Assembly (NCBI GenBank): GCA_963713215.1
Contig: CAVQKY010000005.1
Coordinates: 823,151-887,150 of the forward strand
Source of the DNA: an uncultured Pseudomonadota bacterium
Lineage (GTDB): Bacteria > Pseudomonadota > Gammaproteobacteria > Steroidobacterales > Woeseiaceae
Length of the DNA stretch: 64,000 nucleotides
Direction of reading: 5' to 3'
Below the pieces are notes generated by a model that was not told the DNA's origin, searched no databases, and was given only the letters and a program-made list of their open reading frames with translations. Shown one piece after another: positions 1 to 64,000 of this stretch; position 1 is the first letter of the stretch; each line of letters begins with the position of its first letter. Position numbers and translations under genes: made by a program.

Positions 1-1346
1 GTCTCGACATCGAGTTCGATGCCGTGCGCAAAATCATCCTCGAGCATTTTCTCGACACGGGCGGCAAATGCATCGTCGTGAATGAGGGCGGTGACCTCGA
101 AATTGAGCCGGAACGAGCGATTGTCGAAATTGGCCGTGCCGACCAGGGCGGTATGCCGGTCCACGAGCGCCACTTTCTGGTGCAGGAAGCCCGGCCGGTA
201 TTCGGTAAAGCGGATGCCGAGGCTGCCGAGCCGGCCGATGTAGTAATACGAGGCAAGCTTCGCGAGGATGCTGTCGCTCGTACCCGCCACGAGGATCCGG
301 ATGTCCACACCGCGCAGTGCGGCGAGTTCCAGCGCTTTCATTACCGCTTCGTCCGGGACGAAATACGCTGCCGTCAGCCACAGCCGCTCACGAGCCTGGT
401 TCAGTGCGATGACATACATCAGTCCGGCGGTTTCCAGCGATTGTACCGGGCTCGACGGAATGATCAGGGCCCGCACGTCGCTGCCCTCCGCGGGCGTGGG
501 TTCCCAGTTCAGCGCGGGCAGTTGCCGCGTCGCCCAGTACCAGTCGGATGCAATAACACTCTGCAACTGGGTGACGACCGGACCCTCGAGACGCACGTGC
601 GTGTCTCGCCAGGGCGAATAGTCGGAATGGTGACCCAGGTATTCGTCACCGACGTTGTGGCCGCCGAGCCAGCCGGCCTTGCCATCCACGACCACGATCT
701 TGCGGTGATTGCGGAAATTGAGCTGGAAGCGATTGTTGCGCCCGCGGGTCGGCTGAAAGGACGAAACCTCTGCGCCGGACTTGCGGAGGATGTCGCAGTA
801 GTCCGTGGACAGGGCGATGCAACCGACCTCGTCGTACAGGACATAGACCCGGATGCCCGCTTTGGCTCGCTCCACCAGGCATTCCTGCAGCCGCCGCCCG
901 ATACGGTCGTCGCGCAGGATGTAGAACTGCACGAGCACGTAGTCCTCGGCGCTTGCGATGCCCTCGAGAAGGCTCTTGAACGTCGCCTCGCCGTCGATCA
1001 GGAGCTCGACCGCGTTATTGCCGAGCAGATGGTTGCCCGACAGCCGCCGGATCGCGTCGTAGTAGGGCACATGGCCCTCGATCTGCACGCGTTCGGCCTC
1101 GAGGCTGGTCCGGGTTTTCTCGACGACAACGTCGATCTGCTCCCGGTTCGCCTCGTAGGCCTCGACGAAGCCCTCGAATTTGCTTCGTCCGAACACCCAA
1201 TACGCCGGTACCGCAAGAAACGGGATCGTCAGGAGTGCGCCGATCCAGGCAACCGCACCGGTCGAGGTCCGCGCCGTCATAGCCGCATTGACCGCGGACA
1301 GGACCCCGGCGGCGTAAAAGGCGATGGCGACAAGCGTGAGTAGCAT
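1..1346 (-). CDS. cls: cardiolipin synthase (PLD superfamily); 3' end lies beyond the window edge
   Basis: Absent from the ORF track because the stop is off-window. Reverse-strand read from ATG (1346..1344) gives MLLTLVAIAFYAAGVLSAVNA (TM N-terminus). Two HKD motifs: NHRKIVVVDG (~nt 690-720) and FLHQKVALVD (~nt 160-190). ORF 24..1343 (+) is its antisense shadow. Confidence 0.85.
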   Translation of the reverse strand, partial: MLLTLVAIAFYAAGVLSAVNAAMTARTSTGAVAWIGALLTIPFLAVPAYWVFGRSKFEGFVEAYEANREQIDVVVEKTRTSLEAERVQIEGHVPYYDAIRRLSGNHLLGNNAVELLIDGEATFKSLLEGIASAEDYVLVQFYILRDDRIGRRLQECLVERAKAGIRVYVLYDEVGCIALSTDYCDILRKSGAEVSSFQPTRGRNNRFQLNFRNHRKIVVVDGKAGWLGGHNVGDEYLGHHSDYSPWRDTHVRLEGPVVTQLQSVIASDWYWATRQLPALNWEPTPAEGSDVRALIIPSSPVQSLETAGLMYVIALNQARERLWLTAAYFVPDEAVMKALELAALRGVDIRILVAGTSDSILAKLASYYYIGRLGSLGIRFTEYRPGFLHQKVALVDRHTALVGTANFDNRSFRLNFEVTALIHDDAFAARVEKMLEDDFAHGIELDVE

Positions 1347-1494
1347 TGATTGTTGTTCTCCGTTCGGCCGCGCCTCCCGGGCCCCGGCGGGATACGGCCA
1401 TGACCGCGGCCCCCATCCTACCGCCAAGCGTATCTCGATGCTGAACCGGTTCCGCGCTTTGCTATGCTCTGGCGGCGACGACAGGAGCAATCTG

Positions 1495-2022
1495 ATGAAG
1501 CGATTCGCATGCGTGTTTGCCGGCATTGCACTGACGGGCGCCACACCGGCCCTATCCGAGGTGCTCGATGCAGGCGCGGCCGGCTTCACCGTCCGGCACG
1601 AGGTCCTGGTCAGCGCACCGCGCGCCGAGGTATGGCGCGCCGCGGTCGACGACGTCGGCAACTGGTGGAACGCGGACCACACCGTGGGCGGTGATGCGAC
1701 CCGGCTTCATATCGACGCGCGGCCTCTCGGCTGTTTTTGCGAGCGCCTCGCCGGCGACGACGGTGTGGTACACCTCATGGTGACGACCGTCAGCCGCGAG
1801 GTACTGCTACGCCTGACCGGGGGCCTCGGACCGCTCGGGCTGATGGGTGTCAACGGCAACATGACCTGGGAGTTCTTCGATGCGGAGGAGGGCACGCGAC
1901 TTCGCTTTACTTATGCGGTAGGCGGCTACCGCGACGGCGGGCTCCTCGAGCTCGCGGGGCCGGTGGACGGAGTCATAACGGAAGCCCTCCTGCGCCTCAA
2001 GGCGCATGCCGAGGGCGAATGA
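1495..2022 (+). CDS. exported SRPBCC-fold (AHSA1 / polyketide-cyclase-like) protein
   Basis: In-frame ATG inside ORF 1324..2022. MKRFACVFAGIALTGATPALSE looks like a Sec signal. The rest (FTVRHEVLVSAPRAEVWRAAVD..NWW) resembles SRPBCC proteins from memory. Confidence 0.55.
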   Translation: MKRFACVFAGIALTGATPALSEVLDAGAAGFTVRHEVLVSAPRAEVWRAAVDDVGNWWNADHTVGGDATRLHIDARPLGCFCERLAGDDGVVHLMVTTVSREVLLRLTGGLGPLGLMGVNGNMTWEFFDAEEGTRLRFTYAVGGYRDGGLLELAGPVDGVITEALLRLKAHAEGE

Positions 2023-2051
2023 GCGCCGGCCGGTAGCCGAGGTCGATTGCC

Positions 2052-2891
2052 ATGCAGCCGTTTCAGCATCCGCTCGACGCGTATGTCGAGCTGGCACCGG
2101 GCATCCGGCGCCTGCTGGCGCCGAACCCCTCGATGATGACGGGGCCGGGCACGAACAGCTACCTGCTCGGGCGCCGTGCGATCGCGGTGGTCGACCCGGG
2201 ACCGGCGATCCAGGCGCATCTCGACGCCATCGTGGAGCGCGCCGGCGGGACCATTCGATGGATTCTCGCCACGCACACCCATCCGGACCACTCGCCGGGC
2301 GTTGCGGCGCTTGCGATCCGGACCGGTGCGGAAGTACTCGGCATGCGCCCGGCGGGCGGCGCCCATCAGGATGAGACCTTTGCGCCTGACCGGGAGCTTT
2401 ATGACGGCGCGCGGCTCGAGACGCCTGAATTCATTGTCGAAGCCATTCACACGCCGGGTCACGCGTCGAATCATCTGTGCTTTCTCCATACTGCCGCGAA
2501 CTGGATCCTGACAGGCGACCACATCATCGAGGGCTCGACCGTGGTCATCGACCCGCCGGACGGCAATATGCGCGACTATCTCGACTCCTTGAAAAAAATC
2601 CGCGAACGCGGTCCGGCCGCATTGCTGCCGGGACACGGCGACCGCATCGACGAGCCGGGTCGAGTGATCGACGGGATCATCGATCATCGCCTCGGCCGTG
2701 AGCGCCGGGTTCGGCAGGCCCTCGCCGCCCGGCCCGGGAGCACGCCCGCGGAACTCGTGCCCCGGGTCTATACTGACGTGCCTCTGCGCCTGCACGGCTG
2801 GGCCGAGCGCTCGTTGCTCGCGCACCTCATCAAGCTCGCCGAGGACGGCGTTGCGGCGGAGCGTGCCGGCCGATGGCGGCCGATGGCCTGA
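2052..2891 (+). CDS. MBL-fold metallo-hydrolase
   Basis: ORF 2052..2891. Metallo-beta-lactamase motif [11 protein letters not shown], later HTPGH and LLPGHG. Confidence 0.8.
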
Positions 2892-2955
2892 ATCCACTTG
2901 CTTGAATCGCGGGCTGACATCGCATAGCGTACTCGGTCCGCCCGGGAGGATCCGA

Positions 2956-3279
2956 ATGACGTTCGTTGTGACCGAAGCCTGCATCAAATGCAAACTGACG
3001 GACTGCGTCGAGGTCTGTCCGGTCGACTGTTTTCATGAAGGCCCGAACTTCCTCGTGATCGATCCGGACGAGTGCATCGACTGCACGCTGTGCGAGCCGG
3101 AGTGTCCTGTCGAAGCGATTTTTTCGGAAGACGAATTGCCGGCCGGCCAGGAACAATTCCGCGCACTCAATGCAGAGCTCGCCAAAGTGTGGCCGGTCAT
3201 CACCGAGATGACGGACCCGCCCGCCGATGCCGACGAGTGGCGCGAGGTGAAGGACAAGCTCAGGTATCTCGAGCGCTAG
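2956..3279 (+). CDS. fdxA: 7Fe ferredoxin (Azotobacter FdxA type)
   Basis: In-frame ATG at 2956 of ORF 2698..3279. [55 protein letters not shown] gives CxxCxxxCxxxCP and CxxCxxCxxxCP clusters. 107 aa. Confidence 0.9.
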
Positions 3280-3296
3280 CGGCGCAACGGCGAGCG

Positions 3297-3492
3297 TCGA
3301 TCACTCTCTCCCTCATGGCTCGGCTCGCTGCGCTCGCCTGCGCTTTACTTCGGTCGATGAGCGATCGACGCTCGCCAGTGCGCCGCATCCTGCACTGGCC
3401 CGGATCGATTGCTCTCTCCCCCCATGGCTCGGCTCGCTGCACTCGCCTGCGCTTTACGTCGGTCGATGAGCAATCGACCCGCGCCAGTGCGC
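3297..3492. repeat. two direct copies (~88 bp, period ~109 bp) of an intergenic element between convergent fdxA and the dehalogenase gene
   Basis: Copy 1 ~3297..3383 and copy 2 ~3404..3492 share CTCTC(C)CCnCATGGCTCGGCTCGCTGCrCTCGCCTGCGCTTTACkTCGGTCGATGAGCrATCGAC...CGCCAGTGCGC with few mismatches. Each copy holds a small GTCGAT/ATCGAC inverted repeat. Confidence 0.75.
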
Positions 3493-3504
3493 ACCAGGCC
3501 AGGC

Positions 3505-4401
3505 TCACGAGTTCGCGGCGATGAAGCGGAGAATGACGTCGGCGAGTTCCGGACCCTTGTCCTCCTGGAGAAAGTGACCCGCGCCGGGCACCCGCACGTG
3601 CACCTGCTCGCGTGCCCCCGGTACCTGTTCCTGCCAGATGCGTTCGCCGCCCCGGGTGATCGGATCGCGGCTCGAGAAGGCTGTAAGAAAGGGCTTGTTC
3701 CAGTGCCGGAACACCTGCCAGGCGCGCCGGTTTGCTGCGCTGGCCGGGTCGTTCGGTCGCGTCGGAACCAACAGCGGAAAGGCACGGGCCCCGGCCATGT
3801 ACTCCCGCGACGGAAACGGCGCGTCATACGCGGCGACGACGGCGTCCGCGAGCGCTGTGACGGTGCCACGTTGCACGATCCGGCCGACCGGGAACCAGGG
3901 ACTGAGCCGCGCGAACGCCTGCCAGGCGAAAAATGCGCGGGGCAGACGCTGGTCGCCGGTCGGAAGGCCGCCGTTCGCGAGAACGATGCGCGCGAAGCGG
4001 TGCGAATGTTCGGCCGCAACGCGCAGGCCGATAAGGGATCCCCAGTCCTGGCAGAAGAGCGTTATGTTCGTGAGCGCCAGATTTTCAATGAGGTTCGTGA
4101 TCCAGGCCACGTGATCGCCGTAGCTGTAGTCATGACGCTCCGCGAGCTTGTCCGACTTCCCGAAACCGATCAGATCCGGTGCGACGACGCGGTGTCCTGC
4201 CGCCGCGAGCGGCGGAATCATGTGCCGGTACAGATATGACCAGGTCGGTTCGCCATGCAGGAGCAGGATCGGTGCGGCGTGCCGCGGTCCCTCGTCGACG
4301 TAGTGGATCCGGAGGCCGTTTATCTGAACGTACTGGCCAATGAAGGGATAATCCGGCAAGGCGCCGAAGCGTTCATCGGGCGTTCGCAGTATGCGGCTCA
4401 T
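3505..4401 (-). CDS. haloalkane dehalogenase-type alpha/beta hydrolase
   Basis: ORF 3505..4401. LLLHGEPTWSYLYRHMIP and nucleophile elbow FCQDWGSLIGL are typical of HLD-I (DhlA/DhmA-like) enzymes. Confidence 0.75.
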   Translation of the reverse strand: MSRILRTPDERFGALPDYPFIGQYVQINGLRIHYVDEGPRHAAPILLLHGEPTWSYLYRHMIPPLAAAGHRVVAPDLIGFGKSDKLAERHDYSYGDHVAWITNLIENLALTNITLFCQDWGSLIGLRVAAEHSHRFARIVLANGGLPTGDQRLPRAFFAWQAFARLSPWFPVGRIVQRGTVTALADAVVAAYDAPFPSREYMAGARAFPLLVPTRPNDPASAANRRAWQVFRHWNKPFLTAFSSRDPITRGGERIWQEQVPGAREQVHVRVPGAGHFLQEDKGPELADVILRFIAANS

Positions 4402-4441
4402 TCGCTGTCGTTTCCCCCGCGATTCGCCCTATCATACGCAC

Positions 4442-5371
4442 ATGCTCACGCACGACATCGAAACTCCCCGCGCCAGCCTGCAGGCGCGCATCGTGCGGGC
4501 CGTCACCTCCGTGTGGTTCAGCCTGCTCGATGCCGAACGTGCGAATGTCCAGGCGGCGCGTTTCCGGATCAATGCACTGGGAAAGCTGGTGCCGACGGCC
4601 GCAGGCGTTGTGGTGGAGCCGGCCGAAATTGCCGGGCTCGACGCCGAATGGCTGGTGCCGGCCACGGCCCCCGCGGACCGGTTGATCCTGTACCTGCACG
4701 GCGGCGCGTACGTGCTCGGCGGCTGCGATTCGCATCGGCATATGGTGAGTCACATCGCCCGTGCGGCCGGCGTCCGCGCGTTGGTCCCGGAATACAGCCT
4801 GGCGCCGGAAAACCCGTTTCCCGCAGCGGTCGAGGATGTCGTCGAGGTCTACCGTGCCTTGCTCGGCCAGGGTTATGACGCGCGCAATATCGTCGTCGCG
4901 GGCGATTCCGCCGGGGGCGGGCTGGCCGTCGCGAGTTTGCTCGCCAGCCGGGATGCCGGCCTGCCGATGCCGGCCGGCGCATTCCTCCTGTCGCCCTGGC
5001 TCGATCTGTCGGCGAGCGGCGAGACGATGCGCTCGCGCGACGGCCGCGACCCGTGGTTCCGGCCGGGTGACGTGGCCGTCATTGCCGGCCATTACTGCCG
5101 GAAAGACCAGGTGACCGATCCGTTGGTATCACCGGTTTTCGCCGAACTCGACGAATTTCCACCGACGTTCATCCAGGTCGGTGACGACGAGATCCTGCTG
5201 AGCGATGCCACCCGCCTGGCGAAAAATCTCGAATCCCGCGGTTGCCGCGTCGAGCTCGAGGTTTTTCCGGGCATGTGGCACGTATTCCAGGCCTTCCTGC
5301 TGGTCGTGCCCGAGGCGCGCGCAGCGGTCGAACGCCTGGCAGGCAGCATGCGCGAGATTCTCGAGCCCTAG
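4442..5371 (+). CDS. alpha/beta hydrolase fold-3 esterase/lipase (HSL family)
   Basis: ORF 4391..5371. I prefer ATG 4442 because it avoids overlap with the divergent dehalogenase start. Oxyanion motif LHGGAYVLGG and nucleophile GDSAGG. Confidence 0.8.
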   Translation: MLTHDIETPRASLQARIVRAVTSVWFSLLDAERANVQAARFRINALGKLVPTAAGVVVEPAEIAGLDAEWLVPATAPADRLILYLHGGAYVLGGCDSHRHMVSHIARAAGVRALVPEYSLAPENPFPAAVEDVVEVYRALLGQGYDARNIVVAGDSAGGGLAVASLLASRDAGLPMPAGAFLLSPWLDLSASGETMRSRDGRDPWFRPGDVAVIAGHYCRKDQVTDPLVSPVFAELDEFPPTFIQVGDDEILLSDATRLAKNLESRGCRVELEVFPGMWHVFQAFLLVVPEARAAVERLAGSMREILEP

Positions 5372-6732
5372 ATCGTTTTCTCCGCATCCTCGTGCATGCG
5401 GACGAGAAAACGCCGGATTGCCGCCACGGCCTCGTCGCGAGGCATGAGCTGGCGGGCCTCGAATTCCGCTGCCATATCGTGCAGGGAGCGCTTGCCGTCG
5501 ATCAGCGACATGACGAAGGCGTAAATCCGCGTGCTGACCGCCTGTGCCTGGAAGGCCGCCGTAAGCGGCACCGGCTCGTTGCCCGTCACGAGCCAGTCCG
5601 GCAGGGCGCGGTGGCGCGCCGGACGATCGACCGGGCGTGATTTCCTGGCCGCGAACGTGAACACGGTTTCCAGTCGCCCGTGGCGGCTCGCGGGCGAGTT
5701 CATGTAGGGGATAGTGGTCTCGTCGACTTCCGGCGCATCGAAACCCGCGCCGGCGAGGATGTCGATGACCTCGGGCGGCGCGTAGCGCCGGGCGCGGCCT
5801 GCGGCGGCAAAAGCCAGTGAACCGAAATTCAGCCAGCGGCCCCCCGTTCGCAGCAGCGCGTTGATGCGCGCGCTGAACACCGGCAGGTCTTCGCTGACGA
5901 TATCGATGAGCCACGGGGTAACGACGGTGTCGAACTGTGCAGAGGCAAAGGGCGGACGCAGCGCATCGCCGAGCACGAGGTGCAATCCTTCAGACAGGGG
6001 AGCGGGCGCGGCGAGAGTCCGGAGCACCGCATCATCCGCCGCAGCAAGCGGGGCCAGGGGGAACTCGACCATGTCCAGCGTTTCGCCGGCAAACATGCGC
6101 TCGGCGATCAGTACGAGCAAGGGATTGAAATCGAGCGCGAAGAGCTGCGCGACCTCGAATTCGCGTTTGATGTCATACGCCAGCCGGCCTGCACCGGCGC
6201 CGAGAACGAGCGTCGTGCCGAGGGCTGTGTCGGCACAGAGGACCTTACGCAGCGAACCGATAGAGGCGGCGTTCTCCTCCTCGCCCCAGGCCCAGTCCCG
6301 GTGGACGTTGGCGTAGTAGGTGTTGAGGCCCTGGTCGGATGGCATTCGGGTCCGGAGGGCGAGCCACGTTTCGTAGGAAGTGGCCAGGGACCCGACCCCG
6401 ACCGGCGCCAGCAAGCCGGAGAGCGTGCGACGGTGAAGGTCGAGGTGTTCCCGGTAGCGACGCACGCGCGCGCGGGTGGTTTCACGAAGGTCCCGCTGCA
6501 GAAGTTCAGCATCCAGGGCGTCGAGCTCCCGCCCGATACCCTGCAATGCCGAATGCAGGCGGCCGCGCCACTCCGCGAGGCTCGCGTCCGGCTCGGCGAA
6601 CAGCCAGGGGATGCCGTTGAGGTGCGGAAAATCGACCTTGCAGGCACGACAGCGGAATCCCCTGTCCTGCGCATCGAGCGGCGTTTTGTCGCAGCGCGGG
6701 CAGGCGAGCAGGTCGGACGGTATCGGGCTCAT
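5368..6732 (-). CDS. three-part fusion: Trm112/YcaR-like zinc ribbon + class I SAM methyltransferase + C-terminal PqqD-like domain
   Basis: ORF 5368..6822, start taken at MSPIPSDLL (6732). CPRCDKTPL..FRCRACKVDFPHLNGIPWLF is a CxxC..CxxC ribbon. LVLGAGAGRLAYD is the SAM motif I. The C-terminus IYAFVMSLIDGKRSLHDMAAEFEARQLMPRDEAVAAIRRFLVRM resembles PqqD/RRE domains. Confidence 0.6.
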   Translation of the reverse strand: MSPIPSDLLACPRCDKTPLDAQDRGFRCRACKVDFPHLNGIPWLFAEPDASLAEWRGRLHSALQGIGRELDALDAELLQRDLRETTRARVRRYREHLDLHRRTLSGLLAPVGVGSLATSYETWLALRTRMPSDQGLNTYYANVHRDWAWGEEENAASIGSLRKVLCADTALGTTLVLGAGAGRLAYDIKREFEVAQLFALDFNPLLVLIAERMFAGETLDMVEFPLAPLAAADDAVLRTLAAPAPLSEGLHLVLGDALRPPFASAQFDTVVTPWLIDIVSEDLPVFSARINALLRTGGRWLNFGSLAFAAAGRARRYAPPEVIDILAGAGFDAPEVDETTIPYMNSPASRHGRLETVFTFAARKSRPVDRPARHRALPDWLVTGNEPVPLTAAFQAQAVSTRIYAFVMSLIDGKRSLHDMAAEFEARQLMPRDEAVAAIRRFLVRMHEDAEKTI

Positions 6733-6805
6733 CCGGCAATGGTACTGGAATGAGAACGGCCGGTCCGCGAGGACCGGCCGTAACCGGGGGCAGCCAGGAG
6801 GGGGG

Positions 6806-8434
6806 CTACACCGGGTTGGCAATCGTACCGTTGCAGATGGGCGTGAAGGCCGTGAGGCTGTCCTGCAGCGCCGCGTTGCCGAGGCCGTGCGCCGGGAAGA
6901 CCTGGCCGAACAAGCCCTGTTCCCCGTGCAGCGCCATGTAGTTCAGCAACACGGTATTGACGAGCAACGGGACGTTGTTGGCGGCGGGTGTCGCCGCGCG
7001 CTGGACTGCGCCGTCCGAGCTCATGTAACCCAACTGCTGATGCTGCGCGATGTCCGCGGGGGTTGCGCCGATGATCGTCGGCCGTCGGCCCGGGTTATAG
7101 ACGAGGAAGAAGGATGCAGCCGTCGACGAGTTGTCGCTGTCCCATTCGCCCTTGCCCCTGCCGTCGACGGTATCGTCGATCGCGCCGTTCGAGGACAGCG
7201 ACCCGTCTGAGAAGACATAGATCATCACGGGCGTGTTGAGCCTCGCGGCGTATTCGAGCACGGCACCCATGCAGCGACCGGCACGGAAGTCCTTGACCTC
7301 ACCTTCCGCACGGCGCCCGCCATGGTAGTCATAGCCGCCCATCTCGATGCAGCCGGCGCCGGCGTAGCCGTTCATGACCAGCTTCATGATCGAAGCCGTC
7401 TTCTGGAACTCGCGCGCATCGGTGTTGTTGGCATTGAATTCAGCGTCGGTGAATATACCGCTCGGGCCGACGATCACCGGGTCGAGGCCCGGATCGATCG
7501 GGACGCCGCCGAAGCGGTCGGCGATGTCGGCCGCTTTCAGGTAACCGCAACGCACCAGTTCCTTGATGACGGCGTCATTGGTCACCTGCGTGTTGACCCG
7601 ATCCATCTTGGCGTCTGTCAGGCGATAGATCGACTCCATGACCGCCGTCGCGTCTTCTTTCGACAGGATACCGACGAGGTCACCCGTATCCACGAGATTC
7701 GTCACGTCGGACGGCCGGTCGACCTTGGTCGGACGAAGTTCGGGATCGTACAAGGACATCGGCAGCATCGAGTTGCCGCCGGAGTCGGTATTCTCCGAGC
7801 CCGCGAGCGTCAGGATGGAGCCGTTGGCGCCAGCGCCGCCCGCACCGGCACGCGCGATGCCATACATCGGGTTGTGCGGGTTGTTGCCGGTGTCGTTATC
7901 GGAGCGGGCCGGAATGACGGCGCCGTTGATGAATGATTCGTTGCCCGGCGTCAGCATCTGCGCGATGCCCCGGCGGAAGGCCGAATCGAGATGAAAGCCG
8001 AGCCCCAGGTCGAAGTTCGCATAAGGCTGGCCGCTGACCGGGTCGTTGAGGCCGGGCACCATGTCGCCGGGCAGGCCTTGGCGCGAGTAGCCGATCGTGG
8101 CCAGGAAGTCCGACTGTCCCCCTTCCTGTCCGATCAGCACGTTCGAACCCGCAATGTTCGCGCCGCCCGCCAGGTCAAAACAGATGAAGGGAATCTTGCC
8201 GGCGCCGTTCGTCGCGATCTGGCAGGGGTTTATGAGCAGCGCGTCGAGGTCCGACGACAATGCCGCATAGGCTTCGCGCGGATTCGAGAACAGGCTCAAT
8301 ATCCCGGCGCTCGTCGCGTAGGCGGCACCCGACATGAAGCCCTGTGCTACGAATTGGCGGCGTGTGACAGGACGCGGATGATCGCTGTGGAACTGTGGCG
8401 CGTCCCAGTCCCGTTTATTTCGTCTCTTGGCCAT
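6806..8434 (-). CDS. Tat-exported protein of unknown function, distantly DUF1501/DUF1552-like
   Basis: ORF 6806..8503. Start at MAKRRNK (8434) has AAGGAAG 7 nt upstream. Twin-arginine signal VTRRQFVAQGFMSGAAYA. Motifs FICFDLAGGANIAGSN, EMGGYDYHGG and YVFSDGSL resemble the GGxDxxN / GGWDTH / SEFGR blocks of DUF1501 as I remember them. Confidence 0.5.
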   Translation of the reverse strand: MAKRRNKRDWDAPQFHSDHPRPVTRRQFVAQGFMSGAAYATSAGILSLFSNPREAYAALSSDLDALLINPCQIATNGAGKIPFICFDLAGGANIAGSNVLIGQEGGQSDFLATIGYSRQGLPGDMVPGLNDPVSGQPYANFDLGLGFHLDSAFRRGIAQMLTPGNESFINGAVIPARSDNDTGNNPHNPMYGIARAGAGGAGANGSILTLAGSENTDSGGNSMLPMSLYDPELRPTKVDRPSDVTNLVDTGDLVGILSKEDATAVMESIYRLTDAKMDRVNTQVTNDAVIKELVRCGYLKAADIADRFGGVPIDPGLDPVIVGPSGIFTDAEFNANNTDAREFQKTASIMKLVMNGYAGAGCIEMGGYDYHGGRRAEGEVKDFRAGRCMGAVLEYAARLNTPVMIYVFSDGSLSSNGAIDDTVDGRGKGEWDSDNSSTAASFFLVYNPGRRPTIIGATPADIAQHQQLGYMSSDGAVQRAATPAANNVPLLVNTVLLNYMALHGEQGLFGQVFPAHGLGNAALQDSLTAFTPICNGTIANPV

Positions 8435-8460
8435 TGCAGTCTTCCTTGATTGTCCTGTCG

Positions 8461-10956
8461 TTACTGAACGAGCGTTACTGCGCTGCCCAGCGTTGCGGCG
8501 CAAACGCCCTTCGCTATGGAACGCGTATTCGAGCCGCCGGCGATCAGGCGATCGATAAGGTCCGCTGGCCGCCCATCCGGCCCGCCGCCGGCATTGTTGG
8601 CAAGTTCCTGGTACACCGTCGCGTACGTAGGCTGGGTGGCGATCTGTGGCCCCGCCGGCGCATTTCCCACTATCTTCGTGATCAGCGGATTAACCAGGAG
8701 GTCGCGACTGGCACCTGCGAATGCCGTGCCCGGTGCGGCATTGAAATTGAAGCCCGGGAAATAGGTGGCCGCCTGCGGGCCATCCACGAGAGCATTGCAG
8801 TACGAGATCGCGAGCTGCGCGATGGCGACCTGGTGCGAGGACAGGAACGTGTTGACGTCCTCGACCGCAGGCAGTGATTGCCGCAGCTCCTGGTATGTCA
8901 TATCGACGTCGACCGAGTCGGGGTCGACGCCCGTGACCTTGGCAAAGGTCGCGTTGATCTCGTCGAACGTGCGTACGCCGATATGTGGTGCAGGCGGCAG
9001 GTCCGACGGCGAGATGACCAGTGTCGGATCGGGCGCGCGGCTGAAGCTCGCACTGCCGAGCCGGTCGAACGTGAGGAAGAACTCGTCGTCCTCCGGTCCT
9101 TTCTCCAGCGGCAGCACGGCGCCGAGCCTCGACAGCGGCTGCCCGAGTTCCTCGAACAATTGCGCGGACAAGGTGCTGTCCAGCGTGGCATAGGTTTGCC
9201 CGACCGGCGCTTCCTTGCCGTTCATTGCCACACGCAGACCCTCGATGTCGATCCCTTCCGGGGTCGAACCGTCGAGCGTCAGGAAATGCGGCCTGTCGAA
9301 CAGGTAGGCATACGTGTCGTACTGCGAGACCTCGAACAGGATGTACGAGGATTGCGGAGCCGCCTGGATGATCTCGGAGATGTCGAACAACAGGTAGAAC
9401 TTTTCACCTACGCCCACGTCGAAATTCTGCAGAACCTGTTCCTGGGTCAGCGCACGGTCGTGCACTGCGACCAGGCGGAGCGTACCCTGCCACAAGCGAT
9501 CGCCGGACGCCTCGTTACCCAGAACGAACGCGAACGTGTCCTGCCAGTCGATGACCGTACCACCCGGCACCGGGTCGACCTGCGTAACGAGTTCGCCGTT
9601 CACGTAAATGCGCCTGCCATCCGTGGGGCTGTAAGTGGCAACGACGTGCTGCAGTGTCGCTTGCAATACTTGGTCCGCGCTCGGCGTCGATAGCGCCGGG
9701 TCGCCGTTCAGGCTCGTTTCAGTCGTCCGCAACAGGAAATTGTAGTCGTACAGGGTCTGTTGCAGCGTGAGGTTGCGGGCTTCCGTGCCCGCTGAATAGC
9801 TCACGATGCGAGCCTCTTCCTGAGCCACATTACCGGGAATTACCCAGGCTTCGACGGAGAATTGTCCGCCCGATTCCTGGATAAAATCGAAAATCTTGCG
9901 GCTCGCGGTCGTCGAGCCCTGGGCCTTGCCGTTATTGATGGTGATGCCCCAGCCGCCGTACCACTCGACGTCCCCCGAGAGGTTGAGATCGAGCGCCGGT
10001 GCGACGCCGCTGGTGTCGTAAGCCACCAGGCCACTGCCGGTCTTGAATTCCCACAGCGCGATCTGGTCGCTCTCGTAGCGATTGCCACCGGAAGCTATCG
10101 TACCGTCGACGAGCCGGAGCGCCTTGCTGGTCACGAGGCTCGGATCGATCGTGGTCAGCGAGATTGCGCCTGCATAGGCCTGGATCGCGGCCAGCATGGT
10201 CGCCGCGTCGTTCGAGCAGCTGTTCGTCCAGCAGTTGTGGAATTCGACGCCAAGGCGCAGGACGAAGCGTGAGTTCGCCGGATCGTCGAGATTCATCTTG
10301 GACTTTGCCGCGTCGTAGGCAACGTTGATGTCGGGATCCGCAAAGTACGGCTGGATGGCATTACCGGATTCCGAACTGTGACACCCGGCGCAATGCTCGG
10401 TCAGCAGACCATGGATACCCGCGAAAGACGGCGGGCCGAACGCGTCGGCCGGATAATTCCGGCTGGCTCCCGGGTCCACAGAACTGGGCGGCAATAGCAC
10501 GATCTCGCGGCCGCCGCCCGCAGCGTCACCAAGCCAGTTCTCGATCCACGTCGTCATGACGGAGGAGCAGACGCTCGGCTCGGAGTTCCAGCAGTTGTGG
10601 CCCTGGCCGACTTTTTCCACCATGCGCGACAAGGAAGGCTGCGACATGTCGGTGACCGTCACTGCCTCGTCGTGTGCCATGTTTATGTCGTCGAAACGGG
10701 CGAACATAGGCGACTGGCCGGTGGTTTCGTTGTGACACCCGCCGCAGGTTGCCTGATTTTGTACCGGTAGCCAGAACTCGGTCAGGAATTTCTGGACGCC
10801 GTCATCACGCGGCGACGCCGCGCCCGAGTATGTGATCGTGTTGTTGCCGGTACCGCCCTGCGGTATCGGCATGTCCTCTGTCTGGGCACCACCGCCGCAG
10901 GCCGAGACGAGCAGGCCAAGAGCGGAAACCAGCAGCACGCTTCTTGCGTTAATCAT
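8461..10956 (-). CDS. lipoprotein with two CXXCH haem c motifs, a LamG-like jelly-roll and an unknown C-terminal region
   Basis: ORF 8461..10956, AGGAGAAGG upstream. Lipobox LLVSAC|GG. CGGCH at nt 10746..10732 and CAGCH at 10392..10378. Central region (WGITINNGKAQG..FSVEAWVIP..RIYVNGELV..LGNEASGDRLWQGTLRLVAVHDRAL) looks like Laminin_G_3. Confidence 0.6.
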   Translation of the reverse strand: MINARSVLLVSALGLLVSACGGGAQTEDMPIPQGGTGNNTITYSGAASPRDDGVQKFLTEFWLPVQNQATCGGCHNETTGQSPMFARFDDINMAHDEAVTVTDMSQPSLSRMVEKVGQGHNCWNSEPSVCSSVMTTWIENWLGDAAGGGREIVLLPPSSVDPGASRNYPADAFGPPSFAGIHGLLTEHCAGCHSSESGNAIQPYFADPDINVAYDAAKSKMNLDDPANSRFVLRLGVEFHNCWTNSCSNDAATMLAAIQAYAGAISLTTIDPSLVTSKALRLVDGTIASGGNRYESDQIALWEFKTGSGLVAYDTSGVAPALDLNLSGDVEWYGGWGITINNGKAQGSTTASRKIFDFIQESGGQFSVEAWVIPGNVAQEEARIVSYSAGTEARNLTLQQTLYDYNFLLRTTETSLNGDPALSTPSADQVLQATLQHVVATYSPTDGRRIYVNGELVTQVDPVPGGTVIDWQDTFAFVLGNEASGDRLWQGTLRLVAVHDRALTQEQVLQNFDVGVGEKFYLLFDISEIIQAAPQSSYILFEVSQYDTYAYLFDRPHFLTLDGSTPEGIDIEGLRVAMNGKEAPVGQTYATLDSTLSAQLFEELGQPLSRLGAVLPLEKGPEDDEFFLTFDRLGSASFSRAPDPTLVISPSDLPPAPHIGVRTFDEINATFAKVTGVDPDSVDVDMTYQELRQSLPAVEDVNTFLSSHQVAIAQLAISYCNALVDGPQAATYFPGFNFNAAPGTAFAGASRDLLVNPLITKIVGNAPAGPQIATQPTYATVYQELANNAGGGPDGRPADLIDRLIAGGSNTRSIAKGVCAATLGSAVTLVQ

Positions 10957-10967
10957 GATCCCTTCTC

Positions 10968-12152
10968 CTACTGGCCCATGCAGTGGACGGCCGAATCGGC
11001 GAACACCTGCTTCATGCGGTAGCCCGAACTACGGAACGTGTCCGTAATCTGATCGACTGCGTCACGGTCTGTCTGGTCTTCCGGGCTGCGCAGGCACACG
11101 GCACGGAACACTTTCCTGACTTGGCACGCGGCGAACGCGTAGCTGTTGGCAAGTTCCTCGCCCATCGTTTTCGCACCATTGCCTTCGCCCGGCAGCGCCG
11201 GATCGAAGCCCAGGTAGGCGTTCTGCCCGCTACGCCAGTAGTTTTCCCAGGAGTCGTCCGTCGTCCGAAAGCCCTGCGGAAAATTCAGGTCGTTGTTGAA
11301 ATATTTCGGCTGCACGTTGCCGGGCGTGTACTCGAGCGCTCCGGTATCGACGTTGTAGTTGTAATACGCGAAGGCGCCCGCCAACGGGTCCATTCCTGTG
11401 TGGCAACCGACGCAGTTATTCAGGAACAGCCGGCTGTCGCCGCCGGGGCTGCGGCTCACATCCTGGCGTATACGGTCGGGCGGCAGCCTCGGATCATGCA
11501 TCTGCTCCATGTCGTTGCACATGTGATTCAAGAGCGTGAAGCGGAACATTGCCCGGTTGGTGCCGGCGACGAAAAACGCCTCGGATGCCGCGCGTGAGGT
11601 CATGACGCCCGCCGTCGCGGTCGACGGCAGGCCATTTATCGAGGATTGGGACGTGCTTACCAGCGCGTCCCGGAGGTTCACATTTTCCGCCTCGAGTTGT
11701 TCGTAGTGGAGATTGTTGCTTGCCGAAGGCGCTGCGCTCACCGCACCCGGCGCCCCGACGTAGGAAAGGTCCGCGGACAGCAATGTATTGAACGGCACGT
11801 CGTCCCGCACCATGCCGATAACGGTGGCGACGTAGTCGTTGAGAGGGACGAATACCGAGCGATCACGGTTCGTCCACGGTGCGGCGAAATTTTTCAGCGT
11901 GACGTTATAGAAGTTCTCGTCGGTCATCGCGATATAAGCCGCACCCTGTGCATCGCTGGCCAGGAGTGAGGACTCCATCTGCGCGAGCACCGCATCGGAC
12001 GGCGGAACGCCCGCGAGCCGATCATGAATACGGCGAGCCTGTTCGCGAGGTCCGGCGACGGCCGGGGTGGCGAGAGCGGCGATCAGTATCGTCGCCAGCG
12101 CGGCACGCGCGAGTTTGATCACACCGGATTGCGTCCTTGTCCATGTCTTCAT
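10968..12152 (-). CDS. secreted single-CXXCH protein, DUF1588/DUF1592 (planctomycete PSD)-like
   Basis: ORF 10968..12164, ATG 12152 (MKTW) preferred. Signal ARAALATILIAALATPAVAG. CVGCH at nt 11414..11400 in the context NNCVGCHTGMDPLAGAFAYYN, like the C..CH..mDP.G block of DUF1588-type proteins. The stop is 11 nt before the next gene. Confidence 0.5.
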   Translation of the reverse strand: MKTWTRTQSGVIKLARAALATILIAALATPAVAGPREQARRIHDRLAGVPPSDAVLAQMESSLLASDAQGAAYIAMTDENFYNVTLKNFAAPWTNRDRSVFVPLNDYVATVIGMVRDDVPFNTLLSADLSYVGAPGAVSAAPSASNNLHYEQLEAENVNLRDALVSTSQSSINGLPSTATAGVMTSRAASEAFFVAGTNRAMFRFTLLNHMCNDMEQMHDPRLPPDRIRQDVSRSPGGDSRLFLNNCVGCHTGMDPLAGAFAYYNYNVDTGALEYTPGNVQPKYFNNDLNFPQGFRTTDDSWENYWRSGQNAYLGFDPALPGEGNGAKTMGEELANSYAFAACQVRKVFRAVCLRSPEDQTDRDAVDQITDTFRSSGYRMKQVFADSAVHCMGQ

Positions 12153-13005
12153 AGCGACTCTCATTACGAAACGTCACGTCTGCCGCGCCACAATCAATCC
12201 CGATAGAACGCGCACAGACAGAAGTATTAACAGCGTGCCTAAACCCGGTATTTTTTGCCGTGATTACACTCACAGTACCGTCACGCCTTCCCGACCTTGC
12301 CGCCGTGTCTGTCTTTTGTGTTTCTTTGACGGCCTGCTCCCGTAAAGCAATAGCTGTGCCAGTCCACGCCCGGCCGCCGCCGGGACCGATTTTCTTCCCG
12401 ACAATCATCGGCTTGCCGCGTCCGCCAAGTCGGAGTCCGAAATCGAGATATGTCAAGCCTTTGTCTCAACAAACACACATCACAATGACGCAAAAAAACT
12501 AAACTATTGATTTGTATACGCTTGACGGATGTCGCGGAAGTCCGACAGCCGCGTCGATACCCGACAATGTATGTCAGACTGCACGTAAGCTACTGGTCGC
12601 ATGCGGATTTCCGCGGGACAAAGTCGCGGCCATCCGCGCGAAATCGGGAAGTGACAGCATGGGAGGAACCCTTTCGCCGGATGCCGCGTGTCAGCGAACG
12701 GGAAGACATCGCAATGGCAATGTCGGATATTTTCGACGATACACGGCGGGCCGCGCGTCTCTTATACTGCACCGGAACCCGAAACCGGCCGGATGCAAAA
12801 TTGCTTTGCGATTTCTCTGGTTACGATGGGGCGACAGGCTTTGTGATCGCGTTAACGGTAGTGTCGGTCGCCAGTGTTCACTATTACGAATTGTTCAAAC
12901 GGCGCTGTGAGCCGCGTACCCGTGTGCAGGAAAGGCCGTGCCCTTCATGACAACGTGGTATGAAAAATGCAGTTGTTTAGCCGTTTGAATTCGAGGGAAG
13001 GTCCC

Positions 13006-15756
13006 ATGAACAGCGAGTCGATTCACACGCACACAGGCATTATGTGCAGGGCGGTGCGAGCCACTCTCCTGTTCTCGTGTGCGTCCGCGATCGTTGCTTG
13101 TGACGGCGCGAACCAGGGCGTGCAGATCGGCGACGGGCAGTCACCGGACCCGGTCGTGGTCGATTTCCCGATCGCTTACATCCGTGTGCCTGTGCCGGTC
13201 GACGACAACGGTGCGTTCGAGCAAATGGACCTGCGTGAGCAGATCACCTTCGATGTCGGCGGGGAGCTGTATGTCAAGCCGCGGGCCTCGACGACGGCGA
13301 CCCCCGTCAACGTGACTGGCGAGATCACAGAAGGCAACGGCGCCGTCCGCGATGTCGAAATCGCCTACGATGGCAGTGCGGTCCTGTTCGCGATGCGCAC
13401 CCCGTTCGATCCTAACCTCGACGACGAAGACCAGGTGACCTGGAACCTGTGGGAATACACCTTCGATGACCGGGCGTTGCGCCGGATCATTGCGTCCGAC
13501 CTGTCAGCCGAGATCGGCCATGACATCATGCCGAAATACCTGCCCGACGGCCGAATCGTTTTCGCCTCGACGCGCCAGACCCGTTCGCAGGCGATTCTCC
13601 TCGACGAGGGCAAGCCGGCCTTCGTCGCCGTCGACGAGAACCGGAACGAGTACGCGTTCAACCTGCATATCATCAACCGGGACGGCACCGGGATCGAACA
13701 AATCACCTTTAATCAGAGTCATGACCTGGACCCGGCCGTGCTGGCCGACGGTACGATCGTGTTCACGCGATGGGACCACGCGGGGCCGAACAACGACCAG
13801 ATGAACCTGTACCGCGTCAACCCGGACGGCTCGGGCCTGGAACTCCTGTACGGGAACGAAAGCCACGACACCGGGACCGGCGGCGAAACGATCCAGTTCA
13901 CGCAGCCGAGGCAGGCGGAAGACGGCCGGATCTTTTCGCTCATCCGGCCGTTCACGAACACGGAGGGCGGTGGCGAGGTCATTTCCATCGACACGCCGCG
14001 ATACGTCGAAAACACACAGCCGCTCGCGGAGAACATCGGTGTGCTGGACGGTCCGGCGCAACAGGACGCCACGGTCAACGAGGTCATTACCGTGCCCGGC
14101 GTGCCCTCGCCGGGAGGACGCTATGCGTCGGTCTACCCGATCCAGGACGGTACGGGCCGGATGCTGGTCAGCTGGGCGCAATGTCGCCTCATCGAAGCGA
14201 ACGTCGATCTCGACCCGGGCACGCCGGAAATCGAACCGGTGATCGTCCCGTGTACCGAAGATCGGCTGGACGACGTCTTCGTCATCGATCCGGACAACAT
14301 CGTGCCGATCCCGGACGGCAGTTTCCTGGTCGCGCCGCCCTTGTACGGCATCTGGATCTACGACCCGCGGGACAAGACGCAGCAGCCGGTCGTACCAGGC
14401 GAAGAAGGCTGGATGTTCACGGAAGTGGTATCCGCGGACCCTCGCCCGACACCCCCGGTCGTGGTCGATGGCATCAACGATTTCGAATTTGATAGCTCGC
14501 TTGGCCAGGACGGCGAAGCGGTCCTGCATATCCGCAGCGTCTATGACTTCAACGGTACGGCGGTGGTCGACATCGAGGCGATGGCCGACCCGACGCTGAC
14601 CCCCGCGGAAAGCCGCCCGGCCCGGTTTCTCCGGGTCGTGAAAGCGGTCTCCCAGCCTGACGACGATTTACTCGATATCGACGACACCGCATTTGGCGTC
14701 ACGACGGCAAACGGCATGAGGGAAATCGTGGGATACACGATGATCGAGCCCGACGGCTCGGTCATGACCAGGATTCCGGCCAACACGGCCCTCATGATCA
14801 GCGTGCTTGACGCCAACGGCAAGCGCGTCACGGCGCGTCACGACAACTGGATTTCGGCCCGGCCCGGACAGGTGATCGAGTGCAGCGGCTGCCATGAACC
14901 GGCCACCGGCTTCTCGCACGGACGCCGCGACGCGTTCGAGTCCGCCTGGGCCGGTGCACCGGTAGCGGGGGTTCCGTTCCCGAATACGAATCCCGCGTTG
15001 TTCGTCGGCGACATCGGCGATACGATGGCTGAAACCCGCGCGAGAATCAGCTGCGCGAACGACGGCTGTGCCTCGATCGAGCCGTCGATGAATATCGAGT
15101 TCACCGATGTCTGGACAGATCCGGCCGTCGCCGTGCCAAGTCCGGACTTCAGTTACCTGTACACGGACCTTGTGACACCCGCCCCGACTATCGTGGCGTG
15201 CCTACAGGACTGGCACGCCGCCTGCCGCACGATCATCAACTACGAAACGCATATTCATCCGCTCTGGAGCCTGCCGCGACTCGTCTTCGACGAGCTGGGC
15301 AATCCGGTACTCGATGTGAATGGGAACCAGGTCAGCGCCAATTGCCTGAACTGTCACACACCGATCGACCCGGCGGACGGCATGACCGTGCGGGTCCCGG
15401 CAGGCCAGCTCGAACTGCAGGACGGGCCGTCCCCGGACGAGCAGCTGCATTTTCACGCCTATCGCGAATTGCTAGTTACTGATAATCTTCAGGAAGTGGT
15501 CAACGGAGCCCTTGTGGATGCGCAGCAGCAGGTTGGCGTCGATGAAGACGGCAACCCGATACTCGACGTGATCCGCATTGCGCCATCCGCCAGTACCGCG
15601 GGGGCAAGCGCGTCCGGCGATTTCTTCGGCCGGTTCGAAGACCCTGACGATTTGCACTACAACATCTTGTCGCCGGCGGAGAGACGCTTAATTGCGGAAT
15701 GGTTGGATGTCGGAGCCCAGTACTACAACAATCCCTTCGACGCCCCAGCCAATTGA
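13006..15756 (+). CDS. lipoprotein with TolB/PD40-like beta-propeller repeats and two C-terminal CXXCH motifs (HzsA-like layout)
   Basis: ORF 12967..15756. ATG 13006 follows GAGGGAAGG. Lipobox SAIVAC|DG. Repeated YDGSAVLFAMR, LPDGRIVFASTR, NRDGTGIEQITF, LADGTIVFTRWDH, NPDGSGLELLYG, AEDGRIFSLIRP. CSGCH at 14881..14895 and CLNCH at 15343..15357. Confidence 0.6.
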   Translation: MNSESIHTHTGIMCRAVRATLLFSCASAIVACDGANQGVQIGDGQSPDPVVVDFPIAYIRVPVPVDDNGAFEQMDLREQITFDVGGELYVKPRASTTATPVNVTGEITEGNGAVRDVEIAYDGSAVLFAMRTPFDPNLDDEDQVTWNLWEYTFDDRALRRIIASDLSAEIGHDIMPKYLPDGRIVFASTRQTRSQAILLDEGKPAFVAVDENRNEYAFNLHIINRDGTGIEQITFNQSHDLDPAVLADGTIVFTRWDHAGPNNDQMNLYRVNPDGSGLELLYGNESHDTGTGGETIQFTQPRQAEDGRIFSLIRPFTNTEGGGEVISIDTPRYVENTQPLAENIGVLDGPAQQDATVNEVITVPGVPSPGGRYASVYPIQDGTGRMLVSWAQCRLIEANVDLDPGTPEIEPVIVPCTEDRLDDVFVIDPDNIVPIPDGSFLVAPPLYGIWIYDPRDKTQQPVVPGEEGWMFTEVVSADPRPTPPVVVDGINDFEFDSSLGQDGEAVLHIRSVYDFNGTAVVDIEAMADPTLTPAESRPARFLRVVKAVSQPDDDLLDIDDTAFGVTTANGMREIVGYTMIEPDGSVMTRIPANTALMISVLDANGKRVTARHDNWISARPGQVIECSGCHEPATGFSHGRRDAFESAWAGAPVAGVPFPNTNPALFVGDIGDTMAETRARISCANDGCASIEPSMNIEFTDVWTDPAVAVPSPDFSYLYTDLVTPAPTIVACLQDWHAACRTIINYETHIHPLWSLPRLVFDELGNPVLDVNGNQVSANCLNCHTPIDPADGMTVRVPAGQLELQDGPSPDEQLHFHAYRELLVTDNLQEVVNGALVDAQQQVGVDEDGNPILDVIRIAPSASTAGASASGDFFGRFEDPDDLHYNILSPAERRLIAEWLDVGAQYYNNPFDAPAN

Positions 15757-16564
15757 GTTTTCGCTGAGCGCGCGGCACATAGCGCGATACGTCGTTGAAA
15801 AGACGAACGAATGGCGCGCGCATGCACGGTCGTTGATTTGTTGCGTCTGCATCATTCTTGCCGCGGCCGGGACGGGTCATGCGGCCGAGGACCCGTTGCG
15901 GCAGGTCGCGGTTGCCGACCCGTATCTCGAGTTGCATACGGGGCCGGGGCGCGGCTACCCGGTTTTTCACGTCGTCGAACGCGGCGAAAGCGTGTCGGTC
16001 GTGTTACAGCGGACGGACTGGTACCTCGTGCGCACGGACCGGGCGATCGAAGGCTGGGTGAATCGCGACCAGATGGAACTGACCCTGACCGACGATGGCG
16101 GGAATTTCGTGGTCGATCGGGCTGCGCTCGAGGATTTCACGAACGCGAAGTGGGAGGTCGGCGTACTGGCGGGTGATTTCGGCGGCGCCAACGTCGTCTC
16201 CCTGTATGGGAGCTATTCGCTGAATCCGCATGTTTCGGTCGAAGCGTGGGGTTCACAGATCCTGGGCAATTTTTCGAACGGCTGGATCGGTAATGTTAAT
16301 CTCGTTCACGAGGCGTTCCCGGACTGGCGCATTTCGCCGTTCTTCACACTGGGGGCGGGCTTCATCCACACGGAACCGAAATCGACCATCGTGCAGGGGG
16401 AGGACCGGACGGACCAGCTCGGGCACGCAGGCGCAGGATTCCGGATCTATGCCACCCGGCGCTTTCTGTTGCGCGCCGAATTCAAGAGCTATGTCGTGTT
16501 CACGAGTCGCGACGACAATGAGGAAGTAGAGGAATGGAAAGTCGGGTTCGCGTACTTTTTCTGA
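15692..16564 (+). CDS. outer-membrane small beta-barrel protein with N-terminal SH3b-like domain
   Basis: ORF 15692..16564. The start is uncertain: ATG 15692 overlaps the upstream gene by 65 nt, and in-frame TTG 15833 is an alternative. Signal-like LICCVCIILAAAGTGHA. PYLELHTGPGRGYPVFHVVERGESVSVVLQRTDWYLVRTDRAIEGWV is SH3b-like. The C-terminus alternates like barrel strands and ends VGFAYFF. Confidence 0.55.
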   Translation: MRNGWMSEPSTTTIPSTPQPIEFSLSARHIARYVVEKTNEWRAHARSLICCVCIILAAAGTGHAAEDPLRQVAVADPYLELHTGPGRGYPVFHVVERGESVSVVLQRTDWYLVRTDRAIEGWVNRDQMELTLTDDGGNFVVDRAALEDFTNAKWEVGVLAGDFGGANVVSLYGSYSLNPHVSVEAWGSQILGNFSNGWIGNVNLVHEAFPDWRISPFFTLGAGFIHTEPKSTIVQGEDRTDQLGHAGAGFRIYATRRFLLRAEFKSYVVFTSRDDNEEVEEWKVGFAYFF

Positions 16565-17214
16565 TCGCCTTCGCGGTCCTCGTGAGCGGATGCGCGGCGA
16601 CCAAGAACCTGTTCGGGATAGGCGACGATGAGACGGCGCCCCCGACAGCGGAGCCGCCGGGCCAGGTGATCAACCCGGAAGTCGAACGCCGGGAGATCGA
16701 GGAGCCCGCGATCGACCGCGAAGACTTCGAACTCGGCGCGTTTGTCGGCGTCATGAGCGTCGAGGATTTCGAGAGCGGCGTCGTGTACGGCGCTCGCCTT
16801 TCCTACCACCTGACCGAGGGTTTTTTCGTCGAAGGCACGATCGGCCAGACGGACGCCGGCAAGACGAGTTTCGAACTCCTGTCGGGCGGCGCGCAACTTA
16901 TTTCCGACAGCGAACGACGTCTTACCTACTACAATCTGAACGTCGGCTACAACATCCTGCCCGGCGAAGTGTTCATCGGGGAAGGGCGGGCGTACAACAC
17001 GAATCTGTACGTCATCGCGGGTCTCGGCTCGACGGAATTCGCGGGTGACGACAGGTTCACGGTAAATTTCGGGGCCGGTTACCGCTTCCTGCTCACGGAC
17101 TCGGTCGCGCTGCACCTCGATTTTCGCGATCACCTGTTCGATATCGACCTGTTCGGCGAGGAGAAGACCGCGCACAATCTCGAGGCGCACCTCGGGGTTA
17201 CGGTGTTCTTCTAG
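16534..17214 (+). CDS. outer-membrane beta-barrel lipoprotein (same barrel type as the preceding gene)
   Basis: ORF 16534..17214. Lipobox VLVSGC|AA, acidic linker, then an alternating-strand barrel ending HLGVTVFF. It overlaps the upstream gene by 31 nt. Confidence 0.6.
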   Translation: MESRVRVLFLIAFAVLVSGCAATKNLFGIGDDETAPPTAEPPGQVINPEVERREIEEPAIDREDFELGAFVGVMSVEDFESGVVYGARLSYHLTEGFFVEGTIGQTDAGKTSFELLSGGAQLISDSERRLTYYNLNVGYNILPGEVFIGEGRAYNTNLYVIAGLGSTEFAGDDRFTVNFGAGYRFLLTDSVALHLDFRDHLFDIDLFGEEKTAHNLEAHLGVTVFF

Positions 17215-17281
17215 GGCCGGAGGGGTTATCTTCTGACGGACTTCACGGTACCCGGCTGCACGCAGGCGATAAAGTGAGGAA

Positions 17282-17527
17282 ATGACAGTGACTATTCGAG
17301 CAATTGGCCGACATTGGCTCAGCGCAGGCCTGGTCGTGCTTCTGGCAGGCTGCGGCGGGGGCATCGAGCCCTGGGTCAAGCCCTATGAGCGCGACCGGCT
17401 GGCCGACCCCATCATGGCGCTCGACGGCGACCCGGTGTCCTCGTCCTACATCCAGCACGTCTATGAAGCACGCGAAGGCGCCCGCGGCGGCGAAGGTGCC
17501 GCAGGCGGCGGCTGTGGCTGCAACTGA
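17282..17527 (+). CDS. DUF4266 family small lipoprotein
   Basis: ORF 17282..17527. Lipobox VLLAGC|GG. The family-typical C-terminal GGGCGCN is present (..AAGGGCGCN). Confidence 0.7.
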   Translation: MTVTIRAIGRHWLSAGLVVLLAGCGGGIEPWVKPYERDRLADPIMALDGDPVSSSYIQHVYEAREGARGGEGAAGGGCGCN

Positions 17528-17534
17528 CGGGCGC

Positions 17535-18659
17535 ATGAACCTGCTTCGCCGGATTCTTTGCCTCGGCAGCCTGTCGGCGCTTGCCGGCAGTGCCGTTGCG
17601 GGCGTCTTGCCCGACGACCGGGGTGACGTGATGTATCACCGGTACGTCGGCGGCGGCGTCGAGATCGACGGCCCGTCCGTGCTCGTGCGCAAGAAAGTGG
17701 GTTCCAGTTTTTCCTTCGTCGGCAACTACTACGTCGACTACGTCAGTTCGGCGTCCATCGACGTCGTCACCCAGGCGAGCCCGTACACGGAGCAGCGCAA
17801 CCAGTGGTCGCTTGGCGTGGATTATCTGCGCGGCAATACCACGATGAGCGCCAACTACACGAGTTCGGAGGAATCCGACTTCGACGCGAAGACCTATGGA
17901 TTCGCAGTCAGCCAGGACATGTTCGGCGACCTGACGACCCTGACACTGAGCTATGCCTACGGCGACGACCTCGTCCGGCGGACCGACGATCCGGCCTTCG
18001 CGGAGCCCAATACACGCCAGGTCTATGGTATCGGCCTGACACAGATCCTCACCCGGGATCTGATCGCGACACTCAATTTCGAGACCGCGACCGACGAGGG
18101 CTTCCTGAACAATCCCTACCGCTCGGTGCGCTACGTCGACCCGACCGCGGACCTGGGCTACAGCTGGGAGCCGGAGCTCTATCCGCGCACCCGCACCAGC
18201 AACGCCCTGGGCCTGCGCGCACGCTATTTCCTGCCGTATCGGGCGGCGGTCGAACTGGAAGTACGGGGTTACACGGACACCTGGGACATCGACGGCCTGA
18301 TGGGGTCGCTCATGTACGTACACCCCTGGGGGCCGTTCACGTTCAGCGCCAAGTATCGATACCATGGACAGAACAGCGCGCATTTTTATAGTGACAATTT
18401 TCCGCGTTCCCAAGCGACGAATTTTCGCGGCCGCGACAAGGAGCTGAGCGAGCTCTACAGCAATACTTACAGTTTCAGGGCGAGTTACCAGTTCGTCGAC
18501 GAGAACCGTGGCTGGAGCTTTGTGAAGAGGGGCTCGGTTACCGCATCGTATGACCGCCTGTCCATCAAGTATCCCGACTTTACGGACCTGATCGCGGGCG
18601 GCGGCGCTTACATCCTAAAGGCAAACGTGTTCCAGCTTTACGTCTCGTTATGGTACTGA
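17535..18659 (+). CDS. DUF3570 family outer-membrane barrel protein
   Basis: In-frame ATG 17535 of ORF 17304..18659, 7 nt after DUF4266. Signal MNLLRRILCLGSLSALAGSAVA. YHRYVGGGVEIDGPSV..NYYVDYVSSASIDV fits my memory of DUF3570. Ends aromatic (YVSLWY). Confidence 0.65.
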   Translation: MNLLRRILCLGSLSALAGSAVAGVLPDDRGDVMYHRYVGGGVEIDGPSVLVRKKVGSSFSFVGNYYVDYVSSASIDVVTQASPYTEQRNQWSLGVDYLRGNTTMSANYTSSEESDFDAKTYGFAVSQDMFGDLTTLTLSYAYGDDLVRRTDDPAFAEPNTRQVYGIGLTQILTRDLIATLNFETATDEGFLNNPYRSVRYVDPTADLGYSWEPELYPRTRTSNALGLRARYFLPYRAAVELEVRGYTDTWDIDGLMGSLMYVHPWGPFTFSAKYRYHGQNSAHFYSDNFPRSQATNFRGRDKELSELYSNTYSFRASYQFVDENRGWSFVKRGSVTASYDRLSIKYPDFTDLIAGGGAYILKANVFQLYVSLWY

Positions 18660-18708
18660 TGCCACCTTAGGATGAAGTACGCCAAAGTTTGGGGAGTGTA
18701 GCGCTAGG

Positions 18709-19269
18709 GTGGCAACGCTCGCAGCCATGTTCCTCGCCGCCCTTTTCGCCGCCGGTATTTTCTATTTCAACCGGCTCGTGCGCGGCCGGAACCGGGTGGA
18801 TACGGCCTGGAGCGACATCGACGTCCAGCTGCAACGCCGGCACGACCTCGTGCCGCGCCTCGTCAGCGCCGTGCGTCAATACGCGGCCTACGAACGCGCG
18901 ACGCTGGAAGCCGTCACCGCCCTCCGCGAGCAGGCCATGCGGGCGGCCGACGTCGAGGCACGCGGCGAACTCGAAGCTGAACTGAGCGGGGGCATGGACC
19001 GGCTCATCGCGCTCGCAGAGAACTACCCGGACCTCAAGGCCAGTGCGAACTTCCTCGGCCTGCAGCAGGAACTCGTGCAGACCGAGAATTACCTGCAGTT
19101 CGCGCGCCGTTACTACAACGCGTCGGTGCGCGACTACAACACGGCGATCGAATCGGTGCCGGGCAATATCGTGGCAAGCCTGTTTCGATTCAGCGCACGG
19201 CCGTTTTTCCAGAAGGCCGCGGACGAGGTGGCGAACGTGCCGCCGGTCAGGCTGGGGTCCACGGAATGA
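18709..19269 (+). CDS. lemA: LemA family membrane protein
   Basis: ORF 18709..19269 (GTG start). N-terminal TM, then NRLVRGRNRVDTAWSDIDVQLQRRHDLVPRLV..NYPDLKA..YYNASVRDYNTAIESVPGNIVA, typical of LemA. Confidence 0.85.
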   Translation: MATLAAMFLAALFAAGIFYFNRLVRGRNRVDTAWSDIDVQLQRRHDLVPRLVSAVRQYAAYERATLEAVTALREQAMRAADVEARGELEAELSGGMDRLIALAENYPDLKASANFLGLQQELVQTENYLQFARRYYNASVRDYNTAIESVPGNIVASLFRFSARPFFQKAADEVANVPPVRLGSTE

Positions 19270-20969
19270 GCCCCCGGGTGCTGCTCGCATCCATGCTGCT
19301 GGTGCTCGCGGCGCCGGCGGGCGCCGAGGAGCGGATACTCGGATTTCATGCCGACATCCTCATTCGCGCCGACGGCCGCATGGAGGTGACCGAAACCATC
19401 ACCGTCCGCGCCGAGGGCGACCGCATCAAACGCGGCATATATCGCGACCACTACACGGAATACGAGGACGACTGGGGCAATCGTTTTAGTGCGGCGATCG
19501 AACCGCACTCCGTCCTCCGGAACGGCGACGGCGATGATTTCCACAGCGTGCGCATCGACCGCGGCCTGCGTGTCTATTTCGGGCACGAGGACCGGCTGAT
19601 TGCGCACGACGTGCACACATACGAGTACCGTTACACGGCCAGTCGCAATCTCGGCTTTTTCGAGGAACACGACGAGCTCTACTGGCAAGTGACGGGCTTC
19701 GACTGGACATTCCCGATCGATGCCGCGAGCGCACGCGTGTCGTTCGAGTTCGATCCGCCGGCTGCTGCGATCCGCGGCGAGGCGTACACCGGGCCGTTCG
19801 GCGCCCGGGACGACGACTACCGGATGCGGCGCGACGGTGCGGCCCTCATATTCGAATCGACACAGCCGCTGTCCCCGGTCAACGGTCTGACGATCGTCGC
19901 AGCCTGGCCGAAAGGCTTCGTCGCGGAACCCGGCACGCTCGATCGTTTCGGCTGGCTCGTGGCAGACAACCGGAATCTGTTGATCGCGCTCGGCGGCCTG
20001 GTCCTGTTGTGGATCTACTATGTCGTCGTCTGGCGTCGTCACGGCAAGGACCCCGAAGAGGGGCCGGTCGTCACCCGATACGAACCGCCCGCGGGTTATT
20101 CCCCCGCCTCACTCCGCTACATCAACCAGATGTACTACGACGACAAGGCGATGACGGCTGCGATCGTCAACCTGGCCGTCAAGGGGTATCTGCGCATCAA
20201 CCACCACGGCAAGGTTCACTCGCTCACGAAACTCGAACCCGGCGCAAATTCCCCGGAACTTGCACCCGGCGAGCGCGAACTGTACGAGGCCGTGTTCGCC
20301 GAAGGGCGTGCGATCACGCTCGAAAACGACAATCACGAGGTTCTCGGCCAGGCGCGTGCGGCGCATCGCAAATCCCTCGTCGACGACTACAAGCACCGGT
20401 ACTTCGAGACGAACACCCGGCTCAATGTGCCCGGGCTTGTCATCGCGATCGGTACCGTGGCCGCTGCACTGCTCGCCGGGCCGCGACCGTCCGTCCCGCT
20501 GTTCGTGGTTTCCGGCCTGATGGTCGTGACGCTGGTGTTCTTCGCGATTCACATGAAGCGGCCCACCCTGCGCGGCCGGAAACTGCTCGATGAACTCCAG
20601 GGTTTCCGGGACTATCTCGACGTCGCGGAAAAGGACGAGATGAACCTGCGCAATCCACCGGAGAAGACGCCGGCCTTGTTCGAGGCCTACCTGCCGTTTG
20701 CGCTTGCGCTGGGCGTCGATCAGGCATGGGCCGAGAAATTTTCTGCGGTGCTGGCAGCCGTTCGCGGCCCGGACGGCCAGGCCTACCAGCCGGTCTGGTA
20801 CAGCGGCAGCTGGAATCCCGCGACGCTCGGCGCCAGCACGAGCCGCCTGTCGGCGGGTCTCGGCTCCGCTGTCTCCGGTTCGGTATCGCCGCCTGGCTCC
20901 TCGTCCGGCAGCGGCGGCGGAGGCTCCTCCGGCGGCGGCGGGGGTGGCGGAGGCGGAGGAGGCTGGTAG
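19266..20969 (+). CDS. DUF2207 family membrane protein
   Basis: ORF 19266..20969, ATG overlaps the lemA stop. Signal, DILIRADGRMEVTETITVRAEGDRIKRGIYRD, several TM helices, Gly-rich tail SGSGGGGSSGGGGGGGGGGGW. The LemA+DUF2207 pairing is a common gene pair. Confidence 0.75.
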   Translation: MSPRVLLASMLLVLAAPAGAEERILGFHADILIRADGRMEVTETITVRAEGDRIKRGIYRDHYTEYEDDWGNRFSAAIEPHSVLRNGDGDDFHSVRIDRGLRVYFGHEDRLIAHDVHTYEYRYTASRNLGFFEEHDELYWQVTGFDWTFPIDAASARVSFEFDPPAAAIRGEAYTGPFGARDDDYRMRRDGAALIFESTQPLSPVNGLTIVAAWPKGFVAEPGTLDRFGWLVADNRNLLIALGGLVLLWIYYVVVWRRHGKDPEEGPVVTRYEPPAGYSPASLRYINQMYYDDKAMTAAIVNLAVKGYLRINHHGKVHSLTKLEPGANSPELAPGERELYEAVFAEGRAITLENDNHEVLGQARAAHRKSLVDDYKHRYFETNTRLNVPGLVIAIGTVAAALLAGPRPSVPLFVVSGLMVVTLVFFAIHMKRPTLRGRKLLDELQGFRDYLDVAEKDEMNLRNPPEKTPALFEAYLPFALALGVDQAWAEKFSAVLAAVRGPDGQAYQPVWYSGSWNPATLGASTSRLSAGLGSAVSGSVSPPGSSSGSGGGGSSGGGGGGGGGGGW

Positions 20970-21043
20970 TCTTGCAGGGAACCCCGGCCCGGGCCGGGAA
21001 TCTGAACAAGCAGCCTGCCACTTGAACTCTTCCGGGAATCCCA

Positions 21044-21667
21044 TTGAACCAGTACACCGTCCGTCGCCCCGCGCCGCAGGGCGCCATCCCGAATGTGATT
21101 TTCGCGCTGTTGATTGCGAACGGGGTCCTGTTCGCATTGCAACAGTTCAACAACCAGTTCCTCGTCATCAACTTCGGCCTGTGGCCGGCGGGGGTTGCCG
21201 GGTCGCCATTCGTGCCGTGGCAAGTACTCACCTACGGCTTCCTGCACGGCAGCATCATGCATATCGCCTTCAACATGTTTGCGTTGTGGATGTTCGGGCG
21301 CGAACTCGAGATGTTGATGGGGCCGAAACGTTTCCTGACCTACTATCTGACCTGCGTCGTCGGCGCCGCCCTTGTGCAACTCGTGGTGGCACGCATGCAG
21401 GGCGGGCTTTATCCCACGATCGGCGCCTCGGGCGGTGTTTTCGGCATCCTGCTCGCCTACGGTTTGGCATTTCCGAACCGGATGATCGTGCTGCTGTTCC
21501 CGCCGATCCCGATGAAGGCCAAGTACTTCGTCATCCTTTATGGCCTCTTCGAGCTTTACCTGGGGGTTGCCGGCACGGCGCCCGGGATCGCCCATTTTGC
21601 GCACCTCGGCGGCATGTTGTTCGGCTTCCTGCTGCTGCAGTACTGGTCGCGCCGGCAGCGGCGATGA
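21044..21667 (+). CDS. rhomboid family intramembrane serine protease
   Basis: ORF 21044..21667 (TTG start per track). Catalytic GASGGVFGILLAYG and HFAHLGGMLFGF motifs, six hydrophobic segments. Confidence 0.85.
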   Translation: MNQYTVRRPAPQGAIPNVIFALLIANGVLFALQQFNNQFLVINFGLWPAGVAGSPFVPWQVLTYGFLHGSIMHIAFNMFALWMFGRELEMLMGPKRFLTYYLTCVVGAALVQLVVARMQGGLYPTIGASGGVFGILLAYGLAFPNRMIVLLFPPIPMKAKYFVILYGLFELYLGVAGTAPGIAHFAHLGGMLFGFLLLQYWSRRQRR

Positions 21668-21682
21668 ACTGAAAGGGCGGAT

Positions 21683-22291
21683 ATGCCGATCGACAATCTG
21701 ATAGCCCTGGCGCTGGCAACTGCTGTGCTCGTCGCGATTCCCGGCCCGAACGTCGCCCTCACCGTCGCCAACAGCCTGCGGTTCGGCTTTGGCGCGGGCG
21801 CCCTCACGGCGGCGGGCGCGGTCGCAGGTGTCGGCGTGCAACTCGCGCTGGTCGTCTTCGGCATGGCAGCCCTCGTCGAGTTCGTGGCCTCCGCCCTGAC
21901 CTGGATCAAGTGGCTCGGCGTCGTATACCTCCTCGTGCTGGGCATCCTCACGTGGCGCTGTCCCGCCGGCGAACTGGCTCAAGTTGCCGCCGGCCGGCGC
22001 GTCTTCGGCCACGCGTTCCTTATTGCCGTGGCAAATCCGAAGACGCTCATGTTCAATGCCGCTTTTCTCCCGCAGTTCGTCCCGGCCGGTGCGGGATTCG
22101 CCGAACTGTCGCAGGCCGCGGCGGTTTTGCTCGGGGTGGTATTCGCGGGCGACCTCTGCTGGGCGATTTTTGCGAGCCGTGCACGCTCCTGGCTTGCAAG
22201 GTCTGCGACAATCAGGAACCGGCTGACCGGCGCATTTCTTGTCGCCGCAGGCTTGGGCCTTGCCCTGTCGCGAAAGCAGCAGGTGCCATGA
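21683..22291 (+). CDS. LysE/RhtB family amino-acid exporter
   Basis: ORF 21683..22291. About 200 aa, AIPGPNVALTV..ANPKTLMFNAAFLPQF pattern typical of LysE family. Confidence 0.8.
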   Translation: MPIDNLIALALATAVLVAIPGPNVALTVANSLRFGFGAGALTAAGAVAGVGVQLALVVFGMAALVEFVASALTWIKWLGVVYLLVLGILTWRCPAGELAQVAAGRRVFGHAFLIAVANPKTLMFNAAFLPQFVPAGAGFAELSQAAAVLLGVVFAGDLCWAIFASRARSWLARSATIRNRLTGAFLVAAGLGLALSRKQQVP

Positions 22292-22311
22292 AGGAATCTG
22301 ACGGAGACGAC

Positions 22312-23853
22312 ATGAGGATGAAACGCAGGGATTTTCTCGGGCAGGTGGCGGCGGGCAGCGCCATCGTCAGCATGCCCGGCTTTCTCGGCGGGTGTGGCGT
22401 GCAGCCGGCGACGCGTATAGCGGCGGCGACGCCGGCCAACCCGTTCATGGACTGGTTCGGCGTGGACCAGGCCATCGTGACGCGGGTCATGGCCGAGCTG
22501 ACAGCGAACGGCGCCGATGCGGCTGACCTGTACTTCCAGCACACGCGCACGAATTTCCTGCAGCTCGAGGACGGCATCGTGTCGAATGCGAACTCCGGGA
22601 TCGAGCAGGGCGTGGGCCTCCGGGTCGTCATCGGCGACCAGACCGGCTATGCATTTACCGAGGACCTCGGAATGTCCTCCATGCTCGGCGCCGCACGCAC
22701 CGCCTCCGCCATTGCCGCGCGTGGCGCCGCGGTGCCGCCGCAATCCTTCGATCCGGCGGCGATGGGGCGCCTGTACACGACGTCTGTGCCCTGGGCGGAG
22801 GTCGGCATCGATCGAAAGCTTCCGCTCCTGAAGTTCGTCGAGGCGCGCGCGAGGTCCCTGGACCCGGCTGTTGACCGGGTTGCCGTGTACTGGAACGACG
22901 CCGACGAACGGGTGATGATCGCGACCCTCGATGGCCGACTGGTCATGGATCACCGGCCCATGACGCGCGTTACGGTCACGATCAGTGCGAAAAAGGGCGG
23001 TGAGGTACAGTCCGGTTTCTCGAATATTGCCGCGCGCGAAGATTTTTCCTGGTACACGGAGGCCCGCCTGGACGCCATGGTGCAGGAGGCCGTCGACCGG
23101 ACGCTGATACTGTTCGAGGCACGCCGGCCGCCGGCCGGCGAGATGCCCGTCATTCTCGCCTCGGGCGCCAGCGGCATCCTCCTGCACGAAGCGATCGGTC
23201 ACGGCATGGAAGCGGATTTCAACCGCAAGGGCACGAGCATCTATTCCGACATGATCGGCAAGGAAGTCGCAGCCCCGTTCGTGACCGTCGTCGACCAGGC
23301 TACGATCCCGAAAGAGCGCGGCGCGATCAATTACGACGACGAGGGAAATGCGGCCGGCCGGACGGTACTCGTGGAAAACGGCATCCTCAAGTCCTACCTG
23401 CACGACACGATCAGCGCCCGGCAGTACGGACTGGCGCCGACCGGGTCGGGACGTCGCGAGTCCTACCGATTCGCGCCCATGCCGCGGATGAGCTGCACGT
23501 TCATGGACGACGGTCCGCACACCCGGGACGAGATCATCGCGGCGGTGGATCACGGCATTATTTGCGAAACCTACACGAACGGACAGGTCGAGATCGGTGC
23601 CGGCGATTACACCTTCTACGTCAAGAACGGCTGGCTCGTGGAAGGAGGACGCATTACTGCGCCAATCAAGGACGTCAATATCATCGGCAACGGACCGGAC
23701 TCGCTCAGGGACATAACGATGGTGGCAAACGATGCGCGTCTCGATACCGGCGGCTGGACCTGTGGCAAGAATGGCCAGAGCGTCCCCGTAAGCCAGGGCA
23801 TCCCGACCGTGCTGGTATCGAAAATGACCGTGGGAGGCGAAAATGTCGGCTGA
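22312..23853 (+). CDS. tldD: TldD-family metallopeptidase with Tat signal and lipobox
   Basis: In-frame ATG of ORF 21910..23853. MRMKRRDFLGQVAAGSAIVSMPGFLGGCG. Catalytic HEAIGHGME motif and C-terminal GxC..NGQSVPVSQG typical of TldD. Confidence 0.8.
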   Translation: MRMKRRDFLGQVAAGSAIVSMPGFLGGCGVQPATRIAAATPANPFMDWFGVDQAIVTRVMAELTANGADAADLYFQHTRTNFLQLEDGIVSNANSGIEQGVGLRVVIGDQTGYAFTEDLGMSSMLGAARTASAIAARGAAVPPQSFDPAAMGRLYTTSVPWAEVGIDRKLPLLKFVEARARSLDPAVDRVAVYWNDADERVMIATLDGRLVMDHRPMTRVTVTISAKKGGEVQSGFSNIAAREDFSWYTEARLDAMVQEAVDRTLILFEARRPPAGEMPVILASGASGILLHEAIGHGMEADFNRKGTSIYSDMIGKEVAAPFVTVVDQATIPKERGAINYDDEGNAAGRTVLVENGILKSYLHDTISARQYGLAPTGSGRRESYRFAPMPRMSCTFMDDGPHTRDEIIAAVDHGIICETYTNGQVEIGAGDYTFYVKNGWLVEGGRITAPIKDVNIIGNGPDSLRDITMVANDARLDTGGWTCGKNGQSVPVSQGIPTVLVSKMTVGGENVG

Positions 23854-25159
23854 GCTGCAGGATCGCGCGGCACAGGCGGTTGAGGTTGCGATCGTCTCGG
23901 GCGCCGGCGACGCCTGGGCCACCCTGAGCCAGAGCCGGGACGTGGAATTCGAATATCGCGACGGCAAGCTCGAGAAGGTGAAAGATGCGACGTCGCAGAA
24001 TATCGAACTGCGCATCTACGCGGACGGGCGCTACGCGACCCATGCCACGACCGACCTCGATGGCGATCGTTTACCAGGCTTCGTGCGTGAGGCAGTTGCG
24101 ATTACCCGCGCACTCGAGCCCGACGCGTACCGCAAGATCACGCCGGCGGAACTCTTCCGCGATCTCCCCGGCGATGACCTCGACCTGGTCGACGACACGG
24201 TCGTGACACTCGACCGCGAGCAACGCATGCGCTGGTGCGAAACGCTGGACGCGAGCGCCCGCGACCATCCTCGCGTCATTTCCGCGACGGCCGGCGTTTA
24301 CGATGGCGTGAGCCGCATAGCCTCTGCAAGCAGCAACGGCTTCAGCGGTACGCGGCAGTCGACCTATTGCTGGTTCGGTTCCGAGGTAACGCTCAGGGAC
24401 AGAGGAGAGAAGCGGGCCGCGGACTGGTTCTACGCAGGCGGCGCGCACGTGGCGGACCTGCCCGATGCCGCGGGCGTCGGCCGCCAGGCGCTCGAACGCG
24501 CGCTCGTGCGCCTCGATTCCGCACGGGGGCCGTCGCGCCGGACAGCCATGGTGGTGGATGCCCGCGCAGCGGGCTCGCTCATCGACCGGCTGCTCCGGCC
24601 CGCAAATGCGCGAAGCGTGCAGCAGGGGCAGTCATTCTGGGCCGGGAGGATCGGCAGTCAGCCTTTCAGCAGCACGCTAGGCATCGTCGATGACCCGCTG
24701 ATCCCGCGCGGCCTGGCTTCGCGCCATTTCGACAGCGAGGGCATCTCGGCTCGCGCTATCCCCATCGTCGAGAACGGGACGATCCAGAACATCTATGTCG
24801 ATACCTACTACGGACTCAAAGGGGAGATGGCGCCGACGACGGGTGAACCGTCGAACCGCCGGGTCGCATCCGGTACGCGCTCGATCGACGAACTCCTTTT
24901 GGATGTCGGTGCCGGCATCTATGTGACTTCCTGGCTCGGCGGCAATGCGGACAGCACCACCGGCGATTTCTCACTCGGCCTGCGCGGCCATCTCGTCGAG
25001 AACGGCGAAATCGGTGCGCCGGTCGGAGAGATGAACGTCACCGGCAATCTCGTCGAGCTGTTCGCGCGGCTCCAGCTCGTCGGCAACGACGTCTATCCGT
25101 ACGCGGCGACGCTGTCGCCCTCGCTGGTGTTCGCCGACGTCGACTTTTCAGGCGCCTGA
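23843..25159 (+). CDS. pmbA: PmbA/TldE-family protein, no signal peptide
   Basis: ORF 23843..25159, overlaps the tldD end by 11 nt. N-terminus MSAELQDRAAQAVEVAIVSGAGDAWATL is cytoplasmic-looking. No HExxH. TldD/PmbA fold-like C-terminus (GDFSLGLRGHLVENGEIG). Confidence 0.75.
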   Translation: MSAELQDRAAQAVEVAIVSGAGDAWATLSQSRDVEFEYRDGKLEKVKDATSQNIELRIYADGRYATHATTDLDGDRLPGFVREAVAITRALEPDAYRKITPAELFRDLPGDDLDLVDDTVVTLDREQRMRWCETLDASARDHPRVISATAGVYDGVSRIASASSNGFSGTRQSTYCWFGSEVTLRDRGEKRAADWFYAGGAHVADLPDAAGVGRQALERALVRLDSARGPSRRTAMVVDARAAGSLIDRLLRPANARSVQQGQSFWAGRIGSQPFSSTLGIVDDPLIPRGLASRHFDSEGISARAIPIVENGTIQNIYVDTYYGLKGEMAPTTGEPSNRRVASGTRSIDELLLDVGAGIYVTSWLGGNADSTTGDFSLGLRGHLVENGEIGAPVGEMNVTGNLVELFARLQLVGNDVYPYAATLSPSLVFADVDFSGA

Positions 25160-25168
25160 GGGTTTCGA

Positions 25169-25903
25169 TCAGGCCCCGAGGCCACCGTCGACCGGAATTA
25201 CTGCGCCCGTGATGTGGCCCGCGTCCTCGCTCGCGAGAAACCGGACGACGGCGGCGACATCTTCGGGGGTGGCGATGCTGCCGTTCGGGCTCAGCGCCGC
25301 CGCGCGTTCCAGGAAGTCGTCGATCTCCTCGCCGGCGACTTCCGCCTCGGTGGCGAGCATCGGGGTATCGACCCGGCCCGGGCATACGGCATTGATACGC
25401 ACACCGTCCGCGGCATGGTCGCGCGCCATCGTGCGAGTCAGCATGATCAGCCCCGCTTTGCTCGTCGCATAAGCAACGCTGCGCGTCTCGGCGCGCACGC
25501 CACTCGCGCAGGAGATGTTGATGATCGAGCCTTCGGATTCGAGCAGGTGCGGCAACGCGGCGCGGGACAGGTAGAACGGAATGTCGAGATTGGCGGCCAG
25601 CGTGTCCCGCCAGGCTTCGTCGGACGTCTCGGCAGCAGTACCGCGAAGCAACACGCCTGCCGAATTGACGAGACAGTCGACCTGCCCGAATTCGTCCAGG
25701 GTGTCGGCAATGAGCTCGTCGCAGTCCTCGGCCGATGACAGCTCGCCGGCCCAGGTGACGATGTTTTCCGCAGCGTCCGCGACCTCGTCCAGGCGACCTT
25801 CATCGCGGCCGCAGGCCATTACGTCCCAGCCTGCTTCGCCGAATGCGATGGCGATGGCGGCGCCGATGCCGGAACTCGCTCCCGTCACGACCAGAACACT
25901 CAT
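25169..25903 (-). CDS. SDR family oxidoreductase
   Basis: Start at MSVLVVTGASSGIGAAIA (25903) within ORF 25169..26332. TGxxxGIG, NSAG and YxxxK (YATSKAG) motifs. Confidence 0.85.
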   Translation of the reverse strand: MSVLVVTGASSGIGAAIAIAFGEAGWDVMACGRDEGRLDEVADAAENIVTWAGELSSAEDCDELIADTLDEFGQVDCLVNSAGVLLRGTAAETSDEAWRDTLAANLDIPFYLSRAALPHLLESEGSIINISCASGVRAETRSVAYATSKAGLIMLTRTMARDHAADGVRINAVCPGRVDTPMLATEAEVAGEEIDDFLERAAALSPNGSIATPEDVAAVVRFLASEDAGHITGAVIPVDGGLGA

Positions 25904-25964
25904 GCTGTATCCTCGCTGGGACGCTTCCTGAAAAGAGTGTAGCTCAGCTTGGCGGGATCGGAAC

Positions 25965-27026
25965 ATGACGGACTTGCAGGATCTCGGCTGGCGACCCTGC
26001 TTCGCCGCGCAGGCCGCTGAAGACATGGCCGGCCCGCCGGATGGCGGCCAGCCAGGGCTGGCGCCGGCGCGTGTCATGGCCGTGCATCGCGATCGCATCG
26101 AACTGGACGGCGAAGAAGTCCCGCACAGCGTGCGAGCGCCCGGACCGGTCGCCTCCGGCATTGCGGTCGGCGACTGGGTGATGGTGGACCGTTCAAGCGG
26201 GCGGGTGCGGCGCGTGCTGGAGCGTGCCGGCGTCTTCCGCCGCCGCGCCGCGGGCACGGCAGCCGAAATGCAGTACCTGGCGGCCAATGTGGACACCGTC
26301 TTCATCGTTACCTCAGCCAATCGCGAGTTCAATGCCGCGCGACTCGAGCGCTACCTGGCACTTGCGCACGACGCTGCCGCCTTTCCCGTGGTCGTCATCA
26401 CAAAGGCCGACTGCGTCGAGTCGGCGGACGAATTCATCGACGCGGCGCGGCACCTGGCCCCTGGCCTTGTCGTGGAAGCTCTCGACGCGCGGGATGCGGA
26501 GGCCGTCCGGCGACTCGAGCCATGGGGCGGCACCGGCCAGACGGTCGCACTTCTCGGCTCTTCCGGCGTCGGCAAGTCGACGCTCGTCAACAGCCTGACC
26601 GGCGGCGCGCAGGCGACGCATGCGGCGCGGCAAGCCGACCAGCGCGGCCGCCACACGACGACGGCCCGCTCGATGCACCGGCTGCCGGCCGGCGGCTGGC
26701 TGATCGATACGCCGGGGATGCGCGAGCTGCGACTTGCCGGTGTGGGCGATGCGCTGGAGGGCGTGTTTGCGGAAATCGCCGCGTTCGCGGCGGATTGCCG
26801 CTTCGCCGACTGCCGGCACGAACAGGAGCCGGGCTGCACGGTGCAGGCTGCGATCGCCCGGGGCGAATTAGACCCGCAGCGCCTCGCGCGCTTCCTGAAG
26901 CTCTGCGCCGAGGATCTGCGCAATGCCGCGAGCGTCGCCGAACGGCGCCAGCGCGACCGGGCCCAAGGGCGGCTGTACCGTGCCGTGCAGCACGAACAGC
27001 GGCGAAAAAAGCATGACGAGCATTGA
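25965..27026 (+). CDS. rsgA: ribosome small-subunit-dependent GTPase A
   Basis: ORF 25965..27026. LLGSSGVGKSTLVNSL P-loop, DTPGMRE, zinc knuckle CRFADCRHEQEPGCTV. Confidence 0.85.
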   Translation: MTDLQDLGWRPCFAAQAAEDMAGPPDGGQPGLAPARVMAVHRDRIELDGEEVPHSVRAPGPVASGIAVGDWVMVDRSSGRVRRVLERAGVFRRRAAGTAAEMQYLAANVDTVFIVTSANREFNAARLERYLALAHDAAAFPVVVITKADCVESADEFIDAARHLAPGLVVEALDARDAEAVRRLEPWGGTGQTVALLGSSGVGKSTLVNSLTGGAQATHAARQADQRGRHTTTARSMHRLPAGGWLIDTPGMRELRLAGVGDALEGVFAEIAAFAADCRFADCRHEQEPGCTVQAAIARGELDPQRLARFLKLCAEDLRNAASVAERRQRDRAQGRLYRAVQHEQRRKKHDEH

Positions 27027-27783
27027 TCTCAATGCGGACGTCGGCGAAGGGGAGCCGGCCGAGGACGCACTGCTCGACATCGTGTCGAGTTGCAGCATCG
27101 CCTGCGGCGGGCACGCGGGCGACGCGACGAGCATGGCGCGGACGATTGCGGCCGCACGTCTGCGCGGCGTGACGACAGGCGCGCACCCGTCGTATCCCGA
27201 CCGCGCCGGCTTCGGCCGCCGGAGCGGTTTTCTCGCCGGTGAACGGCTCTTTGACGCGCTGACGCACCAGGTACGCGAATTCGCGCGCATTGCGGCGGAC
27301 GCCGGTGTACGGACGGCGCACGTCAAGCTGCACGGCGCCCTGTATAACGAGGCCGCGCGCGATCGCGAGCTCGCCGGCATTGCCGCGCGCGTGGTGGCGG
27401 CGTTGCCCGGCGACGCCGCGCTCGTCGGCCCGCCGGATAGCGAGCTCGCATCCGCCGCCCGGCACCTCGGTGTGCGCTTTCTCGCCGAAGGCTTCGTCGA
27501 CCGTCGTTACCGCCCGGACGGAACGCTGGTGCCGCGCAGCGAAGCGGGGGCCGTACTGGAAACAGTGAGCGACGCAGTGGCCCAGGCGCTGTCGCTGGCC
27601 CGGGAGCACCGTGTCATGGCGCAAGACGGTTCTCGCATCGTGTTGCGTGCCGACACGCTTTGCATCCACGGGGACACGCCGGGCGCGGCAGAGACCGCGG
27701 CGGCGATCCGCAGAGCGCTCGTGGCGGCCGGCGTACGTATCGCGCCTCCGGCATCGATCGCCGGGGCGCGTGTCGATGCCTGA
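27013..27783 (+). CDS. pxpA: 5-oxoprolinase subunit A (LamB/YcsF)
   Basis: In-frame ATG 27013 of ORF 26923..27783. MTSIDLNADVGEG..SIACGGHAGD..GAHPSYPD. Confidence 0.85.
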   Translation: MTSIDLNADVGEGEPAEDALLDIVSSCSIACGGHAGDATSMARTIAAARLRGVTTGAHPSYPDRAGFGRRSGFLAGERLFDALTHQVREFARIAADAGVRTAHVKLHGALYNEAARDRELAGIAARVVAALPGDAALVGPPDSELASAARHLGVRFLAEGFVDRRYRPDGTLVPRSEAGAVLETVSDAVAQALSLAREHRVMAQDGSRIVLRADTLCIHGDTPGAAETAAAIRRALVAAGVRIAPPASIAGARVDA

Positions 27784-28417
27784 GTCCCTACAGAGCGAAG
27801 CCCGGCTGTGCGGCGACGATTTGTTCACTCTGCCGGTCGCCGACGCCGCTACGGCCCAACGCCTGGCGGCCGTATTGCGCGGCCAGGCGTACTGGCTCGA
27901 GGTGGTGCCCGGGCTCAACAGTGTGGTCGTGCAGTTCGATGCGGCCACGACCGACGCGGAAACCGCCCGCAAGCGCCTGCGCGCACTGCCGGTGCCGGAC
28001 GGCCCGGCCGCCGGGACGGCAGTACCGCTCGTGCGGGTACCGGTTCGTTACGGCGGTGAGGCGGGTCCCGACTTCGACGCCGTGTGCCGGAAACTCGGCC
28101 TGTCACGCGACGAACTGATCAGCGCGCACACCGGCGGCGCCCATTGCGTCGCCATGCTCGGTTTCACCCCCGGCTTCGCGTACGTCGCGGGGCTCGACCC
28201 CCGGCTCGACGTCGGCCGGCTGGCGTCGCCGCGGCAGCGTGTGCCTGCCGGGTCGGTCGGCATTGCCGGGGCATACACAGGCCTGTATGCACTGGCCGGT
28301 CCCGGCGGCTGGCCGCTGATCGGCCGGACTGAGCTTGCGCTGTTCGATGCCGGGGAGGCAGAAGCATTCAAGCTTGCCCCCGGGCAGCGTATCCGCTTCG
28401 AGGCGGTCGGCGCGTGA
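27776..28417 (+). CDS. pxpB: 5-oxoprolinase subunit B (KipI-like)
   Basis: In-frame ATG 27776 of ORF 27611..28417. GFTPGFAYVAGLDPRL..PRQRVPAGSVGIAG pattern of allophanate hydrolase subunit 1 family. Confidence 0.8.
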   Translation: MPESLQSEARLCGDDLFTLPVADAATAQRLAAVLRGQAYWLEVVPGLNSVVVQFDAATTDAETARKRLRALPVPDGPAAGTAVPLVRVPVRYGGEAGPDFDAVCRKLGLSRDELISAHTGGAHCVAMLGFTPGFAYVAGLDPRLDVGRLASPRQRVPAGSVGIAGAYTGLYALAGPGGWPLIGRTELALFDAGEAEAFKLAPGQRIRFEAVGA

Positions 28418-29361
28418 GCGTCCGGGTCGAACGCGCCGGCCCGCAGACGACGATCCAGGCGGGGCCACGTACCGGCCGGCGCCATCTCGGCGTACCGGCA
28501 TCCGGGGCCGCCGATGCCCTGTCGCTCGCGCTCGCGAACCGCCTGGTCGGTAATCGCGCGTTCGCCGCGGGTCTCGAAGTCACGTTGCAAGGGCCGATAC
28601 TCGTTTTCGACACCGCCGCGAGAATCGCTGTCACCGGTGCAGACGCGGACATCCGCCTGAACGGCGCGGACTGTCCTCTGCACACGACGCTTCAGGCGTG
28701 CGCCGGCGACCGGCTGGAAATCGGTGCCTGCTCGACCGGCGCGCGGACTTATGTTGCGATCGCTGGCGGCTTCGCGGCGCAAACGGTGCTCGGCTCCGTC
28801 TCGACGTACCTGCCCGCTGCCCTGGGCGGGCACCACGGCCGGGCGCTTGCGGCCGGCGATCGCCTGCAGCTGGCCGGCCCGCCGTGGACGGATGGTGAAG
28901 TCGCGACACCGCCGGAGTTCCGGCCCGTGCTGGTACACGGCTGGGCGCTGCGCGTATGCGCCGGTGCCGAGGCCGGGCGTCTCACCCGAGGCGCCCGCGA
29001 GGCCCTGGCTGACACGAACTGGATCGTTGGGCGCCGCGCCGACCGCATGGGCCAGGAGCTTTTGGGGACCGAACTCGAGATCGATAGCGCCGGACGGCTG
29101 CCGAGCGCGCCGGTGTTTCCAGGCACGGTGCAGTTGCCCGAAAACGGCGTGCCCTTTCTTCTCGGGGTCGATGCGCAGACCACGGGCGGCTACCCACGCA
29201 TCGCGCAGGTAGCACGTTGCGACCGTCACCTGATCGGGCAGCTCTCCCCCGGCGACCGCGTGCGATTCCTCGCGCGCGAGCCCCGGCAGGCCGCGCTCGC
29301 GCTGCAGGAAAAGCATGCGTACTGGCAGCGCTGGCTGCCCGAGATCGCGAGCGTGATATAG
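28414..29361 (+). CDS. pxpC: 5-oxoprolinase subunit C (KipA-like)
   Basis: ORF 28414..29361 (GTG start overlapping the pxpB stop). QDAGRxG-like TIQAGPRTGRRHLGVPASGAAD, GAVQLPENGVPFLLGVDAQTTGGYPRIA. Confidence 0.8.
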   Translation: MSVRVERAGPQTTIQAGPRTGRRHLGVPASGAADALSLALANRLVGNRAFAAGLEVTLQGPILVFDTAARIAVTGADADIRLNGADCPLHTTLQACAGDRLEIGACSTGARTYVAIAGGFAAQTVLGSVSTYLPAALGGHHGRALAAGDRLQLAGPPWTDGEVATPPEFRPVLVHGWALRVCAGAEAGRLTRGAREALADTNWIVGRRADRMGQELLGTELEIDSAGRLPSAPVFPGTVQLPENGVPFLLGVDAQTTGGYPRIAQVARCDRHLIGQLSPGDRVRFLAREPRQAALALQEKHAYWQRWLPEIASVI

Positions 29362-29396
29362 GGAGGCGACTTCGCCTCGCACGGCGCGTTCGCGTA

Positions 29397-31631
29397 TCAG
29401 GCTTCGCGCCGGGTCAGCTGATCGCCGATGGGCAGGCGGCGGATCCGTCGGCCGGTCGCCGCGTAGATCGCATTCATCAGCGCCGGAGCGGCGGAGGGCA
29501 GGCCGATCTCGCCGACACCCGTCGGCACGTCGTCGAAGGGCAGGATGTGCGCCTCGAATGCCGCCGGGAACGCGGCGATGCGCGCGAGCGGGTAGTCGTG
29601 GAAGTTGCTTTGCACGATCTGCCCGTCGCGGACGGTGATCTCGAGGCCGAGCGCGGTGCTGATGCCGTCGACCGTACCGCCCTGCAGCTGCGCCTCCACG
29701 GCCTTCGGGTGCACCGCGAAGCCGCAGTCGATCGCAGCGACGATGCGTTCGATCCGGAGCGCGCCCGCCGGGCTGACGCTCACCTCGATCGCGTGCGCGG
29801 CGTAGCCGCCGAACGTGAAATGCGAGGCGAGGCCGATGCCGCGGCCATTCTGCAGCGATTGCCCGTAAGCGATGCGCTCGGCGACGAACCTGAGCAGGCG
29901 GCTCAGGCGCCCCGGATTGAAGGTCGGGCCGCCATGACCGCCGTATGCCAGCTCACGCTCCTCGCCGTAGAGCTCGAGCCGGAATTCGAGTGGATCGCGC
30001 CCGGTTTCGGCGGCGATCTCGTCCAGGAAACTCTGGATGACAAAGGCGTTTGCCGTGTGGGCGGGTGCGCGCCAGGACCCGCGCGGAATGCCGATCGGGT
30101 TGTGGAAATACTCGAGTCGCAGGTTCTTGATGATCCGGCGGGGAAAGTCGTCTGCGTACAGTTCGGCCTCCCACAGCCTGTCATCCGGCATGTCGGGCCG
30201 GCGGTAGTACTTGCTCGCGCTGGCGAGACGCTGCGTCCAGGCGACGACGCGGCCATCATGGTCGAGTCCGGCGCGCATCTCGTGCAGCCCGGCCGGGCGA
30301 TAGAAGTCGTGCTTGACGTCGTCTTCCCGCGTCCACAGGAGCTGGATCGGCCAACCGGTCTGCTGCGAGACCAGTGCCGCCTCGGCAACGTAGTCGTTCG
30401 TGAGCCGGCGGCCGAACCCGCCGCCGCTGCGAGTAAATTCGACGTGGATGGCGTCGCGCTCGAGGCCCGTCGCCCAGGCGGCCGAGCGGGAGGCACCCGC
30501 GGGCATCTGCGTCGGCGCGACGATGTCGCAGCGACCATCGTGCACCCACGCAAAGCAGTTTTGCGGCTCGAGCGGCGCGTGGTTCACGAACGGTACCTCG
30601 TAACGCCGTTCGACCGTGGTCGCGGCGCCGGCCATCGCCGTTTCGAAGTCGCCGTCGTCGAGCACGACCTGACCACTGCCATCCAACATTCGCGCGTTCT
30701 GCTCCCAGAATCGCTCGGAGCTGTCTTCCGCGTTCGGCCCGCGGTCCCAGTCGATCTGCAGCGCCTCACGGCCGCGCAGAGCCGCCCAGGTCGACGTCGC
30801 GACGACGGCGACGCCGCTTGCGAGAATTTCGTAAGGTTCGCCCGGTGCCGGACCGTCGACGACGAACACGTCGAGCACGCCGTCTACCTTGCGCGCTGCC
30901 GAGTCGTCGACGGACCGGGGGCGGCCGTTCAGGAAGGGGCTGCGCGCAATCACTGCGTAACGCATGTCCGGGCGTCGTGTGTCGATGCCGTATCTGGCCT
31001 TGCCGGTAATGATGTCCCGGACCTCGACGTTGCCGTGCGGCTTGCCGACGATGCGATAGTCCTTCATCGGCATCAGTGCCGGGGTATCGTCGGGCAACGG
31101 CAGTGCCGCAGCGGTCTCTGCCAATTCGCCGTAGGACGCCTGCTCCCGGCCGCAGTGCACCTTGCCGCCGGCCGCCGAACAGGCCGCCGGTTCGACGCCA
31201 AAGCGCGCCGCCGCGGCGCGCACGAGCTGCTCCCGCGCAATTGCGCCGATCTCGCGCATGTACTGCCAGTTGCTGGTCAGGCCGGTGCTGCCGCCGACGC
31301 CCTGGCCGCCGTACTGCCAGGTGAATCCGTCCGCGGTCTGCACGAGTCCGAGCGGCATGGAGCGGACTTCCACGTCCGCCCAGTTCACGCGCAGTTCCTC
31401 TGCGACGAGCATCGGAAGCGCGGTGCGGATGCCCTGGCCGATTTCAGGCTGGTTGCTGCCGATCAGGACGCGCCCGTCGGGCCGGATTTCCACGAAGTAG
31501 CCGATCCGGCCATTGCCGCCTTCCGTCATGGCGGCGCGCACGGGGATTCCCACGACCAGGGCACCGGCCAGGCTTGCGCCGCCCACCAGGAACCGGCGTC
31601 GCGAAATGTGGCCTTTAGCGGCACTACGCAT
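29397..31631 (-). CDS. molybdopterin-binding oxidoreductase subunit (IorB / aldehyde oxidase beta-like), Tat signal
   Basis: ORF 29397..31631. [25 protein letters not shown] Tat signal, ~740 aa xanthine-dehydrogenase-family large subunit. Overlaps the 2Fe-2S subunit gene by 8 nt. Confidence 0.8.
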
Positions 31632-32100
31632 CGTCGGGTCCCTGCCGCAACAAGTCGGCGGCGCGATGAATGGCTTTGCGGATGCGCGGGTAGGTACCGC
31701 AACGGCAGATGTTCGTCAGGCCCGCGTCGATATCCGCGTCGCTCGGCTGCGGCTTCCGCGCCAGCAGGTCGACGGTGGCCATGATCTGGCCTGCCTGGCA
31801 GTAACCGCACTGCGGCACGTCAAGTTCGAGCCACGCCTGTTGCACGGGGTGCAGCCGTCCGTCGCCGGAGGCGAGTCCCTCGATCGTGGTGATTTCCGTC
31901 CCGCGGACGCCGCTGACCGGGGTCGTACACGCGCGCCGCGCCATCCCGTCGACATGGACCGTGCAAGCGCCGCACTGGCCGATACCGCAGCCATACTTGG
32001 TGCCGGTGAGCTGGAGGTGGTCGCGCAGGACCCACAGCAACGGCGTTTGCGCGTCGCCCTCGAAACGCACGGTCTTGCCATTGACCGAAAATGCAATCAC
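31624..32100 (-). CDS. (2Fe-2S)-binding small subunit (IorA-like)
   Basis: ORF 31624..32100 (GTG start). [12 protein letters not shown] and [10 protein letters not shown] cluster motifs. Confidence 0.85.
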
Positions 32101-32253
32101 GACTTAATCCCCCGGTTGCCTGCTCTACGGCGAACGCCGCCCGACATCCCGCACGGCGATCTGTGCAGTAACTCCTCGGTTGACCGCAACGGATGCTGAG
32201 GGTTCCCGCGCAGGGCAAAGCTGCAATGCAACGGCCGGCGGCGGCCGCGCGGC

Positions 32254-32973
32254 TCAGCCGCGGCTTTCGGCCACGCGTTCGGCGCGCACGATGAAGCGAT
32301 CCGGCGCCGAGCCGACAAAGTAAAACGGGTGACAGGTGACGAGCGTGAGGCTGTCCGTGGACGTTGCGTCGAGGACATGTACATCAGCGGGCCGCACGAT
32401 CGAGAGCTCCGCAATTCGGTACAGGTGCGTGCCGTCCAGCGTCTCGAGTTCAACTTCGTCGCCGACGCGCACGTCCTTCAGCACGCGGAACCAGCTGTCG
32501 CGGTGCGCCGCGATGCCGGTATTGCCCGGCTCGCCCAGCCGTGGCGTTCCTTCGATGCGTCCGGCACCGCGGTTCAGGACCTCATCCGAAGTACCCGCGA
32601 ATACCGGCACTTCGAGATTCACGCGCGGTATGCGGAGTACCCCTTCGGGAACGTCGGCTGCGGCCTTCTGTGCCTCGCGAAACGCCGCGATGCGTGTCTG
32701 TGACCAGGAGGCCATGTCGGGATTTACGTCACTCTCACCGGGAAATTTCCGGGCCGCCTGCGGCGCTTCTGCGTTGTCGGGGACCTCGGCGGTCGCGGCC
32801 GCGGCGATTACCTGCGGCAATTCATCCCGCGCCTCCCGGGCAGCTGCAAAGGCCGAAAGGCCTTCGTCGTGTCCGCGGGCGCCCGTGTAAAGGTACCAGC
32901 CGGATACGGACAGGAGACCGACGCCCGTCACGAGCAACAGGATGGTGATGTGATCCAGCAGGCGTTCGCCCAT
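32254..32973 (-). CDS. sortase-family cysteine transpeptidase with N-terminal TM anchor
   Basis: ORF 32254..32973. TM ITILLLVTGVGLLSVSGWYLY. LRIPRVNLEVPVFAGTSDEVLNRGAG, catalytic His in NTGIAAHRD, TLxTC motif LTLVTCHP, Arg in DRFIVRAE. Confidence 0.75.
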   Translation of the reverse strand: MGERLLDHITILLLVTGVGLLSVSGWYLYTGARGHDEGLSAFAAAREARDELPQVIAAAATAEVPDNAEAPQAARKFPGESDVNPDMASWSQTRIAAFREAQKAAADVPEGVLRIPRVNLEVPVFAGTSDEVLNRGAGRIEGTPRLGEPGNTGIAAHRDSWFRVLKDVRVGDEVELETLDGTHLYRIAELSIVRPADVHVLDATSTDSLTLVTCHPFYFVGSAPDRFIVRAERVAESRG

Positions 32974-33014
32974 TGTGGCTCCGAATTCCTCGTGCTGCCC
33001 GGGACCGGGTGCGC

Positions 33015-33347
33015 CTATTTCCGGCGCCAGTTCCCGCCCGGATCCTGGTAATAGTGTCCCGGCGCCGTGCGCTCGACCGCGAGCTGGTAAAACCGCAGAC
33101 GCACCTGGTCCAGTGTCGCGTCGGTCTTCGCCGCCGCGCTTTCAAACTCCGCTTTGCGCTTCCGGTTGACGTCCTCGATCAGCGCGGCGACTTCCGCGCT
33201 TGGCGTACCGTTGACTGCCGCCAGGTAGCCGGTATTGGCTTCGCCGATGAGCCCCTGCTCCTTCGCCGATTGCAGGTCGATGGCCCATGCTGCCTGCGCG
33301 GCCACCAGCAGCATGACTGTCGCGATAAGTTTTTTCACGGTGGTCAC
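33015..33347 (-). CDS. ydbL: YdbL family periplasmic protein (DUF1318)
   Basis: ORF 33015..33347. Signal, then DLQSAKEQGLIGEANTGYLAAV..EDVNRKRKAEF, matching YdbL as I remember it. Confidence 0.75.
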   Translation of the reverse strand: MTTVKKLIATVMLLVAAQAAWAIDLQSAKEQGLIGEANTGYLAAVNGTPSAEVAALIEDVNRKRKAEFESAAAKTDATLDQVRLRFYQLAVERTAPGHYYQDPGGNWRRK

Positions 33348-33363
33348 CTCAAGAAAAATTCGC

Positions 33364-33549
33364 CTAGAACAACTCGCTGTCTTCCTCGAACATGTCCTCG
33401 AGTTCGCGGTCGACCTGGACCCGAATGTTGTGTTCGATCTTCACGTTCATGTTTATTTCAATCGGCTCTTTCGGCGCGGCGACCTGTACGGTCGGCGTGC
33501 AGGCCCAGAGGCTCGAAAGCAGGACGAGCAGTGCGGCGTGGCATTTCAT
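33364..33549 (-). CDS. ynbE: YnbE family lipoprotein
   Basis: ORF 33364..33549, 61 aa. Lipobox SLWAC|T, then PKEPIEINMNVKIEHNIRVQVDRELEDMF, typical of YnbE. Confidence 0.7.
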   Translation of the reverse strand: MKCHAALLVLLSSLWACTPTVQVAAPKEPIEINMNVKIEHNIRVQVDRELEDMFEEDSELF

Positions 33550-33627
33550 GGGGCCGGTTCCTCGAAAGACACCAGATGACTGATTGGAAGCTCATTGTGC
33601 AGCTTATCTCAGCGTTAAGCCGTTGTG

Positions 33628-36216
33628 CTACGGCGGCAGCTCGGCGGGCGGTTTCCGTGTACGGCGTTCGATGACGTCCTGTATGTCACGAGTTGCCTGC
33701 AGGCTTTCGAGCAACTGGGGAATGTTGTTCTCGACATTCAGGTTGAGGATAACCGGCTGCAACGGGTCCAGGTCCGGATTCACGCCTTCGAGCCGCAGCT
33801 TCATTACCAGGTCTCCCTCTTCCGAATAGCTCACGTCGGACCTCAGGCTGTCGTATTCCAGGTTCGACAGTGCCCGCTGTGCCAGGCCAAGCGCTGAACC
33901 GCTCTCGGGCGCGCTTTGCGCGTGGTAACGGATCACGCCGCCGGGCGGTTCGTTCGCCAGTTGCCCACCGGTGACCGTCACTTTGCCGTGGTCGACAGCG
34001 ACCGGCACCACGCCGGCCAGCGAGCCTGTCAGTTCTACCGACTCGAATTCTGCCAGCGCGGGAATTAACCCGAGCTGAATGCCGTCGACCTGCAGGACCG
34101 TATTGCCGGTAATACTGCCGATATCGAAGCGGAACGGCGCTGCGCGCAGGGTGCCGCCGAGCAGGCTGACCGAAAAATCTCCGATGCCGAGGATCGGGCT
34201 CGCCGTGTCCCAGCTGACAGTGGCCGCGAGGTTCTCGAGCGGCAGGCCGACGTCCAGGTAGCCGACGCCGATCAGCGCCGGTCCGATCACCGCCGCGCGC
34301 CCGGCCTCGAGGGTCAGCGGCACATCTGCGCGGATGCCGGTTGCCGCCAGGTCGTTCCAGACGCCTGCTGCGTCCGAGAGCAGGACGCGTCCGGTACCGG
34401 TCAGCGCACGTTCGGCCACACGCCATTCAATCGAGCCGGCCGCCCGCCCGGAACCCCGGGCGAGGTCCCACGGGTGCGGCCAGTCCGCGAACGACGCCGA
34501 CAGCGGTGCGGTGCCGAAGTCCAGAGCCGCGTCGTCAATCGTTACGGCAATCCGGTCCGGCGCCACGGCAACATCGATCCGGGCAGTGAGCGCGCGTGCG
34601 TCATCCGCGGCTTCAAGGCGTATGCGCCCGCTCGTACCGGTAAATGCCACGCGGCCGTCAAGGTCTGCGGTCACCAACGGTACACCGTCCCACACCACGT
34701 CCAAACGGTCTTTCGGCAGCTCGAAGCGGCTCGCGAGGCTTGGCTTCATCAGGTCGGCCGAAAACGCCTCGAGCCGCACGCGTGCGTCAGCGCTCAGGCT
34801 GTCTGCCGTCGCCATGCTGCCGATGTCGAGCACCAGTCGTTGTGCGGAAACGGTCAGTATCGCCGGCGCAGCAAAGAGCGACGCACCGGCGCTGTCGGCG
34901 AGGCGCAGGTTCCCGAGACGCCAGTCGCCGCCCTGCACATCCTTCGCGCGCAGGGAAGCCGGCACCGCAATCACCTCCCAGTCGTCCGCGACGACGCCGA
35001 GAGTGACGTCGCCGGCGAACTCCAGCTCGCCCAGGCGCCAGTCGCTGCCGCGCAAGTCGCGGGCGCTGAAGGAGGCCGGCGTGACCGTCACGTGCCATCC
35101 GCTCGCGAAGCCGAGCGTCACGTCGCCGGCGAGGTTCAGCCTCTCGACCCGGGCCATGCCGAAATCCGCCGCCCGGACATCCCCCGTTGCGGTTAGGTGG
35201 CAGACCTCCGGCGTGCAGTCGAGGTTCTGTACCGCAACACTGGCAATCTCCACCGCCGGGTGATGAGCGAGCATCGACAGCGAGGGTACGGAGAGCTGCC
35301 AGATCCGAGAAGGGTAACGGGCGCTGACTTCTACGGGGCTGAGCCCGGTGGCCTCCACGGCGAGATCCGCGGATACGCTGTAGCGGAGTCGCGCGCCGGC
35401 TTCGGGCGTGAGTGTTGCCTCGATGCCAGACATTCCCGCGCCGTCCGCTGCGACGGCCAGATCGATCTGTGCGGAACCGCTGCCCTCTGCCTCGACGCCG
35501 GCGGGTAATTCGAACGTGTCACGAGCAAGCGCCAGCAGCGGCGCAAAGTCGAGCACGATCGCCCCGCGGATCCGGTGGCCGGCCTCGACGCGGGCGATGT
35601 CGAGCCCGGCGGTGGCAGCCAGCGTCTGCGTGCCTTGCGTTGCCTGGAACGTCAGGCGGTGCAAGCCGGCATCGAGTTGCGTGGCCCGCACGTCGAGCTC
35701 GATGCCCGCCACCCGGGCGGACACCGCCTGGGACGCGCCTGCCGTCACCCATTCGGTGTCCCTGATTTCCGGCCATCCGGGCCACTCGATCCAATCCACC
35801 GCCACTTTCAGTTCGGGCAGACGACCGGGCAGGGTGAGGGCAAGTTCCAGCCATTCGCCGTAGGCGGGCGGCGGCTCGCCGGCCACAGACTCCGCCGGCG
35901 TGACGATGACGCGGCCGATCGCGGCTTCACGTACCGTGGTATCGGGCAGGGACAAAGGCACCCGCAGGTCCCTCAGGTCGTAGCGCGCCCCGTTGTTTTC
36001 CTGGTCGAGCAGGAGGCGGCGGAAGCGGACCTCGCCCGGCCGCAAGCGTGAAATCGACAGGTCGGCAACCCGGAAACCGCTGTCCGCCAGCGCCTGGTTC
36101 GCGAGCTTCAAGGCGAGCGCCTCGCGCTTTACGTGCAGCGTGACCAGGACAGCCACGACAATGAGTACGGTGGCGCCGAGCAGGTATATGGCAAACCTCA
36201 GGCCGACGCGACGCAC
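33628..36216 (-). CDS. ydbH: YdbH-like AsmA-family intermembrane lipid-transport protein
   Basis: ORF 33628..36216 (GTG start). N-terminal TM anchor, ~860 aa repetitive beta-rich body, C-terminus LLGGTLRAAPFRFD..GVVPVAVDHGKVTVTGGQLANEPPGGVIRYH. Sits directly upstream of ynbE-ydbL, as in E. coli. Confidence 0.7.
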   Translation of the reverse strand: MRRVGLRFAIYLLGATVLIVVAVLVTLHVKREALALKLANQALADSGFRVADLSISRLRPGEVRFRRLLLDQENNGARYDLRDLRVPLSLPDTTVREAAIGRVIVTPAESVAGEPPPAYGEWLELALTLPGRLPELKVAVDWIEWPGWPEIRDTEWVTAGASQAVSARVAGIELDVRATQLDAGLHRLTFQATQGTQTLAATAGLDIARVEAGHRIRGAIVLDFAPLLALARDTFELPAGVEAEGSGSAQIDLAVAADGAGMSGIEATLTPEAGARLRYSVSADLAVEATGLSPVEVSARYPSRIWQLSVPSLSMLAHHPAVEIASVAVQNLDCTPEVCHLTATGDVRAADFGMARVERLNLAGDVTLGFASGWHVTVTPASFSARDLRGSDWRLGELEFAGDVTLGVVADDWEVIAVPASLRAKDVQGGDWRLGNLRLADSAGASLFAAPAILTVSAQRLVLDIGSMATADSLSADARVRLEAFSADLMKPSLASRFELPKDRLDVVWDGVPLVTADLDGRVAFTGTSGRIRLEAADDARALTARIDVAVAPDRIAVTIDDAALDFGTAPLSASFADWPHPWDLARGSGRAAGSIEWRVAERALTGTGRVLLSDAAGVWNDLAATGIRADVPLTLEAGRAAVIGPALIGVGYLDVGLPLENLAATVSWDTASPILGIGDFSVSLLGGTLRAAPFRFDIGSITGNTVLQVDGIQLGLIPALAEFESVELTGSLAGVVPVAVDHGKVTVTGGQLANEPPGGVIRYHAQSAPESGSALGLAQRALSNLEYDSLRSDVSYSEEGDLVMKLRLEGVNPDLDPLQPVILNLNVENNIPQLLESLQATRDIQDVIERRTRKPPAELPP

Positions 36217-36235
36217 GGTATGGCGGGAGCGCCGA

Positions 36236-36478
36236 TCAGTCTTTAAGTGCCCGCCGGACGCGCTCGTAGCCGTCCTTCAGTTCCCTGCCGAGGGAGCGCA
36301 CGGCCTCGTTCAGGCCGTCGCCGGAACGTTGCAGCTCCGCTTTCTCGGCGAATTGTTTCATTTTTCGTTCCAGGTCCTGCCAGTCGTCGGTCACGTCCTT
36401 GCCGGCCAGGTGCATCTTGAGCCTGAGTTCGTCCCGCTTCTGCCGGAGTTGCTCGAGGATCTTGTCGTATTCAGCCAT
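36236..36478 (-). CDS. small charged coiled-coil protein, unknown function
   Basis: ORF 36236..36505. ATG 36478 (MAEYDKILEQLRQKRDELRLKMH..) has AAGGAG 7 nt upstream. The stop is 20 nt before ydbH. No family recognised. Confidence 0.45.
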   Translation of the reverse strand: MAEYDKILEQLRQKRDELRLKMHLAGKDVTDDWQDLERKMKQFAEKAELQRSGDGLNEAVRSLGRELKDGYERVRRALKD

Positions 36479-36616
36479 GACGCGCTCCTTCCCCGTCGCC
36501 GGCAACGCCCGGCGCTGTGTGAGTCCCGTCGAGACGGTAGCATAGTGCCGGGCGCCGCGTCGTTAAGCCCCGGCACGGCGAATCCCGGGCCGTGGCGGCG
36601 CATATCGACCCCGGCT

Positions 36617-36660
36617 GTAACCGCTATGTAACCGCTATGTAACCGCTTTGTGACCTCCGC
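36617..36660. repeat. 3 exact/near-exact plus 1 degenerate 11-bp phased direct repeats (GTAACCGCTAT); probable transcription-factor binding array
   Basis: GTAACCGCTAT (36617..36627), GTAACCGCTAT (36628..36638), GTAACCGCTTT (36639..36649), GTGACCTCCGC (36650..36660). Lies in the divergent promoter region between 36478 (-) and 36681 (+). Confidence 0.75.
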
Positions 36661-36680
36661 GAGACCCGCTGCGCCCTAGC

Positions 36681-38510
36681 ATGACCCACATGTCCGCCGT
36701 CGAACCGCATGCCGTCGTCGCCATACTGCTCGCCTGTACGGCGATTTTTTTCTACACCCGCGAGCGAATCCCGCTCGAGTCATCGAGTCTCGGCATTCTC
36801 GCGTTCATCCTGGTCTGGTTTGAACTCTTCGACATCCAAGCGAACGGCGAACGTGTCCGTGCGGGCGATTTCCTTGCAGGATTCGGCAACGAGGCACTGC
36901 TCACCATCATGTCGCTGATCGTCCTGACGCGCGGACTGGAGGTGACGCAGGCGCTGCAGCCGGTCGGCGCGGTCCTCGCCCGCCTGTGGCGCGTCCGCCC
37001 CCGTTTCGCGTTCCTGCTCACGATGGTGACGGCGGCGGTGCTCAGCATGTTCATCAACAACACGCCGGTCGTGGCGGCGCTCATGCCCTTGCTCCTCGTG
37101 GTGTCGCTGCAGGTTGGAATCTCCCCGTCCCGGGTCCTCATGCCCATCGGATTTGCCACCATCGTAGGCGGCATGGCGACGACGATCGGCACGTCGACCA
37201 ATCTCCTGGTCGTCTCCATCGCCAGGGACATGGGTGTGGCCGAAATGTCGATGTTCCACTTTGCGCCGCCCGTACTCTTCGTCGGAACCTTCGCAATCCT
37301 TTACCTGTGGCTCGCGGCCCCGAAGCTGCTCCCGGACCGTGCCCCACCCATGAAAAACTTCGCACCGCGCCTGTTCGACTCCCGCCTGCGCATCGGGGAA
37401 CAGCCGGAGGAAAACGGCGTGTCCCTGTCCGAGGCGATTGCAAAGACCGGCGGCCGCATGCGCGTGAGCCGTCTTGTCCGCGGCAAGCTTGAGCTCGCGC
37501 GACTCCCGTCGCAGATATTGCGCAGCGGCGACTACCTGCACGTAAACGACACGCTGGAAAATCTGCTGGAGTTTGCGCGAGTGCTCGGCGCGACGGTTCT
37601 TCCGGTCGGCGACGAGCGTCCGGTCGATACGGAAAATCCGCTGGAGAGCCGCGAGCACCTCGCGGAATTGGTGGTCATGCGCGGCTCGCCGCTCGAACAG
37701 ACGACGCTCGCGGCGAGCCGGATCCTGTCCCGTTACGGGTTGAGCCTTCTGGCACTGCACCGGCCGAACATCGAAGCGGCTGCCGAGCCGGAGCGGCTCA
37801 AGAACACGCCGCTGCATGCCGGGGACGTCATCGTGCTGCAGGGCGGGCAGGCCGGCCTCGAACGCCTGAAGCGGAGCGGCATGGCGGTGGTGCTCGACGG
37901 CAACATCAGCTTGCCGCGCCCGGCGAAAGCCACGCTGGCGTTTGCGATCATGCTGGGCGTCGTGCTCAGTGCGGCGATCGGTCTCCTGAAGATCTCACAG
38001 GCGGCTTTTTTCGGTGTCGGACTCATGCTGCTGACGCGGTGCCTCGGCTGGAAGGACATGCGCGACGCGATGGACCGTGGCATCATTCTGGTCATCGTCG
38101 CGAGTCTCGCGCTCGGTCTCGCGATGACCGCGACCGGTGCGGCCGAGCTGGTTGCCGGCGCGTATGTCTCGCTGCTCGGCGATATGCCCGTCTGGGTCGC
38201 GTTGTCGGGGCTGATTCTCGTCATGGCGCTGTTGACGGAGGTCGTAACGAACAATGCGGTGGCGGTACTCGGGACGCCCATCGCCATAGGGATCGCAAAG
38301 GCGCTCGATGCACCGATGGAGCCCTTCGTATTGGCCGTGCTGTTCGGTGCGAACATGAGTTACATGACCCCGGTCGGCTACCAGACGAACCTCCTGGTGA
38401 TGAATGCGGGCGGCTACCGATTCTCGGATTTCCTGCGCGCCGGGGTGCCGCTGCAGCTCATCATGTGGATCGGCCTCTCGGCCATCATGCCAGCGATATA
38501 CGATCTTTAA
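36681..38510 (+). CDS. SLC13/DASS-family anion permease with two internal TrkA-C domains
   Basis: ORF 36681..38510. Many TM segments flank two TrkA_C-like inserts (RVSRLVRGKLELARLPSQILRSGDYLHVND.. and LAELVVMRGSPLEQTTL..LHAGDVIVLQGG). Confidence 0.8.
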   Translation: MTHMSAVEPHAVVAILLACTAIFFYTRERIPLESSSLGILAFILVWFELFDIQANGERVRAGDFLAGFGNEALLTIMSLIVLTRGLEVTQALQPVGAVLARLWRVRPRFAFLLTMVTAAVLSMFINNTPVVAALMPLLLVVSLQVGISPSRVLMPIGFATIVGGMATTIGTSTNLLVVSIARDMGVAEMSMFHFAPPVLFVGTFAILYLWLAAPKLLPDRAPPMKNFAPRLFDSRLRIGEQPEENGVSLSEAIAKTGGRMRVSRLVRGKLELARLPSQILRSGDYLHVNDTLENLLEFARVLGATVLPVGDERPVDTENPLESREHLAELVVMRGSPLEQTTLAASRILSRYGLSLLALHRPNIEAAAEPERLKNTPLHAGDVIVLQGGQAGLERLKRSGMAVVLDGNISLPRPAKATLAFAIMLGVVLSAAIGLLKISQAAFFGVGLMLLTRCLGWKDMRDAMDRGIILVIVASLALGLAMTATGAAELVAGAYVSLLGDMPVWVALSGLILVMALLTEVVTNNAVAVLGTPIAIGIAKALDAPMEPFVLAVLFGANMSYMTPVGYQTNLLVMNAGGYRFSDFLRAGVPLQLIMWIGLSAIMPAIYDL

Positions 38511-38527
38511 GCTGAGGACTCAAGAAA

Positions 38528-38604
38528 TGGTGGGCCCGCCAGGACTCGAACCTGGGACCAAGAGATTATGAGTCTCCTGCTCTAACCAACTGAGCTACAG
38601 GCCC
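38528..38604 (-). tRNA. ileX: tRNA with CAU anticodon, probably tRNA-Ile2 (lysidine type) rather than elongator Met
   Basis: Reverse complement GGGCCTGTAGCTCAGTTGGTTAGAGCAGGAGACTCATAATCTCTTGGTCCCAGGTTCGAGTCCTGGCGGGCCCACCA folds as a cloverleaf (7-bp acceptor, GCTC/GAGC, GGAGA/TCTCT, CCAGG/CCTGG), encoded CCA. C4-G69 and C5-G68, the anticodon stem and TGGTC variable loop resemble E. coli ileX, which also lies downstream of rpoD. Confidence 0.9.
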
Positions 38605-38645
38605 GACCGGGGTGCGCAATTCAAACTATGAGACGGCAGTGGCTC

Positions 38646-40454
38646 TCAGTCCTCCAGCAGGAAGCTCCTCAGCTGGTCCGAGCGCGTCGGATGCCTGAGC
38701 TTGCGCAGTGCCTTCGCTTCTATCTGCCGGATGCGCTCGCGCGTGACATCGAACTGTTTGCCTACTTCCTCGAGCGTGTGGTCCGTGTTCATGTCGATGC
38801 CGAAGCGCATGCGCAGGACTTTCGCTTCTCGAGGCGTAAGGCCGGCGAGCACCGCGTGAGTCGTCTCCTTTAGACCTTGCGAAGTCGCCGAGTCCACCGG
38901 CGAGTGCACCGTCGTGTCTTCGATGAAATCGCCGAGATGCGAGTCCTCGTCGTCGCCGATCGGTGTTTCCATCGAAATCGGCTCCTTCGCGATCTTCAGG
39001 ACCTTGCGGACCTTGTCCTCCGGCATCTCCATGCGTTCGGCCAACTCGTCCGGCAGCGGCTCGCGTCCCATTTCCTGCAGCATCTGCCGCGAGATCCGGT
39101 TGAGCTTGTTGATCGTTTCGATCATGTGCACAGGGATCCGGATCGTGCGCGCCTGGTCGGCGATCGATCGGGTTATTGCCTGGCGAATCCACCATGTCGC
39201 ATAGGTCGAAAACTTGTAGCCGCGGCGGTATTCGAACTTGTCGACCGCTTTCATCAGGCCGATGTTGCCTTCCTGTATCAGGTCCAGGAACTGGAGGCCG
39301 CGGTTCGTGTACTTTTTCGCGATCGAGATGACGAGACGCAGGTTCGCCTCGACCATCTCCTTCTTGGCCCGCCGGGCCTTGGCCTCGCCGATTGACATCT
39401 GCCGGTTGATTTCCTTGATCTCGGCGATCGAAAGTTTCGTTTCGTCCTCGATGGTCACCAACTTGCGCTGCGCGCGCAGGATGTCGTCTTTTAGCTTCGC
39501 GAGAATAGACGAGTGCTTGCGCTTCGCCCGGATGTGCTTGTCGACCCAGTGGAGGTCGGTTTCGCTCTTCGGGAAACTTGCGAGAAAATCCTTGCGCGGC
39601 ATTTGGGCATCCCGCACACAGATGCGCATGACGAGTCGTTCCTGTGTCCGGATGATCGTAACGACGTCACGAAGATCCTTGACGAGCACGTCGAAGAGTT
39701 TGGGCGCGAGCTTGAGCTCCATCAACTGGTCTGCCGCTTCGGCCTGGGCCTTGGCGGTACGCTTGTCGCGGTAACCGTGATCAGCAATTGCTTTCAGTAC
39801 CTTCGCATGCAGCCGGCGAATGAGCTTGAAGCGCTCCCTGACCTCTTCCGGGTCCGGGCCGGTGTCTACGGGTTCCTCGCTGTCGGCCGCCTCGGCTTCT
39901 TCCGCCTTTTGCTGAGGCGACTTGATCTCGTCCGGTTCGTTGGGGTCGATGAAACCGACGAGCAGATCCTGCATCCGGGTTTCGCCCGCCAGCACATCGT
40001 CCGCTACCGCCACGAGAGTTTCGACGGTCGGCGGGAAGTGCGCCATGTGCCACTTCACCTGGTTCAGGCCGTCCTCGATACGTTTGGCAATCTCGATTTC
40101 GCCCTGCCGGGTAAGCAGTTCCACGGTACCCATCTCGCGCATGTACATCCGCACCGGGTCCGTCGTCCGCCCGAATTCAGCGTCCACACTGGCGAGAGCG
40201 GCTTCCGCTTCCTCTACGGCCTCGTCGTCGGTCGCAGCGGCGTCCGACAATACGAGCGACTCGGCGTCCGGTGCTTTTTCATGCACCATGATGCCCATAT
40301 CGTTGATCATGTTGACGATGTCTTCGATCTGTTCCGGATCGACGATATCGTTCGGCAGATGGTCGTTGACCTCCGCATAAGTCAGGTAGCCCTGCTCCTT
40401 GCCACGGGCAATCAGGTCCTTCAGTTGCTGGACCTGTTTGTTGCCGCCGATCAT
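38646..40454 (-). CDS. rpoD: RNA polymerase sigma factor RpoD (sigma70)
   Basis: ORF 38646..40502, start at [34 protein letters not shown] (40454). Regions 2-4 are unmistakable ([27 protein letters not shown], ..[30 protein letters not shown]). Confidence 0.95.
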
Positions 40455-40562
40455 TGCTCGTTTTTCGCTCAAGACGAAACGACCTCCGGTGAAAAAATGC
40501 AAACGACCAATTGTACTGAAACAACCGGGCCCTATCTACGGATTAATGCCCGAACCCGGTAC

Positions 40563-42311
40563 TCACACGAGTTGCCTGAGCTCCGCCTTCTCGTCCTCGC
40601 TCAGCGAGCCAAGGCGTTGTTTTTCAATTAAAAAATCCACATGCTCGCGGCGGCCGGCAGCCGCCAGCTGGTCGAGGCACGCGTGCAGCTCGGCTGCCGG
40701 ATCGAACTCTTCATCGGCAGGCAGGGCCGCGGCTGCGAGCTTGCCGAGGTGCGAGGCGGCGTCGTCATGGCGCCAGCGTTCGAGAAGGCCAGCCGTCGTG
40801 ATATTGGGTTCGCGCTGCACGGTTTCAATCAGGGTCTGCAACAGTTCCACGCCGGGCCGCGTCACCCCGGCGAGCTTCTCGACATCCAGGTTTTCCGCTG
40901 CCGGCGGATGGTTTAGCAATAGCGTTATCGCCCGTCGTACCACTGAAGGGCGATTGCCGAGCGCTGTCGCGCGCGAGCGCCGCGCGGCGGCCATCCGACC
41001 CGGCCGGTCGCGTGCTGCAAGCGGCCGATCGGCCTGTCCGAGATTGCGCGCCAGCTGCTCGGACGACAGTCCGACCCGGTTCGCGAGTGACGCCATCAAC
41101 AAATCGCGATAGATACCCGGCGGAATTTTCGCGACCAGTGGCCTGGCCTGCTCGGCAAGCCGTGCCTTGCCATCGACGGTCGAGATATCGTTCTGGCTCG
41201 CGAGTTCGCCCAGCAGGAACTCCGACAGCGGCATGCCGTCATGCACCTGCCGGACGAATGCGTCTGCGCCGTGCTCGTTTACGTACGAATCGGGATCGTG
41301 CTGCGCCGGCAGGAAAACGAAGCGTAGCTGGCGGCCTTCCCGCAGATGCGGCAGCGACGTCTCCAGCGCGCGCCACGCCGCCTTCCGGCCGGCGTCATCG
41401 CCGTCAAAGCAGAACACGACGTCATCGCAGAGGCGAAACAAGCGATTGAGGTGCTCCGGTGTCGTCGCCGTCCCGAGGGTCGCAACGGCGAAATCGATGC
41501 CGTGCCGTGCCAGTGCGACGACGTCCATGTAGCCTTCGACCACGACCAGGCGGTCGATCTGCCGCAAAGCCTGGCGCGCTTCCCAAAGACCGTACAGCTC
41601 ACGGCCCTTGTGAAATAACACCGTCTCAGGTGAATTGAGATACTTCGGTTCGCCGTCGCCGAGCGCCCTGCCGCCAAAGCCGATGCAGCGGCCCCGCGCG
41701 TCGCGGATCGGAAACATGATCCGGTCGCGGAAACGGTCGTAATGACGGCCATTGTCCTTGCGGATCACGAGTCCCGCAGCCAGTAAGCGTTCGATTGCGC
41801 CCTCCGAGGTCCCCAGCCGGTCGAGGAGGCTGCTCCAGCCGTCGCTGGCGTAGCCGACACCGAATCGCTGTGCGGTCGCACCGTCGATACCCCGGCTTTT
41901 CAGGTAATCGACGGCGTGCGGCGTTTCCCGCAGGGTCTTCTGCCAAAGTTTCTCTGCTTGCCCCAACAGATCGAACAATGCGTCGTACCGCTGTGCGGGG
42001 CGTTCGCCGTCCTGGCGCGGCACGTCGACTCCCATTGCCGCGGCGAGGCTTTCGACGGCCTCGACAAAGTCCATGTGTTCAAATGCCATCAGGAAGCCGA
42101 TTGCCGTGCCGTGGGCGCCGCAGCCAAAGCAGTGGTAAAAGCCGCGGTTTGGCACGACCGTGAACGAGGGGGTCTTTTCGTCGTGGAACGGGCAGCAGGC
42201 CTTGAACTCCCGGCCCGCTTTCTTCAGCGACACACGACGGCCGACAACCTCGACGATGTCAGCGCGATCGACGAGGTCGTTGATAAAATCCTGTGCGATC
42301 AATCCGGCCAT
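40563..42311 (-). CDS. dnaG: DNA primase
   Basis: ORF 40563..42455, start at MAGLIAQDFINDLVDRADIVEVV (42311). Zinc finger CCPFHDEKTPSFTV..YHCFGCGAHG, TOPRIM VVVEGYMDVVAL. Confidence 0.95.
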   Translation of the reverse strand: MAGLIAQDFINDLVDRADIVEVVGRRVSLKKAGREFKACCPFHDEKTPSFTVVPNRGFYHCFGCGAHGTAIGFLMAFEHMDFVEAVESLAAAMGVDVPRQDGERPAQRYDALFDLLGQAEKLWQKTLRETPHAVDYLKSRGIDGATAQRFGVGYASDGWSSLLDRLGTSEGAIERLLAAGLVIRKDNGRHYDRFRDRIMFPIRDARGRCIGFGGRALGDGEPKYLNSPETVLFHKGRELYGLWEARQALRQIDRLVVVEGYMDVVALARHGIDFAVATLGTATTPEHLNRLFRLCDDVVFCFDGDDAGRKAAWRALETSLPHLREGRQLRFVFLPAQHDPDSYVNEHGADAFVRQVHDGMPLSEFLLGELASQNDISTVDGKARLAEQARPLVAKIPPGIYRDLLMASLANRVGLSSEQLARNLGQADRPLAARDRPGRMAAARRSRATALGNRPSVVRRAITLLLNHPPAAENLDVEKLAGVTRPGVELLQTLIETVQREPNITTAGLLERWRHDDAASHLGKLAAAALPADEEFDPAAELHACLDQLAAAGRREHVDFLIEKQRLGSLSEDEKAELRQLV

Positions 42312-42458
42312 ACCACTCTTACGCCAGCACCCGCGCGACGGGTCTGCCCCGGTCCTGCTCGATTGCCGGGGACGGTCCATTAGACCGGAAATACCGGCAA
42401 AAATTGCCGGATCCGTCAAGCATAGCGTCTCCGGGCAGAACTGCCAGACAGGCAAATT

Positions 42459-42908
42459 TCAGGCCAAACGGGATTTGACGCGTGCGCCGACGATGGCCAT
42501 GTCCGCCCGGCCTGATGCGGACGCCTTGATGGCCGCCATTACACGGCCCATGTCGCGTACGCTCCCGGCTCCCGTCTCCTCTATCGCTTGCGCGATCAAC
42601 AGGTCGAGCTCCCGGTCGCTGAGGGGCTCGGGCAGGTAACTCGCGATGAGTTCGAGTTCAGCCAGTTCGATGTCGGCGAGGTCCTGCCGGCCACCCCGCG
42701 AGAACTGCTCGATCGAGTCGCGGCGTTGCTTTACGGCTTTCTCGATGACCGACAGCGTCTCGGCATCATCGAGCTCCTTGCGGGTGTCCACCTCGACGCG
42801 CTTGAGATCCGCAAGCAACAGGCGCAAGACCCGCAGCCGGTTCTTTTCGCCGGCCTTCATAGCGAGTTTCATGTCCTCGGTAAGGCGGGTTTTCAGCGTG
42901 CTGCTCAT
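42459..42908 (-). CDS. yqeY: GatB/YqeY domain protein
   Basis: ORF 42459..42908, ~149 aa, MSSTLKTRLTEDMKLAMKAGEK..RRDSIEQF pattern. Lies between rpsU and dnaG, as in many gammaproteobacteria. Confidence 0.85.
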   Translation of the reverse strand: MSSTLKTRLTEDMKLAMKAGEKNRLRVLRLLLADLKRVEVDTRKELDDAETLSVIEKAVKQRRDSIEQFSRGGRQDLADIELAELELIASYLPEPLSDRELDLLIAQAIEETGAGSVRDMGRVMAAIKASASGRADMAIVGARVKSRLA

Positions 42909-42980
42909 GAGATTCCCGGGACGCCGCGAGGCGGCGAGGTGTGTTGCGACACGTGTTGCCGCGCTCGCGGCCGGTGTGCG

Positions 42981-43196
42981 TCAATACAGGCGCTTGCGCT
43001 TGGAATCTTCCCTGGAGAGACGCTTCAGGTGCCGCTTCACGGCAGCCGCTTTCTTGCGCTTACGTTCCTGGGTCGGCTTTTCATAGAACTCGCGGCGACG
43101 CAACTCGGTGAGAACGCCGGCTTTTTCGCACGCCCGCTTGAAACGGCGCAGGGCAGCGTCGAAATATTCGTTCTCTTTGACTCGTACACTCGGCAT
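42981..43196 (-). CDS. rpsU: 30S ribosomal protein S21
   Basis: In-frame ATG 43196 of ORF 42981..43499. [60 protein letters not shown], 71 aa. Confidence 0.95.
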
Positions 43197-43327
43197 GGGT
43201 ACCCACACATCCTTTGGCCAAAAAATAATCCCAGCGCGGGGCCGGGACACAGAGCAGGGCATTTTACCGGCTAATAATCGCAATTGCCAAGGGGAATCCG
43301 CGGGAACTGCGATAAACTGCGCGCCAT

Positions 43328-44362
43328 ATGAAGGTGCTCGGCATTGAAACCAGCTGTGACGAGACCGGCGTCGCCGTCTACGACACCGACCGTGGCCTGC
43401 TGGCCCACGGCCTGCACAGCCAGGTGGACCTGCACGCGATGTACGGCGGTGTAGTGCCGGAAATTGCGTCCCGGGACCACCTGCGCCGCATCGTTCCACT
43501 CATCCGGCAGGTGCTTTCCGACGCTGAAACCCGGCGGCCTGACGCAATCGCCTACACCGCCGGCCCGGGCCTGGTCGGCGCCCTGATGGTCGGCGGCGGA
43601 ATGGCGGGCGGCCTCGGACTTGCCTGGAATTGCCCCGTGGTTCCCGTACACCACATGGAAGCGCATTTGCTTGCACCCATGCTCGAGGAACGGCCACCCG
43701 ATTACCCGTTCCTGGCGCTCCTTGTCTCCGGCGGGCATACGATGCTGGTTGCGGTTCGAGGCCTCGGCGATTATGCGGTGCTCGGAACGACACTCGATGA
43801 CGCCGCCGGGGAGGCCTTCGACAAGACTGCAAAGCTTCTGGGCCTCGGTTATCCCGGCGGCCCTGCGCTGGCCGCGCTCGCCGAAGTCGGCGACGAGACG
43901 GCGATCGACCTGCCGCGGCCGATGCTCAACCGCCCGGGCTTCGACTTCAGTTTCTCCGGCCTCAAGACGGCTGTCATGCAGGCTGTGCAGGCTGCGGAAG
44001 CCGCTGGCCGGCTTGCGGACCGCCGGGCCGATATTGCGGCGTCGTTTCAGCGGGCAGCCGTGGATACGCTCGTCGGCCGCTCCCTCCAGGCGGCCCGCGC
44101 AGAGGGCCTCTCGCGCATCGTCGTGGCCGGCGGGGTTGGCGCCAACCGACTGCTCCGCAGCGAGATCGCCAGCCGTTTCGACGGGACCGTGTACTATCCG
44201 AGGCTCGCGTTTTGTACGGACAACGGCGCGATGATTGCGATCGCCGGCGCCCTGCGACTGGCCGATGCAGGCGAGGCCGGCGAAATCCGCGCCCGCGCGC
44301 GCTGGTCGCTGGAATCGCTGGCGCCGCCGGGAGTCGAGCGTAAGGCGCGTCCGGACGAGTAA
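43328..44362 (+). CDS. tsaD: tRNA N6-adenosine threonylcarbamoyltransferase
   Basis: ORF 43328..44362. [19 protein letters not shown].., [15 protein letters not shown]. Divergent from rpsU, as is usual. Confidence 0.95.
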
Positions 44363-44366
44363 TCGC

Positions 44367-44732
44367 ATGGACATTATCTTCTTGCACGATCTGCGCGTCG
44401 ACGCGGTAATCGGCATCTGGGCGTGGGAGCGCCGCATTCGCCAGACCGTCGTCATCGACCTCGACATGGCCGTGGACATCAGGCGAGCCGCCCGGAGCGA
44501 TTCGATCGAAGATACGCTGAACTACAAGCAGGTGGCCAAACGCGTGCAGCAGTTCACATCGGACTCCGAGTTCCAGCTCGTGGAAACGCTGGCGGAGCGG
44601 ATCGCCGACATCGTCCTCCGCGAGTTTGGCGTGCCCTGGGTGCGCGTGAGCATCTGCAAACCCGGTGCAATACGCGGGGCCCGGGACGTCGGGGTGAGGA
44701 TCGAACGAGGACGCGCGACGGATGGCGCGTGA
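44367..44732 (+). CDS. folB: dihydroneopterin aldolase
   Basis: In-frame ATG 44367 of ORF 44235..44732. MDIIFLHDLRVDAVIGIWAWERRIRQ..DTLNYKQV..LVETLAERIA. Confidence 0.85.
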   Translation: MDIIFLHDLRVDAVIGIWAWERRIRQTVVIDLDMAVDIRRAARSDSIEDTLNYKQVAKRVQQFTSDSEFQLVETLAERIADIVLREFGVPWVRVSICKPGAIRGARDVGVRIERGRATDGA

Positions 44733-45231
44733 TGCCGGGGAACCCGCCCGCGTCTACCTGGGTCTCGGCAGCAACATCAACCCCGAGGAAAACCTGCGGC
44801 TCGGCGTCCGTGAGCTCAGCTTTTGCTACGGCACGCTCGATCTCTCCCCGGTCTACCGGAGTCACCCCGTCGGTTTCGCGGGGGACGATTTTCTCAACAT
44901 GGTCGTCGGCCTCGACACCCGGGAGGGAGTCGCCGCCATCCGCGAGGAAATCGACAGGATTCACGAGCGTGCCGGGCGTGATCGCGGCAGCGGACGATTC
45001 GTCTCGCGGCCGCTCGACATCGACCTCCTGCTATATGACGACGAAGTCCTGCACCGGCCGGGTTGCCGCATTCCGCGCCCGGACATTCTCGAGTACAGCT
45101 TTGTGCTGAGACCGCTGGCCGAACTCGACCCCGAACTCCGCCATCCGGAAACCGGCAAGACGATGCGCGAGCACTGGGGCGCGTTTGCTGCCGAGACACA
45201 TCCCCTCGTCATTGTGCCGCTGGTGTTCTGA
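44722..45231 (+). CDS. folK: 6-hydroxymethyl-7,8-dihydropterin pyrophosphokinase
   Basis: ORF 44722..45231. VYLGLGSNI..PRPLDIDLLLYDD..HPR pattern. Overlaps folB by 11 nt. Confidence 0.85.
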   Translation: MARDAGEPARVYLGLGSNINPEENLRLGVRELSFCYGTLDLSPVYRSHPVGFAGDDFLNMVVGLDTREGVAAIREEIDRIHERAGRDRGSGRFVSRPLDIDLLLYDDEVLHRPGCRIPRPDILEYSFVLRPLAELDPELRHPETGKTMREHWGAFAAETHPLVIVPLVF

Positions 45232-45234
45232 CGC

Positions 45235-46002
45235 CTACCAGCCGATCGAGCGCCCGCCGTCCACCGCAATGATCTGGCCTGTGACATATTCGGCGCGCAC
45301 CAGGTACAGGACACAGCCGGCAATATCCTCAGGCCGTCCGCTCTGCTCCAGTGGCACCTGGTCGAGAATCTGGCGGCGCACTGTCTCGCTTATGCCGTTT
45401 TCCGGCCACAGTATCGCGCCCGGCGCGACGCCATTGACACGCACCGCCGGTGCGAGATCTTTCGCAAGCGCCCGCGTAAGCATAGCGAGCCCCGCTTTCG
45501 CGCTTCCGTAGACGGCGTGGTGTCGCAGCGGCCGTTGTGCGTGGATGTCGATGATATTAACGATGCTCCCGCGGCGTTCGGCGAGCTCCGGCGCCGCGGC
45601 CTGCGCGAGGAACAGGGGGGCTTTAAGGTTCGTTCCGACGAGATCGTCCCAGGCGTTCTCATCGACCTGGCCGATCGGCGTCGGGTAAAAGCTCGACGCA
45701 TTGTTGACCAGGATATCGAGGCGGCCCGCCCAGTCGACCGCGGCATTGACGAAGCCCGGCAGGGCCGCGGTGTCGAGCAGATCCGCCCCGAGCGCCAGTG
45801 CCGAACCTCTGCGAGCGCCATTCAGTCGCGCAGCGAGCGCCAGGGCATCGGACGACGAGCTGCGGTAGTGAATGACGACCCGGGCGCCGGCCGCATGCAG
45901 GCCCGTCGCGATCGCGCATCCGATCCGCCGCGCCGCACCGGTTACCAGCGCTGTCTTTCCCTCGAGCGTCGTCACTCGTCCGTTCCTGTCATTGGCCGGC
46001 AT
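45235..46002 (-). CDS. pteridine reductase (PTR1/FolM-like SDR)
   Basis: Start at MPANDR (46002) in ORF 45235..46074. ALVTGAARRIG, NNASSFYPTP (PTR1 hallmark), YGSAKAG. Confidence 0.7.
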   Translation of the reverse strand: MPANDRNGRVTTLEGKTALVTGAARRIGCAIATGLHAAGARVVIHYRSSSSDALALAARLNGARRGSALALGADLLDTAALPGFVNAAVDWAGRLDILVNNASSFYPTPIGQVDENAWDDLVGTNLKAPLFLAQAAAPELAERRGSIVNIIDIHAQRPLRHHAVYGSAKAGLAMLTRALAKDLAPAVRVNGVAPGAILWPENGISETVRRQILDQVPLEQSGRPEDIAGCVLYLVRAEYVTGQIIAVDGGRSIGW

Positions 46003-46024
46003 TTTGAAAGACAATAATCGCAAC

Positions 46025-47239
46025 ATGCAAGCAAGCCGAGGCGCCGGCCTCCCGCCGCCGGACGACGAAAGCAACGAACATTCCAGGCGCTGCGCGCTGC
46101 ATATCCGGGCCCGGATGCAGGCGGCGGGCGGCTCACTGTCGTTCGCGGACTTTATGCAGGAAGCCCTGTACGCGCCTGGCCTCGGCTACTACGCCGCGGG
46201 CGCGACGAAGTTCGGCCGGCAAGGGGACTTCGTCACGGCGCCGGAGGTGTCGCCCCTGTTCGGGCGTGTGCTGGCGCGCGTTTGTGCAGAGGTGCTGGAG
46301 GCGCTCGGCGATGGCGGGATCCTGGAATTCGGTGGCGGCAGCGGCCGCCTCGCAGTGGATGTGCTGCGAAAGCTCGAATCGCTGGGATCGCTGCCGACAT
46401 GCTATTCGATTCTCGAGGTCTCCGCCGAACTCCGGGAGCGGCAGTCGGCCGTTCTGGCTCGGGAGCTGCCGCATCTCGCCGGGCGCGTACGCTGGCTTGA
46501 CGAGTTGCCGGCCGCGCACCGCGGGCTGGTGCTGGCGAATGAAGTACTCGACGCCCTGCCGGTGGAACGCTTCCGCATCAACGACGGTGTCCGGCAACTG
46601 CGTGTCGGCCTCGACGGTGACCGATTTCGCTGGTTCGAGGCGCCGGCGCCGGCCCGACTCGAGTCGGCGGTGGTGGACATCGAGAGCGACATCGGGCGAC
46701 AGCTCGAGGCGGGCTTCACCTCCGAGTATTCACCGCTGGCCGCGCCCTGGATCGCGTCGGTGTGCGACAGGCTGGATGCCGGTCTCGTGCTCCTGTTTGA
46801 TTACGGCACCAGCCGGCGTGAGTATTATGCGCCCGACCGGTTCCACGGCTGGCTGAGGTGCCACTTCCGGCATCACGTCCACGACGACCCATTGCTGCTG
46901 CCCGGTATCCAGGACATCAGCGGCTGGGTGGATTTCACGGCGGCCGCCGACGCAGCGGCAGGCGCCGGCGCCGGGATTGCGGGCTTTGTCTCGCAGGCCG
47001 GGTTCCTGCTGGCCGGCGGCATCCTCGAAGAAGCGGCGGCATGCTCACCGGCATCACCCCGTGCGCGGATCGAATTGGCAACGCAGGTGAAAATGCTTAC
47101 TCTCCCCGGGCAGATGGGTGAGCGGTTCAAGTGCCTCGGCCTCGCCCGTGCGCTCGATGCCGATTCCCCTCGCTTTGACTGCCCAGGACAGGACCCACAG
47201 CTTATGACGCAACGGATTGCCGCGCGGAGCCTCGCGTGA
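46025..47239 (+). CDS. SAM-dependent methyltransferase, DUF185 (MidA/NDUFAF7-like)
   Basis: In-frame ATG 46025 of ORF 45872..47239. Hallmark GDFVTAPEVSPLFG, then ILEFGGGSGRLAVDVL. Confidence 0.75.
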   Translation: MQASRGAGLPPPDDESNEHSRRCALHIRARMQAAGGSLSFADFMQEALYAPGLGYYAAGATKFGRQGDFVTAPEVSPLFGRVLARVCAEVLEALGDGGILEFGGGSGRLAVDVLRKLESLGSLPTCYSILEVSAELRERQSAVLARELPHLAGRVRWLDELPAAHRGLVLANEVLDALPVERFRINDGVRQLRVGLDGDRFRWFEAPAPARLESAVVDIESDIGRQLEAGFTSEYSPLAAPWIASVCDRLDAGLVLLFDYGTSRREYYAPDRFHGWLRCHFRHHVHDDPLLLPGIQDISGWVDFTAAADAAAGAGAGIAGFVSQAGFLLAGGILEEAAACSPASPRARIELATQVKMLTLPGQMGERFKCLGLARALDADSPRFDCPGQDPQLMTQRIAARSLA

Positions 47240-48036
47240 GCTGGCTCCAGGTCGTGGTGCTTGCCATCGTGCAGGGGATTACCGAATTTCTTCCCGTCTC
47301 GAGTTCGGGCCACCTGGTCCTCGTGCCGAGCGTCTTCGGTTGGGGCGACCAGGGGCTCGTATTCGACGTGGCCGTCCATTTCGGGTCGCTCCTTGCCGTC
47401 TGTGCCTATTTCCGCACGGACATCGCGGAGCTGATCCGGGGCAGTCTCGAAGTGGTCGCGGCGCAAATCGATAGTCCGCGGTCGAAGCTCGCGCTCGGCA
47501 TCGCGCTCGGCACGATGCCCGCAGCCGTCGCGGGACTGACGATGGCAGGCTGGATCGAGGAACACCTGCGATCGCCGGCCGTCATCGTCGTGACGCTCTC
47601 GGCCTACGGCATCCTGATGGTCATTGCGGACCGGCTTGGAAGCCGGGAAAAAGCTGTCACCGACATCACCGTTCGCGACGCCTTTTTCATCGGCTGTGCG
47701 CAGGCACTCGCACTGGTACCCGGCACATCGCGCTCCGGGATTACGATCACTGCCGGCCGTTTTCTCGGTATCGCACGTCTGGATGCGGCGCGCTTTTCGT
47801 TTCTTTTGTCGGTGCCGGTCATCCTCATGGCCTCCCTCTACGAAGGGCTGAAACTGCTGTTCGGCGAGGTAGCCGTGAACGGGTCCGAGCTGGTCCTCGG
47901 CGTTGTCGTGTCCGCCATCGTGGCCTACCTCACGATCGGCTTTTTCATGCGCGTCGTCGGCCGCATCGGGCTCCTGCCCTTTGCACTTTACCGGCTGGGC
48001 CTGGCCGCCGTGATCCTGTATCTGCTCGTCGGCTAG
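47236..48036 (+). CDS. uppP: undecaprenyl-diphosphate phosphatase
   Basis: ORF 47236..48036 (GTG). QGITEFLPVSSSGHL and PGTSRSGITI motifs. Confidence 0.9.
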   Translation: MSWLQVVVLAIVQGITEFLPVSSSGHLVLVPSVFGWGDQGLVFDVAVHFGSLLAVCAYFRTDIAELIRGSLEVVAAQIDSPRSKLALGIALGTMPAAVAGLTMAGWIEEHLRSPAVIVVTLSAYGILMVIADRLGSREKAVTDITVRDAFFIGCAQALALVPGTSRSGITITAGRFLGIARLDAARFSFLLSVPVILMASLYEGLKLLFGEVAVNGSELVLGVVVSAIVAYLTIGFFMRVVGRIGLLPFALYRLGLAAVILYLLVG

Positions 48037-49250
48037 TCGTTTCGCAGCGCTTCGATCGCACCGAGCCGCGCGCGGCGGATGGCTGCGCCCGCCGCGGTCC
48101 CTTCCTTGCCGGCCGCTGCCGCCCGCGTGTCGATCGACTGCGCGGCAGAAAGCGCGCGCCGCAGTCGGCCCGCCTGTTCGTAGGGGCGGTCTTCCAGCCC
48201 TGCGCGACCGCGCGCGTCCGCTTCGCAGGCGACGAGGAATTGTTCGAATCGTCCGGGCCGGCGGAAGGCATCGGTTGCCTCGAACAGTTTCAGGACCGTC
48301 GAGTTCTTGAGTTCGAGTGCGCGATGGCAGTGCGTGTGCCACTTTGCCACCAGTACACCGAGTTCGCGACAGGCGCGCGGGACGGGCAGGCGCCGCGCCA
48401 TTTGCTCGATAAGGCCGACACTGCGCGCCTCGTGTCCCGGGTGGCTCGGCAACCTGGACTTTTCCGTCGTCGCCTTGCCGAGGTCATGGACCAGGGCCGC
48501 AAAGCGAACCGGCAGTTCCTCCGACAAGCGCTCGGCCTGGTCCAACACCAGCATCGTGTGCAGACCGGTGTCGATCTCCGGATGCCACTTTGCCGGTTGT
48601 GGAATCCCGAATAGCGCGTCGACCTCTGGAAAAAGCCGCGCGAGTGCCCCGCATTCGCGCAGGGTCTCGAAATAGGTCCGGCTGTTGCAGCCGGCGAGGG
48701 CCGATTGTGTCTCGGCCCACACACGGTCGGGCACGAGCGCGTCGACCTCGCCGCTGGCGACCAGACTGCGCATCAATTCCATCGTTTCGTCCGCAATGCG
48801 AAAGCCGAGATCGTGGAAGCGGGCGCGAAACCGGGCCACGCGCAACAGTCGCACGGGATCTTCGGCGAAGGCCGGCGAAACGTGTCGCAGGCGGCGGTTC
48901 GCAAGGTCCCGTGCGCCGCCCCAGGGATCGATCAGGCGTCCGCCGGCATCCCGCGCCATGGCGTTTATGGTCAGGTCGCGGCGCCCGAGGTCCTCCTCGA
49001 TGCTCACGTCGGGCGACGTGTCGAAACGGAAGCCGTGATAACCGGTTCCCGTCTTGCGCTCGGTTCGTGCCAGCGCATATTCCTCCTTTGTTTGCGGGTG
49101 CAGGAACACGGGGAAATCGCGGCCAACCGGAGTAAAACCGCGATCGAGCATGGCGCCGGGCGACTCACCAACCACGCACCAGTCGCGCTCCCGAATCGGC
49201 AGGCCGAGCATATCGTCGCGCACGGCACCGCCAACGAGGTAGATTCGCAT
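48033..49250 (-). CDS. cca: multifunctional CCA-adding enzyme with HD domain
   Basis: ORF 48033..49250. MRIYLVGGAVRD, RDLTINAM, HD region ALVHDLGK. Confidence 0.9.
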   Translation of the reverse strand: MRIYLVGGAVRDDMLGLPIRERDWCVVGESPGAMLDRGFTPVGRDFPVFLHPQTKEEYALARTERKTGTGYHGFRFDTSPDVSIEEDLGRRDLTINAMARDAGGRLIDPWGGARDLANRRLRHVSPAFAEDPVRLLRVARFRARFHDLGFRIADETMELMRSLVASGEVDALVPDRVWAETQSALAGCNSRTYFETLRECGALARLFPEVDALFGIPQPAKWHPEIDTGLHTMLVLDQAERLSEELPVRFAALVHDLGKATTEKSRLPSHPGHEARSVGLIEQMARRLPVPRACRELGVLVAKWHTHCHRALELKNSTVLKLFEATDAFRRPGRFEQFLVACEADARGRAGLEDRPYEQAGRLRRALSAAQSIDTRAAAAGKEGTAAGAAIRRARLGAIEALRND

Positions 49251-49392
49251 CAGTTCCGCCTGCGCCGAGAATGCCGGTTCATGTAATGACTATACCCCAA
49301 GCCCGGAAAACCGCGGTCGCATCCGAACTTGTCGCCGGCGATACAGCCCGTTTATTCTGACCGCGTACATGCCCGAGCCTGGATAAAAACAA

Positions 49393-50430
49393 ATGAAGAA
49401 TTCGCGCGTCTTGCAGCTGTTCGCCATTGTCGTCACGGTCACGCCGTTCGCAGAACAGGCAATGGCCGACAAGACCGATGTCGTTACTCTGGTCAACGGC
49501 AATGACGTCACGGGCGAAATCAAGTCACTGGATTTCGGCGCGCTCTCGTACAGCACCGACTCGATGGGCACGGTGACGATCGACTGGGAGGACGTAACCG
49601 GGGTGGTGAGCAACCAGACCCTGGAAGTGGAAATCACGGACGGTAAGCGTTTTTTCGGCAAGCTCCTTCCGCCGGAGGAAAAAGGCACGCTCCGGATCCA
49701 GACGGCCGGCAGCGAAATCACCCAGCCGCGCAGCAGCGTCGTCCGGATGACGCCCATCGAGTCAGACGCCAGGTTCGTCGAGCGTCTGGATGGTTCTTTC
49801 GGTCTCGGATTTCAAACGCAGAAATCGAGCGAGGTCACGACGTCGAATGTGACGGCGGACATCAGTTATCGGGCGCGCGATTATCTCGCCGGTGTCCGGC
49901 TGAATTCGACGGTGACGGACCAGCCGAGCGAACAGACGACCGCGCGGCAGAATGTGCAGTTCAATTACCAGCGGTTTCGCGCAAATCGCTGGTTTGCCGA
50001 CTGGTTTGCCGGCTGGGAGCGCAATGACGAGCTCGGCCTGCAGGCCCGAACTTCGGGCGGTGCAGCGTGGGGCCGATACATCGTGCAGACCAACAGGAAC
50101 GAGTTCTCGGTGACCGGCGGCGCGCAGCTGGCACGCGAGCTGTATTACGGTGAGGACCCCAGCGATACCGTGGCGGAAGGCCGTATCGAAGTTCGTTACC
50201 TGTATCGCGACATCGCGCCGGATACCTCGCTCAACCTGACCACGACGATCTACCCGCTGCTGCGTGACCTCAGCAATTTCCGTACGGAAACCGACCTGAG
50301 TTTCAGGCGCGAGTTCATCGAAGACATTTACTTCGACATCAGCATCGGCCACTCCTATACCAGTGATCCGCCCTCCGGGGGTGAACAATCGGACTACGCC
50401 GTAACGACTTCGCTCGGCTACGATTTCTGA
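49393..50430 (+). CDS. DUF481 (YdiY-like) outer-membrane barrel protein
   Basis: ORF 49393..50430. Signal, N-terminal VTLVNGNDVTGEIKSL / ITDGKRFFGKLL repeats, then an alternating-strand barrel ending SLGYDF. Confidence 0.6.
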   Translation: MKNSRVLQLFAIVVTVTPFAEQAMADKTDVVTLVNGNDVTGEIKSLDFGALSYSTDSMGTVTIDWEDVTGVVSNQTLEVEITDGKRFFGKLLPPEEKGTLRIQTAGSEITQPRSSVVRMTPIESDARFVERLDGSFGLGFQTQKSSEVTTSNVTADISYRARDYLAGVRLNSTVTDQPSEQTTARQNVQFNYQRFRANRWFADWFAGWERNDELGLQARTSGGAAWGRYIVQTNRNEFSVTGGAQLARELYYGEDPSDTVAEGRIEVRYLYRDIAPDTSLNLTTTIYPLLRDLSNFRTETDLSFRREFIEDIYFDISIGHSYTSDPPSGGEQSDYAVTTSLGYDF

Positions 50431-50432
50431 GC

Positions 50433-51512
50433 GTGAAGCGATTCGTACACCGCTGCCTCGCAGCAGGGCTGATGGCCGCGTGCTGTGCAAACCTGGGCGG
50501 CTGCTATTACTTGCAGGCGGTTCGAGGCCAGCTCGAGGTGCTGTGCAAGCGGGAGCCTATTGTCGAGGTCCTCGCCGATGCCGCGACCCCTGCCCAGGTG
50601 GCGGAACGGCTGAAGCTCGTGCAACAGGCCCGGGACTTCTCGATCGAGACGCTCAGGATGCCCGATAACGGTACGTACCGGAGCTATGCAGATCTCGGCC
50701 GTGATTACGTCGTGTGGAGCATTTTCGCGGCGCCCGAGTTGTCGCTGGATGCCGTCAACTGGTGTTATCCGGTCGTCGGCTGCGTTTCCTACCGCGGTTA
50801 CTTCCGCGAGGAGCGGGCATTGCAAGAAGCCCAGGCGCTCGAGGCGCGGGGCTTCGACGTCTACGTCGGTGGTGTGCCTGCCTATTCGACGCTCGGCCGC
50901 TTCGACGATCCCGTTCTCAATACGATGTTGCGCTGGGATGACCTCCAGCTCGTAGGCACGGTTTTTCACGAACTCGCGCACCAGGTGCTCTACATCCCGG
51001 ACGACACCGGTTTCAACGAGTCTTTCGCATCCACGGTCGAGGAGATCGGCGTAGAGCGGTTCCTGCTCAGCCGGGGTTCCGATGCAGCACTTGCCGTGTA
51101 CCGGCAGCGAGCACAACAGCGACACGGGCTGCGCGAGCTGATTGCTGCAGCGCGTGACGATCTCGAGCGCTATTACAGGGAGACGCTCGATGATGACGAA
51201 AAGCGTCTCCTGAAAGAAGACCGCCTCGAAGCGCTGTCAGCCGACGTCCGTGCCCTCGTCGCAAGCCAGGGAATGCCGACCGCGAACGGGTTCCTTGCCG
51301 CCTGGAACAACGCCCGCCTGTTGTCGTTCAGCCTGTACTCGGGCTGGGTGCCGGCCTTCCGCCGCATGTACGCCGACTGCGGACAGGACATCGAGTGCTT
51401 CTATGCCGAGGCAACACGTGTATCCGCGCTCGATCGCGCCGCGCGCGAGCATTACCTCGAGGTGTTTGCCAGCCGCTCTGCGGGGTCTCTGGGTTCGATG
51501 GCCGCGAACTGA
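50433..51512 (+). CDS. putative lipoprotein zinc aminopeptidase (DUF2265-type)
   Basis: ORF 50433..51512. Lipobox NLGGC|YY. WCYPVVGCVSYRGYF and zinc motif FHELAHQ. Confidence 0.7.
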   Translation: MKRFVHRCLAAGLMAACCANLGGCYYLQAVRGQLEVLCKREPIVEVLADAATPAQVAERLKLVQQARDFSIETLRMPDNGTYRSYADLGRDYVVWSIFAAPELSLDAVNWCYPVVGCVSYRGYFREERALQEAQALEARGFDVYVGGVPAYSTLGRFDDPVLNTMLRWDDLQLVGTVFHELAHQVLYIPDDTGFNESFASTVEEIGVERFLLSRGSDAALAVYRQRAQQRHGLRELIAAARDDLERYYRETLDDDEKRLLKEDRLEALSADVRALVASQGMPTANGFLAAWNNARLLSFSLYSGWVPAFRRMYADCGQDIECFYAEATRVSALDRAAREHYLEVFASRSAGSLGSMAAN

Positions 51513-53452
51513 TCGCTCAGCCGCCGCGTCTCGCCGCTGAGCCGCCAGTGGAAAATCGTCTCGGCCTCGAGAACCCGGCGAACGTACTGGCGGGTTTCGT
51601 CGTACGGTATGCTCTCGATCCAGACTCGCGCGTCCACGGGGTCCTGGCGTGGAATCCATGCCGCGACACGTTCCGGACCGGCATTGTATGCGGCCGTTGC
51701 CAGGATCCGATTACCCGCGAAGCGTGCAGTCATGCGGCCGAGATAGGCTGTACCAAGCCGGATATTTGCCACGGGATCCGTCAGCGTCTCTGCGCCGGCG
51801 AACGGAATTTTCATCGACTGCGCAATATTGCGGCCGGTGGCGGGCAAGAGCTGCATGAGACCGATCGCCCCGGTGCTCGAGCGTACATCGCGCATGAACA
51901 GGCTCTCGCTCCGCGCGATGCCATACGCCCAGGTCACGGGAATATTCGCCGCGGACGCCCGGCTTTCGAACGCGTCCCGGTACGGCAGGGGATAACGCAA
52001 AGCGAGATCATGGTATTCCCCGATCCCCGCAGCGGCGGTGATTGCCCGTGAATGCCAGCCCCAGCGATGCGCGAGCAGGGCAGCCTGGCGTTTCTCCTCC
52101 GGCGTGAATGAGGCTATTGCCGCGTCCCATTCCGAACGGCCCCGGCCGTCCAGGCCGACGAAGTACAGCTCACGAGCACGCACCAGCGCCGGCAGGCTCT
52201 CGAGCCGCGCGATCAAGGCTTCATCCGGCTCGAGATTCGCATGCCCGAACCGGTAGCCCTCGCCGAGTTCGTCCGCTGCGAGGAACCCGTAGTAACTCCG
52301 CTCCCCGGCCAGAGCCGCGAGTTCGGCGGCGCCGAGCGCCTCGCCACCGGTTTCGCGGAGTGCAATTGCCCGCCAGTACCGCCACTCCTGGAGCTGAGCT
52401 TCGTCTTCCGCCATCGCATGGATACCAGCCAGCACGCCGTCCCAGTCGGCGTCGTTGAGGCTCGCCCGGGTCCGCCATCGCAGCACCTCCGGGTCTACCG
52501 CTTCGGGCGGCAACCCGGAAAGCCGCTCTGCCGCGCCAGGCAGCCGGTGCCGCGCCGTCCAAAGGGCGATGTGACGCCCGGTCTCCCGTTGCACCGACTC
52601 ATTGAAGGGCAGGCGCCGCGCGAGCGGCCGCCACAGCTCATGCGCGCGCGCGGGATCCCGGTAAGCCAGCCGTCTCGCCGCATAGGCGAGCTGCAGGAGC
52701 CGGGCCTGATCCGCCGGCCGGCGGCCATCGGCGAGCAGGAAATCTTCCGGATTATTTTGTGCGTCAAGCCAGGCGTCGGCAATTCCGCGGTAATCCTCCC
52801 CTATCGATGTGCCGAGCCAGCGGGCAAGTCCGAACGATTCCGCCTCGATCGCCTTCGCGAAACGCTCGCGATAGAGGGCTTTGGTGAGAAGGCCGCGATC
52901 GTCGAGATAGCCGAATACCGGGTCGCATTCCGGTACCTGGCTCCGGCCGACGAGCCACAATGTCCTGGCCGCATCCGCGACCCGGGTTCCTTCGCCGGCG
53001 GCAATCCGCGCCTGCAGGGCCAGGCAATCCAGGGCCGGATCCGCAAGTTCGGCATAGTGGGCGCTGTAGATCGCGTAGTACGCGGCCAGCTCGCCGCGGC
53101 GGGCGAGCTCCAGTGCATAGCGGTATCGCAGTTCCCGCGCCGGCTTCAGCGAGCCGTGGACCGCGAGGAAGCGCAGGACTGCGCCGTCCGGCGCGGTGTT
53201 CAGGGTGGCGCGCAGCCAGGCGGCCTCGAGGTCCGGCCACAGGACATAGCTTTCGAGTAACTGACGATCGGGTGCTCGCAATGTGTCGATGCCCGACCGG
53301 TCACCGAGTTCGACGCGCGGAAGGTTCGCGGTGAACAACGCACGCTGCCGTTCAAGGTCCGAAGCGGCCGGTGCGGCCGGCGCGGATGCGACAGCCGCGC
53401 AAAGCGCGGCTGTCATCACGGCCTTTCGCGATGTCCTGGCGAAATCACGCAC
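51452..53452 (-). CDS. slt: soluble lytic murein transglycosylase (Slt70-like)
   Basis: ORF 51452..53452 (the start could be the internal MTAALCAAV at 53416). Superhelical N-domain. Catalytic block ARSESLFMRDVRSSTGAIGLMQLLPATG..AYNAGP. Confidence 0.85.
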   Translation of the reverse strand: MRDFARTSRKAVMTAALCAAVASAPAAPAASDLERQRALFTANLPRVELGDRSGIDTLRAPDRQLLESYVLWPDLEAAWLRATLNTAPDGAVLRFLAVHGSLKPARELRYRYALELARRGELAAYYAIYSAHYAELADPALDCLALQARIAAGEGTRVADAARTLWLVGRSQVPECDPVFGYLDDRGLLTKALYRERFAKAIEAESFGLARWLGTSIGEDYRGIADAWLDAQNNPEDFLLADGRRPADQARLLQLAYAARRLAYRDPARAHELWRPLARRLPFNESVQRETGRHIALWTARHRLPGAAERLSGLPPEAVDPEVLRWRTRASLNDADWDGVLAGIHAMAEDEAQLQEWRYWRAIALRETGGEALGAAELAALAGERSYYGFLAADELGEGYRFGHANLEPDEALIARLESLPALVRARELYFVGLDGRGRSEWDAAIASFTPEEKRQAALLAHRWGWHSRAITAAAGIGEYHDLALRYPLPYRDAFESRASAANIPVTWAYGIARSESLFMRDVRSSTGAIGLMQLLPATGRNIAQSMKIPFAGAETLTDPVANIRLGTAYLGRMTARFAGNRILATAAYNAGPERVAAWIPRQDPVDARVWIESIPYDETRQYVRRVLEAETIFHWRLSGETRRLSDQFAAIEPRDPAERLANTSR

Positions 53453-53473
53453 CCGGACATCGTACCTCGTCGG

Positions 53474-54805
53474 TCAGCGGATCTGCAGCATCAGTTGGCG
53501 ATCGCCGCGGACGACGAGCAAGAAGAGAATCTCCTGGTCGCTTGCTTCGCGTATCAGATCCGAGATGGACCCGACAGCGCTGCGGTTGACTGCGACGATC
53601 AGGTCGCCTTCCCGAAGTCCACGCTGGGCCGCCGGGCTGTTCGGCGTCACAGTGGTCACCTCGACGCCACCCCGGCTCGTCGCGGTATTGGCCGCGAACT
53701 GGGCGCCGGACAGTCCGGGATGAATGTCGGCGCCTTCACTCGTGACCGCTACGCGCTGTCCAAGGGTTGCGCTTGCAGTGTGGGTGCGGCCGTCACGGAC
53801 GTACTTGATCTCGACTTCTTCGCCCGCCGAGCGCAGACCGATCGCGTTCATCAGCTCGCGATTGTCACGAATCTTCTTGTCGTTGACCTCGACGATGATG
53901 TCCTCCACCTTGAGGCCTGCTTTTTCCGCGGCCGAATTCGGGGAAATCTCGGTTATGATCGCTCCGCTTTCCAAGTCCGCCCCCAGCGCTTCCGCCGCCG
54001 CGGCGTCGAGTGTGCTGATGGTGACGCCGAGCAGTCCGCGCCGCACTTCGCCATGGTTAAGGATCTGGCTCATGACGGAGTCCGCAATGGCGGTCGGCAC
54101 GGCGAAGCCGATCCCGACGTTGCCGCCGGTGCGGCTGATGATCGCGGAATTGATACCGATCAGTTCGCCCTCCATGTTGACGAGTGCGCCGCCGGAGTTG
54201 CCCGGATTGATCGACGCATCGGTCTGGATGAAGTCCTCGAGACCTTCGCCGATCCCGCTGCGGCCGAGCGCGCTCACGATCCCCGAGGTAACCGTGTGGC
54301 CTAGCCCGAACGGATTACCAATGGCGAGCACGAAGTCGCCCACGCGGACGGACGCTGAATCGCCGATCGGCATTTCGACCAGGCCGTCCGTTTCGACTTT
54401 GAGGACGGCGATGTCGGTGGCGGCATCGGAGCCGATGACCTCGGCATCGAGGAGCCGGCCATCGAACAGGGAGATCTTGATTTCATCCGCTTCCTGGACG
54501 ACGTGGTGATTGGTCAATATGTAACCGTTTTCGGCGTCGACGATGACACCCGAGCCGGCGCTGGCCACCTGGCGCGGACCGCCGTCCGGGAACCCGAAAA
54601 ATCGGCGAAATGCCTCGTCCCCGTAAGGTTGCGCCGACAGTGTCTGGCGCACGCGGATGTTTACCACTGCCGGCGAGGTTGCTTCGACCAGCGGCGCAAG
54701 ACTCGGCAGTTCCTGGCCGCCGATAATGGCGGGCAGGGCGGCCTCTGCACCCGTCGTCGACAGCAGCAGCAGGGCGAGGAAAAGGGTACGTAATTGCGTC
54801 ATCAT
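53474..54805 (-). CDS. Do/DegP-family periplasmic serine endoprotease with two PDZ domains
   Basis: ORF 53474..54805. Signal, HVV..D..DIAVLKV..GNSGGALVN catalytic triad context, two PDZ-like segments. Confidence 0.85.
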   Translation of the reverse strand: MMTQLRTLFLALLLLSTTGAEAALPAIIGGQELPSLAPLVEATSPAVVNIRVRQTLSAQPYGDEAFRRFFGFPDGGPRQVASAGSGVIVDAENGYILTNHHVVQEADEIKISLFDGRLLDAEVIGSDAATDIAVLKVETDGLVEMPIGDSASVRVGDFVLAIGNPFGLGHTVTSGIVSALGRSGIGEGLEDFIQTDASINPGNSGGALVNMEGELIGINSAIISRTGGNVGIGFAVPTAIADSVMSQILNHGEVRRGLLGVTISTLDAAAAEALGADLESGAIITEISPNSAAEKAGLKVEDIIVEVNDKKIRDNRELMNAIGLRSAGEEVEIKYVRDGRTHTASATLGQRVAVTSEGADIHPGLSGAQFAANTATSRGGVEVTTVTPNSPAAQRGLREGDLIVAVNRSAVGSISDLIREASDQEILFLLVVRGDRQLMLQIR

Positions 54806-54875
54806 GAAAGGTGCAACCTGCTAGTCATTTGTGTGGCTATGTCGGGCGGCCTTTCAAAAACGGCCGCACAGGGCG

Positions 54876-54904
54876 GTCGACCGCGCAGTCTCGCCAAAAG
54901 TTCC
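54876..54904 (-). promoter_or_regulatory. candidate sigmaE/AlgU-type promoter upstream of the DegP-family gene
   Basis: The minus strand reads GGAACTT-N17-TCGAC, about 70 nt upstream of the start codon. Consensus as I recall it is GGAACTT-N16/17-TCnnA. degP/mucD genes are classic sigmaE targets. Confidence 0.3.
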
Positions 54905-54922
54905 GCACGGTCCATGAAAGCT

Positions 54923-54953
54923 GCCCGGCTGGTACCCAGTGTAGCAGCCGGGC
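54923..54953 (-). terminator. stem-loop downstream of the Hsp20 gene (possible intrinsic terminator)
   Basis: Minus strand GCCCGGCTG-13 nt loop-CAGCCGGGC (9-bp perfect stem), starts 14 nt after the stop, followed by AGCTTTC (weak U tract). Confidence 0.35.
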
Positions 54954-54966
54954 GAGCGACCAAGGA

Positions 54967-55407
54967 TCAGGCCGCTTCGACGGCGATCCGTCGGGCCTTG
55001 ATCTCCGGTTGCTTCGGAATCGAGATTTCCAGGATTCCCTTGCTGCTGGTCGCCTTTATGCCTTCGGCGTCGGCGGTTTCCGGGAGATTGAAGCGGCGAT
55101 AGAAGCGCCCGAAGCTGCGCTCGACGCGGCGAAAGCCGTCCTCCTCGGTGCGAGACTCGGTTTTACGCTCGCCCGAGACGGTCAGCACGCCATTGTCCAT
55201 GCTGACGTCGATGTCCGCAGGGTCAACCCCGGGAACGTCGGCGCGCAGCACGAAGCGATCCTTCTCCTCGACGATATCCACCGCCGGTGCCCAGTCGGCC
55301 ACGGGGTTCTCGCTTTGCGCCTGCGACAGGTGCCCCTGTGCGAGACGATCGAGATCACGATGCAGCAGGTCGACGAGCGACCACGGTTCGAAACGTGTCA
55401 GGTTCAT
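54967..55407 (-). CDS. Hsp20/alpha-crystallin small heat-shock protein
   Basis: Start at MNLTRFEPWSL (55407, GAGGAG upstream) in ORF 54967..55512. WAPAVDIVEEKDRFVLRADVPGV..VSMDNGVLTVSGER..FGRFYRRFNLPE..GILEISIPK. Confidence 0.9.
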   Translation of the reverse strand: MNLTRFEPWSLVDLLHRDLDRLAQGHLSQAQSENPVADWAPAVDIVEEKDRFVLRADVPGVDPADIDVSMDNGVLTVSGERKTESRTEEDGFRRVERSFGRFYRRFNLPETADAEGIKATSSKGILEISIPKQPEIKARRIAVEAA

Positions 55408-55485
55408 GTTGTGCTCCTCGATTTGACTTGCGGCGGCCGTCAACGGGATGTCGGCCGGCTTACAAATTAACGCTAACCGGGAGCA

Positions 55486-55513
55486 AAATAGGGGCATCGC
55501 GCGGCAATTCAAG
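55486..55513 (-). promoter_or_regulatory. sigma32 (RpoH) heat-shock promoter of the Hsp20 gene
   Basis: The minus strand reads CTTGAA-TTGCCGCGCGATG-CCCCTATTT, close to CTTGAAA-N13/14-CCCCATnT. It lies ~80-105 nt upstream of the start codon. Confidence 0.55.
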
Positions 55514-55673
55514 CGGCACGGGGAGTCCCGCAGATGCTACTAGATGTAGTGATTTACAGCTGTCATAAACATGTCATCTGTTTTGCCGCACATTTAAAGA
55601 AGAAAACTCGCTATGGTTTTTAAGTGACTGATTTAATTTGATTTTTTTGAGCCACACATTTTGGCATAAACCC

Positions 55674-55702
55674 TTGACACGGGTGGCCCGCGGGCATAAT
55701 CT
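55674..55702 (+). promoter_or_regulatory. sigma70-like promoter for nrdJa
   Basis: TTGACA (55674..55679), then 15-17 nt, then CATAATCT (55695..55702). Preceded by an AT-rich tract. Confidence 0.45.
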
Positions 55703-55715
55703 ACCCCTCGCCCGG

Positions 55716-55731
55716 ACACAACATCTTGTGT
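55716..55731. promoter_or_regulatory. NrdR-box-like palindrome just downstream of the nrdJ promoter
   Basis: ACACAACATCTTGTGT matches 14 of 16 positions of the NrdR box consensus acaCwAtATaTwGtgt as I recall it. It is the core of the 20-bp palindrome GGACACAAcatcTTGTGTCC. Confidence 0.5.
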
Positions 55732-55873
55732 CCGATCAACAAGGGGACGACGCCTGACTCTGGCTCTCGCCGCACCGACACGACGGGTGGCGAGCGGGCA
55801 ACCGTTCTCTTGCCGAAGCGGGTTGGAGCGTCAACATCGAGTTCCGCAAGGAGCACAGGGGGAGCAGGGTCTA

Positions 55874-58021
55874 ATGAAATCCGCCGTTAAATTGGAAGCA
55901 CACACCGTCAACGAGATCGATTTTCAGCCAGCCTCTCTCGATATCTGGGAGGCCAAGTATCGACTCGCCGAAAAGAATGGCGTCGCGATCGACACGACCA
56001 TCGACGAGACCTATACGCGTGTGGCGCGGGCACTCGCGGATGTCGAGCCGGAGTCGAAGCGAGAACGTTACTTCAACGAGTTTCTCTGGGCGTTGCGCTC
56101 CGGGGCAATCCCGGCAGGCCGGATCGTGTCCAATGCCGGCGCCAAGGAGCACAAACCCGCGACGTCGACGATCAATTGTACCGTGTCGGGCACCATCGCC
56201 GATTCGATGGACAATATCCTCGACAAGGTGCACGAGGCCGGCCTGACGCTGAAGGCCGGCTGCGGTATCGGCTACGAGTTCTCGACGCTGAGGCCGAAAG
56301 GCGCATACGTCAGCGGGGCAGGTGCCTATACCTCGGGGCCGCTCTCGTTCATGGATATCTACGACAAGATGTGTTTCACGGTGTCCTCGGCCGGCGGGCG
56401 TCGCGGCGCGCAGATGGGCACCTTCGACGTGGGGCATCCGGACGTGATGGAGTTCATCCGCGCGAAGCGCGAGGACGGACGGCTTCGCCAGTTCAACCTG
56501 TCGCTGCTCGTCACGGACGAATTCATGCAGGCGGTGATCAACGAGGAGGAGTGGAAGCTCGCGTTCCCGATTACCGAGAAGGAGCTGGAGCAGGACGGTT
56601 ACGACCTCACGGACGAGTCGCAGTTCGTCTGGCGGGAATGGCCGGATGCCGGCAACTACGTCAGCAACGGCGAAGGCCTGGTTGCCTGCAAGATCTACAA
56701 GACCCTGCCGGCTCACCGGGTTTGGGACCTGATCATGGCTTCGACCTACGATTTTGCGGAGCCCGGCTTCGTGCTGATCGACAAGGTCAATGAAATGAAC
56801 AACAACTGGTTCTGCGAGAACATTCGCGCGACCAATCCCTGTGGCGAACAACCGCTGCCGCCCTACGGGTCGTGCCTGCTCGGTTCGGTGAACCTGACAC
56901 GCTTTGTCGTCGATCCGTTCACCGACAAGGCGCGCTTCGACTGGGACAGCTTCCGCAAGGTCGTCAAGATATTCACGCGGATGCTGGACAACGTCGTTGA
57001 AATCAACGGCCTGCCGCTGCCCCAGCAACGGCATGAAATCCTGCGCAAACGCCGGCACGGAATGGGTTTCCTGGGGCTGGGTTCGACCATCACTATGCTT
57101 TGCATGCATTATGGCGACGAGAGCTCGGTGCAGTTCACCGAGGACGTAGCCCGGGAGTTGGCCATCGCGGGCTGGGAGGAAGCGCTCGATCTCGCCATCG
57201 AGAAGGGGCCGGCGCCGATCATGGCGGAGCAGTTCGAGGTCACGGAGGAAATGCTGCGCAAGCGCCCGGAAATGCTGGCTGACGGCTATCGTGCGGGCGA
57301 CAAGGTCGCCGGGCGCGTGCTGCATGCTCGTTACAGTCGCTACATGCAGCGCCTCGCCGCGGCGGCGCCGGATCTCGTGGACAAGCTGGAACGGACGGGC
57401 GCGCGATTCACGCACCATAGCTCGATAGCGCCCACCGGTACGATTTCACTGTCGCTTGCGAACAATGCGTCGAACGGCATCGAGCCCAGCTTCGCGCACC
57501 ACTATTTCCGGAATGTGATCCGGCAGGGGAAGAAGTCGAAGGAAAAAGTCGACGTTTTCTCATTTGAATTGCTGGCCTACCGCGAGCTGGTCGACAAGAA
57601 TGCGATGCCCGAGTCCGGTGCCGCGACGAGCAATCTCCCGGCGTATTTCGTGTCGGCGGATGACATTTCGCCCACAGCGCACGTCGATATCCAGGCCGCG
57701 GCGCAACGATGGATCGACTCGTCGATTTCGAAGACGGCGAATGTACCGACGGACTATGCCTATGAAGACTTCAAGGGCATCTACCTGTATGCCTATCGCC
57801 AGGGACTCAAAGGTTGCACGACGTTTCGCTTCAACCCGGAAGCGTTCCAGGGCGTACTGGTCAAGGAAAAGGACCTGAAAAACACGACGTATACTTTCAC
57901 GCTCGACGATGGATCGACCGTCAGCCTGAAAGGGGACGAGGAGATCGAATACGACGGCGAGGTGCATACCGCTGCCAATCTCTTCGATGCTCTCAAGGAA
58001 GGGTATTACGGCAAGTTCTGA
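55874..58021 (+). CDS. nrdJa: class II (adenosylcobalamin-dependent) ribonucleotide reductase, large N-terminal polypeptide
   Basis: In-frame ATG 55874 of ORF 55787..58021. STINCTVSG, GCGIGYEFSTLRPKG, RRGAQMGT, NPCGEQPLPPYGSCLLGSVNL, SIAPTGTISL. Confidence 0.9.
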   Translation: MKSAVKLEAHTVNEIDFQPASLDIWEAKYRLAEKNGVAIDTTIDETYTRVARALADVEPESKRERYFNEFLWALRSGAIPAGRIVSNAGAKEHKPATSTINCTVSGTIADSMDNILDKVHEAGLTLKAGCGIGYEFSTLRPKGAYVSGAGAYTSGPLSFMDIYDKMCFTVSSAGGRRGAQMGTFDVGHPDVMEFIRAKREDGRLRQFNLSLLVTDEFMQAVINEEEWKLAFPITEKELEQDGYDLTDESQFVWREWPDAGNYVSNGEGLVACKIYKTLPAHRVWDLIMASTYDFAEPGFVLIDKVNEMNNNWFCENIRATNPCGEQPLPPYGSCLLGSVNLTRFVVDPFTDKARFDWDSFRKVVKIFTRMLDNVVEINGLPLPQQRHEILRKRRHGMGFLGLGSTITMLCMHYGDESSVQFTEDVARELAIAGWEEALDLAIEKGPAPIMAEQFEVTEEMLRKRPEMLADGYRAGDKVAGRVLHARYSRYMQRLAAAAPDLVDKLERTGARFTHHSSIAPTGTISLSLANNASNGIEPSFAHHYFRNVIRQGKKSKEKVDVFSFELLAYRELVDKNAMPESGAATSNLPAYFVSADDISPTAHVDIQAAAQRWIDSSISKTANVPTDYAYEDFKGIYLYAYRQGLKGCTTFRFNPEAFQGVLVKEKDLKNTTYTFTLDDGSTVSLKGDEEIEYDGEVHTAANLFDALKEGYYGKF

Positions 58022-58071
58022 AGCGGTACCGGAAATATGCTCACGGATAAAAACCTACGGAAAATCGAGAC

Positions 58072-58773
58072 ATGATCAAGATTGACAAGAAGATCGTTGG
58101 CTACGAAGTCGGCAAGCAGGCGCCGGCCGTGGCGAAAGCCGAACCGGCACGTGAGGGTGCCGTTGGCAAGCGGGCCGAAGTCATCCGCATGCACGAGAAA
58201 CTCGAGCGCCCGGAGATGCTCATCGGGTCGACCTACAAGGTCAAGACGCCGGTCTCCGATCACGCCATGTACGTGACGATTAACGATATCGTGTTGAACG
58301 AGGGTACCGAGCACGAGAAGCGCCGGCCGTTCGAGATGTTCATCAACTCGAAGAATCTCGATCACTACCAGTGGATCGTGGCCCTGACCCGTATCATTTC
58401 CGCCGTGTTCCGCAAAGGTGGAGACGTCGCGTTCCTCGTCGACGAACTCAAGGCGGTATTCGATCCGCGTGGCGGGTACTGGCAGCCGGGCGGCAAGTTC
58501 ATGCCGTCGATCATTGCGGAACTCGGCTATATCGTCGAGAAGCACCTGATCTCGATCGGTCTGCTGGTCCGGCCGGAACTCAATCCGGCGCAAAAGCAAT
58601 TAATCGCCGAGAAACGAGAGCAATTCGTCCAGGCAAAAAAGCAACAAGACGCGTTTTCGAAAGCCGACTACCCGGAAGGGGCGCAGCTCTGCACGAAATG
58701 CAACACGGCGGCCGTGATTCGCATGGATGGCTGCATGACCTGCCTGTCCTGCGGCGATTCCAAGTGCGGCTAG
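58072..58773 (+). CDS. nrdJb: class II ribonucleotide reductase C-terminal polypeptide (TSCPD-like domain + Cys-rich tail)
   Basis: ORF 58072..58773. RPEMLIGSTYKVKTP..MYVTINDI..PFEMFINSKN..WIVALTRIISAVFRKGGD, C-terminal CTKCNTAAVIRMDGCMTCLSCGDSKCG. Starts 50 nt after nrdJa. Confidence 0.8.
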   Translation: MIKIDKKIVGYEVGKQAPAVAKAEPAREGAVGKRAEVIRMHEKLERPEMLIGSTYKVKTPVSDHAMYVTINDIVLNEGTEHEKRRPFEMFINSKNLDHYQWIVALTRIISAVFRKGGDVAFLVDELKAVFDPRGGYWQPGGKFMPSIIAELGYIVEKHLISIGLLVRPELNPAQKQLIAEKREQFVQAKKQQDAFSKADYPEGAQLCTKCNTAAVIRMDGCMTCLSCGDSKCG

Positions 58774-58897
58774 GCCGAGCGTGCGCCCGGCGCCGCAGCT
58801 GACAATAGTATTGTGTAATCCCCCCCCAGCAGGGGAAGTTTTGTGGCTCCGGGTCGTGTGCCGCAACCCGTGCGACGGGTCGTGCTAAAGTCCGGCC

Positions 58898-60316
58898 GTG
58901 ACCCTCAGTATCCCGGACTTTTCTGCAGCGCGTGTCGTCGTTGCCGGCGACGTGATGCTCGACCAGTACCTGTTCGGCGCAACGACGCGCATATCCCCCG
59001 AAGCTCCCGTACCCGTCGTACATGTGCACAGCGAGGACGATCGCGCGGGCGGTGCCGCGAACGTGGCAGTCAACCTCGCCGCGCTGGGGTCTGCGACCAT
59101 ACTACTCGGTGTCGTAGGGCAGGACCGTGCTGCCGACACGCTCGAACGCATATTGGCCGAGCGGGGCATAGAGTGCATTTTCGACCGTGTTGCCGGGAAA
59201 CCGACGGTCACCAAGCTGCGGGTGCAGAGCCGCGGGCAGCAGCTGATCCGACTCGATCGCGAGAACGACTCTCCCGTCACGAGCGGCGCACTGCTCGAGG
59301 CGCTGAAGCGGGTCTTGCCGGGCGCCGGCGCGCTCGTGCTTTCCGATTATGGCAAGGGCGCGCTGGCGGGTGTCGGCGCGCTGATCGTGGAAAGCCGCCG
59401 TGCGGGCGTGCCGGTATTGGTGGATCCGAAGGGCCGGGACTTCACCCGGTATCGCGGCGCGACGCTCCTGACACCGAACCAGGGAGAGTTCGAGGCCGTC
59501 GCCGGAATTTGTAGCAGCGACGAGGATCTGGTCGCGCGCGGCCTCGCCATGATCGATGACCTGGACCTCGAGGCGCTGCTGATAACGCGCAGCGAAAAAG
59601 GCATGCTCCTCCTGGAGCGGGATGCCGAACCGCTGTTCCTCTCGACCGCTGCGCGGGAAGTCTTCGATGTCACCGGTGCCGGGGATACCGTCATCGCGAC
59701 GCTGGCCGGCGCAGTGGCCAGCCGGCTGTCCTTCGCATCTGCGGCGGCGCTCGCAAACCTGGCCGCCGGACTCGTGGTGCGCAAGCTGGGGGCGGCGACC
59801 GTCACCCCGACCGAACTCAGGGTGGCCTTGCATGCACGCGGCCAGGGCGGCGGTGGCATTGTGGCTCGCGACGTACTGCCCGGCATTCTTGCCGAGGCGC
59901 GGCAGCGCAACGAACGGGTCGTCATGACGAACGGCTGCTTCGACATTCTGCACGCCGGGCATGTAGCCTACCTGGAGGAGGCAAAGAGCCTCGGCGACCG
60001 GCTGATCGTCGCCGTCAACGACGACGCGTCCGTACGACGCCTGAAGGGCGGCGGACGACCGGTCAATCCGCTGGAAGACCGCATGCTCGTGCTGGCAGGG
60101 CTCGCGGCAGTGGATTGGGTCGTGCCGTTTCACGAAGATACACCGGCCGCGCTGATCGCGGCGATGCTCCCTGACGTGCTCGTCAAAGGCGGCGATTATC
60201 GCCCCGAGGACATCGCGGGCTCACGCGCAGTACTCGACAATGGTGGTGAAGTACGGGTTCTCGCGTTTCTCGACGGGCGATCGACCAGCGGCATTATCGA
60301 ACGCCTCAGGTCGTAG
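58898..60316 (+). CDS. hldE: bifunctional heptose 7-phosphate kinase / heptose 1-phosphate adenylyltransferase
   Basis: ORF 58898..60316 (GTG). VVVAGDVMLDQY, DVTGAGDTV, and TNGCFDILHAGHVAYL in the C-terminal cytidylyltransferase half. Confidence 0.9.
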   Translation: MTLSIPDFSAARVVVAGDVMLDQYLFGATTRISPEAPVPVVHVHSEDDRAGGAANVAVNLAALGSATILLGVVGQDRAADTLERILAERGIECIFDRVAGKPTVTKLRVQSRGQQLIRLDRENDSPVTSGALLEALKRVLPGAGALVLSDYGKGALAGVGALIVESRRAGVPVLVDPKGRDFTRYRGATLLTPNQGEFEAVAGICSSDEDLVARGLAMIDDLDLEALLITRSEKGMLLLERDAEPLFLSTAAREVFDVTGAGDTVIATLAGAVASRLSFASAAALANLAAGLVVRKLGAATVTPTELRVALHARGQGGGGIVARDVLPGILAEARQRNERVVMTNGCFDILHAGHVAYLEEAKSLGDRLIVAVNDDASVRRLKGGGRPVNPLEDRMLVLAGLAAVDWVVPFHEDTPAALIAAMLPDVLVKGGDYRPEDIAGSRAVLDNGGEVRVLAFLDGRSTSGIIERLRS

Positions 60317-60334
60317 GTCGGTTCGCAAAGCACC

Positions 60335-61603
60335 GTGAAGCTGCTCTATCACCTGCTCACCTACCTGTTACTTATCCCGTACACGCTCTACTGGGCCGCG
60401 CGAGCCCTCGTGAACCGTGACTACCGCCCGAAGCTCGCCCAGCGGTTCGGTTTCGGTTATGAGCGCCTGGCGTCCTGCATCTGGGTGCACGCGGTGTCCG
60501 TCGGGGAGGTGGTCGCGGCAGCGCCGCTGATCAATGCCCTGCGGCGCGAGTGGCCGGAGAAGCCGCTGCTCGTGACGACCGTGACGCCCACCGGCGCGGC
60601 ACGCGTCGAAAAGCTGTTCGGCAGCCGCGTGCACCACGCCTATATCCCGTTCGAGACACCAGATGCCGTCAAGCGCTTCTTCGCCACGGTAAGGCCCGAA
60701 ATCGCCCTCGTCATGGAAACGGAGATCTGGCCCAACCTGTACCGCGAGTGCGGCCAGCGCCGCATCCCGCTGGTCCTCGTCAGCGCACGGATTTCACCGC
60801 GCTCCGTCAACAGCTACCGGAAGCTGTTGCCCCTGTTCCGGGAGACGCTGTCACACGGCATCGTCATCGCGGCACAAAGCGAGGCGGACGCCGAGCGCTT
60901 CATGTTCCTGGGCGCGAGCCCGGAGCGCACGCGCGTGATCGGGAACATCAAGTTCGACATCGAGCTGCCGGCGGACCTCGTCCTGCGCGGGCGGCGCTTC
61001 CGCGAGGACATCCTGGGCCGTGACAGGCCGGTATGGATTGCCGCGAGCACCCACGACGGCGAGGAGGACCGGGTCCTCGACGCCCATGCGACGCTGTGCA
61101 AAGGTCACCCGGAGCTGTTGCTGATTCTCGTCCCGAGGCATCCGCAACGATTCGGCACCGTCCGCGAACTCCTCGAACGGCGCGGGGTCGCCTTCGTCAC
61201 GCGAAGCAGCGGCGACGCCTGCCGGCCGGACACGCGTGTGTTCCTCGGCGACACGATGGGCGACGTTCCCCTGTTCTACGCGGCGAGCGATATCGCATTC
61301 GTGGCCGGCAGCCTTGTCCCCATCGGCGGCCACAATCTTCTGGAACCGGCGGCGCTGGGGCTGCCGACCCTGACGGGCCCGCACGTGTTCAACGCACAGG
61401 ACGTCGCCGACCAGTTCCTGCAAAACGACGCGTGCCGGATGGTGGAGGATGCAGGAGAATTGGCTGCGGTCGTGGCGTACCTGCTAGACCACGACGAGGA
61501 AGCGCGACGCATCGGCGACAACGGCCGCGGCCTCCTGGAGCGAAACCGGGGTGCGCTGTCGCGGCTGCTCGCGATAATCGGTCCGCTGCTAAGGCGCGGC
61601 TGA
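60335..61603 (+). CDS. waaA: 3-deoxy-D-manno-octulosonic acid transferase
   Basis: ORF 60335..61603. WVHAVSVGEV, ETEIWPN, SLVPIGGHNLLEPAALG. Confidence 0.9.
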   Translation: MKLLYHLLTYLLLIPYTLYWAARALVNRDYRPKLAQRFGFGYERLASCIWVHAVSVGEVVAAAPLINALRREWPEKPLLVTTVTPTGAARVEKLFGSRVHHAYIPFETPDAVKRFFATVRPEIALVMETEIWPNLYRECGQRRIPLVLVSARISPRSVNSYRKLLPLFRETLSHGIVIAAQSEADAERFMFLGASPERTRVIGNIKFDIELPADLVLRGRRFREDILGRDRPVWIAASTHDGEEDRVLDAHATLCKGHPELLLILVPRHPQRFGTVRELLERRGVAFVTRSSGDACRPDTRVFLGDTMGDVPLFYAASDIAFVAGSLVPIGGHNLLEPAALGLPTLTGPHVFNAQDVADQFLQNDACRMVEDAGELAAVVAYLLDHDEEARRIGDNGRGLLERNRGALSRLLAIIGPLLRRG

Positions 61604-61615
61604 CGCAGGCGCGGC

Positions 61616-63049
61616 TTACGGGCTTCCCGGCTTCGCGGCTTCCTCTTCGGCGAACTGTTCCTCGGGCGACTTGCGGTCTTCGAAGAAGGGTTGCAGCACT
61701 TCGAGATCCTGCACCTGCAGAGTCCCTGCAGCCTGCTTGAGACGCATGTAATTCAGAAGATAGTCGTAGCGAGCCTGCTGATAATTGGTGATGGACTGAT
61801 ACAACTGGAACTGGAAGTTCAGGACGTCGACGATCGTGCGCGTCCCGACGTCGAAGCCGGCCTGGGTGGCTTCCAGTGCGGTGCGGCTGGATTGCACGGC
61901 CTGCGCCAGCGCCTGGACGCGGCTGATTTCCGAGAGGACGCCGAGATAGGCGTCCCTGGCCTGCCGTTCCGTCTCGCGCGTAACCCGTTGCAGGTTTTCC
62001 TGGCTCGCTCGATGCAGGTACACCGCTTCGCGCACCCGTGACGAGGTGTAGCCGCCCGAGAATATCGGCAGGTTGAACTGGATGCCGATGGAGTCGCCCT
62101 GGTTGTCGTAATCCGCCGGAACAAAAGGGCTGCCGCCGACGCTTCGATCGACCTCGGCATCGGTCTCGCCGGTACTGGCCACGAGGTCGACGCTCGGATA
62201 ATGCCCGCTCCGCCGGAAGGAAATCTCGTCGCGTGCCAGCTGTTCGTCGATGCGGCTCGAAACCAGCGCGAGGTTCTGGTCGAGTGCGAGATTGACCCAC
62301 TGGTTCTCGTTCTCCGGCGACGGCGAGATCAGCGGCAATTCTTCCGTCGGCGCATCGAGTTCCTCGATGTACTCGCCGGTAATCTCACGCAGGAACCCGC
62401 GCGCGGTCGCGAGTTGCCGCTTGGCAGCGATTTCGTCGGCGCCTGCCTGATCGTACGCCGCCTGCGATTCCTGTACGTCGGTGATCGCGATCAGCCCGAC
62501 CTCGAATCGCTGCTTGGCCTGCTCGAGCTGGCGCGCAATCGCGTTACGGTTTGCGTGTATGGCGAGCAGCCGGTCCTCGGCCGCCAGCACGTCGAAGTAG
62601 CGCAGCACGACCCGCACGATCAGGTCCTGCTGGGCAGCTTCCCTGTCGGTTTCGGCACGCGCGACGATCTTATCGGCCTGGCGCAGGCCGACGATCTGTT
62701 CCCACCGGAAAATCGTCTGGCGCAGGCCGAACTGCCATCGCTTGATCTCGGCTTCATCGTCGGAGGCAATCCGCGCGGGTATACCGGTCTCGTCGTCAAA
62801 GATGGTGGTGCCACCGCTGTCAGTCGTTGTCCAGTCGCCGTCGAGTGCGACCTGCGGGAACAGCAGGCCGCGCGCCTGCGGCTCGGCCTCGAGGGCTGCC
62901 AGCCGCCGCGCCTCGGCTTCATGTATCAACGGATCGCTTTGCAGCGCCTGTTGATAGACCTCGAGCAAGGAGGCGGCATGAGCCGTGCCGACCCCGGCCG
63001 ACAGGGCCACAACGACAAGCAAGGTGCTGATATTGTTCACTATTTTCAT
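61616..63049 (-). CDS. tolC: TolC family outer-membrane channel
   Basis: ORF 61616..63085, start at MKIVNN (63049). Signal, then SLLEVYQQALQSDPLI and two repeated coiled-coil/barrel halves. Confidence 0.85.
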   Translation of the reverse strand: MKIVNNISTLLVVVALSAGVGTAHAASLLEVYQQALQSDPLIHEAEARRLAALEAEPQARGLLFPQVALDGDWTTTDSGGTTIFDDETGIPARIASDDEAEIKRWQFGLRQTIFRWEQIVGLRQADKIVARAETDREAAQQDLIVRVVLRYFDVLAAEDRLLAIHANRNAIARQLEQAKQRFEVGLIAITDVQESQAAYDQAGADEIAAKRQLATARGFLREITGEYIEELDAPTEELPLISPSPENENQWVNLALDQNLALVSSRIDEQLARDEISFRRSGHYPSVDLVASTGETDAEVDRSVGGSPFVPADYDNQGDSIGIQFNLPIFSGGYTSSRVREAVYLHRASQENLQRVTRETERQARDAYLGVLSEISRVQALAQAVQSSRTALEATQAGFDVGTRTIVDVLNFQFQLYQSITNYQQARYDYLLNYMRLKQAAGTLQVQDLEVLQPFFEDRKSPEEQFAEEEAAKPGSP

Positions 63050-63236
63050 ATTGAGCGCGTTCCTCGCATGCACGGCGAAGGCCATGTCGAAGTGTTATGG
63101 TGGACTATATCACCAAATCAGTTGGGGTAGGAAACCGGACGTGGCGTGCGTCCCCAATGATACCGGTTCCGCGGGTACAGACATTCTATAGATGCAGCAG
63201 GTTCCCCTGTGGTTTCGTGTCTCCGGGCGATTGCGC

Positions 63237-63887
63237 TCAAAACGTGAACCGCGGCGGCGGCCCGGCGTTGACGAGCGGCTCGAGCGACGTCTCGAACAGC
63301 GATTCACTCGCCCAGCCGCTGTCAGACGTGCGGCGCAGGAGTCGCGCATCCATGACCGGCGGATCGCCGACCACGATAAACAGGCGGCCACCGGGAGCGA
63401 GCGCCTCGACGTATCGCGGGTCGAAACGATGCAGCGAACCGGTGACCGCTATGGCATCGAAACGGCCCGGCGGCAACGCGGCGGTGGCGTCCAGGCAAGA
63501 CAGTTCGACATTTGCAATGCCGGCATCCGCCAGCCGCAGGCCGGCGCGCTGCGACAAGGACCGGAAAACCTCGACACTGCTGACATGGGCACCCAGCCGC
63601 GCAAGGCAGGCGGTGAGAAAACCGCTGCCGGTGCCGACCTCGAGAATTTTCTCCGTTCCATCGAGCGCGAGTGCCTGGAGAACCCGGCCTTCAACCGTCG
63701 GTGTCATCATCGACTGGCCGTAGCCGATAGGGATCGGCGTGTCGGAAAATGCCAATGCCCGGAACTCCGGCGGCACGAATTGTTCTCGCGGGACCGCTGC
63801 CAGCACGTCCAGCACGCGGGGATCGAAGACTTGCCAGGCCCGGACCTGCTGCTCGATCATTTGTTGGCGGGCAATCTCTACGTTCAT
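63237..63887 (-). CDS. pcm: protein-L-isoaspartate O-methyltransferase family protein
   Basis: ORF 63237..63887. ILEVGTGSGFLTACLA SAM motif and PRFxF-type C-terminus. Directly upstream of tolC, a common arrangement. Confidence 0.8.
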   Translation of the reverse strand: MNVEIARQQMIEQQVRAWQVFDPRVLDVLAAVPREQFVPPEFRALAFSDTPIPIGYGQSMMTPTVEGRVLQALALDGTEKILEVGTGSGFLTACLARLGAHVSSVEVFRSLSQRAGLRLADAGIANVELSCLDATAALPPGRFDAIAVTGSLHRFDPRYVEALAPGGRLFIVVGDPPVMDARLLRRTSDSGWASESLFETSLEPLVNAGPPPRFTF

Positions 63888-64000
63888 CGGTACGACCTTA
63901 TTGACTGTGAGACCATGGGCGGTCGCATCAGGCGCACGGCAAGGGGCCCGATGCGAGAGAGCGGCAGACGGAATTATGGTGAATCAAGCGAGTTGCCTGT

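Follow-up and report, generated by a model that had tools for sequence, protein, structure and literature searches.

A gene cluster of marine Gammaproteobacteria that may encode a modular redox system of the cell envelope

Introduction

An extracytosolic electron-transfer module encoded by a cluster of ApbE, DUF3570, thioredoxin and DUF4266 genes, with or without DsbD, was described by Meheust and co-workers (Meheust et al., 2021, eLife; PMC8238504). The flavinylation of a Chlorobium DUF3570 protein by ApbE was shown experimentally, DUF4266 was assigned as the partner of DUF3570, and the sequence pattern of DUF3570 was given as two [S/T]GA[S/T] motifs. The DUF3570 cluster of Chlorobium luteolum, a member of another phylum than the organisms considered here, contains no gene related to hydrazine synthase alpha (HzsA). 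Co-localisation of flavinylation genes with iron transporters was also reported, including 25 DUF3570 clusters with VIT1 (PMC8238504). Homologues of HzsA are known in non-anammox bacteria (PMC12758564; PMC10732223), the criterion being co-location of the alpha gene with beta-gamma genes (PMC12758564). Another group of exported haem proteins is encoded by PSCyt genes, paired with uncharacterised gene families and in some cases carrying carbohydrate-binding modules (CBMs) (PMC5615132).

Here we analyse a 64,000-nt window of a Woeseiaceae genome (GCA_963713215.1, contig CAVQKY010000005.1), in which a preliminary description had flagged nine ORFs as a candidate undescribed envelope system. With a probability of about 55%, positions 6806-18659 encode, in a reduced version with eight genes, a redox system of the cell envelope that is built from three modules and conserved across Gammaproteobacteria.

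Organisation and conservation of the cluster

The nine ORFs are present (Table 1), as are the five CXXCH motifs, four lipoboxes, one Tat signal and three aromatic-ended barrels that had been counted in them, nearly all of which are conserved in orthologues. They form two divergent units, as described; the gaps in the left one are 11 nt (cyt398/LamG831) and 26 nt (LamG831/Tat542), then 73 nt, and in the right one the DUF4266 gene starts after a 67-nt gap behind OMP226. The spacer between the units, put at ~0.85 kb, exists and measures 802 nt.

Table 1. Features of the locus, numbered from the first letter of the window
Feature	Positions	Strand	Description
MT484	5368-6732	-	Trm112-like zinc ribbon, SAM methyltransferase and PqqD-like fusion; 73 nt beyond Tat542
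Cluster in window	6806-18659		Eight genes, reduced copy
Tat542	6806-8434	-	Tat-exported; TRRQF twin-arginine motif
LamG831	8461-10956	-	Lipobox VSAC20; CXXCH at aa 71 and 189; LamG/ConA-like lectin domain aa 363-508
cyt398	10968-12164	-	Sec-exported mono-haem protein; CXXCH aa 251-255; C-terminal PSD2/DUF1585-like domain
Divergent intergenic spacer	12165-12966		802 nt, between left and right units
Conserved box	12835-12891	+	TTGTGATCGCGTTAACGGTA - ~17 nt - (C)GTCCACTAT; ~75-115 nt upstream of HZS929
HZS929	12967-15756	+	Dihaem lipoprotein; lipobox IVAC45; CXXCH at aa 639 and 793; alternative start ATG 13006
SH3-barrel	15707-16564	+	Signal peptide, bacterial SH3 domain, small outer-membrane beta-barrel; ends FF
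OMP226	16534-17214	+	Small outer-membrane beta-barrel; lipobox VSGC20; ends FF
DUF4266 lipoprotein	17282-17527	+	PF14086, 82.8 bits; C-terminal GGGCGCN with CXC motif
DUF3570	17535-18659	+	Predicted outer-membrane barrel; PF12094, 87.5 bits

Eight of the nine belong to a gene cluster whose conservation extends over five or more orders of marine Gammaproteobacteria. Its core order is cyt400, LamG dihaem lipoprotein and Tat protein, divergent from a + side with HzsA-related lipoprotein, SH3-barrel, barrel, TlpA/ResA-like thioredoxin, DUF4266 and DUF3570. The sampled loci, gammaproteobacterial throughout, come from Woeseiales, Cellvibrionales, Alteromonadales, Oceanospirillales and Steroidobacteraceae; the 13 distant (non-Woeseiaceae) loci include Hahella, Exilibacterium, Steroidobacteraceae, Aliikangiella, Alteromonas, Corallincola and five metagenome contigs. 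In all 13, the cyt (cyt398 orthologue), LamG, Tat, HzsA-related and SH3-barrel genes keep the same divergent order, the SH3-barrel gene follows the HzsA-related one, and the small barrel comes next (the L090 copy is cut by the contig end). Thioredoxin and DUF4266 are found in 12 of the 13, as far as locus sequence reaches, and DUF3570 likewise in 12 (L086 and L087 are cut by the locus end). ApbE and TPR proteins are the usual companions: ApbE adjoins the core in nine distant loci, and a block of a ~190-aa protein and TPR in eight. The same gene set was recovered with either the HzsA-related or the Tat gene as bait, and the window proteins share 38-64% identity with their orthologues in Hahella, Steroidobacteraceae and metagenome loci. 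The features counted above are no mere product of chance: the five CXXCH motifs persist in at least 96% of 69-130 orthologues with identities of 30-90%, C642 of HZS929 in at least 90%. By their export signals, all cluster products are predicted to be periplasmic or to lie in the outer membrane.

The loci of Woeseiaceae are syntenic throughout this region, down to the unrelated hydrolases, LemA and DUF2207, as would be expected if the genes were unrelated neighbours held together by shared ancestry alone. Since unrelated flanking genes are syntenic too, synteny in this family is uninformative on function. Outside it, however, the flanks of the 13 loci are entirely different and unrelated while the core order is kept in every one, which contradicts mere adjacency and leaves that explanation next to no probability. 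This conserved linkage, which a proposed gene-neighbourhood check had asked about, strongly supports the view that one periplasm/outer-membrane system is encoded.

The cluster is reduced in the window. Neither there nor in any of the 80 Woeseiaceae loci was a thioredoxin, ApbE or TPR gene found within 10 kb, and the full 64 kb of the window contain none either. The ninth ORF, MT484, had been described as a zinc-ribbon/methyltransferase/PqqD-like fusion; the methyltransferase domain is clear, the matches to the Trm112-like zinc ribbon and PqqD are weak, and membership of the cluster was rejected, MT484 being a Woeseiaceae-only neighbour (55 loci) that is missing from all 13 distant loci. It stays in locus L057, where the three left-unit genes are gone.

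The divergent spacer, which corresponds to 215-940 nt in distant loci, is not conserved save for one box; no Rfam family was found in it, and promoter and terminator scans were not above chance. Of 76 intergenic regions searched with nhmmer, 63 have the box ahead of the HzsA-related gene; all 63 are from Woeseiaceae, and the other orders in that set gave no match. The box is kept in L057 in spite of the left-unit deletion and may be the promoter or operator that controls the right operon.

The HzsA-related lipoprotein and the small barrels

HZS929 consists of an N-terminal beta-propeller, a middle domain and a C-terminal domain, the latter two each with one CXXCH motif. It matches PD40 and PF18582 (HZS_alpha, 58 bits) and aligns in four colinear segments with HzsA (chain 5c2v_A), which is also the sole PDB match of the family profile (E 6.5e-21), with both CXXCH motifs aligned. 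In a Foldseek search, the AF2 model (pLDDT 90.8) matched 5c2v_A with E 8.5e-29 and TM-scores of 0.48 (query-normalised) and 0.58 (target-normalised); the next fold was a propeller at ~1e-9, with TolB among the next neighbours. Over its full length, the HZS929 model is structurally homologous to hydrazine synthase alpha. C45, C639, H643, H651, C793, C796 and H797 are invariant in the family. The haem-alpha-I of HzsA reportedly has a proximal Tyr, as Dietl et al. are said to have described in 2015. In the HZS929 family the CXXCH+4 position is Thr or Ser, and His651 (CXXCH+8) is invariant instead; the proximal Tyr does not seem to be conserved, which suggests that HZS929 chemistry probably differs from hydrazine synthesis.

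The full-length homology in structure and sequence, with both haem motifs aligned, could nevertheless point to a nitrogen-oxide or hydroxylamine enzyme, that is, to aerobic heterotrophs that carry out N-N or N-O chemistry of the HZS-alpha kind (e.g., hydroxylamine or NO detoxification), with other haem proteins in place of HzsBC. We regard this as quite unlikely. The hosts of the cluster are aerobic heterotrophs, which counts against it. The structural identity is 15%, the NCBIfam equivalog model scores 63 bits vs a cut-off of 800, and hao, hdh, nir and nor genes are absent from all sampled loci. No homologue of HzsB or HzsC (beta, gamma) lies beside HZS929, adjacency being the criterion of PMC12758564.

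The two barrel genes behind HZS929 had been described as joined by overlapping junctions. The 31-nt OMP226/SH3-barrel overlap stands and recurs with the same length in Hahella and Steroidobacteraceae; that between HZS929 and SH3-barrel hinges on an uncertain start (15692, ATG 15707 with a 50-nt overlap, or TTG 15833). A C-terminal F is found in all 81 SH3-barrel and all 78 OMP226 sequences, and TIGR04565 (OMP_myx_plus) matches OMP226 with 162 bits. The lipobox by which OMP226 had been called a lipoprotein barrel is present but not conserved beyond Woeseiaceae and Steroidobacteraceae.

A machine for envelope biogenesis or maintenance, with cytochrome motifs of secondary importance, could be assembled from a TolB-like propeller, a peptidoglycan-binding-like SH3 domain, OmpA-like barrels and TPR proteins resembling YbgF/BamD, with a ResA-like thioredoxin to mature the cytochromes. 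TolB is indeed among the propeller's structural neighbours next after HzsA, the TPR proteins of relatives score on YbgF and BamD models, and the best-scoring models for their thioredoxin are ResA, TlpA and DsbE. However, the TolB likeness is limited to the propeller, Woeseiaceae can do without TPR and thioredoxin genes, and conservation is strict for all the haem, CXC and flavinylation motifs, so that such a machine appears very unlikely.

The left unit

The first gene of the left operon, cyt398, keeps C251, C254, H255 and M258 in at least 96% of 77 orthologues; the PSD2 match lies at an equal position in all five orthologues tested, in one of them above the Pfam cut-off. LamG831 contains two tandem haem modules (CXXCH...HNCW...C), a Laminin_G_3 domain (Pfam, 76.7 bits) and an uncharacterised C-terminal domain. 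Its conserved residues are C20, C71/C74/H75/H120/C122/C130 and C189/C192/H193/H240/C242/C247, of which H120 and H240 are plausible distal haem His candidates; a weak match (E 0.008) links the family profile to the CBM40 lectin modules of sialidases. No gene of the cluster is better conserved than Tat542 (52-61% identity to orthologues in other orders), with the Tat motif in 61 of 64 family sequences and R25, R26 and F28 invariant. Many family members are labelled "general secretion pathway protein GspF" by NCBI. Profile searches, proposed earlier for all nine proteins, matched Laminin_G_3, PSD2, PD40/PF18582, TIGR04565, PF14086 and PF12094, but gave no Pfam match among 35 Tat542-family members and no NCBIfam family either. 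The Foldseek PDB top 50 for the AF2 model (pLDDT 74.8) all belong to the alkaline-phosphatase superfamily, yet with E of at least 6e-3 and TM-scores of 0.12-0.23; Tat542 possibly has a very divergent fold of this superfamily.

These proteins invite comparison with the PSCyt/PSD and Tat-protein pairs of Planctomycetes and Verrucomicrobia, and by analogy the locus might serve substrate capture or degradation. LamG would bind a surface glycan or polymer, the alkaline-phosphatase/sulfatase-like Tat542 would remove an ester group, the haems would act in an oxidative step or as sensors, and the DUF3570 module would just supply or remove electrons. The PSD2/DUF1585 domain of the cyt398 family, Laminin_G_3 with its weak CBM40 resemblance, the structural neighbours of Tat542 and the pairing of PSCyt genes, sometimes with CBMs (PMC5615132), are consistent with this. 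On the other hand, PSCyt1-3, DUF1501 and DUF1552 models match no cluster member, the Tat542 structural matches are weak, and no glycoside hydrolase, sulfatase, TonB receptor or transporter is consistently linked. We therefore hold capture to be unlikely, though worth keeping in mind; of the two functions suggested in the preliminary description, electron transfer fits the parts better.

The flavinylation module and the proposed system

C24, C78 and C80 of DUF4266 are conserved. In DUF3570, the motif D-x-V-S-S-A-S (aa 68-74), where ApbE may attach flavin, is kept in at least 96% of 75 orthologues, and the C-terminal residue is Y in 70 of 74 sequences and F in three more. Judged by sequence, DUF3570/DUF4266 is the published ApbE-flavinylation module (PMC8238504), and flavinylation of DUF3570 in the window organism is putative. 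Because of this module and of the HzsA-alpha homology of HZS929, the earlier statement that none of the proteins belongs to a recognisable pathway was too strong; "undescribed envelope system" is largely right, save that the system is not wholly undescribed. The observation itself is confirmed and its interpretation partly supported.

A flavinylated DUF3570 barrel together with predicted surface haem lipoproteins could also form a porin-cytochrome-like outer-membrane electron conduit for Fe/Mn reduction, oxidation or assimilation, or for extracellular electron transfer. The cluster does encode outer-membrane barrels and lipoprotein cytochromes, and the iron-transporter co-localisation, with VIT1 in 25 DUF3570 clusters, would agree (PMC8238504). 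Nevertheless, the haems of the cluster number five in total, divided among three proteins, a decahaem or multihaem wire is missing, and no iron transporter is linked in the 13 + 80 loci; we think a conduit unlikely.

The best reading, at the same rough probability of 55%, is a single modular thiol-flavin-haem redox system of periplasm and outer membrane. Module A (- strand) would comprise the periplasmic mono-haem PSD2-domain protein, the dihaem LamG lipoprotein and the highly conserved, presumably enzymatic Tat-exported protein. Module B (+ strand) would comprise the outer-membrane-anchored HzsA-alpha-like dihaem lipoprotein and two small barrels, one with an SH3 domain, which probably dock or scaffold HZS929. 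Module C would be ApbE's flavinylation module, the DUF4266 (CXC) lipoprotein and DUF3570 barrel, joined in other lineages by the TlpA/ResA-like thioredoxin, ApbE and TPR proteins. The genes present, the conservation of their motifs, their linkage and the homology of their folds are observed; physical complex formation, a substrate, and the path and direction of electrons are what we infer. Reducing equivalents would pass from an inner-membrane thiol relay via thioredoxin and the DUF4266 CXC to FMN on DUF3570, and from there through the bis-His haems with which LamG831 and cyt398 would transfer electrons, or take the reverse route. The HzsA-like haem-1 site, and possibly Tat542 too, would transform a periplasmic or surface substrate. 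Several findings count against this thiol-flavin-haem system: DUF3570 clusters without HzsA-related genes in other phyla, the absence of thioredoxin, ApbE and TPR in Woeseiaceae, the single S-S-A-S motif, the weak Tat542 fold, the restriction of the sampled loci to Gammaproteobacteria, the proximal Tyr that HZS929 does not seem to keep, and the losses in L057. The last locus keeps module B without A and C; therefore, the modules are not obligatorily interdependent.

Comparison with known systems

HzsA of Kuenenia stuttgartiensis (PDB 5C2V) is by far the best structural match of HZS929, with a propeller and two CXXCH domains in colinear order. HZS929 differs in its ~15% identity, its lipoprotein nature, its haem-1 environment with the invariant His at CXXCH+8 and a score far under the HzsA equivalog cut-off, and its hosts are Gammaproteobacteria outside the anammox lineage. 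HzsA/HzsBC-like pairs, found in Planctomycetota and a few other phyla, contain fused beta-gamma homologues, often with FG-GAP/CRTAC1 (PMC12758564; PMC10732223); the present cluster is without beta-gamma or FG-GAP/CRTAC1 partners and has a wholly different partner set. With the PSCyt-PSD/Tat pairs (DUF1549/DUF1553 with DUF1501; DUF1592-type with DUF1552) it shares an exported CXXCH protein with PSD2 (DUF1585) beside a Tat protein, and LamG831 is lectin-bearing, as some of these pairs are through lectin/CBM modules. Unlike in those pairs, PSD2 alone is detectable, haem and lectin are split over two genes, and the cluster is larger.

The published flavinylation clusters (PMC8238504) differ from the window in having thioredoxin, ApbE and, in some, DsbD, and two [S/T]GA[S/T] motifs instead of a single S-S-A-S. 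In the window, six further conserved genes are joined to the module (HzsA-related, two barrels, two cytochromes and the Tat protein); the main text of that study does not mention them, and a search over part of its supplementary files gave no PF18582 entry. The cluster joins an HzsA-alpha look-alike to a predicted flavin-carrying outer-membrane protein. The likeness to the published clusters lies in DUF3570 beside DUF4266, the C-terminal CXC and the flavinylation-type motif, and in relatives of other orders thioredoxin immediately upstream and an adjacent ApbE reproduce the published arrangement exactly.

Gene organization and conserved motifs

ORF listing and translation recovered every reading frame and motif named in the preliminary description, and the reading frames of the cluster genes are backed by GC3 statistics. 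The genes cyt398, LamG831 and Tat542 are separated by gaps of 11 and 26 nt, and the divergent spacer between the left and right units spans 802 nt. Pfam and NCBIfam models assigned LamG831 to Laminin_G_3 (76.7 bits), the 929-aa lipoprotein HZS929 to PD40 and HZS_alpha (PF18582, 58 bits), and OMP226 to TIGR04565 (162 bits). Alignments of 61-130 orthologues (30-90% identity) show that the five CXXCH motifs, the lipobox Cys of HZS929, LamG831 and DUF4266, the Tat RR-x-F, the C-terminal CGC of DUF4266 and the aromatic residue that ends each of the three barrels are kept in about 95-100% of the sequences, which argues against a chance origin of these motifs.

Coordinates of the cluster genes, the adjoining gene MT484 and the conserved non-coding box
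Feature	Coordinates	Strand	Description
MT484	5368-6732	-	73 nt beyond Tat542
Tat542	6806-8434	-	N-terminus MAKRRNK...TRRQFV
LamG831	8461-10956	-	lipobox ...VSAC20; CXXCH at aa 71 and 189
cyt398	10968-12164	-	Sec signal; CXXCH at aa 251
Conserved box	12835-12891	+	TTGTGATCGCGTTAACGGTA, ~17 nt, (C)GTCCACTAT; upstream of the HzsA-related gene
HZS929	12967-15756	+	lipobox IVAC45; CXXCH at aa 639 and 793
SH3-barrel	end at 16564	+	SH3_3 and OMP_b-brl matches
OMP226	16534-17214	+	lipoprotein barrel; 31-nt overlap with the SH3-barrel gene
DUF4266	17282-17527	+	67 nt past OMP226
DUF3570	17535-18659	+	directly after DUF4266 in order

The conserved box was found by nhmmer in 63 of 76 intergenic regions, all 63 of them from Woeseiaceae, and the remainder of the ~800-nt spacer is not conserved. 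The AAC...CGTC spacing of the box looks ECF-sigma-like, and its TGTGA resembles a CRP half-site. No Rfam family was matched within 5000-19500, and scans for sigma-70 promoters and terminators gave results at or below chance. The lipobox of OMP226 (N-terminus at 16534-16600) occurs in Woeseiaceae and Steroidobacteraceae. It is replaced by an ordinary Sec signal in Hahella, Exilibacterium and a JGI contig, so that lipidation of the TIGR04565 barrel is not conserved.

Conservation of the cluster across lineages

The closest homologues of HZS929 belong to Woeseiaceae MAGs, and when genome contigs were scanned with the HZS929 alignment, 80 loci were obtained, 59-92% identical and every one of them Woeseiaceae-like. 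By tblastn, the nine genes of the preliminary description are collinear in nearly all of these loci. The flanking genes for alpha/beta-hydrolases, LemA, DUF2207 and rhomboid are likewise collinear; because these unrelated flanks share the same order, synteny within the family says nothing on function and was rejected as evidence of functional linkage.

Distant lineages were reached by a 50%-cluster search and by a further homologue search that started from a 32%-identical member. Among 1.84 billion cluster representatives, a profile search detected 7109 relatives of HZS929 at E <= 1e-3, 671 of them at E <= 1e-30; the best 150 of the 7109 are mostly lipoproteins of ~800-1100 aa that carry two CXXCH motifs and share 30-65% identity with HZS929, and the remainder of these 150 are shorter fragments or carry a single CXXCH. 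With the HzsA-related protein as bait, a shared layout was found in Hahella sp. KA22, Exilibacterium tricleocarpae, two Steroidobacteraceae-like genomes and a JGI contig. Its left unit runs from a ~400-aa protein through a ~820-aa LamG protein to a ~530-aa protein without Pfam match, and its right unit, on the opposite strand, runs from the HzsA-related gene through SH3-barrel, barrel, AhpC-TSA/thioredoxin and DUF4266 to DUF3570. The reciprocal test, with the Tat protein as bait, again led to this cluster, in Aliikangiella, Alteromonas sp. M12 and Corallincola. Scanning metagenomes with P0235, the representative that diverges most, added five contigs with the same cluster (28-30% identical to the bait) and reached no new lineage. 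The hosts include at least Woeseiales, Cellvibrionales, Alteromonadales, Oceanospirillales and Steroidobacteraceae. In the distant loci scored, the orthologues are 38-64% identical to the window proteins, and the flanks of the 13 distant loci are unrelated to one another and to the window. Gene-neighbourhood conservation, proposed earlier as a check, was therefore upheld for the core, and chance adjacency is effectively excluded.

The distant loci contain additional genes. A thioredoxin gene separates the small barrel from DUF4266 in 12 of 13, that is, in every locus extending that far; ApbE adjoins the cluster in nine, and a block of a ~190-aa protein and TPR proteins (~630 and ~960 aa) in eight. 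Since neither the 64-kb window nor any of the 80 Woeseiaceae loci contains a homologue of the thioredoxin, ApbE (PF02424), ~190-aa or TPR genes, the window holds a reduced, eight-gene version of a system of 9-15 genes.

MT484, LemA and DUF2207 are in none of the 13 distant loci. MT484, which had been counted as part of the cluster, lies beside it in 55 Woeseiaceae loci and is absent from other lineages; its membership was not borne out, and a role as maturation enzyme for the system was rejected on the same ground. In the protein, a Trm112-like zinc ribbon with two CXXC is joined to a SAM methyltransferase and to a C-terminus that weakly resembles PqqD; it has no NCBIfam family. The genes for LemA and the membrane protein DUF2207 (18676-20969, plus strand) begin 16 nt past DUF3570 in Woeseiaceae only and are unlinked to the cluster elsewhere; the DUF2207 protein has a C-terminal poly-Gly/Ser tail. 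In a natural deletion variant, locus L057 (JADFSP010000016.1, 8180-14100, containing no Ns), the HzsA-related gene comes immediately after MT484, with the two barrels and LemA next; cyt398, LamG831 and Tat542 are missing, as are DUF4266 and DUF3570, and the conserved box is retained. The region is thus assembled from modules that can be separated, and MT484 is not tied to the left unit. The earlier reading of one envelope complex was largely right, with three corrections: the MT484 fusion is to be dropped, two modules were already recognisable, and the Woeseiaceae copy is reduced.

Relationship of HZS929 to hydrazine synthase

A phmmer comparison aligned HZS929 with the alpha subunit of Kuenenia hydrazine synthase (HzsA, 5c2v_A) in four colinear segments. 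The profile of the HZS929 family had 5c2v_A as its sole PDB match (E 6.5e-21), in six colinear segments including both CXXCH motifs. The AlphaFold model (pLDDT 90.8) matched the same chain over its full length in Foldseek (E 8.5e-29; TM-score 0.48 query-normalised, 0.58 target-normalised), and the next fold, a TolB or peptidase propeller, scored ~1e-9. The three-domain architecture and the two c-type haem motifs of HzsA are present, and the colinear sequence matches together with the Foldseek match identify HZS929 as a full-length HzsA homologue. The NCBI name of the Hahella orthologue is "HzsA-related protein".

This kinship raises the possibility of HZS-like nitrogen chemistry. However, HZS929 scores 63.3 bits on the NCBIfam hydrazine_alpha equivalog against a cut-off of 800, no annotation of HzsB or HzsC (beta-gamma) was found among the neighbour genes of either the window or the 13 distant loci, and the LamG831 and cyt398 profiles matched no HzsC, CCP or MauG chain in the PDB. 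The haem alpha-I of HzsA reportedly has a proximal Tyr and a zinc site. In HZS929 the residue at CXXCH+4 is Thr647 (Ser in the family consensus), at a point where the HMMER alignment to HzsA ends just past the motif, and His651, at +8 from the first CXXCH, is invariant in the family. The equivalog score, the lack of beta and gamma genes nearby and the apparently differing residues after the first CXXCH argue that HZS929 is not a hydrazine synthase, and nitrogen chemistry of the HZS type is considered improbable.

At position +2 of the HZS929 lipobox (13096-13104, aa 44-46), the window and 23 of 79 orthologues have Asp, and most of the others have Ser or Gly. Asp at +2 is the Lol-avoidance (inner-membrane retention) signal in E. 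coli, so the HzsA-related protein may be anchored in different membranes in different lineages.

The proteins of the left unit

LamG831 contains two tandem CXXCH ... H-N-C-W ... C repeats, with C71/C74/H75/H120/C122/C130 and C189/C192/H193/H240/C242/C247 conserved, which would fit a pair of bis-His electron-transfer haems with one disulfide each. The repeats are followed by a LamG lectin-like domain, weakly matching sialidase CBM40 modules, and a C-terminal domain without known relatives. In cyt398, one CXXCH-x-x-M-D-P motif is combined with a probable C-terminal PSD2 domain (DUF1585), which is borderline in the window protein (24.4 bits, cut-off 25.8), matches the same region in five of five orthologues and exceeds the cut-off in that of locus L085 (26.9 bits). 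Apart from the weak lectin-module matches, the PDB yielded no significant relative of LamG831 (sequence and profile searches) or cyt398 (profile search). The two proteins were considered as paralogues and this was rejected, as hhalign aligned only the CXXCH motif.

No gene of the cluster is better conserved than Tat542 (identity >70% across many genera), and its family counts at least 8000 candidates at E <= 1e-5. It has no Pfam or NCBIfam family, a scan of 35 members included, and sequence and profile searches of the PDB found no relative. An assignment to DUF1501/DUF1552 was rejected, as the window protein matched neither Pfam model and none of the 35 members did so at E <= 10. The top 50 PDB structural matches of the Tat542 model (pLDDT 74.8) all belong to the alkaline-phosphatase superfamily and are weak (E >= 6e-3, TM 0.12-0.23), so that this fold can serve as a lead only. 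Many NCBI records of the family (P0387, P0408, P0410, P0415 and others) read "general secretion pathway protein GspF", which looks like a propagated mis-annotation. Just upstream of the twin Arg (aa 11-26), the pattern D/P-x-x-x-x-D-H-x-R-P-x-T-R-R is almost invariant across orders; such an n-region is unusual for a Tat signal and might be a site for a dedicated chaperone or proofreading.

The probable PSD2 domain and the Tat-exported neighbour recall the PSCyt-DUF1501 pairs of the PVC superphylum, and a capture and degradation system of that kind would be the corresponding explanation. However, cyt398 has no PSCyt1, PSCyt2 or PSCyt3 domain, except for a lone 12-bit PSCyt3 match (E 0.21) around the CXXCH, and the Tat partner of the PVC proteins is DUF1501/DUF1552, whereas Tat542 belongs to neither; this explanation is unlikely. 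The presence of exported haem proteins beside barrels could also suggest a metal-redox conduit. Porin-cytochrome or Mtr-type conduits typically have ~10 or more haems and a large outer-membrane porin, whereas the cluster proteins carry only one, two and two CXXCH motifs and no MtrB-like family was matched, and we regard such a conduit as quite unlikely.

Proposed function of the system

The genes, eight in the window and at least nine in other lineages, all encode exported products and are passed on as a set in different orders. Their conserved motifs include five for haem c, one of the flavinylation type and one CXC; the relatives add a thiol-disulfide oxidoreductase and ApbE, and one product has the hydrazine-synthase-alpha fold. 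That they function together as one system is highly probable, and envelope biogenesis as the common task of these exported products is very improbable. The best overall explanation, with a probability of roughly 0.55, is that the products form one envelope redox system with an electron relay. It is proposed that electrons would pass, in either direction, between an inner-membrane thiol relay and outer-membrane-anchored haem proteins, by way of thioredoxin, the CXC motif of DUF4266 and FMN carried by the DUF3570 barrel. A substrate would be transformed at the HzsA-like haem-1 site, possibly with Tat542 acting on it too, and the two small barrels and the SH3 domain may be anchors or scaffolds. 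As a specific mechanism, this thiol-flavin-haem relay is tentative.

A bolder proposal, and a long shot, makes the HzsA-related lipoprotein the catalytic subunit of a new oxidoreductase associated with the outer membrane, widespread in aerobic marine Gammaproteobacteria, which would be fed by the thiol-flavin-haem relay including flavinylated DUF3570 and perform HZS-related small-molecule chemistry, e.g., N-O/N-N steps on hydroxylamine or NO. If true, it would give a new enzyme complex, possibly a new nitrogen-cycle reaction, and provide the DUF3570 flavinylation system with its missing function.

The finding defines a widespread and experimentally tractable, putative envelope redox system. 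Woeseiaceae are abundant in marine sediments, and the retention of the eight genes across the family makes physiological importance likely. The full hydrazine-synthase-alpha architecture is common outside anammox in a wholly different partner context, also in cultured Hahella, Alteromonas, Corallincola and Aliikangiella, and the Tat protein family is very abundant and highly conserved, yet without a Pfam model.

Comparison with known systems

HzsA homologues outside anammox have been discussed only for cases in which beta-gamma homologues adjoin them, from Planctomycetota and from a few other phyla (PMC12758564; PMC10732223), and PSCyt/PSD proteins have been described in the PVC superphylum paired with unknown genes, with no function assigned (PMC5615132). 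No description of the cluster or of this combination of genes was found in the literature on HzsA-related or HzsA-like proteins, TIGR04565 and DUF1585/DUF1592/DUF1552.

The DUF3570 module itself has already been published. Flavinylation of DUF3570 by ApbE at [S/T]GA[S/T] motifs was shown experimentally (Meheust et al., PMC8238504), and the published clusters combine ApbE, DUF3570, a thioredoxin-like protein and DUF4266 (CXC), with or without DsbD, their function being called uncertain (PMC8238504). The portion of the supplements of that paper that was searched contains no occurrence of PF18582/HZS_alpha. Two features agree with those clusters: DUF3570 of the window (PF12094, 87.5 bits, cut-off 25) has a signal peptide, ending in AVA before G, and DUF4266 (PF14086, 82.8 bits) adjoins DUF3570 and has a C-terminal CXC (...GGGCGCN, with C78 and C80 conserved). 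In contrast to the two published [S/T]GA[S/T] motifs, the window DUF3570 has one conserved D-x-V-S-S-A-S motif, with Ser for Gly, and no second motif was found in it. ApbE and the thioredoxin-like gene, missing from the Woeseiaceae loci, are present in nine and 12, respectively, of the 13 distant ones, where the thioredoxin scores best on ResA, TlpA and DsbE models. The module thereby gains partners that are fixed and conserved, namely a haem enzyme resembling HzsA, two further cytochromes and an enzyme exported by Tat, so that a defined set of candidate electron donors and acceptors is now testable. Set against these known systems, the cluster is a flavinylation-associated extracytosolic redox cluster to which a haem lipoprotein related to HzsA, two more cytochromes and a new family of Tat-exported proteins are added.

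What the first reader, a model, noticed from the sequence alone, without database searches (positions are those of the whole stretch)
13006..15756. Beta-propeller plus dihaem lipoprotein with a hydrazine-synthase-alpha-like domain order
Seen: lipobox IVAC|DG. At least six DG-containing PD40/TolB-like repeats lie in aa ~120-320. A long middle region follows, then CSGCHEPATGFSHGRRD (nt 14881) and CLNCHTPIDPADG (nt 15343). Known: HzsA of anammox bacteria is an N-terminal propeller followed by two haem c domains, and HzsA-related proteins of unknown role exist outside anammox organisms. Inference: this may be one of those relatives, with a periplasmic redox or small-molecule-handling role. I did not see the Tyr that follows the HzsA haem motif, so any relationship is only architectural.
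Basis: inference. Interest (0 to 1): 0.65.

Follow-up and report, generated by a model that had tools for sequence, protein, structure and literature searches.

The report
HzsA-related dihaem lipoprotein gene cluster
This Woeseiaceae gene encodes a real, distant relative of the hydrazine-synthase alpha subunit (propeller plus two haem c sites), with no sign that it makes hydrazine; it always sits in the same eight-gene cluster of cytochromes, outer-membrane proteins and a flavin-carrying protein whose job is unknown.

Summary
Window 13006-15756 (+) encodes a 916-aa lipoprotein with lipobox IVAC|DG. It has a six-bladed PD40/TolB-type propeller (aa ~56-476), an HZS_alpha middle domain ending in CSGCH (nt 14881), and a C-terminal domain with CLNCH (nt 15343).

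- Pfam HZS_alpha scores 58 bits against a cut-off of 26.6.
- A family profile hits HzsA (PDB 5C2V_A) at E=8e-18.
- A confident AlphaFold model (pLDDT 91) matches HzsA over its full length (Foldseek E=7e-28). TolB propellers come next at 1e-10.

It is not a hydrazine synthase. Tyr591 and Cys303 are not conserved, there is no beta/gamma partner, the organism is a Woeseiaceae, and the NCBIfam equivalog scores 63 bits against a cut-off of 800. The distal His of haem alpha-II (His772) is kept, as H884.

Orthologues in Hahella, Aliikangiella and others are already named "HzsA-related protein", so the family is known but has no function.

The new point is context. An eight-gene core is conserved from Woeseiaceae to Oleiphilus, Hahella, Aliikangiella, Exilibacterium and Steroidobacteraceae while the flanks differ:
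- one operon holds a PSCyt3/PSD2-like monohaem protein, a LamG dihaem lipoprotein and a TAT-exported orphan;
- the divergent operon holds the HzsA-related gene, an SH3-barrel OMP, a second OMP, DUF4266 and DUF3570 (a known ApbE flavinylation substrate).

I read it as the haem-propeller subunit of an uncharacterised envelope redox system.

The parts
13006..15756 (+). HzsA-related dihaem c lipoprotein, 916 aa (the finding)
   Evidence: ORF and start. Pfam HZS_alpha and PD40. HzsA in PDB by sequence and by fold. More than 4,700 family representatives at 50% clustering.
13006..13101 (+). Lipoprotein signal peptide, lipobox IVAC32
   Evidence: Read directly from the sequence. C32 is kept in 149/150 homologues. 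The +2 residue is Asp in the Woeseiaceae-type sequences (21/150) and Gly in most others (86/150).
13171..14433 (+). Six-bladed PD40/TolB-type beta-propeller (aa ~56-476)
   Evidence: About 25 strands in the AlphaFold secondary structure. Foldseek hits to TolB at E~1e-10. PD40 HMM. Many invariant polar residues, including R190, H221, Q232, N236, S238, D240, R255, S286.
14635..14898 (+). HZS_alpha middle domain ending in haem motif 1 (C626-S-G-C629-H630, nt 14881-14895)
   Evidence: Pfam PF18582, 58.3 bits. It is the most conserved domain of the protein. H612, W615 and H638 are also invariant.
15343..15357 (+). Haem motif 2 (C780-L-N-C783-H784) in the C-terminal cytochrome-c-like domain
   Evidence: Invariant in 150 homologues.
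15655..15657 (+). H884, aligned with HzsA His772 (distal ligand of haem alpha-II)
   Evidence: HMMER alignments put it opposite chain residue 745 of 5C2V_A, which is His772 with the +27 offset. Kept in 136/150 homologues.
10968..12164 (-). Divergent gene 1: secreted monohaem protein, 398 aa, with a PSCyt3/PSD2 (DUF1588/DUF1585)-like C-terminal half
   Evidence: One invariant CxxCH inside PDRIRQDVSRSPGGDSRxFLNxCxxCHxxMDP. PSD2 at 24.4 bits against a cut-off of 25.8. Seven of nine orthologues hit PSD2 and PSCyt3 weakly.
8461..10956 (-). Divergent gene 2: lipoprotein, 831 aa, with two CxxCH modules and a Laminin_G_3 domain
   Evidence: Pfam Laminin_G_3, 76.7 bits. Two CxxCH motifs present in all six aligned orthologues (CGxCH and CxxCH), HNCW motifs, and an N-terminal lipobox LLVSAC|GG.
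6806..8434 (-). Divergent gene 3: TAT-exported orphan protein, 542 aa
   Evidence: Twin-arginine motif TRRQFVAQGF. No Pfam, NCBIfam or PDB sequence match. It is the best-conserved protein of the cluster, 51-63% identity in distant taxa.
15707..16564 (+). SH3 domain fused to an outer-membrane beta-barrel; overlaps the 3' end of the HzsA-related gene
   Evidence: Pfam SH3_3 at 33 bits and OMP_b-brl. Start candidates. No terminator-like site anywhere between 12000 and 19400.
16534..17214 (+). Outer-membrane beta-barrel protein (OMP_myx_plus), 226 aa, with a lipobox-like LVSGC
   Evidence: NCBIfam TIGR04565 at 162 bits and Pfam OMP_b-brl. Overlaps the preceding gene by 31 nt.
17282..17527 (+). DUF4266 small lipoprotein ending in invariant GGGCGCN (CXC motif)
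   Evidence: Pfam PF14086, 82.8 bits. Alignment. The CXC motif is described in PMC8238504.
17535..18659 (+). DUF3570 protein, 374 aa, a member of a family shown to be flavinylated by ApbE
   Evidence: Pfam PF12094, 87.5 bits. Invariant YYxDxVSSAS(I/V)DV, a variant of the [S/T]GA[S/T] flavinylation motif. Flavinylation of the Chlorobium DUF3570 was shown experimentally in PMC8238504.
12165..13005 (.). 840-nt divergent intergenic region with blocks conserved among Woeseiaceae
   Evidence: Alignment of 18 loci. No Rfam match. One weak promoter-like site at 12227-12254.

Best explanation
The gene encodes a periplasm-facing lipoprotein that is a true but distant homologue of hydrazine synthase subunit alpha. 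It has a six-bladed PD40-type propeller, an HZS_alpha middle domain carrying haem 1 (C626xxC629H630), and a C-terminal cytochrome-c-like domain carrying haem 2 (C780xxC783H784). Haem 2 is probably bis-His ligated through H884, as haem alpha-II is in HzsA.

I find no feature that supports hydrazine synthesis. The Tyr591/Zn(Cys303) site of haem alpha-I and the beta/gamma subunits are both missing.

I propose that it is the haem-propeller (substrate-handling) subunit of an uncharacterised envelope redox system. That system is encoded by a conserved two-operon cluster:
- one operon holds a PSCyt3/PSD2-like monohaem protein, a LamG dihaem lipoprotein and a TAT-exported orphan;
- the other holds the HzsA-related gene, two outer-membrane barrels, DUF4266 (CXC) and DUF3570 (FMN carrier);
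- most taxa other than Woeseiaceae add a TlpA/ResA-like thioredoxin and often ApbE.

The proposed working is as follows. A small molecule is bound and turned over at haem 1, at the interface of the propeller and the middle domain. Haem 2 relays electrons to or from the partner cytochromes and the thiol/flavin module.

What is shown: the homology, the fold, the motif conservation and the gene linkage. What is inferred: haem attachment, the ligands, the partners, the direction of electron flow and the substrate.
For: Homology to HzsA:
- Pfam HZS_alpha at 58.3 bits against 26.6.
- phmmer against 5C2V_A at 3e-9, and the family profile at 8e-18, with collinear pieces.
- The AlphaFold model (pLDDT 91, pTM 0.88) has HzsA as its top Foldseek hit at E=7e-28, TM 0.49/0.58, over the full length. 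TolB follows at about 1e-10.

Conservation:
- Both CxxCH motifs, H612, W615 and H638 are invariant. H884 is kept in 91% and H221 in 97% of 150 homologues that go down to 36% identity.
- H884 aligns with HzsA His772.

Not a hydrazine synthase:
- NCBIfam hydrazine_alpha equivalog scores 63 bits against a cut-off of 800.
- The position that aligns with Cys303 is Glu here. There is no Tyr after the first haem motif.
- No CCP/MauG-like beta/gamma gene appears in the window or in the eight related contigs whose called genes were read.
- The organism is a Woeseiaceae.

Gene linkage:
- All eight core genes keep the same order and orientation in nearly every one of the 80 Woeseiaceae/related loci that has enough flank (one exception, L067).
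- The same holds in six distant loci: Oleiphilus, Hahella, Aliikangiella, Exilibacterium, a Steroidobacteraceae MAG and L089. There the outer flanks (LemA, methyltransferase) are not kept. A seventh contig (P0404) shows the five core genes it reaches, plus ApbE and a TPR gene.
- The forward genes overlap or lie close together, and no terminator-like site separates them.

Link to a redox module:
- DUF3570 is an experimentally shown ApbE flavinylation substrate. It normally clusters with DUF4266, a thioredoxin-like protein and ApbE (PMC8238504).
- ApbE is adjacent or nearby in three of the distant clusters.

Expression:
- Related metatranscriptome contigs (85-99% identical) lie on both operons.
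Against: - No experiment exists on any member of this family, and no substrate clue was found.
- I could not read the model coordinates, so the ligands of haem 1 are open. H630 could be a canonical proximal ligand with H612 or H638 on the distal side. Alternatively, the site could be HzsA-like, with H638 taking the place of Tyr591.
- If haem 1 is six-coordinate bis-His, the protein may be only an electron carrier and not a catalyst.
- The window itself has neither the thioredoxin gene nor ApbE.
- The DUF3570 motif is SSAS, not the canonical [S/T]GA[S/T].
- Conserved linkage shows a shared function, not physical contact.
- All named members of the full-length group are Gammaproteobacteria, so part of the synteny could be shared ancestry.
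- The RNA evidence comes from assembled contigs of related organisms, and DNA carry-over is possible.
Confidence: 0.6

Rival explanations
1. The HzsA-related protein works only with the three divergently transcribed proteins (monohaem PSCyt3/PSD2-like, LamG dihaem, TAT orphan) as an oxidising enzyme. It would feed electrons from a periplasmic substrate into the respiratory chain. On this view the DUF4266/DUF3570/thioredoxin genes are a maturation or repair module, for example reducing the CxxCH thiols as ResA/CcmG do, and are not part of the electron path.
For: - The thioredoxin in the related clusters is ResA/TlpA/DsbE-like. That family is known for reducing apocytochrome and copper-site thiols (established knowledge).
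- Woeseiaceae have lost this thioredoxin from the cluster yet keep the cytochromes.
- Five predicted c-type haems lie in three adjacent genes.
- The hosts are aerobic heterotrophs (own knowledge).
Against: - DUF4266 and DUF3570 are kept in every cluster, including those without the thioredoxin. That is hard to explain for a maturation factor alone.
- DUF3570 carries FMN, which is an electron-transfer cofactor.
Confidence: 0.2
2. It performs hydrazine-synthase-like nitrogen chemistry in an aerobe. At haem 1 it would bind, condense or detoxify hydroxylamine or NO, as a functional analogue of the HzsA alpha-I site.
For: - It is a full-length homologue of HzsA, with the middle domain the most conserved part.
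- It keeps the His772 equivalent, which the published non-anammox clade I homologues lack (PMC12758564).
- The position of the Zn ligand Cys303 is His, Glu, Asn or Gln, followed by an invariant Ser and a largely conserved His. A metal site next to the haem is therefore not excluded.
Against: - Tyr591 and Cys303 are absent.
- No beta/gamma subunit is present to make hydroxylamine from NO.
- The equivalog HMM scores far below its cut-off.
- No hydrazine dehydrogenase or other anammox gene is in the window.
Confidence: 0.08
3. It is mainly a structural, TolB-like envelope protein. It would tether or organise the two co-encoded outer-membrane barrels, and the haems would be structural or a simple electron relay with no catalytic site.
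For: - After HzsA, the next-best structural matches are TolB.
- It is a lipoprotein followed directly by an SH3-barrel OMP and a second OMP.
- Three invariant His near haem 1 could make that haem six-coordinate.
Against: - The TolB equivalog HMM scores 15 bits against a cut-off of 343.
- The propeller carries many invariant polar residues that a scaffold would not need: R190, H221, Q232, N236, S238, D240, R255, S286.
- Both haem motifs are invariant.
Confidence: 0.1
4. It is a propeller-gated peptidase of the S9/tricorn type.
For: Foldseek hits to S9 peptidase and tricorn propellers at E 1e-9 to 1e-7. Precomputed faint Tricorn_N hits in some homologues.
Against: - These matches cover only the propeller, with TM below 0.3 on the target.
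- No alpha/beta-hydrolase or other peptidase domain was found by Pfam or NCBIfam.
- The C-terminal 440 aa match HzsA instead.
Confidence: 0.02

Closest known systems
Hydrazine synthase alpha subunit, HzsA (Kuenenia stuttgartiensis, PDB 5C2V chain A)
   Same: - Same domain order: six-bladed propeller, middle domain ending in a CxGCH haem site, then a C-terminal cytochrome-c-type domain with a second CxxCH and a distal His (His772 = H884 here).
- It is the best sequence hit and the best fold hit in the PDB.
   Different: - About 15% identity, and about 135 aa longer.
- No Tyr591. The Cys303 position is Glu here (His in most of the family). H612 and H638 are extra invariant His residues.
- It is a lipoprotein of a Woeseiaceae, not an anammoxosome protein.
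- No HzsB/HzsC partners. It has different neighbours.
Database family 'HzsA-related protein' / Pfam HZS_alpha domain proteins of Gammaproteobacteria (Hahella, Aliikangiella, Aliiglaciecola, Neptunicella, Oleiphilus and others)
   Same: These are full-length orthologues at 41-50% identity, with the same motifs and the same eight-gene cluster. The window protein is a member of this family.
   Different: - The Woeseiaceae version has Asp rather than Gly at lipoprotein position +2, and its cluster lacks the TlpA-like thioredoxin gene.
- None of these proteins has a known function.
- The Oleiphilus copy was once annotated as 'type II secretion system protein C'.
Non-anammox HzsA homologues, clades I-IV of Hagglund et al. 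2025 (Planctomycetota, Desulfobacterota; PMC12758564)
   Same: They are distant HzsA homologues outside anammox bacteria. They keep the haem alpha-I CxxCH but lack Tyr591 and Cys303, and a canonical haem pocket is predicted for them.
   Different: - Those were selected for sitting next to fused beta-gamma (CCP/MauG-like) homologues and FG-GAP/CRTAC1 genes, in anaerobes. Clades II-III lack haem alpha-II, and clade I lacks the His772 equivalent.
- Here there is no beta-gamma or FG-GAP gene, both haem sites are present, the His772 equivalent is kept, and the hosts are Gammaproteobacteria.
- That paper's main text names no gammaproteobacterial taxa.
DUF3570 / DUF4266 / thioredoxin-like / ApbE flavinylation-associated clusters (Meheust et al. 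2021, PMC8238504)
   Same: DUF3570 and DUF4266 (with the C-terminal CXC) lie next to each other. A TlpA-like thioredoxin and ApbE are present in the orthologous clusters of other taxa.
   Different: - The paper left the function open and does not mention HZS_alpha in the text I could search.
- Here the module is fused into an operon behind an HzsA-related cytochrome and two OMPs.
- The first flavinylation motif reads SSAS, not [S/T]GA[S/T].
TolB and other PD40 beta-propeller proteins
   Same: The propeller fold matches (Foldseek E~1e-10), and one PD40 repeat scores above threshold.
   Different: There is no TolB N-terminal domain, and TIGR02800 scores 15 bits against a cut-off of 343. This propeller is attached to two haem domains.
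Planctomycete-type PSCyt3/PSD2 (DUF1588/DUF1585) cytochrome proteins (relevant to the neighbouring 398-aa gene)
   Same: Weak, collinear PSCyt3 then PSD2 matches in 7 of 9 orthologues, with a single CxxCH. Their function is likewise unknown (PMC5615132).
   Different: The matches are below the Pfam gathering score. The protein is much shorter than the planctomycete multi-domain proteins, and its TAT-exported neighbour matches no Pfam family.

Membership tests
Hydrazine synthase alpha subunit (NCBIfam NF052339, equivalog) | Whole-protein HMM score at or above the curated cut-off (800 bits) | tested here: not met
   63.3 bits, with two short stretches matched.
Hydrazine synthase alpha subunit | Domain order: six-bladed propeller, then a middle domain with haem alpha-I, then a C-terminal domain with haem alpha-II | tested here: met
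   Full-length Foldseek match to 5C2V_A at E=7e-28. Collinear HMMER pieces. Secondary structure of the model.
Hydrazine synthase alpha subunit | Tyr591 as proximal ligand of haem alpha-I, four residues after the CxxCH His | tested here: not met
   The sequence after H630 is EPATGFSH. Position +4 is Ser or Thr across the family.
Hydrazine synthase alpha subunit | Cys303, which binds zinc together with the CxxCH His587 | tested here: not met
   It aligns with E285. In the family this position is His 85, Asn 22, Glu 19 and Gln 15 of 150. According to PMC12758564 it is also not universal in anammox bacteria.
Hydrazine synthase alpha subunit | His772 as distal ligand of the bis-His haem alpha-II | tested here: met
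   H884 aligns with chain residue 745, which is His772. It is kept in 136/150 homologues. Actual ligation cannot be tested here.
Hydrazine synthase complex | Co-encoded beta and gamma subunits (seven-bladed propeller plus CCP/MauG-like dihaem protein) | tested here: not met
   No such gene in the window or in the eight related contigs whose called genes were read.
Hydrazine synthase complex | Host is an anammox planctomycete (Brocadiia) | tested here: not met
   The closest genomes are Woeseiaceae, Gammaproteobacteria.
Pfam HZS_alpha (PF18582) domain proteins / 'HzsA-related protein' | HZS_alpha HMM above the gathering score | tested here: met
   58.3 bits against 26.6, profile positions 8-98 of 98.
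Pfam HZS_alpha (PF18582) domain proteins / 'HzsA-related protein' | Full-length orthology to proteins that carry that name in public records | tested here: met
   41-50% identity over the full length to the Hahella, Aliikangiella and Oleiphilus proteins, in the same gene cluster.
c-type cytochrome (periplasmic, Ccm-matured) | CxxCH motif(s) in a protein exported by Sec | tested here: met
   Two invariant CxxCH motifs and a lipoprotein signal peptide.
c-type cytochrome (periplasmic, Ccm-matured) | Covalently bound haem | not testable with these tools
   Needs haem staining, a pyridine haemochrome assay or mass spectrometry of the purified protein.
TolB (TIGR02800) | Equivalog HMM score at or above 343 bits, and the TolB N-terminal domain | tested here: not met
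   15 bits. Only the propeller matches by fold.
HzsA homologues of clades I-III (PMC12758564) | Gene next to a fused beta-gamma homologue and an FG-GAP/CRTAC1 gene | tested here: not met
   The neighbours are different families in all loci read.
DUF3570 flavinylation-associated cluster (PMC8238504) | DUF3570 and DUF4266 (C-terminal CXC) encoded together | tested here: met
   PF12094 at 87.5 bits and PF14086 at 82.8 bits. Invariant GGGCGCN.
DUF3570 flavinylation-associated cluster (PMC8238504) | Thioredoxin-like protein and ApbE in the cluster | tested here: not met
   Neither was found among the window ORFs scanned. The thioredoxin is present in the six non-Woeseiaceae clusters. ApbE is adjacent or near in L085, L088 and the P0404 contig.
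DUF3570 flavinylation-associated cluster (PMC8238504) | [S/T]GA[S/T] flavinylation motifs in DUF3570 | tested here: inconclusive
   The first site is an invariant SSAS (Gly replaced by Ser). The second is xxA[S/T], and reads SGAS in one taxon. Flavinylation itself cannot be tested here.

The most novel reading that the evidence does not exclude
The eight-gene core, plus thioredoxin, ApbE and TPR genes in many taxa, may encode a previously unrecognised envelope redox machine of aerobic Gammaproteobacteria. In it, an HzsA-type haem-propeller enzyme would turn over a small nitrogen or oxygen species such as hydroxylamine, NO or a peroxide. Electrons would be routed thiol to flavin to haem: DsbD-type reductant, TlpA-like thioredoxin, DUF4266, FMN-DUF3570, then the cytochromes. 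This gammaproteobacterial clade keeps both haem sites and the His772 equivalent, so it could be closer to the ancestral form from which the alpha subunit of hydrazine synthase was recruited than the clades described so far.
Probability: 0.2. Interest if true: 0.8.

Novelty: new variant of a known kind. Interest (0 to 1): 0.55.

Why it matters
Hydrazine synthase is one of the most unusual enzymes of the nitrogen cycle, and its origin is debated. A 2025 study (PMC12758564) found only distant homologues in anaerobic Planctomycetota and Desulfobacterota, and those were picked because they sit next to beta-gamma homologues.

This gene belongs to a large group. The whole family has more than 4,700 representatives at 50% clustering, and 538 of them score below E=1e-30. 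Every named member I saw comes from aerobic marine or soil Gammaproteobacteria. The group keeps both haem sites, has no beta-gamma partner, and is locked into a different, strongly conserved gene cluster.

That cluster ties together five families that have no assigned function:
- HZS_alpha;
- PSCyt3/PSD2;
- a TAT-exported orphan;
- DUF4266;
- DUF3570, for which only flavinylation is known.

Cultured hosts exist (Hahella, Oleiphilus, Aliikangiella), so the question can be put to genetics and biochemistry directly. For annotation, it also warns against reading HZS_alpha hits in Woeseiaceae and similar genomes as anammox potential.

Tried and rejected
- First AlphaFold run. With 59 close homologues (66-83% identical) it gave an unusable model, pLDDT 53.8. 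Pooling three homologue searches into 150 sequences that go down to 36% identity fixed it, pLDDT 91.
- Model coordinates. They are not exposed to the scripts. I could not measure haem-ligand geometry or test whether residues 285/287 sit next to H630.
- Genome-collection scan. It returned only Woeseiaceae-like loci at 60% identity or more, which are too close to separate functional linkage from plain synteny. Distant contexts came instead from searching again with an Oleiphilus protein and a 37%-identical representative and looking up their contigs.
- TAT-exported neighbour. I suspected a DUF1501/DUF1552-like (alkaline-phosphatase superfamily) protein, from motifs recalled from memory (FICFDLAGGAN, GGYDYH). 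Pfam at E<=10 on nine orthologues, NCBIfam, and a PDB profile search all found nothing. I drop the idea as unsupported.
- Hydrazine synthase proper, TolB and S9/tricorn peptidase. All rejected; see the membership tests.
- Rfam on the 840-nt intergenic region. No match. The terminator scan found none in 12000-19400.
- Supplement of the flavinylation paper. The stored copy is cut and holds no DUF3570 rows or HZS_alpha entries. I could not check whether its authors had such clusters in their tables.
- Literature searches. I searched for HzsA-related or hydrazine synthase together with Woeseia, Hahella and other genera. Nothing describes this cluster.
- Antisense ORFs inside the gene (for example 13504-14529, minus strand). 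These are high-GC artefacts with the wrong codon-position GC pattern.

Full report
**1. What is there**

The longest ORF is 12967-15756 on the + strand, 929 aa. A GAGGGAAGG Shine-Dalgarno-like stretch lies a few bases before that ATG, and the closest homologues are 916 aa long. I number from that Met.

- Residues 14-32 form a lipoprotein signal peptide with lipobox IVAC32|DG.
- Codon-position GC is that of a real gene, GC3 0.79. The antisense ORFs inside it are high-GC artefacts.
- Within the whole 64-kb window, the only real-gene ORFs that carry CxxCH are this gene and its two upstream neighbours.

**2. Is it more than chance**

The gene has more than 4,500 relatives in the 90%-clustered collection. 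In the 50%-clustered library it has 4,709 representatives at E<=1e-3, 2,005 at <=1e-10 and 538 at <=1e-30.

I aligned 150 homologues that go down to 36% identity. The following residues are conserved:
- Invariant: both CxxCH motifs, G628, H612, W615, H638, and the Cys pairs 393/416 and 732/740.
- Kept in 97%: H221.
- Kept in 91%: H884.
- Kept in 87-88%: H239 and H287.

The HZS_alpha middle domain is the most conserved part of the protein.

**3. Family and fold**

Pfam gives HZS_alpha at E=1.2e-15, 58.3 bits against a gathering score of 26.6. It also gives one PD40 repeat, 25.2 bits against 20.9.

Against PDB sequences, the single protein finds only HzsA (5C2V_A) at 3e-9. The family profile finds it at 8e-18. 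The matched pieces are collinear: propeller blades, the GGxYxSxYPL blade, the middle domain up to CSGCH, and the C-terminal helix.

A first AlphaFold run with a shallow alignment failed, pLDDT 54. With the 150-sequence alignment the model is confident: pLDDT 91, pTM 0.88. Its secondary structure shows about 25 strands between aa 56 and 476, which makes six four-stranded blades. Each blade has an xDGx turn, at residues 122, 181, 248, 306, 381 and 437.

The propeller, however, spans about aa 113-476 and not 120-320.

Foldseek against the PDB puts HzsA first: E=7e-28, probability 1.00, TM 0.49/0.58, aligned over the full length. TolB propellers follow at about 1e-10, and S9-peptidase propellers at about 1e-8. 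Both of those match only the propeller.

**4. Why it is not a hydrazine synthase**

The published key residues are given. The SEQRES numbering of 5C2V_A is offset by 27, since its CSGCH His is chain residue 560 and that residue is His587.

- Tyr591, the proximal ligand of haem alpha-I, has no counterpart. Here H630 is followed by EPATGFSH, and position +4 is Ser or Thr in the family.
- Cys303, the zinc ligand, aligns with E285. That position is His in 85 of 150 homologues.
- His772, the distal ligand of the bis-His haem alpha-II, does align with H884.
- The NCBIfam equivalog model scores 63 bits against a cut-off of 800.
- No HzsB/HzsC-like gene (propeller plus CCP/MauG-type dihaem) is in the window or in any related contig I read.
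- The organism is a Woeseiaceae, a gammaproteobacterium.

**5. What is already known**

Orthologues in Hahella, Aliikangiella, Aliiglaciecola, Neptunicella and Aestuariibacter carry the database name 'HzsA-related protein' or 'HZS_alpha middle domain-containing protein'. The Oleiphilus messinensis copy (44% identical) was once called 'type II secretion system protein C'.

Hagglund et al. 2025 (PMC12758564) described non-anammox HzsA homologues in four clades, from Planctomycetota, Desulfobacterota and a few others. They chose them because they sit beside fused beta-gamma homologues and FG-GAP genes. Those homologues lack Tyr591 and Cys303. Clades II-III lack haem alpha-II, and clade I lacks the His772 equivalent. 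The main text of that paper names no gammaproteobacterial taxa.

The protein family is therefore known but has no function. The gammaproteobacterial branch differs from the described clades in its partners, and in keeping both haem sites and the distal His.

**6. The neighbourhood**

The gene heads an operon of tightly packed or overlapping genes, with no terminator-like site between them:
- an SH3 domain fused to an outer-membrane barrel (15707-16564);
- an OMP_myx_plus barrel (16534-17214; TIGR04565, 162 bits);
- DUF4266 (17282-17527);
- DUF3570 (17535-18659).

Three genes are transcribed divergently, across an 840-nt spacer:
- a secreted 398-aa protein with one CxxCH and weak, collinear PSCyt3/PSD2 (DUF1588/DUF1585) matches (10968-12164);
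- an 831-aa lipoprotein with two CxxCH modules and a Laminin_G_3 domain (8461-10956);
- a 542-aa protein with a twin-arginine signal that matches no Pfam, NCBIfam or PDB sequence (6806-8434).

I ran tblastn with the window's proteins against all fetched loci. All eight genes keep the same order and orientation in nearly every Woeseiaceae locus that has enough flank (L067 is the one exception). The same is true in six distant loci, where the HzsA-related protein is only 35-50% identical: Oleiphilus, Hahella, Aliikangiella, Exilibacterium, a Steroidobacteraceae MAG and L089. In those six, the outer neighbours of the window (LemA, a methyltransferase) are not found, and the called genes on either side differ from locus to locus. 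A seventh contig shows the five core genes it reaches, plus ApbE and a TPR gene.

The six non-Woeseiaceae clusters add a ResA/TlpA-like thioredoxin between the second OMP and DUF4266. Three clusters have ApbE adjacent or near. Several add a set of TPR proteins. The window has neither the thioredoxin nor ApbE among the ORFs I scanned.

**7. Link to a known module**

Meheust et al. 2021 (PMC8238504) showed by experiment that a Chlorobium DUF3570 is flavinylated by its ApbE at [S/T]GA[S/T] motifs. [quoted passage not shown] In some genomes the module is fed by DsbD. They left the function open.

Here DUF4266 ends in an invariant GGGCGCN. DUF3570 has an invariant YYxDxVSSAS(I/V)DV, followed eight residues later by xxA[S/T]. 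This is a variant of the published motif, so flavinylation is plausible but not shown.

**8. Mechanism proposed**

Shown:
- an exported lipoprotein that is homologous to HzsA over its full length;
- two invariant haem c attachment motifs;
- a conserved distal His for the second haem;
- many invariant polar residues on the propeller;
- obligatory linkage to two other predicted c-type cytochromes, a TAT-exported protein, two OMPs and the DUF4266/DUF3570 pair.

Inferred:
- The Ccm system attaches both haems in the periplasm.
- Haem 2 (H784/H884) is a low-spin relay.
- Haem 1, at the interface of the propeller and the middle domain, is the working site, as in HzsA but with ordinary His ligation.
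- Electrons pass between it, the neighbouring cytochromes and the thiol/flavin module.

The direction of flow and the substrate are unknown. The module draws on thiol-derived reducing power in the clusters that have a thioredoxin, so I lean toward reduction of a periplasmic oxidant over energy-conserving oxidation. That lean is weak.

The main open structural question is the ligation of haem 1. Three invariant His residues (612, 630, 638) and the His-rich 285-287 segment, which lies at the position of the HzsA zinc ligand, allow three readings: a canonical five-coordinate site, a six-coordinate site, or an HzsA-like rearranged site. I could not read the model's coordinates.

**9. Expression**

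The window's own genome is not in the indexed runs; the best DNA run holds 18% of the sampled words. Contigs from three metatranscriptomes (soil and ice) lie on both operons at 85-99% identity. Some 150-nt pieces have only 1-2 mismatches inside the HzsA-related and LamG genes. This suggests that close relatives transcribe the cluster. It is weak evidence, because the data are assembled contigs and DNA carry-over is possible.

**10. Verdict**

The protein is a member of the already named, uncharacterised HzsA-related family. It shows none of the features expected of a hydrazine synthase, and HZS_alpha hits in such genomes should not be read as anammox potential.

The added value is the conserved two-operon cluster. 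It joins this family to the DUF3570 flavinylation module and to PSCyt3/PSD2-type cytochromes, and it occurs in cultivable hosts where it can be tested.

Interest is moderate, 0.55. It is a robust orphan system with a bearing on the origin of hydrazine synthase, but the family is known by name and I could not resolve its function.

Noticed in passing
window 12165-13005: The 840-nt spacer between the divergent operons has several blocks conserved across 18 Woeseiaceae loci. Examples are TATGTCAAnnnnnTGTC (~12449), the inverted-repeat-like TGTCnCnGAAnnnAGACA (~12530), TGTCGnnnnTnTnnnACATTACA (~12722) and TTGTGATnGnGTTAACGGTA (~12846). The recurring TGTC/GACA motifs suggest regulator binding sites. 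There is no Rfam match.
   Followed up: partly
window 6806-8434 (-): The TAT-exported 542-aa protein is the best-conserved member of the cluster (51-63% identity in distant taxa, against 35-50% for the HzsA-related protein). Yet it matches no Pfam, NCBIfam or PDB sequence. It may be the real catalytic subunit.
   Followed up: partly
window 16534-17214 (+): The OMP_myx_plus barrel protein starts with a lipobox-like LVSGC, so it may be both lipidated and a beta-barrel. Its gene overlaps the preceding SH3-barrel gene by 31 nt.
   Followed up: no
window 17214-17282, compared with L084-L089: Woeseiaceae clusters lack the ResA/TlpA-like thioredoxin gene that sits between the second OMP and DUF4266 in all six non-Woeseiaceae clusters. 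No ApbE was found among the window ORFs I scanned.
   Followed up: partly
window 13102-13104 (residue 33): Lipoprotein position +2 is Asp in the window protein and 20 other aligned homologues, but Gly in most of the rest (86 of 150). By the E. coli Lol rule, Asp would mean inner-membrane retention. The final location may therefore differ between lineages, or the rule may not apply here.
   Followed up: no
L084 10001-12745 (Oleiphilus messinensis CP021425.1): The orthologue in this complete genome was deposited as 'type II secretion system protein C'. That name is unsupported by any domain found here. RefSeq now calls it a PD40 domain-containing protein.
   Followed up: yes
L085 16109-22148, L084 16373-22578, L088 1-3812: In Hahella, Oleiphilus and the Steroidobacteraceae MAG, a block accompanies the cluster: a ~160-200-aa orphan plus large TPR proteins (~640 and ~1000 aa, and a third of ~205 aa in Hahella and Oleiphilus, with YbgF/BamD-like repeats). 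A similar pair appears on the P0404 contig. The block is absent from the window.
   Followed up: partly
window 24-1343 (+) and 43271-44479 (-): Two further sizeable ORFs (439 and 402 aa), the second with gene-like codon-position GC, have no Pfam match. Apart from 18709-20969 and 21910-25159 below, most of the rest of the window scanned is ordinary housekeeping: rpoD, dnaG, ribonucleotide reductase, waaA, SLT and DegP-like genes.
   Followed up: no
window 18709-20969 (+) and 21910-25159 (+): A LemA-DUF2207 pair and a TldD/PmbA pair lie downstream. They are syntenic only within Woeseiaceae and are not part of the conserved cluster.
   Followed up: yes
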